In this document: piece after piece, positions 1 through 64,000 of the stretch
Position numbering within the stretch: position 1 is the first letter of the stretch
Layout of the letters: each line of letters begins with the position of its first letter
Source of the DNA: Lepidodermella squamata
Lineage: Eukaryota; Animalia; Gastrotricha
DNA length: 64,000 nt
Reading direction: 5' to 3'
NCBI GenBank assembly: GCA_047495785.1
Contig: JBLDXI010000042.1
Location: 4,216,001-4,280,000, forward strand
Made by a program: the position numbers and the translations under genes
Notes under the pieces: generated by a model
What the model was told of the DNA's origin: nothing
The model's input: the letters and a program-made list of their open reading frames with translations, nothing else
Database searches by the model: none

Positions 1-420
1 ATGAAATGAAGAACCAAATGAGCTTCAAAATTCGCGAGCAGCATCAGGTGTTGTTTTTCAACCTGATGTTATCCTGCTAACAGAATTTTGGCCACAATTG
101 TTAATTTTGGCCACCTGATACTCAGCAAACATTTTTAAATCGTCAAGCGATAAACTTCTGGTGTTGTATACGAATTTTATGCATCCTCGCTCTCTGCAAT
201 AGCCGCTCGTGCCCTGACTCGGCCTGACTGGCGCCTCGTCAGATAAAATTCAGCTCGAGCGGCTGTCGCCGAGAGCTTGTATGATAACATACTCTTACTT
301 CACAGCAGCCAGTGAATGGCTTGCACTGCGACTTGATTGGACAACTTGGCCATTTTAGCCACTGGCTACCAGTCACCAAGCGAGGAGCTGGATCTTTCCT
401 TTTTATAAACCACTTTAGAA

Positions 421-1120
421 GCACATTTTCAGGCCCGCCTTCGTTACGGCTCTGCGCGCGCTCCTATTGGTCAGCTCATTTTAAACTGAAATCAAAGGGC
501 AATCTATGAATTTCACGTCGGCTTTTACATCAAAATGAAGTAAATTGAATTCTCTATCGATTGAATATAGATTTGTTACGATTGAAATTTGATAATTAAA
601 CATTGTACGTGCACAATTTTTACTTAGTGGTGCGCTCGTGTGAGGTCACCCGCCCTTATTTTTCGGTGCACGTGAAACTTGTTCCCTTTCAATTTTTTGA
701 GCGGGAACCCTATATTCAATCGATAGAGGATTGAATTCTCTTTATTTTGGCATAAAAACCGACACAAAAAGTTACTCTTTGACAACTGCGCGCGCGGTAA
801 AATTAGCGATAAATAACAGTGCGCCCGACTTGGGCGAGTGAGCGTGCCTTGTAAATATGTCATAAAGTTAGCCATGTTTGCTTATTTTTCGTACCTACCC
901 TGCAAATTTTATATCGATAGATAAAGATTTTTTCGGTTAAAATTCTGTTTTATAAATCTGATAAAATATATGCGAAATGCGCGACTTTTTTGGGTTGAAA
1001 TTGATTCAGCCGTGCACGCACGCGTTTACGGCGCGCGTGTGTTGCGTAACAGTGTGCGCGAAATGGCCGGCCAATAGGAGCGCGCGCAGAGCCGTAACGT
1101 AGGCGGGCCTGATAATGTGC
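421..1120. mobile_element. Non-autonomous TIR element (MITE, Mutator-like), 700 bp
   Basis: 421-470 (GCACATTTTCAGGCCCGCC...CTCCTATTGG) is the near-perfect reverse complement of 1071-1120. Exact 9-bp direct repeat ACTTTAGAA at 412-420 and 1121-1129. No credible internal ORF. Confidence 0.85.
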
Positions 1121-1772
1121 ACTTTAGAAAACACTTAGAAAACACGTGTTTCAAAGTACAATTCCCGAATTTCGTAGCCCGAATTCGCCCAAATCGAGCG
1201 AGTATCCAGTTTAGGTTCAGAAGCGAAGCTTTTAAGCAGACTTAGGAATGAGGCCGATTTGAGCGTCATTTCGGAAAGCGGAAAGAATTGATGATAAGCC
1301 ATGGAAATTCGGTGGCTGGCCGTGGTAAGCCGTGGAAAGCGAAGAAAAACGCGCGGTTTCAATGGAAAGTCGTGCAATTGTGTGCGCGAGCGGTTGCGCA
1401 ACCAAAACGCGGCTAAAAGCCGTGGAGTGCGCGAATGAGTGCGTGGAATTAATTGTGTGCGCAATAACCTCGGGCAGGAGAAAGGAGAAATTTCTATAAC
1501 GACGTTTTCCGCGTCGTTTTAAATACAATGGCGCACTGAGAACAATAGCGGGTCATTGTAGTGTTTTACGTATCATTTTATTTCCGTTTCCGCCCATTCC
1601 TTGATATCCCAAAATATATTACGAATTAAACAACACTTTCATCGAATGCGCCTCTTTATTTCGAATCTAACAGTATAAATTTGTTATCCGATTTCAGATT
1701 TTTTCAATACAATATATCCCTATTTTCAGAAAAAAACTGGCCGCTTACAAATGCTCAACTTGAAACAGTAAA

Positions 1773-2740
1773 TTAATCGGCGGTGTGAAGGCGATTATTG
1801 TGGCGCGCCCGGTCGGCGTCGCTCAAAAACGAGTAGCTGGGGCAAATTTTGCAGCGACCAAATTGAGGAGGACGAGAATTGAGGAGCTCGATTGGCGCCC
1901 GCCGAGCCGCCTTTTCGCGCAGCTGCTCGAATTTCTGGTAGTGGCCGGGTCGCGCCGGGTCGTGCTCCGGATCAGGCAAGCCTTGACTGACCAGGTATTG
2001 ATGCAACTCCGACGTGGGACTCGGCAATGACGAGCATGCGGGGCTGTCGGATTTTCGGCACCGGTTGAAGATGAGCTAACCGAAGCGGCTAAATTTTTTA
2101 AATATATTTCAATTATTTCAAATATTCCATTTTAATTCAGTTTAATGAAAAATTAAAATTAAAAATAACACGATAATAAAATAATAAAATAATAAATGCA
2201 GAAAACTTACTAATCAATGTGTTTATCGGCTAAAACGAGCTGCCGTAGAAGCCGCTTGTTAGTTTTCTGCCGTTGTTAGCTCGGCTTCTTTTCATTCACG
2301 AAGTCGTGCTCTTCCTGGGTGACGAGGAATTCGTCGAGACACGGCCGTTTTTCAGTCACGTGCTTGATGGTGACGTGCGTCTTTTTGAGATTACCGAGCG
2401 TGGTTACCGTGTCTAGCGCGGCATTCACAGCCATTTCGCGCCTTTTCGGCTCATCATTGGGATAGATCTCGCGCCAGACGTCTGGATGCGCAGTTGTCTG
2501 GTCGATGTAGCACTCGTTGACTCGCGACCACATGCGCTCGATCTAAGAAAGACGAACACTATATTCTTTTTACTTATTAAACACGCTGGTTTTCGAATTT
2601 CATGCGAGAAGCGAGACAAATTCAGGCTCATATCTAAAAATGAGGTGATAAGCCATACCTTATTGCGGCAGCTGAAACCAGGTGCATAATGGCCCACCAC
2701 CATGGCGCAGATCGGCGATGAGTTACGCAGATTTACCTAA
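1773..2740 (-). pseudogene. Degenerate intron-containing DDE-transposase-like gene fragment with C-terminal CxxC...HxxxxH finger
   Basis: Splicing a GT-AG intron at 2543-2658 gives HYAPGFSCRNK|IERMWSRVNE, resembling the YA...S..N.IE..WS motif of IS630/Tc1-related transposases. In-frame TAA at 2276-2278 and a later frame change. Last segment has PGHYQKF and CKICPSYSFLSDADRARHNNRLH. Confidence 0.55.
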
Positions 2741-3499
2741 CCCCAGGGCATATGGGGCGAAACTACGTGTTCTCTTTTACATTTCCCCTAAACGTCTCGT
2801 TCGAATTTTTTACTAATGAAATCAGTGCCAGATTTTATGGAGATTGGAATGCAACAGAAGTTGAATGAATCCCTTGGTATGGTAGCAATTACAGTCAGCA
2901 GGCAGCGCCATCCCATTTCGATGGAATCCTCTCCAAGAAGGTCACTTTGGCGAAAAACCACCACATTATGAGTAAAGAACAACTTTACTCTTGCAGTAGC
3001 TAACCTTTTATTTCAGCCAATCGCTAAAAAGCAAAATCATAACCACCACTCTCAAGAGATTTCTCACAATAATATCACTTTGCGACTCGACGACCATCTC
3101 CACAATCACGCGTTCAAGCCACTACATCTCGCCGATGCCAGTTAACCATTGGTTGAGACGCATTTAGTTGAGACGTCACTTCTCTCGTGCCGTAGGGGCA
3201 GGAGCCGCGATTGGGCTTGTTGCAAAACTCCCGCCGGTGTGCGGATGCGGTTTTGGCGGCTGCTTCTTATGCTATTGGTGACCCCGGACGAAAAAAGTTA
3301 ATCAAATGCGACTTTTCTCATGTTTTTACAAGATTTCTAAGTAGGGTTTTTTGGGATTTAATTTTGAATTAGCGTAATATATCGAGAAAATGCAAATATC
3401 GTAAAAGTGCTAGTGAAATATGCTAAATATGCTAGAATGCTAAAATATGCTGAAAGTGCTAGAAAAGGAAAGAGCAATTATTGATGATCAATCAAGAAA

Positions 3500-3697
3500 T
3501 CAATCAAGAAAAAACTCGTGAACATAGTGCACCTTTGGGTTCGGGAGGCGCTCGGCTTCTTGCAGAACTTCCGATTCAGCTTCAGCTACGACGGCGATCA
3601 CAACGCAAGCCTAAAATAAAATACGTAACTTTATGATATATGGAAATAACTCATATACTGAACTTACGACAATAGCAAGAGCAAGGTAGCCTTTCAT
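3500..3697 (-). CDS. Small secreted peptide precursor, 46 aa, 2 exons (absent from ORF track)
   Basis: Exons 3668-3697 and 3500-3610; 57-nt intron GTAAGT...TTTTAG. Translation MKGYLALAIVACVVIAVVAEAESEVLQEAERLPNPKVHYVHEFFLD: signal peptide plus acidic spacer. Confidence 0.75.
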
Positions 3698-4979
3698 TGC
3701 GAATTTCAACTATTAGGACTGAACAAAAGTGTTTAGGAGATGAGAAAAATGCAGAATGACACTTTGTCGCTCTGCCCATTCGATGAGCAGTTCGCTACAC
3801 CTGCTCAAACATATTGCTGTGCCAAGTCGCCCGGGTGCTCATGAAATGGCATGCCAAGGGCAAAGCCTCTAAGAGAAAAATAACAGCTGAAAAATTGAAA
3901 ATTAAGTGAAAGGAGGCTTTTCGCATGCCAATATTAATATGATAATAAAGATAAAACTCCACTCGCCAATTTTACTGAAGTATAAGGAAAGCATTATGAG
4001 AAGCAATTTCAGCGCGAAAATGTATTTCAGCAATTTAGATGATCACTTGTCATATAGCTTTCTATGAGTTTTCGGTTGATTTAATTTAGTGTTGATGTTG
4101 ATAAGGTTGCTGTTAGAGTCGTCACGAACTCACGTATTCATCCTTTTCCGCTATTTTTTTCCATGAAAAGGATAATTTTAGTTACCGGTCCTTACTTGGC
4201 TAGCACGCACCGGTCGCTGCACTCGTGCCAAGTGGCCACATGTTGCAGGGGGTGTGCCCCGATATATTATCTTGCCCTACGTGGCTCTGAAGATCAGTTC
4301 GCTACTAGTCGAATTGTATTACCTCGGCTTTTGTTGTTCGCTGACCGGAGACCGTCATATTCCTTTTCGTTTGATATTAAATATCGCACTGCCATTGCTT
4401 GATTCAACACGACTTCGTTATGTTTGCGATTTGTTGCTTTAATCACCGTTCTCATCATGATTGAATAATATTCACGCACAACCATAATACCATAAATAGT
4501 ATAGCACAATTGAAATGGTTAAATACATGATCAGGCCAGAGATGTCCAAAGCTCCGACACTGGGTACTTTGCTCCAGGTTGCGAAATTTGCTTGCTGGGA
4601 TCTGAGATTAAAACCGCCCGGATATTGCATCCGTGTTAGATTTCAATAAACTTTATCGTATCTATAAATTCATTTTTAAAGCAATATCTACTCATGGAGC
4701 GCGGCGACCATGGAGCTGGAGCTGTTAATTTCGACCTTGATAATGTGTCATGAGTCATGAATCATGGAGACAGTCATAATTCCTTGGATTTCTCATCATA
4801 TGTTAAATCAAATAACCAGGGCCTCATTGAGAGATTGATCGAGCCAGAGAACTAAATTCTAGCATCAGAGCAGCTGTTCATACAACACTGCTAATGCGCT
4901 CAATCCTGCGCTGCCACTCATCATTTGAAAAACATTTGATTCAATATAATTTCATCGTAACTATCATTTTTTTAGTAAA

Positions 4980-5429
4980 ATGAAGTATATTTTCTTTATT
5001 ATCTGCCTCTTTATACCGCATTCATCTGCCGTGATTCTTGAAGGAGATGATGGACCTGCGATAGCTATAGACTCTCCAGAGTTTAATAACTATAACAGGC
5101 GAAATAAAGTGAATATGGCTGGACCCCAACACATCTTCGACATTAAAACGCCTGAAGAATGCGAGCGACGATGCAAGGAAGAAAATCCAAATTTCCTCTG
5201 GGTTAAGCACTTCAATCCTGTCGAAGCATGTATCTGCTTCAACTATCACCCTGACAAGTACTACACAAATGTATTGTATGGCGATGCTGAATGCGAGCAA
5301 GTGTGCCAAAGTAAAAATCTGCCCCATTACTTCAACGAGTTGCCCAACAGCCTCGGATTCGGTGATTGCGAGTGCTACGCTGATGCTAGCGATAAACCTC
5401 TTCTAGGCGAGGTAACTTTTGCAGGTTGA
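4980..5429 (+). CDS. Secreted Cys-rich protein with two CxxxC...CxC units (family member 1)
   Basis: Signal peptide MKYIFFIICLFIPHSSA; EECERRC...CICF and AECEQVC...CECY. Clear paralog of 15340-15762 (shared HPDK and KNLPH). Confidence 0.85.
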   Translation: MKYIFFIICLFIPHSSAVILEGDDGPAIAIDSPEFNNYNRRNKVNMAGPQHIFDIKTPEECERRCKEENPNFLWVKHFNPVEACICFNYHPDKYYTNVLYGDAECEQVCQSKNLPHYFNELPNSLGFGDCECYADASDKPLLGEVTFAG

Positions 5430-5544
5430 AAAAATACCTGAACTCTTCGTCATATTATACTTGGTAAACTATAGCAATAAAAAAAGCACGAGAAAACATA
5501 TGGATCAGTCACTTCACAACATGCACATTGTCATAAATTTGCGG

Positions 5545-7659
5545 CTAAGCTTTGATTACTGAGTAAGCCAGAACATGAATCGTAATCATTCCAGCAATCG
5601 CTAGAAGAAATGCCACAAAGTCAATGACTCGGATGAATGATATAGCGATACCCCCGAGTTTGATCCTCCTCGAAAAGCAATTTTTCCCATCCCCAGCCGA
5701 TCCTAGGCAACAAGCGAGTAGCTTATAGAGAGTGCACAAGCTCACGATGACTGAGAGCTGAAAGATGTAGTCACTCAGCAGGATGCTATTAGAAGTTTTC
5801 GGGACACCCTGCAGCACGCTTGATTCCGTGAAGGTCAAAGCAAGAACGATTGTCACAGAAAATGCAGCCCGATCCGGCGCATCAGGGGGCAGGATAAAAG
5901 CCCCAAGGTCGATTATGACCAGAATCAAACTCGGGATCACGAAATTGTTAACGTAGTAATTGGACCTGCGCGACATTTTCAGGCTGTATGTGACTACAGC
6001 TGAGCCAGGGCTGTTCCAATTGATCCTAGAATAAGTAACCGTAGCTTTACAGGTTTCATCGGGAAAGGTCCAACTTGGCGTGTCGTCCAACGTGCAGTAA
6101 AACTCAGCTTTGTCAAAAATGACGAGATTCAACGCTCTTTGCAATGCGAATGAATAGTCGCAAGTTTGCTCATCGAATGGAAATTTCCGCAAGTCAAGTT
6201 TGCAAGAAGCTTTGAAGTAACCTCTTACCGACCACCAAAAGTTCAGGGTGAAGTTCTCGGATGGCGGCATTTTCTCAATTGTTCCGATCAAATCTTCGCC
6301 GAAAGAATCGCCAGTCATAAATTCGTTCTCTGAGCTTGACACAAACAAAGTCCTAGGGGTCCAGACTTCGGAAGAATCGGCGATGAATAGGCGATTTACT
6401 GGATATTTCTCGAGGCTGTAACTCTTGAAGTTGCAGGTAGTAACCTGCCATGACAGGAGCAGAGTTGCTTTCAAAGTCGCCGTTTCTTCGACGTCATTAA
6501 CATCTGCGAGTTTACTCGCGATCAATTGAGGCTTTACTTTTGTCGGCATGCCATTGTTTGTTGGAGCGAGAACACTTTTCGCGGATATATCCATGCATTC
6601 CTGAGTTAGTTCAGCGGTGGTGAACTCTGGAACAGATGTTTCCAAAGGCAATGCAGGAATTAAGTTTGCAACAGCTGGGGAAAAATCAGTTAGCATAAAT
6701 TGAAACGGAAGCCTTCGGAGATATTCTTACGCGATACGTTTAAGATCGCTATCGTAGCAGCAGAAGTCGGCTTATTCTGAACTGTTGTAACAGAATGGGT
6801 TGGCGTTGTTACGTCAAGTGTTGCCGAAGCGACAGTAGGTGCCTCTGTAATCGGGCTCACTTCTGCTGCCTTTGAAGTGACCGTAGCTGTCTCAGTTTTC
6901 GGGTTCGCTTCTTCTGCTTTTGAAGTGATCGTAGCTGGTTGCGGGCTCGCTTCTGCTTCCTTTGAAGTGGCCGTAGCTGTCCCTGCAATCGGGCTTGATT
7001 CTGGCGACTTTGATGTCCTTTGTGCAACAGTTGGAGCTGATGAAGCTAAGCTGGTCGTTTCAGGATTAACAACAGCTTTAGTTGATGGTGGCTGGGAAGT
7101 CGTGATTGCTGTTAAGAAGGGGGCAGTGATATCAACCTATGCAATTAAGTCAATTGAGACCTGTTTCGCACTTGGGGCCCATCCAGCCAACGGTACACTC
7201 ACAAATTCCACGCCAACACGTGCCTCCATTGCCGCAAACAACTAGTTACGTGTTACGTGGCAATATGCAGTCAATTATTTAAAATAATTATGTTTACCAA
7301 CCATTTGCGCAGCATCGAAATTTTGTTATATCTGATAAATTCCACGAAACTCCCAAGCCGTCCATCTTGCATTCAGCTGCCTTGAAAGTATTGTCAGCAC
7401 ACACGATTTTGACTTTGCTCCCTAAGCCATAAAGCCTGTCTATTGTAACAGGCTGGTACAATCCAGCTACAGTACCATAAACCTCCCCTATTTGATCGTT
7501 TCCATATTCAATGCTCGGGCAAGTTAGCTCAGCCATTGAGATAACGAGTTGATAAAAGATCACAATGACTGGTTATAAATATTGTTTTAGGCAAAGAACA
7601 GCGAAGACAAACTTCTGACCTTTCTGAAGCCTTGAACCGTGGCATCCAAACATATCCAT
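5545..7659 (-). CDS. Cys-loop ligand-gated ion channel subunit with N-terminal Sushi-like + EGF + mucin-like stalk (about 631 aa, 5 exons)
   Basis: Exons 7620-7659, 7302-7568, 7161-7241, 6731-7108, 5545-6674; all four introns GT-AG, 51-60 nt, phase 1. EGF CCANVVCGNGGTCWRGICECTVGWMGPKC; T/S/A/P-rich repeats; VWTP; Cys-loop CKLDLRKFPFDEQTC; RRSNYY pre-M1; four hydrophobic segments. Confidence 0.8.
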
Positions 7660-7860
7660 GGGGATGCCGATTTGATAGGAAATTCCACTCGAGGTGAATT
7701 GAGCAGATCAAACGTTCTTTCTGATCTTTTGTAAAATTGTTCAGCGATAATTACAAAAATTCAATAAAGGCATTCGTTAGTTTATTACACGCATTTCCGG
7801 GTTAAGAAGGTACAGACATTTTGATACGTATGACAAAAAGTGATCCTAGGATTTGATTGT

Positions 7861-9237
7861 TCAAACAGACGAGCCCTTTTTGCTGATATTATACATCGAG
7901 TATTTCGCATCGCCCGTCACTTCCTTTTCAATCTGCAGAAAGCTAGGCAGGGCAATATTGCGATCAGGCAGGCTGTACGTCACCAGAAGCATTGACGACG
8001 GGTTGAACTTCGGACTTTCAACGACATCCCACTGAAAATACTGCTTCTCGTAGATGAAGCAATGACGATTGATGATGACTAACTCACGGTCTTGGTCCCG
8101 CTCTGTAGCTTCAAGTAATTCGAAATCAGCCTGAGTAATCGCCCGTCTCGTATCTAGAGGTCGGCCGTCTTCACCAAATTTTCGAATCGTTTGTTGATAA
8201 GAGCAGCTTTCACTTTTGGTCGGATGGGTTGATTTTCCACGTTGCCGGGCCCAAGTTTGAACATTGCCTAGTGATTTGAGGTATACCTCGCGGACGACAA
8301 ATTCTTCTGAGATATTTGGCCGGGGGACATTCGGAGCCACACTTTTGACTAGCCACTTTCTTTTTACAGCTCCGGTTTCAAATCGATCAGATGTGTCAAT
8401 TCCTATACGTGTAAACATGCATTGCAGTGATCGCTTCAGTTTGGCCTGAAAGCCGCCAGTGTTGTCAATAATGTCTAGATAGGGGTGGCCGATCCAGGCC
8501 TCTTGAAGGCGTTGGTCCCGCTCACGAGCTACCTCAGGAGTTTCACTCCTAGCAGCATTGTTAGCGGTCGTGTAAAATTTCTCAGCGCCATCAGCTGCAG
8601 TTACCAGGTGAATCACGGTGTCGTATCGCTTTTCACGAAGATCGGCATCGGACCACTTATTTTCAGCTTTAAGACGCTCCCACGCTTCAGGGCCCATATC
8701 TTTAAAAGATTCCTTTAGTAAACCTCATTAAATATTTTGGAAATTCTTACAAGCTTTGATATCGGTGCATCCGCGATCGTAAATGATGATGACGTCCTTT
8801 TCCTGAAGTTTAGCTGAGTCTAGAACAGCATCTTCGAATTGCATCATGCATTTAATCATGTTGACGTTGAACCAAAATCTCTCCTCATCAGGCATTTCAC
8901 CCGGCTTCATGCCAGCCCTGAAAAACACAGCTGTTTCAGATGAATGATGATTCTGATTCAAACTAACATGATGAAAAGAGTTGCCATCTCTGGGACCAAG
9001 TAAACCTGAATGGAAAAGCTTGTGGAAGGCATTTTCATAGTCGGAATCGGCTTACCTTCCATCCTAGACTTTCAAAGGTTGTGGTAAGTTGCTGTTGCAC
9101 AGTAGTTTTACCACCGCAAGGCCCTTTTTGGAGATCAAATTATAACTGAAAGCTTGGACCGAAAGTCGATTCAACTCACCTCCTGTGAGTACAAGGCGAT
9201 GAATTCGCTTGCCATTGACATTTTTCGGCACCTCCAT
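7861..9237 (-). CDS. Ttd14: TRPL translocation defect protein 14-like (AAA_28/NadR-type P-loop plus CYTH-like domain), multi-exon
   Basis: Spliced LVLTGG|PCGGKTT P-loop, [44 protein letters not shown]...YSMYNIS. An upstream in-frame extension to 9492 is possible. Confidence 0.8.
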
Positions 9238-10190
9238 CTCAGAGAAAGAGCAAATCTGTCTGCAATAAGAGCGAATTATGTTCTGCCGATGTTTGCTGAG
9301 TAGCGCCTGTTTGAGAATCACCGAGCGGTTATCTAGATCATTCGAGGCCACCGACCGGTAGCTGAAAGCTGATGCAGTAATAGATTGATAGCGAGATGTG
9401 CGCCTTAAAACAAGCCACAAGGCGGTTAGCTCGCTGAGAAATGCAGCATGCCGTATTGTAAATATGAGTGGATACGCAATAGCGCGGCTCATATATAGAA
9501 ATGCACTGGCATATGATCAATACATGAAAAGCTTTTTCATATGTGAGTAAGGCTATTCAGCATGGGTATTTTTTCTATTATTAGTGTGCGATAAAATGCA
9601 ATAATAATATAGCGGCTTATTTTTGCCGCAAAACATGCCGCATTTTCGGTGAGGTTCATAATTATGAGCCATACCACTCCTTCTGTTAAGGTAGCTTCCC
9701 CGTTCGGGACAACTTGAAAAAAGCACAGAAATAACCGAAATGTCAAATGAAATATGGGGTTACGTGCAATAGATAATTTCAAGAGAATTATGGGTATCTT
9801 TGAATTAATTGAGAAACACTCTTTTCAGTTTAAAAAAATTCTCTTGAAATTATGATACAAAGTCCTCATTTCAAACTTATCAAATTGTACTCGCCATTTA
9901 CAAACGTTTGCAGACAAGTACCTATTTGTTCAGTTTTATCTAAATTAAAGTTAAATTAGATACATATAGATAAGATATGCGAAGAGCAAAATAGCAAAAT
10001 ACGAGAATTAGAACGTCCAACATTTGAAGGCTAAAAGACTGCCTTTATCGCCAGGCAACATAACTCCAGATAAGAAAAATTATGGGCTGAGACACCAAAG
10101 CTGGAGTGATTATACATATTTTAACCTATAAAATTGAAAAGATTCTTGTATAAAGATTCTTCATCTTGCTCGTCTTTTATGCCTCACATA

Positions 10191-11501
10191 ATGAAAACAG
10201 CAGCCATATACTTGCTTTCAACGATTATTATTTCTTCAACCCAAGCTGATCAATGGTGGACCAATGTGGGGGGTGATTCATCGCATTCAGGCTACAGGCC
10301 TGACGTTCTTGGAGAGGCCTCGGCAAGTCCGGAATTCTACAAACGATGGGAAAAAACTGTGAGTTCTATCCATGAATACTTCACCATCCAGCCTTTGGTC
10401 TTTCAAGGCTTCATCTACCTTCAAAGCGCTAAGGGCACATTCTACGTGGTACGCGAAACGGACGGCGAATTGGCTGCAACAATCGATATTGAACTTCCGA
10501 ACCCAGACGACCCTAAGATGATAGCACAGCCATTGATCTGCTACGGAAGTAACAGCAGGCCGTATTTAATTTCTCGGATTAATACGATAAAACCCTTGGA
10601 ATCGACGTTCCTCGCAATTGATATTGAGACAAAGAACATAACAAGTAAAATGAACGAGTCACTGGAAGATGAATATACCGGCACAGAATTCCGCATGTCC
10701 TGCAGTCGGCATGGCGTGCTTTACGCAGCTGGAACTGAGGACTCGAATATAGTTAAGGCTCTGACAATACCATATTTTCAGAAGCAATTCGATGTGGATA
10801 TAAATAATAAGTCAGTTTACTCATCAGCGGTCTATAAGGAGGAACGGGTATTCATCTCATCTTATGGCCGGCTATATGAGTTGCATCCTCTCACCGGAGC
10901 TATTTTGAACGACATAACCGTGGATGCGGCTCTCGACAATGGTGGCCGGTGGACGCCGATAGTCGCTAAAGACATGATGATCGCTGTTAGCGTCAGGGGT
11001 CCTGACATCCTGACGTATTTGCATGGTATAGACCTTACATCCCCAACACCCTCAGTTAAATGGACCACCCCTGCTCTTAGCCGCGTTAGAAATACGCCAT
11101 CGATGGCGAGTGATGGAAACTTTACATATTTCGTTGTACCAGAGGGCAAAACGTCGATTGCAGTTATTCGCAACACCGATGGAGAGTTGGTAAAGACCAT
11201 GAAATGCAAAGAATCGCTGGATCCGGACAGTTCCACCATAATTGTGACTGAGGATTTCATCTTTACAGACGCATGCTCGACTTTAACGGCCTTCAGCAAA
11301 ACAAGTGGTGCTATTGTACTGCAGAATCAGTTAGACGTTAGGAGTATTATAACGTATCACGATCACACGGTCTATGCTATTCAACGCGAGTTTGATTGGC
11401 TTATTGGGTCTTACAGGGTCAGCTCAGCTTTTCGTGATTCGTCGCCGTACTTTTCTTTGTTAATATCGGCTCTGCTTGCTGTGAAATTCATGCTTAACTG
11501 A
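10191..11501 (+). CDS. Secreted, probably GPI-anchored PQQ-like (BamB-type) beta-propeller protein A, intronless
   Basis: Signal peptide MKTAAIYLL...TQA; WWTNVGGDSSHSGY; blade-like segments (LYELHPLTGAIL, VKWT); hydrophobic C-terminus; TATAAA about 40 nt upstream. Confidence 0.8.
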   Translation: MKTAAIYLLSTIIISSTQADQWWTNVGGDSSHSGYRPDVLGEASASPEFYKRWEKTVSSIHEYFTIQPLVFQGFIYLQSAKGTFYVVRETDGELAATIDIELPNPDDPKMIAQPLICYGSNSRPYLISRINTIKPLESTFLAIDIETKNITSKMNESLEDEYTGTEFRMSCSRHGVLYAAGTEDSNIVKALTIPYFQKQFDVDINNKSVYSSAVYKEERVFISSYGRLYELHPLTGAILNDITVDAALDNGGRWTPIVAKDMMIAVSVRGPDILTYLHGIDLTSPTPSVKWTTPALSRVRNTPSMASDGNFTYFVVPEGKTSIAVIRNTDGELVKTMKCKESLDPDSSTIIVTEDFIFTDACSTLTAFSKTSGAIVLQNQLDVRSIITYHDHTVYAIQREFDWLIGSYRVSSAFRDSSPYFSLLISALLAVKFMLN

Positions 11502-11710
11502 AGTACTTGAATGAACTGAAAATGATTAATCTGCTCTCTTCGCGATGACTTGAGCTATGGAGTGCGCCGGCCAACTCTCATCCGTAGGTACCCGAATATA
11601 GACGAAGATAGCTGTTTGCCAAAAACAGCTCTCGATTAGACTGATGTAGTTAACAAGTATTGAATGAATATGGTATGAATATGGTATGAATATGGGGCCA
11701 TCGTAGTGTA

Positions 11711-11825
11711 CAGGGCGTTCGCGTAATAATACTACGGGTGAGCTAAAAATAGCTACAAAAAGCTAAATTGAATGCAAAAAGTAGCAAAGCTATTTTTAGA
11801 AGAGTATTATTACGCGAACACTCTG
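11711..11825. mobile_element. Tc1/mariner-type MITE, 115 bp
   Basis: Imperfect TIRs CAGGGCGTTCGCGTAATAATACT / AGTATTATTACGCGAACACTCTG flanked by TA on both sides. The paralogous stretch near 12886-12938 lacks it (empty site). Confidence 0.8.
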
Positions 11826-12015
11826 TATGAAGCGCAGTGAATAGAAGCAAAAGCGCGGTTTACCAGTGTTCCGATTTTTGCCCACTCAGTGGCAGACACA
11901 AAGAAATATTCCTTATTAAAACCGTTGAGAAAAGGGGTAGGGGTATATTTAATCGGCGTACACTTTTAAGACCTTATGAAGCCGGCCAGGTTTAGGGATT
12001 TCTTGAGTTAAAAAT

Positions 12016-12505
12016 GGGTGTGCCAACTGCACATAACTACTGAAAATAAAATTTCAGCACTAAATTTAAGGTTCCAGCACAAATTTGAAAGTCTCTCGCA
12101 CTATTCCTATTTGCGACTAAATCAACAACTCCAGCACTAAATATGCGTAGCCACCACCCAATTCTACTTTAATTACAACCGAGAATACCATCAAGAGATC
12201 ATCATTTATTAGTTTGCAAATTTTTGAAATCATTGCTTTCTTTTACAGCTGAGCTATTTAACTCGCTACGATTGATTGGCTCATTAAAAAATGAAATAAA
12301 ATAAATAGCTCAGACTTGATCCACCAGGGCGGGTTGAGCTTTTCGTTTGCGGCCTCGCTTAGCTGTAGGCCCGAGCGGAAGCTGCTCGGCAAGTTCAACC
12401 GGGAAAGAAACGTCGCCCAGGCGCATCTGTATACCAAGGGCGTGGTAACAGTGGTAAGTTTTGAGAAAATTCCCGCAACTGCACACTTGCTGCTCACCGT
12501 CAATC
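12016..12505 (-). mobile_element. Truncated copy of the MULE element (one TIR plus last SWIM-finger exon)
   Basis: Starts GGGTGTGCCAACTGCAC like 17366 and closely matches 17366-17833; encodes CSCGNFLKTYHCYH. Confidence 0.9.
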
Positions 12506-12528
12506 AATTCTATGTTTATTCTATGTTT

Positions 12529-12940
12529 ATATCTGCTCTGCTTGCTGGGAAATTCACGCTTAACTGAAGTTCTTAATGAACGGAAAATGATTCATCCGCT
12601 CTCTTCGCGATGAGTTTAGCTATGAAGTGCAGCCAAGTCGCATCCCGAAGAAGATATGTGTTTACTGAAAACAGCCTCGATTAATGCTTCAGAGTTGAGT
12701 ACGATTTGCTGTATCTCTGAAATATGAGTTTACCCTAATTCAAACTACCTGTAGCAGTACTGTACTCATTCTCATAGTCCTACTATTACTCCTTAATTTA
12801 TGCAAGTTGCCTTTCGATCGATTGGCATCAGTCAAATCGCTCAGTTGTAAACAATTAATGAATTAATGTGGCTTCGCCCAATCATGGGCCAATCGCAGTT
12901 AATGAAGCGTATTTAATAGAAGTAAAAGCGCAGTTTACAA
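12529..12940 (+). pseudogene. Remnant (last codons plus 3' flank) of a third PQQ-like propeller paralog
   Basis: Diverged duplicate of about 11463-11865, encoding ISALLAGKFTLN* versus ISALLAVKFMLN*. Everything upstream is replaced by the MULE fragment. Confidence 0.75.
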
Positions 12941-13611
12941 GATCAAAGATCGTGTTGCAAATTTGAGTTTAACGATTTCTTAAGTGTGGTCAACCGTTTT
13001 CGGCAAAATCCACCGTGCCGTGTAGTTCACGGGGCAGCTTTTGCGATAGTTTTGAAGCATTAAAAGCGCCAAAAACAGTAAAAGACTTTTGAGGCTGATT
13101 ATAATCCAAACGTTTCCAGAAGATTTCACTACATTGGTTTTTAATTTTCTAATTCATTGAATGGGGGCAGTCGAAAAACCTTCCAATGGATACTGATAAT
13201 CGTCTGTCTTGATTCATTTTTATCAGTTGTAGTTTGCTTGTCCTTGTTGGCACAGCTCGTTTGTGTGGCATTTAAGAAAAAATGTATCAGTAAATAAAAA
13301 AGGGTCATTGCTTTCAGAAACCATACTCCTGACAAAAGCATAAATTAGCTGACAAAAGACGAAAATTAGCCAACAAAAACCCACCTTTTAGTCCGGGTAA
13401 GCAAAACCCGGACTACAACGTATGACGAAGTAGCCGCTCTGCAAAGAATTTCGGATATCCACTGCGCACTTAAAAGCCCAACTTTCTGGCCCACCCCGCA
13501 AGTCCGTTTATCGCCTGATGGAACTGATAAGAAAAAAGTAGGGCATTAATCAGTAAGAGAGCGGCTTTGTTTTATAGCAACGTTTATTCCGCTTCCAACA
13601 CATTACCCGAA

Positions 13612-14904
13612 ATGAGAATCGCTGTTGCTTTATCAGTTTTAGGTATCCTAAATTCGTCTACGCTAGCTGATGAGTGGTGGACGAACTTGGGTGGTGATTC
13701 TTCACATTCCGGCTTCAAACCAGACACTCTCGGCGTAGCCTCCCCAGCCAAAGAATTCAGCAGACGCTGGGAAACGGAATTCAGCTTCGATAATGCAGCT
13801 TCAATAATAGGTCAGCCTCTGGTCTTTCAGGGAAGGATCTACGTGCAAACCGAAGACGGTAGAATCTACATTATCAGAGAAACAGATGGCAAATTCACTG
13901 GGACAGTTAAGCTCGAAAGCCCAGACGAGTCGATGCAAAGGATAACACAGCCTTTGGTTTGCTACAGCAGTAATGGCCGGCCGTATCTGATATCGCTAAT
14001 CAATACATACAATCGATTGAAAACCGTGTTTTTCGCCGTTGACATTGAAACGCTGCAAGTAACTAGCAAAACTTTCGATTCATCAGGAGAAGCTCTTTCT
14101 ATTGGAAGATTTGTAATGTCATGCAGCCGCAAGTATGGTATGCTATACTCTGCAGGGTTGCAAAAATCTGAGCAAGTTATGGCGCTTTCAGTACCTGATT
14201 TTCGGCAACAGTTCGACGTGTCGTACTTCCTTAATCCTGCTACCTCATCATCTATCTATAATGACGAAAGGCTCTTTGTCGCATCTTCAGGCTGGCTCTA
14301 TGAGTTGAATCCTCTCACAGGTGATCAGTTGAATAACGTATCTCTGAATTCGAACACCCTTGGATATTGGGTACCTATAATTGTCGACAATATGCTGCTA
14401 GCCGCCAGTTTTTCTGATCGTGGAACAGATTTGTATTGCATAGACCTTTCAGCCGCAACGCCTACTGTGAAATGGAGCCTTCCAGCTATCACGAATCTAA
14501 CTCTTCGGCCAATGATTGCTAGCGATGGAAATTTTACATATTTCGTTAGACACGAGGATAAAGCATCGATTGCAGTCATACGGAATAGTGATGGTAAGTG
14601 GGTCAATACCATGAAATGCCAAGCAAGAGATTCGGTCGGTGGCGATTTCGTGGTGACAAATGACTACGTCTTTGCTGGGCTCTGCTATAGCGTTGTGGCT
14701 TTCGACAAGGCAAGCAGTCAAATAGCGATGCAGACAACATTTACCGCTAGGCACATGACTTACCACGACGGAACGGTCTATATCATTAGGTATTTTGTAC
14801 CCCCAGCCATCGGGGCCTACAGAGTTAACAGCGCGGCGACGTTCGGTAAAGGGCCATTTCTATTATTGACTGTTTTGCTGGCTGTTGTGTTTCAGACGTT
14901 ATGA
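13612..14904 (+). CDS. Secreted, probably GPI-anchored PQQ-like beta-propeller protein B, intronless
   Basis: Colinear paralog of protein A (WWTNLGGDSSHSGF, QPLVFQG, RPYLIS, ASDGNFTYFV, TYHDGTVY); signal peptide and hydrophobic tail. Confidence 0.8.
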   Translation: MRIAVALSVLGILNSSTLADEWWTNLGGDSSHSGFKPDTLGVASPAKEFSRRWETEFSFDNAASIIGQPLVFQGRIYVQTEDGRIYIIRETDGKFTGTVKLESPDESMQRITQPLVCYSSNGRPYLISLINTYNRLKTVFFAVDIETLQVTSKTFDSSGEALSIGRFVMSCSRKYGMLYSAGLQKSEQVMALSVPDFRQQFDVSYFLNPATSSSIYNDERLFVASSGWLYELNPLTGDQLNNVSLNSNTLGYWVPIIVDNMLLAASFSDRGTDLYCIDLSAATPTVKWSLPAITNLTLRPMIASDGNFTYFVRHEDKASIAVIRNSDGKWVNTMKCQARDSVGGDFVVTNDYVFAGLCYSVVAFDKASSQIAMQTTFTARHMTYHDGTVYIIRYFVPPAIGAYRVNSAATFGKGPFLLLTVLLAVVFQTL

Positions 14905-15339
14905 TTGCCATTTTACTTGATTAGTTGATTCAATAGCGTGATTATTGGACCTTTCCGAACTTCGAAAAGCTTGATTTTAGGTGAAATGCCGAAAAATAAA
15001 AAAATGACCCTATTTTTCAAAATTGCGTAGGTTGTAACTAGGTACCGAAACGCATCGCGGGCACGATCCTACACCATCGCAATCTGTCTTATTCGCCATC
15101 AAAATCAGGTGGCTATAGAGCAAATATATGCGGGCATATAATCCGCGCGTGGGGTTAGGCACCTCGAAAATGTTCCCCCATGACTTTGTCGGTGAAAAAA
15201 AGAAAATTTTTGTGTATATTGCACGTCAATTTTTTTATTTTTGAGGCGGTTGGCTCAGCTGTCGTTTCCCCTTCATATAACCCCGATTTTCGGAGGTTAA
15301 TCTCAGTTCAAATTACATTTTCCCTCGAAAATTTCCATA

Positions 15340-15762
15340 ATGAGCCTCCAAGTTGTTTGCTTCGCTCTGGCCGTCGCGTTTGCCAATGCTATCATTGTGC
15401 CCGGGGATAACAGCCCGCGTCTCGAGCCCGATTCCGAAGCCGTCAACCAGTACTACGCCGATCACAGCAATGGCGAGTTGTTCGCTACTGGTAATATCAT
15501 CGAAATCGCCAGTGCTGAGGAGTGCGATAGCGCGTGCACGGATATGGGCGAGCATCTCAAGTTTTCGCAGTACTTCCAACCCATCCAGTACTGCAACTGC
15601 TTCAACCACCACCCGGACAAATTTGTGGCTGACTACACCCAGGGCGAGGAGGCCTGCAAGGAGGTGTGCCAGAAGAAGAACCTGCCCCACCACTACGACC
15701 AGGGTGAATACGAGTACGGCAGCTGCGAGTGCTACAAGGACGCTGGTGACAGGCCTAATTAA
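15340..15762 (+). CDS. Secreted Cys-rich protein with two CxxxC...CxC units (family member 2)
   Basis: Signal peptide MSLQVVCFALAVAFANA; EECDSAC...CNCF and EACKEVC...CECY; strong C/G third-position bias; acidic. Confidence 0.9.
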   Translation: MSLQVVCFALAVAFANAIIVPGDNSPRLEPDSEAVNQYYADHSNGELFATGNIIEIASAEECDSACTDMGEHLKFSQYFQPIQYCNCFNHHPDKFVADYTQGEEACKEVCQKKNLPHHYDQGEYEYGSCECYKDAGDRPN

Positions 15763-16475
15763 ATAAGGCAAAAATAATCAATGATGATGCCGATGTCAAT
15801 AATATAGCTTATAGCTAACTCAGCAACAAATAATGGTGCCGGTGAGCTTGTTTTAATCACCATACGGTTTAGGGTATCAATTGCTTGAATTTTCGGACTT
15901 CGAGCGCTGAAAAGCCGAATAAAGCTAAATCAGAATATATAACCTAATTTTTAATTTACCTAATTTGAATTAACTAATTAACTTTCTTCAGCTTTAATCG
16001 ACCAAGCCCCCAAGTCCATACAATCTATTTTTTCAGCAAATCAGGCCATTCGGCAAACACGTGGTGCCCGACTGACATTCAAAATTCCCAACATGCGGCT
16101 GAAAACGGGTCAGATTAGCCTCGCTTATCGGGGTCCTACTTTTTTTTAACAAACTTCCTTTGTACATACATTGTCCTTACCATCGTCCTATTGATATTCT
16201 TGCTTATACTGAATTACCTCCGGCTTGTACTTGTGGATTTAATGCTTGCCACAGCGCGAACGCGTGCCGTCAAATTGTTTATAAACACCTGATTTCAATA
16301 ACGGATGAACGTGTATGTAGCAAGCTGCTGTCGATCTCAAATAATTGTTAATTTTTTGTACATCTACTTGACTCTTGAATTCTGAACAGGACCGAATAAT
16401 CATGACTTGTTGCTACCTTTTTTCTCATTGACAATTTTTTATAACCGAGCTCTCAACTGTGGGATAAATGCTCTT

Positions 16476-16502
16476 AAATAAATAAATAAATAAATAAATA
16501 AA
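16476..16502. repeat. (TAAA)n microsatellite
   Basis: About 6-7 tandem TAAA units. Confidence 0.9.
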
Positions 16503-17365
16503 TTTTTTATTCGTGAATAGGTTTATTTAGTGAGTACAAATCCCTAATTTTTTAGCCGGGAGTCTAGGTGACTATAAAATTAGCCATAAATCAAGGTAAA
16601 ATTATCCGGACTTGGGAAACCGGAATTCGATATTCAAAAAGTCCCCAATAATTCTGCATTAGGGGAATATTTTTTCCAATAATTCAACTAGCTGCCAAAG
16701 TAGGAAAGCCTAAAAAGTGGCAAAAATTTAGGGCGCAATGCTCAATATCGCTCATCGGTCAAACAGACAACGGATTTATGAAGAAAAGAATATCGGCTGC
16801 AGTGGTGGTTATTGTAAGCCCCCTGCAGAAATCCTCCAATTTTTAGAGAAGCATGACAGCATGGCCAAATTCTTTGGAAAATCACCGAAGAGTTACTGCA
16901 GCTTTGGACTTGCCACTTAAGGCTTTTTCACACTACGGTAAAGGAAAAAGTAAAGTAAAAAAGCGTTAACCGGTCGCGTGCTCGTTGAAGTGATGTTGAG
17001 ATTTCGTAGTGTGAACGCTTGAGGTGAAGCATTTTTTGTACATTTTTTTGTAAATAATCTTTTCTCAGATCGGTTTTCTGATTTTTTAATTAAAAACGCG
17101 CCATTTTGTTTGCGACCGTCATAAAAGGGCTAGCAAATTCTGCATAAGCGGTTTCAGTTTCTTGTAAAAGGGTTAAAAATGACACCGAATAAAGTAGGTA
17201 TTTTGAAAATGCCCTGATTTTCAAAAAATGCATTGTGTCCCGTCAAAGCGCCATGGGTCTAAATTCTGAATAATTGCACTAATAAAATTGAATTCTAGCA
17301 CTATACAATTAAGCGTCGGGTGAATAGCGATACCTTTCTGAACCTGGGAATTCTACATTTTAAAT

Positions 17366-19953
17366 GGGTGTGCCAACTGCACCTACTAAAAATAAGGTTC
17401 CGGCACTAAATTTGAAAGTCACTCGCACTAATCCTATTTGCGACTAAATCAACACCTCCAGCACTAAAAATGCGTAGCCACCACCTAATTTTGCTTTAAT
17501 TAGAACTGAGAATATACCATCAAGAGATCATCATTTATTAGTTTACAAATTTTTGAAATCATTGCTTTCTTTTACAGCTGAGCAATCCGACTCGCTACGG
17601 ATGAATGGCTCATTAAACAATTAAAAATAAATAGCTCAGTCTTGGACCACCAGGGCGGGTTGAGCTTTTCGTTTGCGGCCTCGCTTAGCTTTAGGCCCAA
17701 GCGGCAGCTGCTCGGCAAGTTCGACCGGGAAAGAAACGTCGCCCAGGCGCATCTGTATACCAAGGACGTGGTAACAGTGGTAAGTTTTGAGAAAATTCCA
17801 GCAATTGCACACTTGCTGCTCACCGTCGATCAAAACCATCCTATTAATACAAATAACCTATTAATACGCCATAAAAACTTGAAAGAATTCTCACCCGAAA
17901 CGCTTATTGAACTTGGAGAACGAGTCGAAATCAGGCCACGAGAATTTCGAGAATATTTCAGCCACCTGAGGGCCAACATCTTTGTCTAGAGGCTTGTTTC
18001 TTGCCAAGAGAGCTTCCCAGACAGCTTGAGACAGCTCGTCCTTCGGTGGATTCGACTTCGGCGGTCGACCACGGGCTCGCTTCGCTGGCGGGGGTCCCTT
18101 CGGGACAGCGGCAGCAGCAGCAGTAGCAGCAACACCTTCTGCCAAAGCTGACTGCTTCGTCCACACGTACAGAGTTCCATTGCCGCTCGGCTGCGATCGA
18201 AGACCGGTGCCAACATCTCGAGCCCAGACACGCGCCTTTTCCCAAACTTCGTCCTTGATTGTTGGCGCTGTGAAGAACTTCTTGTAGTTGACGCACTTCT
18301 TGTTCCGCTCCCACGACCAGCGACCGAGCATCTTTTTCGCAACTTCAAGCAGCTGCATGACGGGCAGACGACTCCGAAAGGTGTAATCGGTCTTGATGCG
18401 GCCGTTCTTGCCTTCTTGGCCGTTGTTGTTGACCATTGAGCCGATAGCGTAGCCTTGGTACCACGTGTTGTTCTTGTCCAGGTACTGCTTCTTGAAAGCC
18501 GCCAAACACGCCGCCGCTTCCGGCACCGCCTCCCATTTGCTGACAAACAACTGAGACACGACCTGGAACACAGCAGGCGACCAGCACAGTTGCATGGAGT
18601 AGACGTCGTCCTTGAATTGATCGCGCAGCTTGGTGTCTTTGATCGTTGGTAGATACTCTTGCTTGAGATTTTTCGTGACATGAAACCAGCAGATGGCGTG
18701 CTTCACTTCGGCAAACACTGCTCGGATCGCCCTCCTAATCGCCTTAGCAGCGTCTGAGACGGCGAGCGCCGGAAGCCATTCGGACAAGTGGTCTTTGACC
18801 GCTCTCAGCACGAACTCGTAGTCGTCCTCAGCCTCGCCGGTGCACACCGCCACCATAATCGGGTGAAAATGTCGGTCCTAATGAGGAAATTGTAAAAAAT
18901 TAAAAAAAATTGATAAGAATCGACAGCAATACGAACCTTGTCACTGAAGCCAACCAAGATGACCGGGTAACCGTTGACGTTGGTCTTGTACGTCGCGTCG
19001 ATGTGAAGGTCGTGTGCGCCGACCTTCTTGGCGTATTTACTGAGCCGGCGCGTCGTTAGTGCGATTCGACACACGCTTTTCTTCTCATCGATTTGATCAT
19101 AGTTGAAGTAGGAGGACACTACGAAAGGGTCATCCCTTGACGTTGTAGACTCCTTGGAGTGCTCCTCAGCAAAATGGCGTAGCGCGGCGATGCTGACCTT
19201 CGTCGGGCCGTGGTGTTTCTTCCGAAGGGTGGCCAAGTAACTCGAGAGTTGCGAATCCTTCGGCTCTGGAATTCCTTTTTCCCTGAACGCCATTAAAATC
19301 GAGAGAGGCTTTGTTTTACCGTCAAGGAAAAGCTTATCGATGATGCGCCGAGTTGCTGGGGGCAAACCGCGTTGTTTTTCTTTCTTCGGTTGCGAATGAT
19401 CATGGTTGACGTCGTTTTCTTCCAGCGACACGTACAGCGAATCGGCATGAATAACTTTTCGGAGCTTACTTTCGCAACCAGGGTGTGAGCAGTCGAAGTA
19501 GTGCATCATGCCGCGGTTGGTGAGGTACGAGCGGCCGTTATTCCACCACCAAGCTGTGCCGGTGTCCGCGACGTGATCGTCGGCAGCCTCCTCGTCCTCA
19601 AACTGTTGAACACACGTCCAGACCTGCTCCTTGCCGCGTCGACGACTGGCTGGTTGCGGCGGCGGCAGATTTTCGGCCGTATCGATGATTAAGAGGGGCA
19701 CTTTCAGAATAATAACCAAGAAATAATAATGACGAGATGATGATGATGCAGTTGATGATATGATGACTGAGCCGCCTTAAATATTGCTCGGCGGCGCGCC
19801 TAAGCTATTATTTAGTGCCACACCGACTATTTATTGCTGGATTCATTATTTAGGTGGCGCGAAGATTTAGTGCCGCCTGTTTGCATTTTAGGTGGACGCA
19901 CTCACAAATTTAGTGCTGGAACCTCATTTTAGGTGGTGCACTTATTTAGACCC
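17366..19953 (-). mobile_element. Mutator/MULE DNA transposon, 2.6 kb, near complete
   Basis: Imperfect TIRs (GGGTGTGCCAACTGCACC... / ...GGTGCACTTATTTAGACCC). Exact 9-bp TSD ATTTTAAAT at 17357-17365 and 19954-19962. Encloses a transposase gene. Confidence 0.92.
17636..19680 (-). CDS. MULE transposase with AT-hook-like motif and SWIM finger, 3 exons; start codon uncertain
   Basis: Introns 18878-18936 and 17841-17894 join in frame. LHIDATYK, VSDAAKAI, CWFH, NNGQEGKN (DDE core with CxxH); RGRPPK; CNCWNFLKTYHCYH. Confidence 0.88.
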
Positions 19954-20555
19954 ATTTTAAATTTCAGAATATCTTTTAGCGGAACCAAAGTCAAAATATG
20001 CAAATCATTTATTGAATAATTCTACGAATTTTAGGCGAAGCTTCAATTCTGAATTGAGCGCTCTGTCTTAATGTTGCGCTAAATTTACTGGTGATTTTTA
20101 ATGTTCCCAATCTTGGCCCGCAAGAAATATCCGAAAAGCGATGTCAGGCCACTAGAAAATTCCAAAGTTTGGTTCCGCTGACAGCAAATTTGGTTCAGCT
20201 AAAAGGAGGACCCTTAAATGAAAAAATCAAATTTGAAATGAAAAAATTTAAATTTTGAGTTACATAATCCCGAATTCCGGAAAAGCAATCGGAAATGTGT
20301 CTCATATTTTTTTAAATATTATTTTCTAATTACGTGTGAATTTTCCAAGGTCAAAAATCTATCAACTAAAAATGGGCTCAGCTTACGCAAGTCAGTTCCT
20401 TGTTTGTTTCGCAATTTTCCACTCGCAACACTCGCGCTGTGTGGCCTATTATTGCGCATTTGTCCCTAGAAACATTTCTATACTGCGAGATTGGTATAAA
20501 AACCCAATATTTTCCCTATTTCTCCATCATCACTCAGCAATCACTCAGTTCCACA

Positions 20556-21919
20556 ATGCAATTCAAGCTATTTTTCGTATTTTTAGTCGCCGGTGCGGTG
20601 TTTGGCAAGGAAGAAAGCGCCGAAAAACAACGCGAAACAATCTGCCGCGAATGCCAAATCGAGCTGGAAGAAGCGAAGAAGGAATTCCACGATCGCAAGG
20701 AAGACATCAAGAAGGAACACGATCAGGAGTGGTCACGAAGCAGCGACAAGAAAACTGGCTTCAAGCTGGACGACAAGACCAAGTCAGTCCTTACCGACGA
20801 CAAGGTGTCCCAGCCCGAGTTCATTTTCGAGAAGATGCTCGAGTTCTTCCTGAAAAACCCAAGCCGGCAGTTCGAACGCGAATGCTACGACAAAATCAAG
20901 CCTGGCGAATCGGTTGATTTCGTCATCGATATCGCGCCAAGCCCGGCCGATGACAAGCTGGACCGAATCGCCGCCGAGTCGCCGTTGGCCTACTACCTGA
21001 CCGTGAAGCATGAAGCCGTCTCGCCGGCCTACTTCAACGCCATTCAACACTTCATTGACGCTGTGACTTTTAGCATGAAGCCAGAAGCAACGCATGCCGT
21101 AATTTACAACGATGGGCGAAAATTTGTGATTCGCGGCAAGGAGACGCGGGCGCCTATCAGCGCGGCCCTGAGTGGCGCCAGGGGTGATTTCAGTGATGCG
21201 AAGCGCGGGTTGAAGACCATGTGGCCGGTGGCAAGCAAGGTGTCGGTTAAGGAAACGTCGATTCTCAGCTCGGTGGTCAAGAATAACCTCGGCCGAATGA
21301 CTAAGCTGGCGCTATGGAACCGCGACAATGGCCTGCCAACAGGTAGTTAACATGTTTCAAATTTCAAAATTTGTTTAAAAAAATCCAAATTATTATAATT
21401 TGAAAAAAATTTTAAAATTTTTCAAATCAAATTTTAAATTTTCAGAAATTGAAGTTTTTAAAATCTTTTTCAAATTTGTTCGTGAAATTTTTTAATCGTA
21501 TTTTAATATTATTCGGAAGTTTTTAAAACAAAATTCGAAATATTACTATTTTTTTAATTTCATGAATTTTTTATTTCGAATTTCAAATTTGATCGCTAAT
21601 TTTTATTTTTTTTCAATTTTCCTAATTTTTTATTTTGAATTTTTGTATTCATTTTTCAGTTCTTTCCTCGATCCGTCGCTCCAAGCCGGTTTACACGATT
21701 CTGATCACCGACGGTGCTTCCGGGGCGAAAATCGACGACCTGGTCGACGATGTGACCACGACTACCGTCATCGACATTGGCGACCGGCGCTTTGTCAAGA
21801 ACCTAGAGTGGAACGACATGCATCGCCTGGTCAACCTTGTGTCACTCAACGCCCCGCAGCAGCTGATGGCCGTGGTTGAAACGTGCCGGTTTGCGGCTGT
21901 TCGGGCTTGCGGTTGCTGA
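20556..21919 (+). CDS. Secreted protein with charged helical N-terminus and divergent vWA-like domain, 2 exons
   Basis: Signal peptide MQFKLFFVFLVAGAVFG. Exons 20556-21342 and 21660-21919 join in frame across an AT-rich 317-nt intron. VDFVIDIAPS and ILITDG resemble vWA strands 1 and 4. Confidence 0.7.
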
Positions 21920-23023
21920 ACATATCAATTTTTACTACAAGTGACTTGTCTTGATTACATCTTGATATTAAAAAGGCGGTTCAGGCTATCTTAAATTCAC
22001 AATAAAATTGGAAATTAAAGTGAAAGACTTGGTCAAATTTTGTTGAATAACAACGCCTATTAGGGCTAGACAGGCTAAAACAACCTGCCGACATAACGCA
22101 AGAGATCCATAGAAAAATTTCGAATGAATGGAAAGCTAGTAGCATGTCCCAGAAGTTGCGCAACTATTTGTTTATTTCGCAACTTTTTGTATAGTAAACT
22201 CAATCGATTTTTGTTTATTGAACCTGCTGAGAGAATATTCCATCTTTTATCAGCGATTTAACTTAAGAAATGAAAAATTTACCAGAGAAAACCCGGATAA
22301 CCCCGATGGTCTCCGGTTCGGTAATTTTCGGTATTTTACCCGGTTGGACCGAATTTCTCCAAACTTTTTTGATCCCATTAACAAGTGACTTACTTGATTA
22401 CCATGTTCGTGAGTTTTTTACTTTTCTTTCATTTTATGGCCATGAGAATTTACTTCGTCTCTCAATACATATAGAGTTTCTGAACCTTTTTCCGTGTATT
22501 TCCTTTGCTTTTGCGTTACTTATATGGGACACGCTGTATGATGAACCTTTTAGAGAACGAGAAAAAGCTAGAAAAATAGGTAGCTGCTCTTTTATCTTGC
22601 TAATCAGTTGACAAGTTTGTCCACTTTTTTGCGGTGGATCTTTGGAACAAAGCATTTGAATTACCCAGAAACTTCAGAATATACTAATCAGTAGACGCGC
22701 CAATATTTCATCATTGGATTCGCTGATTCCGACCTTGGTACTGGTTCCAAGCAGAGGTTTAGAAGGCTATTACGAAGCAATTCCCCCAGGAAGAGTGAAC
22801 ACTTATCCGCGTGTAGAAATCGATGGAACATTTTCGATGACGTAGTTTATACTTCCCTGGTTTAGTTGAATGCTACCGGCGAATACATTTTTAGGAAATA
22901 ATACCTGCATAAACTGGTCCAAGTTGCTAAAATTTGGATGGTCAAACTAGTTTTACTAGCTCTAGAGGTCTCGAGATTTGTTATGTGCTCTTTTTTCCAG
23001 CCGCATTCATCGTCGCAAATAGC

Positions 23024-23069
23024 AAAGCTCGAAAAAGCTCGAAAAAGCTCGAAAAAGCTCGAAAAAGCT
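23024..23069. repeat. 10-bp tandem repeat (AAAGCTCGAA) x about 4.5
   Basis: Directly visible. Confidence 0.9.
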
Positions 23070-23264
23070 ATATAACATCAGTTTTTACAAATAATGACCT
23101 GAATTTCGGAAGCTAAATAAATATTTTTCGTGAAATTATATATTCATCTAGATTTGAGTAACAAAACGGAGTTGTTTTCCTTTACAGCAGATATTCAAAG
23201 TATTAAACGATATTTTAGTACATTTTTAAAATGTCGGAGATTGATTTTTAGGCGTGTTGAATAG

Positions 23265-26200
23265 TCATCCATTCACGACAGCCGCTGCATAAATGTTGAT
23301 GCAGATGAAAAAGAAAAACGAACACGAAAATGTTATCACGTCTACCATCCTTGCCAGAGAAATTCGTCCGAGTTTGCACAAATCGACGCTTCTCGACTGC
23401 AACTTAGGATAGATACGCAACATCGTGTAAATCACCATGTCGTAGACAGTAACCAGCCCTGTTAGGCCCGTGAACATCAGGATATACTCGACATACAAAA
23501 TACGCTGCGAGGTTTCGGGGACAGACTGTAAAACATCAGATTCCGCGACAATAAGAGCAAGCATAGTCGTCCCGCAGGACAATGCCCGATCCAAAACTCC
23601 GGGTTCAACTACAAACGACGCGAAAACCAGGGCGATCAAAATGTAACAAGGTACAGCCAAGTTGATCATGAAGTGGAATGGGTCCCTGGCGAGGTTTACC
23701 GTGAACATGACCACACTAGAGAAACCATTCCTCTTCTTTAGTGGCTGCATTTGGCCGATGAACTTCTTAGATCCAGTAACGTTCCAAAGATCGTTACCAG
23801 TATTGTTCAAACCTCCGATTAACGCACCGCCGAAATAGAGAAGATTCGGCGATTCGTCGATAACAAAGGTGAAGTCGCAACTTTGGGTATCAAACGGGTA
23901 CTTGCGCAAGTTCAGATTGCACTTCGAGTTGAACGTCCCGAATCTTGTCCAATGGAAAATCATCGTCCGATTCGGCACTGTTGGGTAGTAGACCATTTCG
24001 ATTTGTTCCGTGTAAGCCAGCCGGTTTGACATGTAAAGATCGCTAGTCCCATTCGCAAATCGAACCATAGGCAGCCAAACATCTTCTCGTTTTGCAAGGA
24101 AAATTCTTTCCTGACCCCAGATTTCCGATGCTGTGTAACTTGCTTCACAGCTGGTAACAACCCACTGGATAGTTATCGTCGCGAGAACAGAAATTAGATA
24201 ATTCATTGTATCGATTGTGTTAAGCCGTTCAATATTGAAGTTCAGGTAGATAGCTGTTCTGAAATCTGGGGACTTGACGTCCGGCGAGATGAATGGGCAA
24301 CCAGAGAGGTCGGTGAACTTCAAAATAGGAACCATGTTACCCTCGATCAGAGGCGGAATGGGGAAACCAGTATCCGTATCAAAACTGTTAGCTGCAATTG
24401 TAGAACTTTCTGGGATCCCCTTTTGTGACGTGGTCGAAACTGCGCCAGACTGGCCGGAAACTCCTTTGGCTGTAGTAGTCGAGGAAGAAACAGCTTTTGT
24501 CGTTGTGACTGTAGCTGAAGGTGCAGTTGTAGTAGTAGTAGAAGTGTAATTTGGCGCTTTTCCTATTCGGTAGAACAAAGCTTTTTCGATGCGAATGTCA
24601 GCATGTTGGCCTTGCATGCCGATGAATCGCAGGCGCGTCGCACCATTCGACATCATTGCACTCAGGCCGGGCGATGAGATGTTGGAAACGCAAGGATAGA
24701 CGTACATACCCGGCGCTTCGCCGGCCGGTATTACTAAAACCGTAACCTTGTCGCTCAAAGATTGGATGATCATGTGATACGTTGTTACTCCGGTCGGACC
24801 CAGGACGCCATAGCTACCACACGATCCGTTGGATCTAGCCAAGAAGTTTCCTGGGACATTTGTAGGGGCTGTTACAACATTAGGCTCGTAGGAGAGGTAC
24901 AAAGTCCCTCGTGCCATGATTTCTTGCCAAATTATCAGTCCATTAAAGTTGGAAACTGACGAAATGTTGGCCCATCCAACAGAAGCTAGAAAATATTATG
25001 AGTGAATACTTTCAGTATTATGATGTGTACTAGAAATAAGGACATTACGGTAAAGCCATGTTGAATCGGAAAACCCTATTCCAAGCCAGCCTTTATTCAC
25101 CCCATCTGTGGCGTAGTAAGACGTAACATCTACTTCTAACCTCCAGTCTCCAACAGAACCATAGGGCAGTAATATTTCTGACTCCAACCTGCCGAAGAAT
25201 CGCGGATCTCCCGCGGCGAGTTGATAATACTTAGGCTGAATATTGGCCCCTTGGTACATTGTAAATGAGGCGTTTGTTGAAACGTAATTGTTCGTTTTAT
25301 CGAATGAAGTACTCGGATCGTACTGTATGGTCACGTTTGATGCTAAAGAAAGTGAGTCGAGATCAGGTTTCGCATCATCGTAGCTCTGAGACAGTCGAAA
25401 TAGGTACAGCTTGGAGACCAACACGTCGCCGTATCCTCCCCTCATTCCAATGAGATTTATGACTAGTTGCGAGGTTGATGTCAGTAGAGTCAAATCGGGC
25501 AAATTGACTCGTGCAAGGCATACTACTGGGGGCGCAGAGACACGCACAGGCAGGGGCACGTAGGTGATCTAAAATGTCTAATAAACGAATATCAAGGATC
25601 ATTGTATCCGAATTTCCCTTTATTAGATCAGTGATCGCGTCTACTATCATTCGATAGGACGTTACTCCAGAGCTATTGAATAGATTAGGACTACTACATG
25701 CTGGCTCGGATGTAGCGTCAGCATTTCCAGGGACAGCGGTAACATTAGGCAGTTGGTTGGCTTCTAATGAGATGTACAACAACCCTCCAGGTTTCAGTTC
25801 TTGCCACAGGAACAATCCCTGATAATTTGTGATGCTAAGAAGACCGTCAACGGAAGGAGATCCTAATAACATTTCACATTAGAAAGTGTCTTCGGCATTT
25901 TTAGGTGACATGCCATAAGTTAGGTTGAACGGCGTTAGAGCTAGGCCAAACCAGCCGCCAGTATTGTTTTGCAGGTAATTAGAAGTAATGTCAATCTCAG
26001 CTCTCCATCCCGTCAAAGAAGTGATCTAAGAACTCAGCATTTTAGAGTCGGTCAACAAATCAAAGGTTCCTTACCTTAGGAGAAACTGAACGACCTTGAA
26101 CTACTGGCAGATTTATTTTTGTCAATTGGAACCCTGATGTCGTTAGAATTGCCCCTCCAGCGTTCGTGTAGGTACCATTCACGAATATGCTCGTATTAGT

Positions 26201-26403
26201 CAGGTCAAACGAAACAGATGGCTCGTAAGTCCAAGGACCCCTCCAGTACAGGGTCAGAGGCATTGAATTCACATCAGGCGCAGGTATGTTTTGTGCCACA
26301 GCTGAAAGAGATCAATATATAACGTCTGCAACAAGGGTAAAAATCAAATCTTACCCGAAATAGGACATGCAGTAACAAAATTCAGGATCAGGAGCGTCAA
26401 CAT
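23265..26403 (-). CDS. Cys-loop ligand-gated ion channel subunit with two tandem N-terminal beta-rich repeats and a Thr/Ser stalk (about 957 aa, 6 exons)
   Basis: Exons 26355-26403, 26075-26301, 25914-26025, 25618-25862, 25049-25568, 23265-24985 are phase-consistent (one GC donor, one GG or alternative donor). Signal peptide; VWLP; Cys-loop CNLNLRKYPFDTQSC; four TM segments. Confidence 0.75.
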
Positions 26404-27095
26404 GATCTTAAAAATTTTACATAATGAAAATAGCTGTTGGCTGACGAGCCAAACGAGCATTTATACCTGTTAATTATTGATGGCTAACATTTGAGCCCAC
26501 TCTGGCGAAACCATTAGCAAACGCGACAAAAGACTGAAAGGTAAGTTAACAGTAGGTTTCCTCGCCAGTTAAGGTCTTGTGATGGAAATCGATACAGACA
26601 CCAGGCGCAATCAAAAAGCTGGATGCAAATTTCATATGATGCTGAACTGTGGCTGGAGTTTTGAAGTCAATGTCAGAACAAGGCTTTGCATATTTAATAA
26701 CGTCAATTTGTTCATCTTCCCGTACATTCATCTCTCTAATATTGCAATATTCCAGACGTAAGTTTTGCCAAAACATGTTTTGATTTTGGATTCGCAATTT
26801 GAACTGCTGGGCTTCGATGCAGCTCAATTCTCAATTCTTAACTGTGATCTCGTATTGAGATTTTAAAAAGGCGATAAAAACTGAAATTGTAAATCGTTTT
26901 TACAATTTGGCAAGACGTTCCGGCACGTTGATTGTGTAACCATAGATATATGTTCAAACGAGATTGACTACCCGCGGAATGAAAAGATAACCAAGTAATC
27001 ATTCGTGCCTACATTTTATTCCGTATATCGGTGCCATAAAAATCAGTGTCATCATTTGGCGCAGTATTTCTGGAATTCCATTCTAGCTGGTATCT

Positions 27096-28729
27096 TTACC
27101 TTGGAACTAGTTTGACCCACATTCCGTCGACAGGAGTAGTCGTAAAACTGCAGAAAATTTCGAGTTCATCACCGGTTCTGGGCGTTTTAACAATGCGATA
27201 TTTCCTCAACATATTAACCAGGGTTAATTTAATTTCGAGCATCCCAAATCGCTGCCCGATGCAAATGCGAGGGCCAAAACCGAACGGCAGAAACGCCGCG
27301 TCACTTCTGGTCGATTTCGTTGGGTAATCGTCTAAAAACCGCTCTGGATGGAATTTCTCAGGATCAACAGGGCCCCATTGCTCCTCGTCTCGGTGAATCG
27401 ACCAAACATCGGCTTGGATGTAGGCGTGTTTCGGGATTCGAATTCCGTTGATCTCAGCATCTTGCATAGCCTCGCGATTGATGACAAGAGGAGCGACGGG
27501 GTAAAGACGGAGAGTCTCATTGATCACAGCTTCTAAATAGACGAGGGGTTGAACGGAGTCATAATCAGCCTGCTTTTTCGGGTCCGAGAAATGCTCGTCG
27601 ATTTCTGCGAGCAGTTTGTCCTGAGCAATCGGATGGTTGGCCAAGAAAAACGTGACAAAGGCCAGTGCATTGCTGGATGTCTACAATCAATAGCAATATA
27701 GGAAAATCCCGATACATAAAATCTCGTAAGTCTTACCTCGAAGCCAGCAATCATGAACAAGTAAACCTGTCCGATAATTTCTGGCACGGATAATCCCTTG
27801 TGACCTTTTAGAAGCTCTGGATCGGCAACTGTCTCTTCGAGATCGATCAGCATTTGAAGCAAGTCCTGTCGAGCTGGCGACCCAGATGCAGCTTTAAGTG
27901 ATTTTCTCCTAGACTCGATAATATCACGAATCACAGCCATAATCTCATCGTGCGTCTTCATCAAGCTAGATCCAAGAAGCTTGTTTTGTAGTTGCCCGTA
28001 TGAAAGCAAGAGTGGCGAGAGTTCAGGAATGACGAATCCAAGCTTGAAAACTACTGGGAAGTTGAACAGCTCCCTGAACATAGCAGTGATCTTTTCTAAA
28101 ACCGGATTGGCATCACTTCCACTAAATTTAGACCTAGCGCTGTTCAGCTCAATTCCGAACGCTGTCTCGGAAATCGTGTCTAGCGTTAGGAGTTTGTAGC
28201 ATTCGAAAACGTTGATTTCGCGCGACGAAGCAGCCTGTTGATCAATAAGCGCCATGAAATCTTTCTGGCATTTGTCAATCAGAGGCATTAGGCCACGTAA
28301 TTTTCCGGCCGAAAACATTGGATTGACAATAGTTCTGAGCCGCTTCCACCGTTCGCCCCTAGCATTGAACATGTGGACTACGTCTTGAGTTGTGTCCGGG
28401 TCCGTGTCGAGTGGGGTCAGTTTACGGCCGTGAAAGGTCGGGAACTGTTTTACGAATACCTGAGTGATCATGTTCACATCGCTTGTCACCAAAATCGCCT
28501 TAGGACCTTCGTAGTAGCCGAAAACTTTGCCATATTGCTTTGTCCATCTCGGCATGACGAAATGCCTAGTACGCTCATCTGACAGATCATTGAGATTTCC
28601 TAGCAGCCAATTCGGACTTGGGCCCGGTATTCCCTCTCGAGTGAATTCTTTGAAGCAGAAAAACTTCCGGTACAAGTAGAATAGCACAAACGGAAGAACA
28701 AGAACTGTTAGAATTAAAGTAACAACCAT
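27096..28729 (-). CDS. Cytochrome P450, CYP3 clan-like, 2 coding exons
   Basis: N-terminal anchor plus PGP motif; WKRLR; AGFE|TS across intron 27681-27736; ETLR; PERF; heme motif FGFGPRICIG. Confidence 0.95.
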
Positions 28730-29154
28730 CCTATACAGAAATAATAATAGTACACAGCTGATAAAAGTACCAAATGAAGTGAAAAGAATGATAGTACCCA
28801 AGCCGTGATAACGTCCGCATGGAGCGGGTCATATTTAATGCAACCAGGGTGAAACTAGATAATATTTAGCTTTCTTTTAATTCAACGTGAACTAGTCTGC
28901 GACATTAGATGCTACTATACATATGCGAAAATTCGTTCTTCATTCATTTTTGTATGCTGTTAGTGCATTTTATATGTGAGTACTGCATGCTAGCCGTACA
29001 GGTTTTCGCATGAAAAAATGTCCAGCGCAGCGAGATCAAAACGGCGCTTGCATGCGTCAATTCATCGAGGCCAACACGTGTATAGAAATAATCGGGGTCA
29101 CGAAACATTTGTATTATTTATCCGCTAGAGGTATGTTTTTTGTTGTTTTCAGAG

Positions 29155-31232
29155 TCAAGATTTCTCCGATAGCAAAGGCTTTTCTGGGTCCGTCAACCTC
29201 AATTTCTCGACTTCTTGCGGAACTTGTCTGCTTTCGCTGCGGGGATAGAAACAATTTTTGACGACGACAGTTCCAGGTTCAACATTTCTCGCCTGATTCA
29301 ATCCTCCTATATAAAATATCGTGTGATTGGTTCAGAATTGTGAAATTATTTATCTTACCAGTGAAAATACTGATGAGTATGGCAACGAGACCACCGAGCA
29401 ATAAGGCAATGAATGGGTACAAGTAAAAACTGATCGAAAAGAAATACTCAACAGCAGGATGCAAATGCTTGCTTAGCGTTGTCGAAATTGTTGTTCCATT
29501 GAAAATTGCCCCACTCGTTACATCCACAAATGAGGAATTTGGCGACGAGGTGAGTGTTGAATTTGCAAAAGCAGCTGAGATCTGGTTTGTGCAGTTCACA
29601 GTAGTTGTGTTTAGCCAACTTTGGCGGCCACCCAATCCCAAGCCAATCTGTCCCACTGAAAGGCATGCGCTGAAAACTGAGGCAGTTACCATCCCTGCGA
29701 TAATTCCTGGAGTATTAACGAAAGGAATCAAAATTCCAATTGTGAAAACGACGTCTAATGGAGTTCCAACCACGCTAACTGAAACAATTCATCTAAATTT
29801 CGTTTTAGAGTTCAAAGTCTTGAATCATACGTGTCGCTTTTCCAAGTTGCATTATGGAGCCTTTAAATGTCGAGAAAATGATGGCGATAAAGACGGACAC
29901 GACGCCAACCCCGAAAGACAGCAGTTTAATCGTTATCGCAACACCACGCTGGGACAATCGAGGGGTAAGGGGTTCTTTCAGCAGATCTTCCCATAGGATT
30001 GAAGCTATTGAGTTGTAACGGGTTGACATTGTGGATAGAGACCCGCTGAACAGTGCCGCAAACCACAGACCAAGGGCTCCGGGAAAGTCGAGTACTTCAG
30101 CCAGGTAGAACGTGAGCAGACCATTTGGGCTCTTCAACAAGCCTCCGCGAAGGGGGTCACAGCCTTGAAGCAATGTGGAGCAATGTGAAATTCTTATGCC
30201 TTATTTACTAAAATACCTTTTATCTGATAATGAGCAAACATTATAATAGCCAAGAATAGAAGCATCAACCTTAAAATGAAATACTGAGGGGCTAGAGACA
30301 TAACGACCCTATAAACAATTTCTTAGAAAATGTTGGTCTTTTCCATATATCTAACACACCCTATTGCATGCTTTTCGGAGGGTAGTGTTGAAAATCGTTG
30401 TAGAGATGACTGCGTGCTTGTGAAGACATTGGCAGCTAGAACCATTGCAGGCAAAACAGTAGCGTATATATCGAATAGGTATTAGTTAGATCGGGATTGA
30501 AGTCTAAAAACGTCAGTCTATCATACTCTCGAGCAACTTCTATCGCCCTAGATATTCCGCCTTCAATGCGAAATGTTCCGATGATCAGGGCAGTTAACAC
30601 CCCGCCGAACATAATCACCGCTTGAAGCAGATCAACGAGGACCACTGTTTTTATCCCGCCTAGAACTGTGTATAGCATAGTGCATGATGCTGATACTATC
30701 ACGCTGGCCCAAACTGGAATCGGCGTCACTGCTTCCAGGGCCACACAAGGGGCGAAAGTTACGAGCCCGAGGTGCATCGTCATCACCAAAGCGCCGAGGA
30801 TGCTGACAATCTTTCGCAGAATTTTCGAACCATACCTCAATTCGTAATAGGCATAGGCCGACTTGATTTCGAGTCGATAAAGCATAGGAATGACGAAAAT
30901 CGCACCTAAAACAATTCCAATGACCTGCCCAACAGTTGACATGAAGAATCGAGCCCCGCCTACGTAAAGCTCCAGCGGATTCGAGATGATGCTAGTTGCG
31001 GAGAAGAATGACACGAACAGCGAGGCACTCGCCGGGATTATGTGTAAACCATTTTTTGGCATAAAGTAGCTTCATAAAAGGTTAGTTAGAAATGACCGTT
31101 CCTAAGGTAAGGCTTCATCAACCTCTCAGCCGTTGTGACTTTTCCTCGATTTCGCCACATGCTGATCGGGCCGATCATCGCCGAAACGAACAGCAGTAAG
31201 CTGAATATGAAGTAATCTGCCCAGTGAAGCAT
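29155..31232 (-). CDS. SLC5 sodium:solute symporter (SMCT/SMVT-like), multi-exon, one apparent 1-nt frameshift
   Basis: MLHWADY start; ASLFVSFFSA; YYELRY; YTVLGGIKTVVLVD; QSSLQRF; GCDP; FPGALGLWFAALFSGSLSTMS. Frame breaks at about 30453-30456. Confidence 0.88.
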
Positions 31233-31462
31233 TTTTTACTCGATTCTTACTACATTCTGTGATGGACAATGGGGATTTCCTTAATAAAGCTATTATCTGA
31301 TAAGGCTTGAGGCTTGACTACGGCGTGGGAAAGAAATTCCCAAGATAAAGATGTTCTTTAAAGTAAGAAAACGTAAATTTCCCAAAACCGCATTTTTATT
31401 GAATTCGACCAAAACCTGAAATGCCGAGTTATATATCAATTCAGCGAGCTTGGCTGAACGTT

Positions 31463-31735
31463 TTACGCGTCGTAACAGCAGCAAGTGGTGACAGGACGGT
31501 AGTACTTGGCGACCTTCTGGTTCCACAGGCTGCACTGAAGGTGGCAGTCCTCAGGGCTCTCGACCCACTGCAGGCAGCTGTTGTCCAGGTCAATTTCAGG
31601 GTGAGCCTTGTAGTAATCATCAGATGCAGCCCAAGAATCGACTTCGGGTCCGTCGTCCTCAACGTTAAGCTGAACCTCGTCCTGAGCGCAGACGAAGGCA
31701 GCCAACAGAGCGAAGCAGATGAGCTGAACGTTCAT
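31463..31735 (-). CDS. Secreted Cys-rich protein with one CxxxC...CCC unit (family member 3)
   Basis: Signal peptide MNVQLICFALLAAFVCA resembles member 2; DDGP shared with member 1; PEDCHLQC...TCCCY. Confidence 0.85.
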   Translation of the reverse strand: MNVQLICFALLAAFVCAQDEVQLNVEDDGPEVDSWAASDDYYKAHPEIDLDNSCLQWVESPEDCHLQCSLWNQKVAKYYRPVTTCCCYDA

Positions 31736-34700
31736 TTTAGATGCGGGCTGGGATTTTGTAATTGCGAAAAGAGATTGGTATTAATAAAGACATTTTTCAC
31801 GCTTTTATAAGCTACGAAGCTGACATCTGATTAAACAAGACCTGGGAAACATCGTCGTCTTATTCGAGACGCGAAAGCATGTACTTTCAAGTACTTAGTA
31901 AGCCGTTGTTGTAACAGCTGTCCTGTTAATTTATTTCTTGGTCTCGAGGGCGGAGGAGGTAGCTCGCGACCGCCAACGGAGTGTGGCGCTTTCTGTCGCG
32001 AGTTTCAACTTGCTCGGAAAAATGGAGAGGAACGTCGATTTCGCATGATATTTTGTCGTGCATTTGCCTATGCCTAGCAGAGTTAGCAGTCCGACCAGCG
32101 ATCAAACTTAAATTCCACAAATCAGCATTCAGCATTCAGCTGAAAAAGATGCAAGCTTAGCCAGTCTGAAGCTCCCATAGGTTCGATATCCAATTTATCG
32201 CTGAGTCTTTCTCCAACACTGTATAAGAAATACGAAGCTGAACCTTGTCGTTGGTGGCGGTGAAAAATCTAAGATGGGCGGTACACGGCCCTGGAAATAG
32301 GAACATTGGGACATTGGGGCACTGGACATAGGGAAACTGAGAATCAACAGTTGTGACCACATCGGGGAAACATTCGTTCGATGTGGACTTTCATGACTAT
32401 TTTTATTGGCCGAAGAGCGTCATTAGATCTGTTTCAGTAGCAATCATCATAATAAAATGCTAGCTTGGCTACGTTTAGCCCTTTCATGGCCATGAGGAAT
32501 TCTGACTTTGCTTGTTCGCAGCTCAGTTAATTTGTCGAATTTTCGTGTCTCCTTTTTTACAGTTCTACTTTTGGATGTTGCCTAAAAGAATCTGGAACTC
32601 GAATTTCGAAGGTAAAGCCCAACATTTCTCTCGTAAATTTAGTCGACAATGGTAAGGAATTCCCGAACCTCAATACCTACTTGTATCAACAATGTTTATG
32701 AATCCACAAATTTCACTATATTTTAAAGCCCTCATTTGAATTTTTCGTACTGATGCTATCCACCGAATAAATCATTTAAGCTTTCATGTCAAAGCCTCGC
32801 GGAATATCATTAATTAGACTTCTTTGAAAATCATGGAAGGAGGATTTTGCGACGTAATTTGCGTATCTTTAAAAAAGGATTGAAACACGTTCATTGCATG
32901 CTTCGATGCTCATTCTGGCGTATTCAAGAAATTAAGAGAAATTTGAAATCAGTAGCTGAGAGTGCAGCCAGTAACGAGTGGAATAAGGCGTAACTTCTCT
33001 CGTGTGTTATCAAATTTCTGATTTCGTGGAAAGCCAGGATATATCAAAATTAGCCCCACTGAGTTTGATGACGCCATTCTGTCGAATCTGACGTCATACA
33101 CCCTACCTTTGCAATACGTTTCATTTTTTACTCCAAATTGGGCTTTTATTCCTCATCGTATTGCTCCAAGCAGGCAGGGTCGACTGCTGAAAATGTCAAC
33201 CGAAGAGGCAAGATCTGATCAAATTCTGACCGCTCTTTGCATCAGCAGAATCCACTAGTATAAACGCCGATAAAATTTTTGTCAGCCTCATATATAACAC
33301 TGGAATGAAGAAAATGAATATAAGGGCGCTTTCAGCCTTTTAAGCCTATTAGAGTATTTCCGAATGACTTGAAATTGCATACCATTGCAAGCATCATCAT
33401 CAGATCGCCCGACTCGTGATGATGACGTCAAGGAAGTCGCAGTGTCTTAAGATATTCCAATCCACAAATAGAATCAAATAATATCGGCAATTAACCCGGA
33501 CTAAGTTTTCAATCTCCTCGAATATCCGGTTACACGCCACATTTTGTCACGTCCTTCGCCCCAAAAATTGTGGGGGAATAAGTGAAACGCGCTCAGCTCC
33601 AAGAGTAGGCTGAGTGGGGGGTGTAATACGAGAGGGATGCATCCGTCCGCATTGACAGGTTGTAGCAAACTTTCCGGTGAACATTCACTTGGCTATTTTA
33701 TAGTTTGGAAAAATTATGATTCTATAGAGTGCAGAAAATGTTTCAATTCCATAGCCTGTTATCGTCAAGCTTTAGTAATCGCAATATTTGTCCGGTGTAA
33801 TGGTCGCCTAAAAATGGTGATAAAGATGTTCGCCGAAATTCCAGCTCATATTAGATATCGGAATTTGGAATAACACTAAAGTTCAATCTTACCTATATCT
33901 TTAATGCTCAGGGATTCTTCAAATTTGTGAACTTGAATATATTTTTATTTTTTTCCTTTGCTGAGACTGCCTATGCTTTCGGTCAGCAACTTTTTGACGT
34001 TTTCAATTGCCTCAATAAAAACGCGAATCCGCAAGAACGTTCACAGAAGTTGTGAAAAAAGTAGTGCCAAAATGAAACAAATGGCAGCGAGATTGCAACA
34101 GCATGTGGTTTTTTCAACAAGAGGAAGGCTGAAAAAACCACAGGCACACAAAGGCTAGCTATTTTGCCACGTGGACACGCGCACTTTTATCCTGCAAAAC
34201 CGAAGTATAATGACCCTTTGGTTTCTTCGGCTGGGTCCAAGAAAACAAGTAGAAAACACCTAAGCTCCCGGATCCTACTTCGCACACTGCTTGTTCTGAA
34301 CAGGAGCAAATGCGAGAGATTCTGGAAGCAATTTGGCGATTGCCTGGTGTTAAAATGCCCAATCTAAATAGCTCAATTATGCCGAACCCTTAGAATTCGA
34401 TTTCAAAATTTCTAATTTCTAAAATTGCATTTACCTATTGGCATTTGCCCTGTCTTTTTCAACATGGGGGTTTCCCTATATCTTGATCGGGAATCTAATA
34501 AAGGGAATAAAATTCGAAATTCGAATTATTGCACTCGGTTTACGATCAATATCAGTCATAAAATCACCGCAGAAAGCGTTACTCATTCCTAATAAGGACA
34601 ACGTGCACTGTTCTCATTTTCATATTTTTAGCGTAATTCACAAAATTCTTCGGAGTGAATATTCCGGAGAGAAGAAGAGACCTGCAACGGTCTGATGAGT

Positions 34701-35749
34701 ATCATATTCAATTTCCTTCGCGCGCGCGCACTGTGACGACGAAGTTTCTTTTGTTTGCGACCGACCCACGCCGTACTTTCTCGGCGTGGCTCATTTTCTT
34801 GGGTCTTTCCTATTTTCTTCAATCCTCAAAATGTCATAACAATATGGAAAATGCGCAAAATCCGACGAGAATAAAAGAAGCTAAATTTCATAGCCTAATT
34901 CAAGCTATATAAAGTTTCTGCGCGTCCTTTAATGAGTGCGCGCGGGCTGCGTATTGTTTAAACTTCTACTGAGTGAGCGCGTGTTTGAACGGAAATCTAA
35001 ACTTCGGACAGTGACTACGTAACTGTAAGAACGCCTGTTACGAAACTTTGGAAGCCTCTCCGCAGTAGTATGTGAAGGCACTATATTAGATATCTACAAA
35101 ATGCTCCCTGATCAAAATATGAAATGTGACAGGGTATTATGCTAAGAATTTCACGGGTGATGTCCCGATGGCTTATCGATAAAAAATGAAAAATGGGTGG
35201 AACTCTCCCTCATTCTCTCTTCCTTCGCTGTCCTTATTTGGGGGAATATAGTACGCAGGGGTAGCTACTGTCGATGCAATGCAACCTATTCCAGTTCCGT
35301 GTGCCCTTACAGGTAAATCAAAATGTACGCTCGTAGGTGTTGACTCCCAACAACACGTGTAATACAAGACAAATGTGGGCGAGCAGACGCTATTCAAGCG
35401 GTAGAAGTAGTCGTCATACATAAGCTATAATGTATTATTATTATTCGGCATACATACTATAGCAGATTTAGTATTTAGCAGCAGCCTTTGATGTCGCCAG
35501 TCATATGTAACGTAACACCATGAACGCCCACTACCCTTTGAGATAACAGAGTCTGAGTCTCAAGTCCCCAAAACGTGCCTAGGCGGCGATAGTGAAATAT
35601 AATCACGTTTATTGGAATTTTTGTCGCAATGTTGTTCTTCCGCTTATTTAAGCAAACACCGCTGGTATCAATTGCTCTTCCCAACTACGTTTCGATAGTA
35701 CATGTTTCGATGAGTAAATGATTAAATGACATTTCTATTATAATAGGCA

Positions 35750-36232
35750 ATGAGATTAAATCTCAGATTTACAACGTTACTCACTGCTGTTCTATTTTTG
35801 TTCGATCAATGTTTTGCCACCCGCAAACATTCTCAGCAACCGATTAACAGAAATCTCAGCCGACTCGTTCTGCAATTTATCCAGTCATCAAAAATCAGCC
35901 AACCTGGCGATGAGCAGCAGACCGAAAGGTCGAAAGAATTGATCGCTGTCGAGCTGGCAAGTTTACTTCAGGCTAGAATAGCGACACGCTGCTGGCAATC
36001 GAAAGCGCCAAATGCAGATTTCTGGTTCCAAGATGTGCTTCGAAGCATAGATAGATCTCTTTATTGTGAGATAGCGAATGATTCCCGAACCAGAAGCTCT
36101 CCGCTCACGTTTTCGTTGTGGCTAAAACTGCTCAGTGCAGCATCGCACAGACGACTTGTGACTTACGAAATAACGAAGATCATGGACGAGATAGCTGCGG
36201 AAGCTACATATAGATGGGAAAGAAGCTTATGA
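35750..36232 (+). CDS. Secreted cluster protein A (intronless subfamily), 160 aa
   Basis: Signal peptide; LLQARIATRC...LYC...SPLTFSLWLKLL; AATAAA overlapping the stop; paralog of C. Confidence 0.8.
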   Translation: MRLNLRFTTLLTAVLFLFDQCFATRKHSQQPINRNLSRLVLQFIQSSKISQPGDEQQTERSKELIAVELASLLQARIATRCWQSKAPNADFWFQDVLRSIDRSLYCEIANDSRTRSSPLTFSLWLKLLSAASHRRLVTYEITKIMDEIAAEATYRWERSL

Positions 36233-37503
36233 ATAAAATAAAAAGCTTTTCACGAAATTATCTTATTACTATTCAGTATATAGGAGCTATTCATTCAAAC
36301 AGCATTGCAATAGCGAAATGGCCCAAGACCATACGTAGACTTGAGGCTAGCGCCCCTATCTCAAGCCTTCAAAACCTGTTGCTATAAAGATTTCCGCAAG
36401 AATTTCCGCGTAATTCGTCTGCCATCTGTCATCCATCAGCGAGGTACATATGGATAATATTGCTTCATTGCCACATACCTGTATCCATCTGATGGTCACT
36501 CAATGGTCATGTTCACTCAATCGAATCGCGGAACAGCATCACGTGTTTGCTTCGCGCCTCTTAATTCCGTTTCAACGCGTCTGAAATCACGAATCCATCG
36601 ATTACTAATCTTCAGAATGTACTAGCTCTACAACAAGATATCATCCCTTTCCAATCATATAGGCTATTGGAAATTAGAAGCAACTCATCGCTGAACACTT
36701 TTAGGACATTTTGGACCGCAATCCACAATATTTGTAAATTTTGCCAAAATGTATCTTTCGGGTTAAGAAATCATCGTACCGCAATTACATATTCGATTTG
36801 AATTATTAGAGATTAGAGAATGAGTCATGTTTCATCGGGCAGTCTGAGTACGCCTCTGCTTAGCCGTGGGTTATTTTACATTTTAGGTACGAACGAACGA
36901 ATTTCTTTTATTCTGTCCCCATTTGACATGAAAATTTAATAAATTTAAACGCAGACAACAAAACGCACAGCAACAGCAAAAAACATATGTCAAACCAGCG
37001 CTTGTCTGAGAGAGCTCGCGGAAGACACTAGTGAGGACAGCTAGTGTCTTCCGTCAAGTCTTTTTTCGGATAAATCTTAGCAATCATCAAAGATTGCGCA
37101 CCCACTTAAATTTCATCACAGATTAAAAGCGGACGAGACGCTTTAGTTTCTAATTACTAAAATATCAATACAGCACTGTATCTTGGCTCGTGGCTTCTGT
37201 TATAGCGAATTTCCATCGAAACTTCATTTCTAGCAATCTGTTGAGTTTATTTTCACTGGGAACTGTTTGCCAACAAAGTCATCCTACGTGCACTAATCTG
37301 TAGTAAAGTTCTTCAGTTTTGTTTTGGGTCTCCTACCTACTCGTAGCCAGCCTACTCATATTATGAATAAAAGATAAAAATGCGTGTGATCGCGTTTCGC
37401 ACCGTAAACGACATACCTGGTAGAGTGAGATTGCTGATTCCTGAATTCACTCTTTTCACCTTTTACTCACTAGAAATTCGTTTTATCAACAATCGAGGCT
37501 GCG

Positions 37504-38044
37504 ATGCTTGTTTATGCTGCGACGCTATGCCTTTTTATTGGCGTGTATCAAACTTTTGCTGATGATGCAATACCCAGAAAAAGCTACATTTCTCCACGAA
37601 ACGAAGCCAGGATGGTCAAACTTGCGGCAACTCTGAGTAAATTTCAGCAGGGTAAGAGTCTTAATTGATTCTAAGAATGTAGCCCAATTTTTTTCCTTAG
37701 ATGAAAGCTCCCCGTTCGGCGATCCTAAGTTGCTAAAGCTTCTCGGGAAACTGGTCAAGTCGAGGCTTCGAAAGGTTCAGAAGAACACAAGGCAAGATTC
37801 GGCTAGTTTCAACTCATGGCTCAAGCAAAGGAAGCTGAATGGCCCCGCAGCTTATCAGGAGGCTGCTAATGCTATCCAGCTGATGCTGCTCGTTGACAAT
37901 CGGTTGAATGGCCGCTTGAAAATGAACCGCCCTCTGCATAGAACGGCGGTGAGACAAGTTCAAGGGCGGACAAGTGAAATGCTTCCGCCCTGCAAGAATT
38001 ATCGCATTGAAGCCGGATGCATTTATCGCAAAAGTTTAATTTGA
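37504..38044 (+). CDS. Secreted cluster protein B, 2 exons
   Basis: Exon 1 37504-37651 (MLVYAATLCLFIGVYQTFA...), phase-1 intron 37652-37700, exon 2 LVKSRL...SFNSWLKQRK...AYQEAANAI; paralog of E. Confidence 0.8.
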
Positions 38045-38949
38045 TGACTTTTATTGTCATAGCCAGTCAATTTATAGCTTGTCTTACTTACATGTAAAAG
38101 GTATGCATCTCAGTTACAATACAGCTTGCTCTGATGGAAATAAAATTCCTGTATTTTCAGCCACCATTCAAAGTAAATTCAATATTCATTTTCATTGCTT
38201 GTACCTTGTACCGCTTGTACCTTCGTGCCAAATCTAACTGCAATTTATTAACATCTAATCGATTGCTAATTTTCAAGTATTTGTTGCTTGGTGTCTGATA
38301 ACCAAATAACTCAGGCTGATGACGTCCGATCACGAGTCAGATATGTATCAAGTATTGTTTGCATCTGCCTAGATTTGTTCGCGAGAAAATAATCGATGCT
38401 CAACACTCAGTTACCACTGACTACGCCACTGCATCCTATAATTTGTGATATTTCGATCAAGTGGAAACGGCGAGGCGTCTAGTCCGTTGAATGACGAATT
38501 TAATGCACAAGGGCTGGGCGTGATATTCGAGCAGTTTATACTCCCACCACCGCAACCCGGAATCAGCAATCGCATTAATTGAACAGCCTTGAGATGCTAT
38601 AATTTGCTATTTGCAGTTAATAATTCATTTTGCTTTCATTTTGATCGAAACCTACCATATAGGCGTAATATAGAAATATATGCGTCTTATAGCGGCCATG
38701 AACACAAGCATGTGATTGATTTAAAAAAGATTGAAAGTAAGTCGAGTGTGTAGGTTTGTGTTGAGTTAATGTCCCGGGAACCACTAACATTTCACTGCTG
38801 GAAAGCAAGAAGAGGATCACTGATACCTGGGAGCGTCTTAATGAGTATATCTTTCGCATTTTCAGACCAAAATATACGAAGACATGCCTATCACATGTAT
38901 CCTTTTTATATTCCCTTTTGCTAGACAATTCCTTATACACACCTGATCA

Positions 38950-39411
38950 ATGGCAGCTTTTGCAATCACCATCTTCTTTTTGTATTTATCAGCGATAATC
39001 AGTCAAGCCAAATACATCGGAAAAGTCAATGATTCTGATGCCCAGCTGGAACATTTCATGCGGAAGTTGTCGACGCACTGCTTGCGATCAGTTTCTAACC
39101 ACAGCAAAAAGCCAGTTCGAAATGTGAAATATTCTTTGGCGATGGGAGTGGCCAGCATTGTCAAGCAAAGAATCAAGGTTGCATGTGAACATTGGAAGCA
39201 TTCAAGCATCCATTCAAGAGGAAACAGGTCGAAAAATATGTTGTATTGCTCAATCATGGCAAATGCGATGTTGGGCCAAAAGTCGCCGCCAACTTTCTAC
39301 CTGTGGTTCAAGATGCTGTCTCAATCTGCTGAACGTCAACTATTGATTCACGAAATTAGGAAGGCCATCGAAATTATGCTGTCAAAACATACTGGAGTAT
39401 CAGGGAAATAA
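38950..39411 (+). CDS. Secreted cluster protein C (intronless subfamily), 153 aa
   Basis: Signal peptide; IVKQRIKVAC...LYC...SPPTFYLWFKML. Confidence 0.8.
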   Translation: MAAFAITIFFLYLSAIISQAKYIGKVNDSDAQLEHFMRKLSTHCLRSVSNHSKKPVRNVKYSLAMGVASIVKQRIKVACEHWKHSSIHSRGNRSKNMLYCSIMANAMLGQKSPPTFYLWFKMLSQSAERQLLIHEIRKAIEIMLSKHTGVSGK

Positions 39412-39971
39412 ATTCAAAATCGAGTCAAATAGATTAAATTTCAATGTATTAGGGTTATGTATGCATGCCTATGTATATTTAACGTTTCAGTAACTTGAAA
39501 AATACAGAAATTTTATCTGCTGTTGCTTGCTTCATTAATGAAGCATCAATTTTCTTGGCATCCCGCTTCGGTCGAGCCAAGCAGAGTATTAAAGAATTTC
39601 AGATTCAGATCAATTGCGCATAGTAGCTTTAATATTCCTATGTCCCAACAATGGAAATTCTCTATTATAGGTTGCTTCGGCCCCGCAGGGGAATGAAGCG
39701 TATTGACCGCCCCCTGCCCCCACTCTCGCATTCATCATGATAAACACGTTTTTTCAGGGCGCGACAGCCACGTGCTTCAAATCAGCGGTCTCGATCCTGA
39801 CGATGCCATGCGCCAATTGTGATAATCAGCTCAGAGCGCGAATTATCCTACGATTCCCATGAGTACGATGTCCACTGTTTCGCTAACTACCTCGTATGAC
39901 GTACTAGCAATGTAAATTGAAATAAAATGACCGTATCTAATAGAAAACAATCCCATATGTAGCGTAGTAAC

Positions 39972-40336
39972 ATGAAATTTTCTTGCATTTTCTACCTTGT
40001 TCTGATACTAATTGAAGCAGTATCTTCAGCCACCTCATTTTACTTAGACCCCGAAAATCCGCTTTGGAGCGAAATTTACGAGAGAGAACTACAGTTAATA
40101 TCATCCAAGCTAAGGAGCCTTCTTCGCGATGGTAATCAGCGATAATTTTACGTATTAAGCATAATTATGTGACTTCAGATGCTGACTTGACATCGAAACT
40201 GATTTCTAGGGTGGTAAAAAAGCTGCTCAAACGGCGTTTAGAAGAACAGCAAGTCAAGCCGTCGATAAAACCCTTCGTCAAGCTGAAAGATTCGGTACCA
40301 TTCAAATCCTGGCGGCGGCGTTTATTTGCATCATAA
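39972..40336 (+). CDS. Secreted cluster protein D, 2 exons (absent from ORF track)
   Basis: Exon 1 39972-40131 (MKFSCIFYLVLILIEAVSS...ISSKLRSLL), phase-1 intron 40132-40178, exon 2 VVKKLLKRRL...PFKSWRRRLFAS*. Confidence 0.75.
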
Positions 40337-40758
40337 ATAATGAATCATTCGTTCAATTTCGAAGATTATAGGGTATTGCGTTGTGGTCCGGAAATAGCTA
40401 ACTCAATCAAGGCCTATTTGTGTCCTACAAATGTATCTTCATCTGAGCATAAAATCGAATAAATCTTCGAGTATTAACCCATTATTTTTATCACGGCCGA
40501 GTATATTTTGAGGTATAATAGAGCGAGAATTGTCTGCGTCAAAAGCATGTGGTGATGACGCGGGGCCTACTGGTGCGCGCAATGTCGCTAAACGAGTCAG
40601 GGTACTAACTACTGAGGGCGCTGAACGTGGGATAATTAGCAGGCTAACGAATCGCGAAAAGACCTTATTAGCAATTATCTTATAGCATCAAATCGATCAG
40701 AATTCTTTCTTATACTTCAAAAGAAGTTGAGAGTTCAAGCCTGTCGTGAATATTTTCC

Positions 40759-41338
40759 ATGGCTCGAATAGTTCTGCTCAGCTTGATCTTTTTTGCTCTT
40801 CACCTGGCCGTTCTGAGCATGGAAACTCAGGCAGATGTGGAAAAATTGCTAGATATGCCTGGGGTTAGTCCAAGGCGGATGAAGTCAATTGCTTCAAAGC
40901 TTCACAAAATCCTATCAGCAAAGAACCGTAAAAGCCCTGAAAGTTGACTATTCTTCGATTTTATAAATCTGTTTAACCTTAGGAACTGAGGCCGAACCAG
41001 TGAGTCAGGAAGTTGTTCGCTATCTCGCAGATCTTGTCAAGTTACGGATTGCTAACAAATGTCCTGATTCAATTCCTCAAGAGCTCTGCAACACAGATGG
41101 ACCTTCTTCGTTCTTCGCCTGGCTTAAACAAAGGCAGAGAGCTGCGTTGAGGCGAGAGGCTTACAAGGAAACAGCTGATGCTATCAATAAGCTGCTTCTC
41201 ATTGGCAAAAATCCGATGAAAATGAAGCCGAGGAGAAAGCAGACGGTTAAAGGTACTCAATCAGATGAAACGGCCCCTAAATTGGAGATTAAAGCTGACA
41301 AGGTTTCGAGTATCATGGCCGCTCAACGCTTGCCCTGA
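40759..41338 (+). CDS. Secreted cluster protein E, 2 exons
   Basis: Exon 1 40759-40927, phase-1 intron 40928-40982, exon 2 LVKLRIANKCPDSIPQELC...SFFAWLKQRQ. Confidence 0.85.
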
Positions 41339-42040
41339 GGGCTCAAATTTGTTATACAGCAAGGCCATATTCCGTCAAATGTAACATGTAGTCTTGTTGA
41401 TTTTGGTCTTGTATACACGAAAATGGAATTTCTCAGTAAAAACAGTCGAATTTTACCCCATTGACGTTAAATTCTGTAGTGAATCTATTAATATTACTCT
41501 CTTTAACATCTCTGATTAATGAAAAAGACTGGACATACATTACTCGGCATTCTTTGTAGCGATATAACATCCCCGTCTACTTTAGCCTACTCACTGATGA
41601 TGTTTACCGAGCTTAATCACGCGCCTAAGTGCAAAGCCTCATTGTCCGAAAATCAAGTGTAAACAGTCAATCGATCTGCGGTGATTTGCGTCATTCAAGA
41701 ACTGCTTTAGTTTCGCTTTAAACGCATGAAACTAACCTCAAAGCGAATACGCCATAAAGATCAAGTACCGTGGCCTAAGATTTGAACTGAAAGGCCAGTT
41801 GCGTCAATCTCGCAATTTCGAAAGTTCTAATTTGAGGATTGAATCAGCTTCAAAACGTCCGAAAGAGTGGCCTGCCTGTCATAAACAATTACCAAGGGCT
41901 CGATTTCGATGTTGTAATCACTGCTTTGAGTTCAATTTATGTCACACGCTAATGCATCGATGACTTTCATGAGCGACAGGGCGAGACGTATCGCCTTATA
42001 AAAGCCTGGTTGGAAGTGATCTCAAACGAATCTCTGGAAT

Positions 42041-42474
42041 ATGTTACTTTTAGCCGCCTTCACATTAACCTGGATCGCTTCCAGCATTGTTGTGAGCCAG
42101 CCAGTCAATAGGAAGCAAGATTCGCCCGCAGATAAATCAGCTCGCAAACCAACGATCGTAGAAGGTGAGATATTGTCTTTCACTTTGTGGATCTTCCATG
42201 CTAATTTGCGTCGTTTTTAGTAGAAACTCTACTGCAGAAAGTGGTGAGCTTGATGAAGACGCAACCAGAGCTTTTAGAAAAGCTTCCGTCCGAACTAAAG
42301 GATCGAGTAATGCGTAAGCTACGCATGCAGAAGTGTATCAGCTTGATTGGCTCGAAGCGAGTCTGTGAGAATAATGTTTCGTTCTTCTTATGGGCTCAAC
42401 TTTTCGCCAAGGATATCATGAAGGGCAAGTACGATGGCGCTATCATCGGAACTGATTCGTACTGGTCTCGATAG
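42041..42474 (+). CDS. Secreted cluster protein F, 2 exons
   Basis: Exon 1 42041-42164 (MLLLAAFTLTWIASSIVVS), phase-1 intron 42165-42220, exon 2 RKLRMQKCISLIGSKRVCENNVSFFLWAQLFAKDIMKGKYD; TATAAAA about 40 nt upstream. Confidence 0.88.
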
Positions 42475-44323
42475 TCAGCAGCTTGCTGAACTTGCTGTGA
42501 AGCTAATTTGATACTTCGTTCGCATAAAAGAATTCCACCTATAAATCAATTGCTGTGTTGCTACAAAAGGGCACGCTCTTTGAATTTCGAGATGAATACA
42601 CTGTTTGAATAAAGCAACCTCTCGGTGCCCCAAGCATCAGGTTAATTAGTTGAATGTGTGTCATTCAAGAAGGAATATCCAACGTGCCATCGAAACGGAG
42701 TAGACCAATGACGACTTGTTCACATCTGAGATTTATAGCACGAGAATGGGTAATGTAGACGAGGCGCAGTCGTGTCGCAATGGCCCAATCGAGTGCGGAG
42801 AATCCAAAGCGTTTCCCAAGATAGGCATACAGTTCCTGGTAGTTTTGATTATCTTTGATAGCCGCCATATTTTACAACCGTTGCAGAAATTTCGAAAAAA
42901 TTCTCTCAGCCACTAGAATCTATAGAAGATTCACCCCGATATTGTGACATCAATTAAGCAATTTTCACGCTCTATAAACGCGTGCCGCATCAATGGGCAA
43001 TTCTCGGAAAAGACTGACAAAGCCGTCACTCGAGGCGGTTAATTAAAAAACTTACTCCCCCTTCGACTCACTGTGCCAATGGGTTAGCGAAGAGTGGAGG
43101 GAGGACCTAAACGCGCCGCTAGTTCTTAAGTCGTTCACGGTCACCGGTAGCAGTGAGGCCAGCGTGATCTTCTGCATGAAACCCGGTCGCGCTTGCGAAA
43201 GGACGAGCAATAGATTATGCAAGCGACCAGACCGCTGTATTGCGGTGGATTCGAGGTGGTAGAAGACCATACGTTGCCCAGCCCTAAAGCATAGACCCTA
43301 ACCCAAAGCCGCCAGGGAAAAAGCCGTCGTATCTGCGATTTCCGACAAGGCCGTAGCTGCGCAAGTTTTCGGCAATAAAATCGACACTTTTTCAAGTAAA
43401 AGAATCCCGTAAGCGACGCGGCATAACTTTCCATGATGCCGTCAATTAGGAGCGGCAGGGATCTGTCGAAACCTGTCGACATTTTCAGCTTTCAGCTGAG
43501 ATGGCCACTTCCAGGGACCAGTGTACGACTTTCAGGGGGGACGGCCGCTATCCCTGGCTGGATGCCCTGGTTTTACATATGTTATTCGAGTGAACCATTT
43601 TCCAATCAGTTATCGTAGAAATACCCCCTGCAAAGCCCAATAAGGTCCCTTACACGAATGTAGAATAGGCTTAAAGCTGAAAAGCTGATATTTCCCGCCC
43701 CATAAGGCGGATACAAACTATAATAGAATGTTATCAAATTATACCTGAAATCAGGCGATTAACACAAAATAACCCAGGGTTGCGAAGGACCTTTGTGATC
43801 TGAAAGCAGGTGGAGCTGATCATCCTGAAAAACGATCATTTTTATCGATATTGTAGGCCAGAATTTGTCGCGTAGCCTTTCCAAGCCTATAAGTTCAAAG
43901 ATTCTATCTAAGGTCCTTTTGAAAAGAGGTGGCGTTTTGCCACTTGAACCCCGATTACGCCTGGAACATAGAGAACGGAGAACCATCCGTTCTCTATGGC
44001 CTGGAAGGACCAGTAAACGTCTTGGTAAGTTTTTCATATTAGTTGCTCTCGTGGCAATTCAGAGTCAAAAGGAGGTTCCCTCCATGTGGTCAACAAATCA
44101 AGATAGGTAGTCACATGGCGCATGGCATGTGGGCATTGCATTTTTCCGCAGTGTCCCGGGTGGATGGATGTTCAAATACTGTACTGTATACGTCGTAATT
44201 TTCGCTGTGACCTTATTTTCGTTATTGGCAATTCGCCATCTATAATCTAATTTTCGTTGCTTTTATTTTCGTTGGCTCAGTTTCCAACGAAATTTTGAAC
44301 CCAGCGAAAATTCAAGCCTAATG

Positions 44324-45023
44324 CAACGTTTCCCAAACCGTGTCCTATAGGACACTCGTGTACTAAGCCAACTTTCAAGTGTCCTGTAGGACACTGGTGT
44401 CCTATGGCCTCGAAATGACAGAAGGACAACAAGATCCACACTAAGAAACAAAAAGGTAGATCCACACTAAGAAACAAGGCATTTTTGGACCATTCTGGAC
44501 TCGGGAAATCGGGAAAAAACCGTCAGCTAAAGCTCGCTTCGCTCGCGAGTTGCCTATTTATGAAATATTTTATGAAAACTTCCGATCGGACGGGAATCGC
44601 GGGTATGGCTGAATCTCTGAGACGATAAATGATAGAATCAATTTTCGAAACTGACCCATATCCATTGTTGACCCTTTAAGCAAGTTACAGATTGCACCTT
44701 ACGACATGATTAATTGAAATTTCATAATTGATGAGTGAATTTCTGGGAAAACCCCAAGGCATAGCCTCATTTTACGTCGTTTTTCAGTGCCGAATTTTAA
44801 AAATGTTCTCGCTTCGCTCGCGTTTAGTTTGAATTTTATCCGGGATTTTATCAATTTCGACCTCGGTTACCATCAAAAATCAATTTAAACAAGCAATCAA
44901 TTTGTAGCTAAAAAAAATTGTACCCATTCCGAACCAAATATCATTCATTTAGCAAGGTGTCCTACGAGTCATTGTCATAGGACACTACTGTGTCCTACCA
45001 GACAAAAAGTTTGGGAACCACTG
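44324..45023. mobile_element. hAT-family non-autonomous element, 700 bp
   Basis: Termini CAACGTTTCCCAAAC / GTTTGGGAACCACTG (Charlie-type CAGTGGTTCCCAAAC). Exact 8-bp TSD GCCTAATG at 44316-44323 and 45024-45031. Subterminal GTGTCCTA/TAGGACAC repeats. Confidence 0.9.
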
Positions 45024-46055
45024 GCCTAATGCAAATTTAGATACTGCGTAAGGCTTCTCGGCAGCTAAAGTGACGGCCGACCAGGTTCCATCTACTCGGC
45101 ATACTACGTTATACGTTAACTGAAATCATTATCGAGGTAGCTAAAGCATTAGACTCCCCCAGGCAGATCAAAATGAACATCGCTTTGCCTGATGCTTCCT
45201 TGCACTCTCACTAGGCCCGAGCAATCGTTGACAATAGCACCGAACCCTTGCGCTCATTAATTGACTGAATTTTAACTTGTCTGACAATTTCTAGCGATTC
45301 GGAACTGGTTTCAGTGGTTTTTAGCTAAATAACATAGGGATAACATTTCGTTGCATTAATTTTCGTTATTTTGGTATTGGATATTGGATGAAATAAAAGC
45401 AATGCCCTTAATGATCAACTTACGAAACGATAACATCGAGTTCTATTATTAATCAGGCGTTTGAGCAAATTAATAATGTCCACAAAATTTATTGAAACTA
45501 TGAATCATAATGTTCAAGTAAAATTCACAAATTCCTATTGAAAATGTTTGAGGGGGCCGACTGCAATATTCTTGGAACCAGATATTCAGACTTGAACTTG
45601 AATGACCTAACCTCTGCTCATGGTCTTCGACTTGAAGGTCATTCTTAATTCGATACAACCTGTTAGACTGAAAATGATTAATCACAAGCGCGTGGCACCA
45701 TAATGTACGACCCCATTTCTGTTGTAAAGTCGAAAGTGGGGAATCTTGAAGCGGCTATGAGTGCTACTGAGTAAGCATACGATAGGAAAATATGACACGA
45801 TTGATTGTTGCACGTAGCAACCAGCTTGTCATAACTTTTGTTAACTAGTCTACTTAACTCGAGCGGCGATTGACACTTTTTCGTGAATTTACGAGAAAAA
45901 AAATGTTACTTGAAACGTAGGAGTGGGATGTAGAGCGATTTCAATTAAAAATTTGCGTACCCCAAATGACCTTGCACTCTCATTCAATCAATCAATCAAT
46001 CAATTTATTTGCAAACTTCGTTCACAGGACTAGAAGGGCACGCAGGCCTCTTACA

Positions 46056-48347
46056 CTAACCCGATGCAATAAGATTTCCTTTACAATATTTCTTCAAATT
46101 CACGCGGTACAGATTTCGTTTTACGATATTGTTCTTTATATCAGCAGGTAAATTATCGTCAAAGTTAAATACGGTAGTCGGCAATCGATTCCAAGTGTTT
46201 ACAGTACGGTTCAAAAAATAGTTCTTATAAATAGGTTTGGTGGGATTTTTGCACTTCATATTCGGATTTAAAACAGAGAAGCGAAAACGATGACCTCGAT
46301 TGTTATTCAACAAAAATTTTATATTATTAGAGATAGATGTTTTAACAGACCCATTAATTATTTTGAAAAGGAAGCAAAGATCGTATATAAGGCGCCGTTC
46401 TTCGAGAGACACTAGCCGAAATTTTTTTAGACGCTCGGAATAGGACGGACGCGAAGGATCGTAGGGTGATAAATTAAGAGCACGGCGAGTAAAGTAAGAT
46501 TGCAATTTTTCTAATTTGTCAATTTCATTTTTAAACCAAGGTGACCAGATGCAAGTACAATACTCTAGCAACGGGCGAACATATGTACAGTAGGCACGTA
46601 CTAACGTCTCAGGAGACTGACCTTTCAGAGCACGTAGTATCAGGTTTGCACGTAGGTAGGCTTTAGAAACAATCGAATTAATATGGGCTTTGAATTCTAG
46701 CTTTTCATCAATAAGAAGACCCAGGTCTTTATAGTTGAGACATCTTTGAAGCAAGTTTCCCCCTAGGTAGTAGGAAGATTTTGGATTTTTGAAGCCAAGA
46801 TGAAGAACCGCACATTTGTCAATAGAGAGCTTTAGTTGCCAAGTTTCAAGCCAGACAAAGATGTTTTCAAGAGATAGAGATAGACGTTCAGAGAGAGATG
46901 AATCATTTTTACAAAAGACTATGTATAATTTGCAGTCGTCAGCGAACAGTTTAATGGAGACACCTTCAGGTAGGATATCGGTAAGGTCATTAATGTAGAG
47001 CAGAAATAACAGAGGGCCCAGAACGGAACCCTGAGGTACGCCACTGGTTACGCAAATTTCATCGCTTAGGGTTCCGTTGACATTGACACGTTGGGTACGA
47101 TTAGTAAGATAGGAAGATAGCCAGTTTAGAAGATTACCATCAACTCCAATAGCTTTAAGTTTTATTAAGAGTTTCCGATGGCAAACAATGTCGAAGGCCT
47201 TAGCAAGATCTAGGTAGACTATATCCGCAAATTTCATGCATTCAAAGGCAAAGGTCCAGTCAAGCACGCATTCAAGCATTTGAGTAGCGGGTGATTTAAG
47301 TGCAGCGAGTCTGTTAAAATTAGAGAGCAACCTATTATAGTTTGGCGATTTAAAGGCAGTTTTTCGAAGTTTACGCCAAACATTCAGCTTTTTCGAAGCA
47401 ATTTTTCTTATATTTTTTGGATATTTGAAGCGTTTTTTATAAGAGCTGCGTAGCGGAACAAATTCATTCACAAGATATATTAAGAATGAGTTGAATTTAG
47501 CGTACGAGCGTTCGATATCATCACCGCACTCAAGAAAAAAATCATTCCAGTTAACGTTATTTAAAGCTAAAGTAAGATTAGTATAATCAGCCTTATAAAA
47601 ATTGTGTGAGGCCGAATTATTATTAGATTTAGGGCAAGAGTCAGCGTCGAGGTCGAAAGTGATGGAGAAGTGATCACTAGTAGAGAAAGGAGCAGACACG
47701 TAGATATCATGAATATTTAAAAAGGAATTGGTAAGCACAACATCCAGAATATTATTCGAATTCTTTTTAGTCGGTTCAGAAATCAATTGTGTTAAAGAAT
47801 TTTCAGAAAAACAATTTATGAACAGGCTTTCCATTCTATGGTAACTGCGATTCAAATCATGCCATTGAATATTAGGAAGATTAAGGTCACCAACAAAATA
47901 AATTGGATGGGAGCATTGTGCGAGGAAAGAAAAGTTTGAACATAGTGACATACCATACTCATAATCAGCTGGAGAATAATAAGGTGGGCGATAAAAACCC
48001 ACAATTCTGTGCACACATTTTTTTGAAAAAACAACATCAATTGCAATTATTTCAGCCGGTTTGATTTCATTTGGAATTTCAACTTCAACATAATTAAGCG
48101 TGTTTTTGACAAAGATACAAACTCCTCCCCCTGTCGAGGAAGTTCTATTACAAGGAACCATAGTGTAGTTGTCATTTGTAAACATTCCTTTAGATACAGT
48201 TTCGTCAAACCAGGTTTCAACGACTATGATAATGTCATATACATCAGAATCTAATAATAAGAGAAATTCAAAGTTTTTGTTTTTCAGGCTCCGGGCATTG
48301 CAGTAGTACACTTTGTAGCGGCGGGTTGGCGAAGAGCCTGTGGTAAC
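46056..48347 (-). CDS. LINE ORF2 (APE endonuclease plus reverse transcriptase, N-terminal part of RT deleted in frame)
   Basis: NARSL, ETW, GGGV, YRPP, GDLN, SDH; LDLAKAFD, SGVPQGSVLGPLLF, FADD, DLG. The usual ALV.P..K...YRPISL...Q.GF segment is missing before SPATQML. Confidence 0.92.
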   Translation of the reverse strand, partial: VTTGSSPTRRYKVYYCNARSLKNKNFEFLLLLDSDVYDIIIVVETWFDETVSKGMFTNDNYTMVPCNRTSSTGGGVCIFVKNTLNYVEVEIPNEIKPAEIIAIDVVFSKKCVHRIVGFYRPPYYSPADYEYGMSLCSNFSFLAQCSHPIYFVGDLNLPNIQWHDLNRSYHRMESLFINCFSENSLTQLISEPTKKNSNNILDVVLTNSFLNIHDIYVSAPFSTSDHFSITFDLDADSCPKSNNNSASHNFYKADYTNLTLALNNVNWNDFFLECGDDIERSYAKFNSFLIYLVNEFVPLRSSYKKRFKYPKNIRKIASKKLNVWRKLRKTAFKSPNYNRLLSNFNRLAALKSPATQMLECVLDWTFAFECMKFADIVYLDLAKAFDIVCHRKLLIKLKAIGVDGNLLNWLSSYLTNRTQRVNVNGTLSDEICVTSGVPQGSVLGPLLFLLYINDLTDILPEGVSIKLFADDCKLYIVFCKNDSSLSERLSLSLENIFVWLETWQLKLSIDKCAVLHLGFKNPKSSYYLGGNLLQRCLNYKDLGLLIDEKLEFKAHINSIVSKAYLRANLILRALKGQSPETLVRAYCTYVRPLLEYCTCIWSPWFKNEIDKLEKLQSYFTRRALNLSPYDPSRPSYSERLKKFRLVSLEERRLIYDLCFLFKIINGSVKTSISNNIKFLLNNNRGHRFRFSVLNPNMKCKNPTKPIYKNYFLNRTVNTWNRLPTTVFNFDDNLPADIKNNIVKRNLYRVNLKKYCKGNLIASG

Positions 48348-49007
48348 CTAGTTGATCTTCTTAGCTTTCGTAGACAAGGGAGCCGCGATCGGGTCTTTTT
48401 CGAGCGTTTTAGTCAGGAAGTTGTATGTGAAGCTGGCATTTGCAGTAATAAGTTGAAAGCCATCCTTACCCCAAGAGATTTTTTGGTTATTCTTCGTGGC
48501 CTTGATTTCCTCGATTTTTTCACGAATAAGTTTGCTAGCAGTTGAGCGGTCCTTTGTACGGCAATTTTTGACGGAAAAATCCAGAGGGTTTCCATCTCCT
48601 TTCGGTTTGTGATTTTGGACACACTCCTTGATAATGTCCTCGGCGTTCAATGTTTTCAATTCAAAAATAACCGGTCGAGGTTTCGGCTTTTTGCCACCAG
48701 GTTTAGTTCCGAGGCGAAAGGCTTTGACCTCGATGTCGACGAGTTCAGGTATTTTTTCTTTGAGCTTGACTACAAGATCTTCGTCGTTGGTTTCAGGTAA
48801 ATTGTACACAATCGCAGAGGTGGCCAATCGGTCCTGTTTCAGCCGATTGATTTCGATTTGTAGGTCGTTAATCAGACAGCCCTGAGCTCGTATTTGTTGT
48901 TGTTGATCGGCAATGGTTGCCTTGAGACTGTCGATACTTTCGCGAACCCCCATGAACAAGCCTTCAAGGTAGGCCTTGTCGTTATCGTTGAAAGGCATTT
49001 TTGGCAC
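48348..49007 (-). CDS. LINE ORF1 (coiled coil plus RRM-like)
   Basis: Heptad region, IVYNLPE, FRLG...PRPVI typical of CR1/L1-like ORF1. Confidence 0.85.
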   Translation of the reverse strand: MPKMPFNDNDKAYLEGLFMGVRESIDSLKATIADQQQQIRAQGCLINDLQIEINRLKQDRLATSAIVYNLPETNDEDLVVKLKEKIPELVDIEVKAFRLGTKPGGKKPKPRPVIFELKTLNAEDIIKECVQNHKPKGDGNPLDFSVKNCRTKDRSTASKLIREKIEEIKATKNNQKISWGKDGFQLITANASFTYNFLTKTLEKDPIAAPLSTKAKKIN

Positions 49008-49145
49008 ACGGCCAGTATAGTAATATGTTATAATAATAAATTTGATAGTTGATAGAAAGTTGATAAAAAGCGGAAAAAAACAACTTTCTTTTAGAATGAA
49101 ATCGAGTGAATCATTCTAAGATTTATGATTTTAGCCTACTCTTCC

Positions 49146-49638
49146 ATGGCTTTTCTCCCATGCTGTCTTTTCCTTTGTACATTGGCTGTTGCAACCTTGA
49201 CCCAGCCGATCGAGATCATAACTGTACCAGAAATCCCGCTTGGAGCAGCCGATCAAGAGTCGGGAATAGCTATTGCAGTGCCGGCAGTCAATATAGAAGC
49301 TTCGGATTCTGTTATTGAGGCAAATTCGTATCAATCAAGCAGCCAATTGAACATAGCTGGTGAGATAATTTTCGAAATTCTAGATTGTTTAATTGATTAT
49401 TTGTTTCTTGATAGCTGAGAAAGCGCAAAAGCTCCAAAAAAGCGTTTCATTCATATTGCGACATATTTCGCGGCAACTTCGTGGGCAAATAGTGCGAAAT
49501 CTGCGCTTGAAGAAATGTATCGAGATCATCGGATCGCGTAATGTCTGCGAGAACAAGGCAACATTCTACCTATGGGCCCAGTTTCTTGCTAAAGACATTA
49601 TGGCTGGCAAGTTTGATGGAAAACTGTTCTCTGCCTGA
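49146..49638 (+). CDS. Secreted cluster protein G, 2 exons
   Basis: Exon 1 49146-49359 (signal plus acidic region), phase-1 intron 49360-49414, exon 2 RNLRLKKCIEIIGSRNVCENKATFYLWAQFLAKDIMAGKFD. Confidence 0.88.
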
Positions 49639-50785
49639 TCATCTCTGTGCAGCTGGCCGAATGCCGTCAGTAGATCTGATAACATAATTTTATTCATTTT
49701 TTGTGAGGCTAGCCCTCACCTGATCCAAACTTTGAGAACTTTGCACGGTCAGAGTTCATAATTTCAAGGTACTAGGTACTAGTAGAAGACACTTCCTTAG
49801 ATTTAACAACTCCTTATCTACCTATATTATTTCCTCGCTCTGTGAGCTATTGATTTTCTTCAAAATAAATATTGCGATGATCGCCAATCTCCATTATTGA
49901 ATTGCTAGTCGGATGAAAGAATCGAATTCAAAATCAATCATAATAATTTCATTCAATTCTAAGATGTATTCAATTACAACAATTCTCTTGCATGTCATGA
50001 TTTCTGAAATTCTCTTCTGAAAATCTCGCAAGAGAGCAAGCAACATAAATACTCCCCCAAGAGGATCAAATTTGTGGGTCAGTAATTGTACTTTAATTGT
50101 CGGGCCGGGCTCTATTGTGAGATTTTCTTGGCTTCGGTAAAAAGTGGCTGCGCTATGCATATTTACCAAAGAAAATTCAAGACACGAAACCTTATTGGCA
50201 ACATTTTCAGTAGGGATAAGGGATATCAGATCTAAATGCAAACTGCGATCACCATACGCCGTCGACATCGTCGGAGCCTTCAAACTGAAATCAGTTACAA
50301 TTCAATTTTCATTTCTTCTCACCTAGCATATGCATGTCGTTAGCTTTTCATTTCAATGTATGAAAAGTTTTTAGATATGTGCATCCTCCCGCATACGTAT
50401 GTAGCATATTTAGCAGATGAAAGCTGCGCATCTCGTTTTAAGACATATTCCAACAGCTTTCTCGGCTGCTAGGACATGACGATCTCACACTGTTAACTGA
50501 GAACGAAAATAGCAATGACAGATATAATTTCTGAGCCTGGAGCCTAGATTGTACAATAGTAAATTATATCAGTTCACTGCACAAATCAATCATGCATTCG
50601 TGCGATTTTATATCACTCACGTCCTGCGTTACGCGAAAATTCAGATCGCATTGACAGGTTAGTTCACCTGGACACTTCGAGCTCGCACCCACGACAGGCC
50701 CTACCTTGTCTTATTCACACGCGCCGGCTAAAAATACTTTTTTTCATTTTGATTCAAGCAAACTCGAACGCGCATATCATCTTTC

Positions 50786-51204
50786 ATGTCAACCATCGTT
50801 GCTGTATATTTCGTGGTTGTATTCCTCGTGGGAATCGGCTACTCGCAAGAAAATATAGCCGAGCTTGATGTGCTGAAACCCAAAATCTCTAATATAAAAT
50901 TGGCAAAGATAGGCGGTAAGGTCTTTCAAAATTTCTGATAAATTTCTCATCACTCAATTTCTGCGTAGATGCCATGCTGAACCACGCCGATATGCTGCGC
51001 GACAGTCGGCTGGCTTTGGATAAGTTGCCGAAACCACTCCTTGTCAAGTTAATTCGGCGTTATCGCATGCAGAAGTGTTTATCGGTCATTCATTCGCAAG
51101 CGATTTGCAACCAGCGGGGATCTTTCAACATCTGGGCCCAACTACTTGCAAAAGATATCATGAATGGCAAGCGTGATGGCGCTATTCTAATAACAACCAA
51201 TTGA
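50786..51204 (+). CDS. Secreted cluster protein H, 2 exons
   Basis: Exon 1 50786-50915 (MSTIVAVYFVVVFLVGIGYS), phase-1 intron 50916-50968, exon 2 RRYRMQKCLSVIHSQAICNQRGSFNIWAQLLAKDIMNGKRD. Confidence 0.88.
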
Positions 51205-52142
51205 AATTAAAGCGGAATAACTTAAACATTTCAATTATATACCAATAAATACATTGTAAAATATAAGATGTACGAATTTACAACTGTTTTGAAATACATT
51301 GTATTGAGCCTGAATGATCATTCGAATTTACAGGATATAATACTGATGTTTCATCCTTTAATACTCTCTTTATTTATTCTCGGTACTCGGCACTAACGAT
51401 TTTCGAAGATAATCCAGATAGGGAGTAGTTAGCATTGCTTCACTCGCGCACAAATTCTACCTAATGCGTAAAAGAATACGCGATGAAGACAAGGTTTTGG
51501 GTGCTTGCCAGGATTTCCGCGGGAGACATAATTCGGGGCAGGAATTCAGCTGGGCTCCTCATTCAGCTGTCATCTTTCATGATTATGCATAATACACAGA
51601 AAGCACAGCAGTGCGCTTCCGAATTATATGCCGATGTAGTACTTCTTCGTTTCGTTGCTGCGATCTCAACACTCACTACCTTGACAGCGCTCTTGCTGTC
51701 TTGTTAATAGTATCAGGTCACTAATAAGCATGCACGTACACATTATGTAAAATCGCGGCGATTATTACAATAGATTTTACCCTCGTTCTGCTTTTTATAT
51801 GCGGGATGGATATGCCTGACAGGATAGTTCATTTTCACAATCCGCGGCCACGACAGACTCTGTATATTCAGATATCGTTAGAATTGCATTATATCTTTAG
51901 GGATAAATCGGCGTACGACCAGAAAATTGTCATAACTGCATTATTCCCCATTAGTTCATTGAAGACTTCAAAGCGAAATAGCAAAATCTAGCTAAATCGG
52001 CTCTCTGTATGGGGGTTCGATGCCACTACTGCGGTTTTTAAATCTTCGCTCATGGATATCACGACGGATAATTTTATTCACATTTTCGGATGAAAGAAGT
52101 CATTTGTTGGATGAAAAAGACATGCGTTGGATGGAAAAAGTC

Positions 52143-52565
52143 TCACCACCGTTTAATAGCGGTAATCAGCTGCAACATAACTTTGGAAGCTTGTAGATTG
52201 GCTTCTCGCTTCATTTCCATAGCTTTCAGCTCTCGCGTCCATAGGTAAAAGGCTAGCGGTCTAGTGGTGCAGAGTGCCTGCGGTATTGTTTCTGGGCACT
52301 TGTTTGAGAGCCGAATGTTAACCACCCTCGACACAAATTTCGCAAGAGCGACCTTCGCAGATGGAGAGAGTTCATCTGTTGGAAGCGCCTGATATTGGGC
52401 CATTTTCGAAGAGCGAAAGAAAATCTTACCTGCTTTCACTTTGGGAAGGCTGTTAACATTGGTTGAGGCAATTGTTGCGGGATCGCTTTCCAAAGAATGA
52501 GATTTCTCCGTTAAAAGAGCGATCACACTCGCCAGTATGACAATAAGCCAGAGCGAAATATCCAT
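52143..52565 (-). CDS. Secreted cluster protein I (inverted orientation), probable in-frame 54-nt intron
   Basis: Signal peptide; VVNIRLSNKCPETIPQALC...AFYLW; GTAAGA...CAACAG phase-1 intron at the family position has no stop. Confidence 0.85.
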   Translation of the reverse strand: MDISLWLIVILASVIALLTEKSHSLESDPATIASTNVNSLPKVKAGKIFFRSSKMAQYQALPTDELSPSAKVALAKFVSRVVNIRLSNKCPETIPQALCTTRPLAFYLWTRELKAMEMKREANLQASKVMLQLITAIKRW

Positions 52566-53858
52566 TTATCGAATTTTTTGAGACTTCGAGGGGTTTCACT
52601 TCAGAATATAAAGTGTTTGTATCCAGCGAGCCCGGAAATATGAGACGAAGGAATTTCGGTTTCTTGCAAATTCTCGCCTTGCTAATTCTCATCTTGCTAA
52701 TTTTTAAGTCTGACGAACAGTACCGAACATCTAAGAATACATCTAATTACACTTGATACGTCAGTAAAACGTGATTTTATGGCCATAGACGCTGGATTTA
52801 TTATTTAATATTCAATGTTTAATAACAAATTAACAGATTCTTGGCAAGATCTAACCGACTCAATTTTCATCCTGCAGTTTTGAACATCGACTAAAACATC
52901 TGTTTCATAATTTTTCACCGTCAGTTTCGTTATATTAATTCAATTCGGCCCATTTGAGCGAGAACTTCAATCGAGAAAATATGAACTTCAATTTATGGTT
53001 CTGTTATAAATAAAAATGCCGTATATACTGAATTACAAGGGAGTGCCTTTAAATTTTTTCTAAGCCCATTCCAAAAGGTATGACATTATTTGAAGAATTC
53101 CAGGTGAAGTCAGGTGAACGTCCGAATCGCTCATAAATATAGTGCAAAAATTCAAAATTGCAGCCAATTTTTTATTTTTCTGTGTAACTCATTTATTGCA
53201 TGTTTAACAATCATTTATAATTATCATCAATGATGCTTCTCGGGTGGTAGTTAAAACTGCTTTCATCGAAATTATGCGGAAGATTGAATGTTCTAAAATT
53301 TAGTACGAATGCGTTATTGACATGTCAAAAACACCGCCGTCCGAAATGGCTCGGAAAAGAGCATAAGCCACAAAAACATTTGGACATTACATTAAATATA
53401 CCTATAATTTGCATTGTAGGCGCTTCCATTTTGTTTGTCAAACGTTTTATGACCGATTTAATTCAACGGAGTCTGCTTATTGCAAGACTGTTCAAAGCGG
53501 GACATTGTTATGCATATAATGCCTATAGCCAGGAACAAAAAATTATCAAATTGATTAATTCCATTAAAAGCAGACATATAGCAGACTTTAGCAGAGTGAA
53601 AGCTGAATTGAATCCGCTAAGAGGTTATTTCCAAGTTAAACTGGGGAACAACACATCAAAGCGTGAAACTGTAACTAATTTTTACCCTATTTACTGTTCA
53701 TTCATAACATTTCGGCGTATCGCTTAGTATCGCACCCCGTCCAATTAAAATTATATGCGAGGATCCGAGCCCCACGCTCGCTTTCCCCTATATAAGGCAA
53801 GGGCTTCCGGTGAGCAGGCTTAACACGGTCTATATACTCACATCCGAATAAATTCAAC

Positions 53859-54307
53859 ATGCGACTTGTCGATTATTTTATTGCTATAACTTTATCCGTA
53901 GTTGGGAACGTTATAGCTGAGCAGTTGGAAGTAGTGGGAGTATTATCAGTTCAAGAGCCTGATGTTCCTGTGGAGAATCCTATGTCGTTGAAAACGCTGA
54001 TCGAGGTACCGCCTCGGTTGGATGGTGAGTACAACAGCTTTGAATGAGTTTCTAATATCTAACTCCAATTTTATCTTTTTCAGCTAATAGAAGAATCGGT
54101 CTACGGCAGAGTGCTCAAATAATTTGGCAAAAGATACCACATCAAACCCGGAATCAGATTATGCGGAAACTTCGAATGAAGAAATGCATAGAACTCATCA
54201 AATCGCAAGCAATATGCGACAATAGAGCATCATTCTATTTATGGGCTCAGTTCCTTGCGAAAGATATAATGGCTGGAAAACTCGATGACAAAATTCGCAT
54301 TATCTGA
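53859..54307 (+). CDS. Secreted cluster protein J, 2 exons
   Basis: Exon 1 53859-54024, phase-1 intron 54025-54083, exon 2 RKLRMKKCIELIKSQAICDNRASFYLWAQFLAKDIMAGKLD; TATATAA near 53790. Confidence 0.9.
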
Positions 54308-54655
54308 TTTTGAGCTCTTGATTATGCTTTCAAAATTGCAATTATTTCTACCAGTAATAGAGCTCGTTTTTATTGTTGGAATAAAACTTATCATCCGATT
54401 TAATTCACGCAGTTGTTTGTTGTTTCAGATGTTCAGCTTTCATTACTCAGTATAGAGAGGGGAAAAGCTTGTCTTATCATATTGAATTTTAATGCTGATC
54501 ACTCTCGAGTTGAAGCGAAATCGTAAAGTTAAACTGGGCAACTTCACATATTCCTTTTAGCTGAATGACCAGGGATTCTTTCCAATTCTAGTAGAGATTG
54601 AACGAGATAAAAGCTTATCATTTCAGTAGTAGGCAAAGCAACAATCTATACTTAT

Positions 54656-55852
54656 TCATCTTGTCATTAAATATAACAGGCAACCATCAGTAATAAGGAC
54701 GGTTAATGTGGAAGCCGTCGCCAATACAACATCCATTAGCCTCAGGACAGTCAAATGTCCAGCGATGCCCATCGGTTTCAGTGAAACCTTGCGACGCCAG
54801 AAGCGCATGCGACCTAGCTCAACAGCAGTCAAAGAGTAGCATGTAACAATGATACCGATTGCCATATTAAAAACGACCAGGTAAGCCAGCCAAACAGGTT
54901 CGGTTGTTTGCGGAATCGTGGAGTAAACGATACCCAACAGCATTGTAAAAGCTAGAACTGTTGCCATTCCGAAGGCTGGTCGATCCGACAAACCCGGCGG
55001 CATCAAAAACTGCCCGAGATGAAGAATCGTAACACAAAGAACCGGGTAAACTATGCTAATCATGACATATTGAGATTTACGCTTGAACTTTATGCCGAAT
55101 TCCATTTTGTAGTTGAAAAATATTGAGAATTTCGCCAGGTAAGCTTTAGTCCTCAGAGGAGGCACTACTTCCCAAACTTCAGTGGCGCCAATGAAATTCG
55201 AGGCGTTGTTGATCTCGAATAGTCCGATTCTATACACGGCCATTTCAGGTGGTTCCACGGCATAGAAAATAATGCTGCAATCGAGTGTATCAAATGGGAA
55301 GTTTTGAAAAGCGAACGAATCACAAGCCGTGTGAATTGTTGTGATGGCGATATAGAAAGCGGTCCGATTTGTGCTGAAGGGGTATACGTGGATGTTCCGT
55401 ATTACCTCTTCCAGGGGCGAAGCAAGCTCATAGCCATTCTCGTGCCTCAGTTCTGGATACCAAGTGTCTCTCTTGTCCATTTTTATTTCTAGTATTCGCA
55501 TACCTGGGGTGCTGCATTCTTTTTCGCTGAAGTAGTCCTGACATACAGTTGAGCATTTGTACTTCCAAAATGCGTTAATTTCGCCAAAAAGGGACAGCTT
55601 CTTGTCAACTTCATCTATCTGTACGAAACGGGCAAGAGTCCAAGAAATTTCGACTTGAATCGGTTCCTTGAATTTGGATTCTAGGGCCATGTGGCTTGGC
55701 AAGTCTAAATTTGTTACATAAGGGCAGCTGTCGAGATAAAATTGACGAAATGTTGCCCAGTCTCGAGTCTTGTTGAAGGGAGAAATTATTGCTGGAGAAA
55801 TTTCACATAACGCCATAGATGTTGTTAGAATCAATGTTGTCAACCGCATCAT
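54656..55852 (-). CDS. Divergent intronless Cys-loop ligand-gated ion channel subunit (398 aa)
   Basis: Signal peptide; WYPEL; Cys-loop CDSFAFQNFPFDTLDC; KRKSQY pre-M1; four TM segments; very short M3-M4 loop. Confidence 0.88.
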   Translation of the reverse strand: MMRLTTLILTTSMALCEISPAIISPFNKTRDWATFRQFYLDSCPYVTNLDLPSHMALESKFKEPIQVEISWTLARFVQIDEVDKKLSLFGEINAFWKYKCSTVCQDYFSEKECSTPGMRILEIKMDKRDTWYPELRHENGYELASPLEEVIRNIHVYPFSTNRTAFYIAITTIHTACDSFAFQNFPFDTLDCSIIFYAVEPPEMAVYRIGLFEINNASNFIGATEVWEVVPPLRTKAYLAKFSIFFNYKMEFGIKFKRKSQYVMISIVYPVLCVTILHLGQFLMPPGLSDRPAFGMATVLAFTMLLGIVYSTIPQTTEPVWLAYLVVFNMAIGIIVTCYSLTAVELGRMRFWRRKVSLKPMGIAGHLTVLRLMDVVLATASTLTVLITDGCLLYLMTR

Positions 55853-56995
55853 GTTTCGCTAAAACAAAATGGTTTTCCCTGAGTGAAATAGAAACAGCGA
55901 TGATTTCGGATTCCCCTTCAGCATTTGCAAATTTCCGCTTCTGTATCGTAAAAGTTAATATTCTCGTGTTGATTTTGTACGTGAGTCAAAATCGACGCGA
56001 ATAAGATAGGAAAATATTACTGAGAGTCGAATTTAAGCCATCTCATCCCACAGGACGATGGGCGAGAGTATGGCATCAATACAGCAGGCGATCTATAACC
56101 CGCGCATATTATTTTCCTTATCCTGCAGCTGGGTCATTTGTCCACAGAAGAATTGATGCTTGAAAGGAGAGCACACAGCAAGCTGGACGGTGTCACTGGT
56201 TGAAGTTGTAATGCCAATCGATTTTCGCCAAAGCGGGCCATAATCGATTTCGATTTCGAAACTTATTCTCAAGTTCAGGTCTATGTTGACCCACTCAACC
56301 AAAATGCATAGCTACGCCAACGGTTTCAGCTAAAATAAATATTGATAAGATATTTCCGCTTTCCTTTGGATTCCGCTTTCCCTCAATCGACTCGATTTGA
56401 TTCATGTTCCCCATTCATGTTGATTCATGTTTTGCGTTTTTAGGCCATAACTTTATGGAAATTGACCTGAAGACGGTGCGATTGATCTCTCATAATTAAG
56501 CGTAATTGACGTGGCCCTATCTGAATACAAAACTGGTTCGCATTTACTAGCTTATTCAATTAGTCAATAGTAGTAGGACATTCCATCCGATATATTTGCT
56601 TTTAGGACTAACCTAGTTCCGAGTTCTGAGGTTCGACATGTCAGACTAATTTGCTAGACTTTGACTTTGTCAGTGAAAATTATGCTGCTTAAAGGGACAT
56701 CTCTGTAAGCCATTAGGATTAAACAGTTAAGAACATGACTCATACTTCATCAAACACGTGAAAAGTCATGTAGCCACTACAATGTTTTGCCGTATAAACT
56801 TACCAGTGTAAATATGCTTTACCCGATTTAATGTTCAATTGAGTTGAACATGAACATTTCGTGGTACTTGTGATTGGCAAAGGGTTTAATTACAATTATT
56901 TTAGTTGAAGGAAATGTTAGGAAATAATTTAAATTTAGTAGAACTTTTCTCGAAAAAATGCGAGTGGGGGCTATAAATAAATAAATAACAAATGA

Positions 56996-57800
56996 TTAGA
57001 TTTTTCTGAGCAAAGCGGGTGTTAAGGTGGAGGTAACCCCTATTACGACGTCCATCAGCCTCAGGACAGTCAAATCTCGAGCGATACCCAACGGTTTCAA
57101 TGACCACTCACGACGCCAAAAAGGCGTGTGAGCCAGCTCAACAGCAGACAAAGAGTAGCATGTCACAATGATGCCAGCTGCCATATTGAAAACCAGCCAA
57201 ACAGGCTCTGTGGTTCGCGGTATTGACGAGAAAAGGATGTCTAACAGTATCGTAATGCTAGGACGGTAGTTATTCCAAAGGTTGGCCGATCAGGTAATTT
57301 TGGCGGCATTAAGAATTGCGCGAGATGAAGAATTGTAACGCAAAACGCAAAGAACCGGATAAACTGTGCTGGTCATAAACTAATGGGATTTGCGTTTGAA
57401 TTTTATGCCGAATTCCATTTTGTAGTTTGAAAATACCGAGAAATTTGCCAAGTGTTGTTTCTCAACGGAGGCACGAACTCCCAAATCTCGGTAGACCCAA
57501 TGAATATAGAATTATTATTTTTCGATTCGAAATACCACTTTGTTGGTAGCTTCCACGGGGTAGAAAATGATGTCGCAATTAAGGGTGTCGAACGGGAGTT
57601 TTTGGTAGGCGAATGAGTCGCAAGCCGTGGGAACTGTTGTGATTGCATTGTAATAAGCGGTCCGGATGCGGCTGGAGTGGATACACTGTGACGCTCCGAG
57701 TAGCCACTTCGAATGGCGCCGATTGTTCGTAGCCATTTTGATGCATCGTTATTAGTAGGAAAATATCCCGAAACTGTGTCCAATTAATAGTTTGGTTGAA
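56996..57800 (-). pseudogene. Frameshifted, internally deleted paralog of the 54656-55852 channel
   Basis: WTQFRDIFL, ACDSFAYQKLPFDTLNC, FIGSTEIWEFVPPLR and GIIVTCYSLSAVEL...LTVLRLMDVV lie in different frames. Confidence 0.85.
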
Positions 57801-59079
57801 TCTTAACTTCTCCACCGAAAAATCATCACACCAGACTTTGGGCGTGCACAAAATAACTGCAGCTATGCTTCTCATAATGTGTTGAATGACTCGTTCTCGA
57901 GTGTGATAATGTACTTGACGGCGTAGGTTTATTAATTCTACCAACTGTTATTTTGAAGCAGCTTCCATGGCGGAAATCGGATTAACGCCAAGTTAAAACT
58001 ACAGCTTAATTTTGATTTTGAAGTCGAAATGGACGCAGAGACCAAGTTATTCTAGCTTGCTAAGCTGGCGTCCCTCACTATGAACAGCTGGCCATGCGTA
58101 TGGATTCCAGTTTCCAGTTGACGCGTAGGGTCTAGAAAAGGATGCTTACGAGCGCCTTACGCCTTACGACGACTCTCAATTAAAATATTATTGCAATTCG
58201 AATTTATGGTTCCATAGGAAATAACGCTTTAAATTATAGATATATGATTTTAATTCCTCGCGAATGCCTGCGGAAGTCTTCCGGTATATGTTGTTGTCAG
58301 GCTCGTTTCCCTAAATTTCTGTTCTGTCCGACTTTTTAAAAAGAATTACAATAAATATTGGAAACCGCAGCCGATTCATCGTATTTTTCACTTTTTTAAT
58401 AATTCAATATTTCTTGTTAAACAAGAACAATCATTTTTAATTATATCATCAATTACTGGTCGAATGGTACCTAGTAAAGGCGGCTCTTATCGAAATTCGA
58501 TGCGTGACTGAAACCTTGCACAAACACGTGAAATTGAAATGTCAGAAAACTGTCCGAGATGGCCGGGAAAAGAGCATTAAGCTCAAAGATATCAGGGCAT
58601 TAAATTTGATACCTATAAACTAGCAGTAATTCGTGGCATTTTCTGACTATTTGACAAGTTTTCATGGCCGATTTTATTCCTCAGACGTATCGCTCAGTGC
58701 AAGAAAAATGCTCCAAAAATGCGAGACACTGTTATGCATGCATTCAACTAGGCAGGAACAAGAAATAAAAATGATTAATTCCATTAAAAGCCGACACCTT
58801 TTATTAGTAGCGAAGTGGAACATCAGCGAATCTGATACAAGGTTATTTTCGAGATGTACTCAGTAACCACACTTTAATGCATGAACCTATAACTAATTTT
58901 TATCCCAATATTTACCCCAAGTTCACTGGCTTTTCGCCGTATTGCTGTTTAGTTTTGAGCCGATCCAATTAAGGGAATAAAGACGAGGACCCACGACCCA
59001 CGCTTGTTTTCCCCTATAAAAGGCAAGGACCTCGGGTGAGCAGGCATATCATCGTCTAATATACAAGAATTCATTCAGC

Positions 59080-60358
59080 ATGTTAACTGAAAAGTTTTTC
59101 ATTGCAATAACTCTATCCTTAGCTGGTAACATTATTGCCGAGCAGCTCGAAGTGATGGACGTAATATCAGCTCGAGAGGCTGATATTGTGGGGACTCATT
59201 TGTCATTGAAAACCTTGAACGATGTTCCACATCTTGCAGAAGGTGAGTAATTAGAAAAAAGCCAATCTATTAGGGTGTATATTGTTTTGTCAGCTAATTC
59301 CTTGTTCCGTCAGCTAATTTCTGTTTTTGTCAGAAGTATCGTTTTCTGACAGCAATGACTCTTTTTGACAGCAGAACTACTATTTATCAGCTAATTTTAA
59401 ATAAAATTAAAATTATCTAAAATGTACTGCGAGCTACTGGGTAATATCGCGAAAAATACCAATTAGATGTCATTGACGTGATCGCCCTGCTTCGGCAATG
59501 TCCGGCCGCCAAGTCAGCCGATTTTTTCCTCAGTCCTACCGTAGTAATTACCGTAGTTTCATGTTTCATCTTTTGATATTAGTGCTCATTTTTCGCAAAA
59601 AAAGAAAGTAGCAAAAAGCGAAAATTTACCTTGATTGCCTGTAACTACTCGAACTACCTACTACCTATGTATGATATACTTTTGTGAAATCGAACCCGAA
59701 CTCACTGTCTACTACCCCCACACCTATCACTCTACAGAATAACAAAGAATTACCACGCTTCTATCGTCGCGTCAAACTCGAAACCCCCAGGATGGAAACT
59801 TGACAGTCTTGTTAACCGCCTTTTATTATACCGCGTATTGTGCGCGCGTAGTATTCGTTGAAACTGGCCGTGGATTCATTTCAACCCGAATATTGAAATT
59901 ATTGGGAAAATGTATAATTCGCATTTATATGATCTCGGCTAGCGATATAGGGTTTGAACGACAATTAGCACTAAACTAGCTGATAAATAGTAGTTCTGCT
60001 GTCAAAAAGAGTCATTGCTGTCAGAAAACGATACTTCTGACAAAAACAGGAATTAGCTGACAAAATGCAAAAATTAGCTGACGAAACTAGATTAACTCAT
60101 CTATTATCTCAACTGACTTCATCATATTTTTCAGCTAATAAAATTACCGGTCTTCGACAGAGTGCTCAAAGAATTTGGCAACAGTTAACGCATCAAACTC
60201 GCGGGCAGATAATGCGAATGGTGCGTATGAAGAAATGCATGAAGGTCATCGGCTCACAGGCAATATGTGACAACAGAGCATCATTTTATTTGTGGGCTCA
60301 ATTTTTAGCCAAAGATATCATGGCTGGCAAATTTGATGACGAAATTCGAATTGTCTGA
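59080..60358 (+). CDS. Secreted cluster protein K (recent paralog of J), 2 exons
   Basis: Exon 1 59080-59242; phase-1 intron 59243-60134 expanded by a MITE; exon 2 RMVRMKKCMKVIGSQAICDNRASFYLWAQFLAKDIMAGKFD; TATAAAA near 59015. Confidence 0.88.
59273..60098. mobile_element. Intronic TIR element (MITE), 826 bp
   Basis: About 110-bp inverted repeats (about 59286-59392 and 59978-60087); 8-bp direct repeat ATCTATTA at 59265-59272 and 60099-60106; related sequence at about 13300-13380. Confidence 0.85.
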
Positions 60359-60459
60359 TTATAATAAGCTTAATGCCTGTTTTATGTAACTGCAATGCTG
60401 TACGAATTAGACTATATTTCGCTCGAATAAAATTCGCTATATAATTTTAATGATTCATC

Positions 60460-62511
60460 CATAGATAAAGGTTAAGATGTGAAACTCTCGATCCTCTAAT
60501 GTTGTCAAAATCTCGCGGTGCAAAGGTCACCATCTGCTAAGTAAACAAAAACGTGCTTTTATTAAAGCAACGCGTGCCTAGACCAAAGCATTAAAAAAAA
60601 GGTCATTTTTTCTCTCATTTCTACGAAAACTGTCTCCTCCAAAATGAATGAAAATGATACGCCCGATAGTAATTTTTGCTGGCTTTCAAATGAGTCTAAG
60701 CTCGTCGCTCCCCAAAATAGGGACGCCGCTCTATCGTCAAACAAAAGCGGTCGCAAAATATTGAAATTTACATTTTTTGAAATTTGCTGGGACGGTAAAT
60801 TTCAAAATTATGAATACAAAAATTCCAAGAAAATATGCATAATTCACGTATCATTGAGATCTATCTCCCGATATAATTTTTAAGAAAATCCGACCCAGCT
60901 ATCAATGTCAGGAAATTGCGGTTATAAGTGGAGAAAGCAAGACGCTAGAAATAAGTATACTTACATTACATGTTTTATAATTGCGATTTGACCATGACGA
61001 TTTTCGCCTAATTCGCCGTCGTCACTACTCAGAATGCCATTCACCTCGTATTTCTACCAAATTTAATGGAAATTGGAGAAATAATTCATTCAAAGTAGTG
61101 GAATTATATGTGGAAATCTTCGATCGTCGAGATACGATGCGTGATCCACAAACCCGAAAATAAATTTTGTAGCAAATTAAGCGTGGCAAATGATCTTTGC
61201 CTGCTCAACTAGGCCTGATTTTCGAAATTAGAAGATCGCGTGATGCGGTTTGCCATTGTACATGGTCAATTTTATATACTGGAAAGTTGTACGTAAATAA
61301 AAAAAATTAATAAGCTGTGTTACGTCATTTTTTCAATATGTGTATCGCGGATAAAAGCTGTACACCGCACTGCCCGAAAAGTTACTCAGCCTCGTACAGC
61401 CATACATTTCGGGCAGTACCATATAAAAAACCCTATTAATACCTTTGCTATATAACTCACATTAAAAAAACGCCGTGTCAATATGAGTCGAAATCAGTTA
61501 ATTTTTCTAAACAATTGTTGCTTGGCACCTTTACCCGCGATTCCAACGAAACACGATCCACTTATTTAATTCAACATCGAAACTTGATTTAGTTTATTAT
61601 CGATTTAAACGCAGTTGGTATAAATGGTAATTCGAAGCAATGCTAAGTGTGCACACTACGCCCGCCTGCTCGTCGCATCCATACTATCGTTAGCGCTGTT
61701 GAAAAGGTCGGATTCAGCCTTGTTTGCGAGTCTATTTTCGAGTTAAACATGTCGATAACAGCCAGCAATTGAAAATTTTAACCTTAAAGCGGGCAATGTT
61801 TTACCGCCCAATAACATGAAACATCAACATTCCAAATGCGATTTTCTCAACGACGGCAGCGATATTGCATCACGGTAACGGCGGCGGCATTCTCTTAAAA
61901 TCTGAAATTGCACCAATGTTAGAGGTAAATTTAGTGCCGAAGAGTATAGCTTTATCCCAGCAAGTCAATCTTCTTCCAAGTTCAAATAGTAGCTTTTCTG
62001 ACGTCGAAAACAGATCCAGCAACCTTAAATCGTATTAACTCTACAATATTGCCTATTTTCAGAAATTGATAGCTCGGTCGGAATTTCTTAAAAATTATAT
62101 CGGGAGATAGATATCAATGATACGTTAATTATGCATATTTTTTTGAAATTTTTGTATTCATAATGTTGAAATCAACCGTCCCGAAAATTGTCGAGAACTG
62201 ATGAAATTGGAATTTTGTGGCCGCTTTTGTTTGACGATAGAGCGGCGTCCCTATTTTGGGGAGCGACGAGCTTAGACTCATTTGAAAGCCAGCAAAAATT
62301 ACTATCGGGCGTATCATTTTCATTCATTTTGGAGGAGACAGTTTTCGTAGAAATGAGAGAAAAAATGACCTTTTTTTTAATGCTTTTGTCTAGGCACGCG
62401 TTGCTTTAATAAAAGCACGTTTTTGTTTACTTAGCAGATGGTGACCTTTGCAGCGCGAGATTTTGACAACATTAGAGGATCGAGAGTTTCACATCTTAAC
62501 CTTTATCTATG
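60460..62511. mobile_element. Long-TIR non-autonomous DNA transposon (P-superfamily-like), 2052 bp
   Basis: About 440-bp TIRs starting CATAGATAAAGG (CANRG type); exact 8-bp TSD GATTCATC at 60452-60459 and 62512-62519; no transposase ORF inside. Confidence 0.88.
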
Positions 62512-64000
62512 GATTCATCTTTCGGCTTGCTGTTCCCTTTTCAAAGTACATCAAGAATTTAGAAAATCCGACTACATTCTTTTGATCGTTTTCTCCCCTC
62601 TTATCGTATGGAGTAGGACTTATTAAATTATACTAACGCCAAAATGGGCACTGCGGAGAGACATCGGAAAGTCTGTTTCTTATTTCTTATCATCATTTAG
62701 TCGGAAAAATGGGGAACTGAACTGGACGATTTGATTCAATTCTTTGCGGGATAGTATAAGGTTACGTTGTCAAACAATACTTATATTTTATATATGCTTA
62801 AGAAATGAAAATCCATCTAAATGATCGAGTGAAAAAGAGGAGGAATCCAATGCGCTTTTGGAGTTAACAGCGAATAGTACGTGTCATAAGTATTCAAAGC
62901 TAAAGTGAGCACTCGCTGAATTGTGGAGCAAAGCCACTGACAGTTTTAACCATGTAGCTAAGTGGTGGCAGATCGCAATTGTGAAGGGAAACAAGGGAAA
63001 AAGAAGGGAAGGACTTGGAAACACCAAAAGATTACCACCCCGTACGTCAGGCTTGTTGCCCTTGAAGCTGTCAGCCAGCACCGCTTTGGCCTGAACTGTA
63101 AACAAAATCTACGGCAAGATCCTGCTAGTATTTTACAGCCCGTGCTGAGGGCTCAGAAAATTTCGTTGACTTTTTTCATTGCCCTCGTCACTGACCTATT
63201 GAAACCCTCTCTTATAGCTCTGTTGCCTTATTCAAGTGCAATTTTGGGCTTCAAACATTTAAATCTAGATGTAATATTTTTATACTCGCGGTCTTGCGGA
63301 CTTCGAAACGGACTAAAGGAATCTGCTCTTTTGTTACTTTTGAATGGCATATTTTGCTGTTATGCCTGGTTAATCATACAGTCACATAGAGCCAAAAACA
63401 CATGAGAGCATAACTGCAGGAGCTAACTCCTTTGATGATAGACTTATCGCTACTCAAATTTGAATAAGTGAATCAGACCTCTTATGCTGGGGCCCGAGTG
63501 ATAACGGCTTTGATCGAAATTGATAGACCAGGTGACAAATACGCTAATAAGGTACACCTGTGGAGCCCCCTAAAATGTAATTAAATAAAAATCTAAACGT
63601 CAACTGCATACTCGATCAATGAGCGCTCTTCCGCTTGAAATGAAAAATTAGTTCAGTATTCAAGTTTTGACTCATTATCATCTATCATCTATAATTGATC
63701 CGATCCGAGATGCGATTAATCAGTTGAAGACTATTAATTGTAACGTAACTGTGTGGCCCTAATCTCTTGCCTGAAATCACTATTTATAAATTGCGATACG
63801 TACGTCTCAAGTTTGACAAGCTTTACATGACCAATTAAATTATAGCTTGGCAAAAAAATATGATCTATATCGCATAATTGGGACATCTTTAGTGAGCTAT
63901 TTACTGATAGTGATCGCGCATCCGCTAAACAGTTTCATTCACAAAAAACATTTGTCTGCGTTTTACGGTGGTTTTTAATATGATTCATATAATAAAAAGG

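Follow-up and report, generated by a model that had tools for sequence, protein, structure and literature searches.

The stretch of Lepidodermella squamata DNA analyzed here (64,000 nucleotides, the window) carries, between positions 35750 and 60358, eleven neighboring genes named A to K that encode precursors of 105–174 amino acids. Ten are located on the plus strand and one, gene I, on the minus strand, and open reading frames and splice models place all of them where a first-pass annotation had put them. Genes A (35750–36232, plus strand, 160 aa) and C (38950–39411, plus strand, 153 aa) are intronless ORFs that share 29% identity and constitute the A/C subfamily; the A protein has a hydrophobic N-terminus and a net charge of +5. 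The nine remaining genes contain a GT-AG intron upstream of the conserved exon, which is in phase 1 in all nine and occupies an equivalent position, as had been proposed. On the plus strand these are B (exons 37504–37651 and 37701–38044; intron of 49 nt; 163 aa), which lacks the Cys pair found in most members, has a net charge of +18 and matches E in BLASTP (E=2e-6); D (39972–40131 and 40179–40336; 47 nt; 105 aa), the shortest and most divergent of the eleven, which contains no Cys and retains F-x-x-W; E (40759–40927 and 40983–41338; 55 nt; 174 aa), with a C-x8-C pair and a BLASTP match to I (E=3e-14); F (42041–42164 and 42221–42474; 56 nt, or 59 nt if a second possible acceptor is used; 125 aa), with C-x9-C; G (49125–49359 and 49415–49638; 55 nt; 152 aa); H (50786–50915 and 50969–51204; 53 nt; 121 aa); J (53859–54024 and 54084–54307; 59 nt; 129 aa); and K (59080–59242 and 60135–60358; 892 nt; 128 aa), of which J is a duplicate. 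Gene I, also with C-x8-C, runs on the minus strand (52565–52430 and 52375–52143) and encodes 122 aa when its 54-nt intron is spliced out; because this intron is in frame, the ORF also continues through it, giving 140 aa with the intron retained. Frame and junction codon were checked for every spliced model, and database searches were run exon by exon. A k-mer search upstream of the eleven genes did not find a convincing common promoter motif.

Eight of the nine introns measure 47–59 nt, and a nearby P450 gene contains a 56-nt GTAAG...TAG intron of the same type, so short GT-AG introns are normal for this genome. The best named matches of this P450 are from molluscs, a nemertean, an annelid and a brachiopod, at 33–38% identity. 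The exception in length is the intron of K, which houses a non-autonomous, MITE-like DNA transposon with terminal inverted repeats (59279–60092, no strand assigned) of about 810 nt (804–814), as had been noted earlier. Its arms are about 115 nt long and 98% complementary between 59309–59397 and 59973–60061, and a partial copy is present at 13297–13378. The coding sequence of K is intact; the insertion was left in place and the flanking pieces were compared separately. The claim that all nine introns fall within 47–59 nt once this element is removed thus holds for eight genes and fails for K, for which arithmetic leaves approximately 78–88 nt. A second mobile element, a non-LTR retroelement on the minus strand (46056–49007; ORFs 48348–49007 and 46056–48311), is situated between F and G as a neighbor outside the family. 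Its 751-aa ORF matches the Pfam models Exo_endo_phos, Exo_endo_phos_2 and RVT_1, the reverse transcriptase match covering part of the model. The cluster is embedded among genes for divergent orphan Cys-loop (pentameric) receptors, and the duplications of J and K each took in one of these receptor genes.

All eleven proteins start with a signal-like hydrophobic segment (Kyte-Doolittle 2.2–3.3 over 10 residues), signal peptides having been called with a hydrophobicity heuristic, and all are basic (net charge +3 to +18). This agrees with the earlier attribution of a signal peptide to each gene and supports the description of the cluster as a small, basic, secreted-type protein family with a gene architecture in common. 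In three of the nine spliced genes (G, J and K) an acidic linker precedes the basic exon 2, e.g., net −7 followed by net +10 in G. Mature proteins contain 0–3 Cys residues, and the Cys pairs and motifs that distinguish three subfamilies are as described in the first-pass annotation: C-x9-C in F/G/H/J/K, C-x8-C in E/I, no pair in the associated B and D, and a wider pair in A/C. F-x-x-W is invariant in all eleven proteins. Exon 2 of F/G/H/J/K (subfamily 1) has 19 invariant columns, and its C-terminal motif, R-x3-C-x5-S-x3-C-x5-F-x2-W-A-x3-A ... G, is found in these five proteins and in 16 proteins from outside the window; E and I match as a C-x8-C variant, and B, D, A and C match in part.

Profile comparison links these groups as a chain that runs from F/G/H/J/K through E/I (with B/D) to A/C, A/C being connected to F/G/H/J/K only indirectly. 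Alignments between the subfamilies with hhalign gave P = 1.3e-3, 8.7e-5 and 0.011, the second of these for E/I/B/D against A/C over 66 columns. In a six-frame search of the window with the E/I/B/D profile, seven of the eight top non-self matches corresponded to the full set of seven genes in the remaining subfamilies, and among 2774 six-frame pieces the profile matches were confined to these ORFs. All seven genes outscore at least 994 of 1000 composition-matched shuffles with this profile; A and C outscore at least 998, and for A none of the 1000 shuffles reaches the score. Conversely, with the A/C profile none of 1000 shuffles matches the scores of E and I. Gene I, which outscores all 1000 shuffles, is also the top non-member match of both subfamily-1 profiles. 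The wider family profile (A8, an alignment of 23 members), which retrieves F at E=3.5e-26, also reaches I (E 0.021); in the other direction, the outside sequence P0047 is matched by the E/I/B/D profile (E 0.013). The alternative that A and C, perhaps together with D, have no relationship to the others and are small secreted proteins that happen to lie in the same cluster and have F-x-x-W in common by chance is improbable. It draws on the weak direct alignment of F/G/H/J/K with A/C (P 0.011–0.013 over 12–13 columns), on profile A3, with which A, B and D do not stand out from shuffles, on the lack of introns in A and C, and on D, which matches B at just E=0.009 and owes its membership mainly to architecture and position. 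The 66-column alignment and the shuffle results argue against it, as do the common order of elements (helix with Arg, Cys, Cys, F-x-x-W, helix) and the physical interleaving of A, B, C, D and E. Because the cross-links are weak but significant, the earlier proposal of a single family stands as probable rather than proven, with its A/C to F/G/H/J/K link being indirect.

An exhaustive profile search recovered 16 relatives (51–155 aa), every one of them from ENA metagenome or Logan assemblies and none with an assigned name; the family thus extends beyond this genome. These relatives share the C-terminal signature R-x3-C-x9-C-x5-F-x2-W-A-x3-A...G, with C-x9-C in all 16 and a net basic charge in 15, and twelve of them stop 0–6 residues past the conserved Gly. 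Seven residues (R, C, S, C, F, W and A) are invariant across species, including the Arg four residues upstream of the first Cys, which is present in 23 of 23 aligned sequences. Relatives occur in tandem in L004, L005 and L008, and the one in L009 is 65% identical to F at the amino-acid level over 51 residues. Two further candidates from the profile search, P0042 and P0044, were discarded as internally repetitive and devoid of the motif, and scans of JGI metagenomes returned no relatives.

The novelty of the family had earlier been made dependent on whether a confident match to a characterized family could be found, and neither profile searches nor a comparison with Foldseek provided one. In Pfam-A, the best match of the eleven window proteins and their exons had an E of 0.0078, with all matches below the gathering threshold, and no family was matched by more than two of the 23 members of A8. 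Profile searches of PDB sequences returned just de novo designed helical bundles or noise. A Foldseek search of the PDB did not find a similar solved fold either (best E 3.5, TM at most 0.37), and its matches did not include a cytokine. Neither G exon 2 nor the I read-through ORF gave a match in word-based protein searches, although for G the length filter would hide full proteins of its size. Exact look-ups of A, C and the neighboring channel gene gave no record, Rfam and tRNA scans no match, and a full-text search with short motif strings nothing relevant. The statement that the proteins belong to no named family thus holds for Pfam, PDB sequences and Foldseek, and extends to the nameless relatives.

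The AlphaFold2 prediction for exon 2 of J (pLDDT 84.4) is a compact domain made of helices at residues 2–16, 19–38, 41–44 and 50–62, in which the invariant Arg sits mid-helix, in a confidently predicted helix packed on the C-terminal helix. The model of A, built on an alignment of A and C alone, is poor (pLDDT 57.8) and not usable. Most of the invariant residues are small or hydrophobic, which would suit a packed core better than a linear lytic peptide. The paralogues are old, with saturation of synonymous sites in nearly every pair, and purifying selection acts on the domain: in J–K, the youngest and the one measurable pair, exon 2 has a dN/dS of 0.12, with pN 0.10 against pS 0.78 in its core. 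That pN is far below pS, that profiles match only these ORFs and that relatives exist elsewhere indicate that the pattern is not due to chance. Two terms of the first-pass annotation are not supported. "Rapidly diversifying" is not borne out by the saturated synonymous sites, the dN/dS of the J–K pair and the seven residues invariant across species. For "effector", there is no sign of a parasite or of a protein that is injected.

Taken as one joint reading, it is very probable that the locus is a tandem array of eleven old paralogous genes of an undescribed family, without a name in any library searched and also present, partly in tandem, in metagenome and SRA assemblies of other animals. In this same reading each precursor consists of a signal peptide and variable linker, encoded by exon 1, and a basic all-helical domain, encoded by exon 2, whose core comprises a long helix with the invariant Arg, a short loop closed by one Cys pair (C-x9-C or C-x8-C) and a helix with F-x-x-W-A. 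Such a domain recalls the twin Cx9C (CHCH) proteins of the mitochondrial intermembrane space, which are also small and helical with two Cys nine residues apart in a helix-turn-helix. However, F/G/H/J/K and all 16 relatives have one C-x9-C and not two, E/I have C-x8-C and B/D neither; moreover, no Pfam CHCH match was obtained, and the signal-like N-terminus of all eleven proteins predicts secretion rather than mitochondrial import.

What these proteins do is a matter of more graded likelihood. Our preferred explanation, which we put forward tentatively and slightly short of an even chance, is that they are mini-proteins that fold, are secreted and bind to a partner outside the cell. The full mechanism is a little more speculative. 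The signal peptide would direct the precursor to the secretory pathway, where the Cys pair would oxidize and staple the helix-loop-helix. The product would be a mini-protein of three to four helices, with the invariant C, C, S, F, W, A, A and G forming its core, and would bind its partner outside the cell in a ligand-, cytokine- or carrier-like manner; variable surfaces, linkers and C-terminal tails may confer differing specificities on the paralogues. By analogy, the family may work like short-chain helical cytokines or helical peptide hormones, which are likewise small secreted bundles with few disulfides and tandem paralogues, and whose signal exon is followed by an intron in phase 1. In contrast to this likeness of organization, no sequence or structural similarity to helical cytokines, with their four-helix-bundle fold, was detected, and the ligand analogy has no structural support because Foldseek finds no similar solved fold. 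The cationic charge, the acidic linkers of G, J and K and the further basic residue that 15 of 21 subfamily-1-type sequences carry at P2 or P4 relative to the invariant Arg fit antimicrobial and processed-peptide readings equally well.

A role in host defense is the strongest of the alternatives, unlikely but far from negligible: the basic amphipathic domain, either intact or freed from an acidic propiece, would bind to and perturb microbial membranes, and the array would represent a repertoire. The basic charge of all eleven proteins and of nearly all relatives, the acidic linker preceding the basic exon 2 of G, J and K, the multigene tandem arrays in more than one species and the lack of a match to any housekeeping family are compatible with this. 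Cationic helical antimicrobial peptide precursors, either cecropin-like or composed of signal, acidic propiece and cationic peptide, resemble the window proteins in the signal peptide, the cationic helical product, the tandem arrays and, for G, J and K, the acidic linker. The predicted products do combine a signal peptide with a cationic amphipathic helical mature part; as these precursors constitute a functional class and not a homology family, this shows compatibility alone. Here, however, the domain is 70–110 residues long, with a conserved hydrophobic core, one putative disulfide and seven invariant residues, and this invariance and the predicted packed fold set it apart from most antimicrobial peptides of the linear helical kind. 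The purifying selection on the core and the age of the paralogues also argue against a defense repertoire, the acidic propiece is restricted to three of nine spliced genes, and neither a Pfam match nor similarity to cecropin or saposin-like families is detected. The saposin-like proteins (NK-lysin, caenopores and amoebapores) are comparable in being small, secreted, helical and disulfide-bonded, and often basic and multigene in invertebrates, but they have six Cys, three disulfides and a five-helix fold, which the 0–3 Cys of the window proteins cannot provide; no Pfam SapB match was found, nor any Foldseek match to a PDB chain.

Processing as a prohormone or neuropeptide-like precursor, in which a proprotein convertase would cut after the invariant Arg and release roughly the last 43 residues as a peptide acting on a receptor, is quite unlikely. 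Such a peptide would contain one disulfide loop and an amphipathic helix. The complete conservation of this Arg, the R-x-x-R of all five window members of subfamily 1, the R-R or K-R-R of most metagenome relatives and the location of the conserved part at the extreme C-terminus, where most relatives end shortly after the Gly, all suit this reading. Nevertheless, six of the 21 subfamily-1-type sequences carry no further basic residue at P2 or P4, the site is predicted in the middle of a helix packed on the C-terminal one, the region N-terminal of the Arg is likewise conserved among relatives, and there is no conserved amidation signal, the Gly being followed by K, E, N, S, D or A.

Distinctly improbable is a structural or reproductive role as a component of secreted material (mucus, adhesive, egg coat or seminal fluid) with no specific partner: small, basic, secreted-type proteins in many tandem copies with variable linkers and tails would suit it, but the composition is neither low-complexity nor repetitive, the domain is compact and conserved, and the one measurable pair is under purifying, not diversifying, selection. 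That the helical proteins are secreted ligands or modulators of the surrounding orphan Cys-loop receptors is highly improbable, although the duplication of J and K together with a receptor copy is consistent with a co-evolving ligand-channel pair, which, if true, would be of a previously undescribed kind.

Returning to the preferred reading of secreted mini-proteins, if the gene models are expressed they would define a conserved family for which no connection to described families or solved folds can be detected, shared by at least a few lineages of invertebrates that lack an annotated genome. New hormones, cytokine-like factors and defense proteins usually come from families of this kind, and the sequence signature, the profile and the confident domain model now allow this one to be traced and studied.

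The cluster comprises 11 genes (A to K), and the shared architecture proposed for it in the first-pass annotation was borne out by ORF listing and splice-site enumeration. In the ORF listing A and C are one uninterrupted ORF each; in the other nine genes (B and D to K) a single GT-AG intron has to be removed to link the signal-peptide exon with the conserved one. For each of these nine, only one model combines a strong donor (GTAAG, GTGAG or GTAAT) with an acceptor rich in pyrimidines, and that model is phase 1, with introns of 49 nt in B, 47 nt in D, 55 nt in E and G, 56 nt in F, 53 nt in H, 54 nt in I, 59 nt in J and 892 nt in K; the intron of I is in frame, so that its ORF also reads through. 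Short introns of this type are the norm in this genome, as a neighbouring CYP3-like P450 gene (27096-28801, minus strand) has a 56-nt GTAAG...TAG intron (27736-27681). The range of 47-59 nt announced for the cluster introns thus holds for eight of them and fails for K, where by arithmetic approximately 78-88 nt remain beside an inverted-repeat element of about 810 nt (59279-60092; arms of about 115 nt). This element, which was left in place while the two flanks of the K intron were aligned separately to the J intron, contains subterminal GTCAGCTAATT-like repeats and has a partial terminal copy 46 kb upstream (13297-13378). The sequence at the acceptor and the beginning of exon 2 in J and K (CAG/CTAAT) is similar to the repeat motif of the element, a likeness that is possibly due to chance.

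All 11 proteins open with a hydrophobic core such as signal peptides usually have, and all are basic (net charge +3 to +18; exon 2 taken alone, +6 to +16). In G, J and K the exon-1 linker is acidic; in the other spliced genes it is close to neutral. The domain could not be assigned to a named family, in agreement with the initial reading: Pfam gave no match, either with the proteins of the window or with the 23 members of the family alignment, and profile searches of the PDB returned only noise or de novo designed helical bundles, the latter matching the helix-turn-helix N-terminal part. AlphaFold2, run on exon 2 of J with the 23-row alignment, predicts a helical fold (pLDDT 84.4, pTM 0.57) with helices at residues 2-16, 19-38, 41-44 and 50-62, and Foldseek found no match for this model in the PDB (best E 3.5, TM at most 0.37).

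Links within the three subfamilies are clear: F, G, H, J and K (F-type) have 19 invariant columns in common, BLASTP joins E to I (E=3e-14) and B to E (E=2e-6), and full-length identity between A and C is 29%; only D is marginal (E=0.009 to B). Between subfamilies the links are weaker, yet consistent. Comparison of profiles by hhalign gave P=1.3e-3 for F-type against E-type (E, I, B and D), P=8.7e-5 for E-type against A/C and P=0.011 for F-type against A/C. Two-exon proteins were searched exon by exon, exons being joined only for frame and junction-codon tests. In a search of 2774 pieces from the six-frame translation of the window, the eight top non-self matches of the E/I/B/D profile included all seven genes of the other two subfamilies, the F-type and A/C profiles each had a family member as their best non-self match, and no additional member was found elsewhere in the window. 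When scores were compared with those of 1000 composition-matched shuffles per sequence, F, G, H, J, K, A and C each exceeded at least 994 of 1000 with the E/I/B/D profile, as did E and I all 1000 with the A/C profile and I all 1000 with the F-type profile, which fails to separate A, B and D from their shuffles. A family profile including outside relatives has I as its best extra match in the window (E 0.021), and the best match of the E/I/B/D profile in the fetched loci is the outside relative P0047 (E 0.013). The single family claimed initially is therefore probable rather than proven, the sequence comparisons suggesting a chain of homology that would run from the F-type through E/I to A/C.

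Word-based searches found no relatives. An exhaustive HMMER search with a profile of the 11 sequences, run over 1.84 billion representatives, returned 18 matches at E up to 1e-3; 16 are genuine (51-155 aa, with the C-terminal family signature) and two, repetitive proteins, are false positives. All outside relatives found in this search are of the F-type, with none of the E/I/B/D or A/C type among them, and none of the 16 has a name, an NCBI record or a UniRef record. The C-x9-C cysteine pair occurs in every one, 15 carry a net positive charge, a signal-like segment opens most of them, and in 12 only 0-6 residues separate the end of the domain from the stop. Seven residues (R, C, S, C, F, W and A) do not vary across the 23 aligned sequences, and two more, an A and a G, hardly do. 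The relatives come only from ENA assemblies (among them ERZ23486764, ERZ23486787, ERZ27332993 and ERZ27333047) and four Logan runs (among them SRR31012058), six having been traced to four ENA analyses. On longer contigs they are single ORFs surrounded by ordinary animal genes (for example tRNA synthetase, FtsJ, Fringe, peptidase M14, ankyrin), and some are in tandem (two in locus L004, three in L005, two in L008). The closest, P0033 in L009, is 65% identical to F over 51 residues and has its own upstream region and no intron; its DNA appears genomic. The P450 gene has its best named relatives in molluscs, a nemertean, an annelid and a brachiopod (33-38% identity; nematodes about 30%) and its best unnamed ones in ENA metagenome assemblies (44-47%); these metagenome relatives are split exactly at its intron position. 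On these identities the source is an invertebrate that lacks a close annotated genome, possibly a spiralian, and nothing points to a human, a pathogen or a parasite. The closest two (47% and 44%) belong to assemblies that also yielded relatives of the cluster family, and the same animal lineage is probably present in these samples.

The window, whose G+C is about 41%, has eukaryotic, animal-like content, which outside the cluster includes a sodium:solute symporter exon and several divergent Cys-loop channel ORFs (5545-6696, 23265-24917 and 54656-55852), the first adjoined by a tandem repeat (6826-7003; period 42-48 nt, about 3-4 copies). A non-LTR retroelement on the minus strand between F and G (46056-49007) separates genes A-F of the cluster from G-K; its two open ORFs are 219 and 751 aa long, the longer with Pfam endonuclease and reverse-transcriptase matches, the latter spanning only part of the model. 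A MULE/Mutator-type transposase remnant detected by Pfam (17891-19719, minus strand) lies in the only G+C-rich block (18001-20000; 52%). Two adjacent minus-strand ORFs (7861-8697 and 9064-9492) match Pfam models below threshold, AAA_28 with E 2e-5 and the T-antigen-type origin-binding domain with E 0.003 (18.6 bits, the cut-off being 25); on this weak signal they may be what is left of a mobile or virus-like element of the Rep/helicase type. Unusually for an animal, two tandem paralogous plus-strand ORFs of about 450 aa (10134-11501 and 13567-14904) match PQQ-like beta-propellers; they could have been acquired horizontally or belong to a family specific to the lineage.

In almost every pair of cluster genes the synonymous differences have reached saturation, so the duplications are old. 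In the youngest pair, the block holding J and its upstream region (53206-54309) was duplicated as that of K (58426-60360), and a decayed channel copy (about 56996-57944, minus strand; several short ORFs, about 72% DNA identity) adjoins the intact 398-aa channel gene between J and K (54656-55852, minus strand), indicating that family gene and channel gene were copied together. Exon 2 of J and K has dS of about 1.1 and dN/dS of 0.12 (core pN 0.10 against pS 0.78), and exon 1 has dN/dS of 0.45: the domain is under real coding constraint and the linker is looser. This argues against the "rapidly diversifying" family first envisaged.

Beyond the gene architecture, the family, the constraint and the predicted helical fold shown by the analysis, secretion, a disulfide staple across the Cys pair and action outside the cell are inferred. 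As to function, the favoured reading, a tentative one, is that the proteins are secreted as folded mini-proteins and bind a partner, because the invariant residues (C, C, S, F, W, A, A and G) are mainly core-type and surface, linker and tail differ between paralogues. A role in host defence, suggested by cationic charge combined with acidic linkers, is rather unlikely. Release of a processed peptide is quite improbable. In its favour, the fourth residue ahead of the first Cys is an invariant Arg, often accompanied by another basic residue at P2 or P4; against it, this Arg falls inside a helix predicted with confidence, and the other basic residue is missing from six of 21 sequences. Nothing was found in favour of an injected-effector role.
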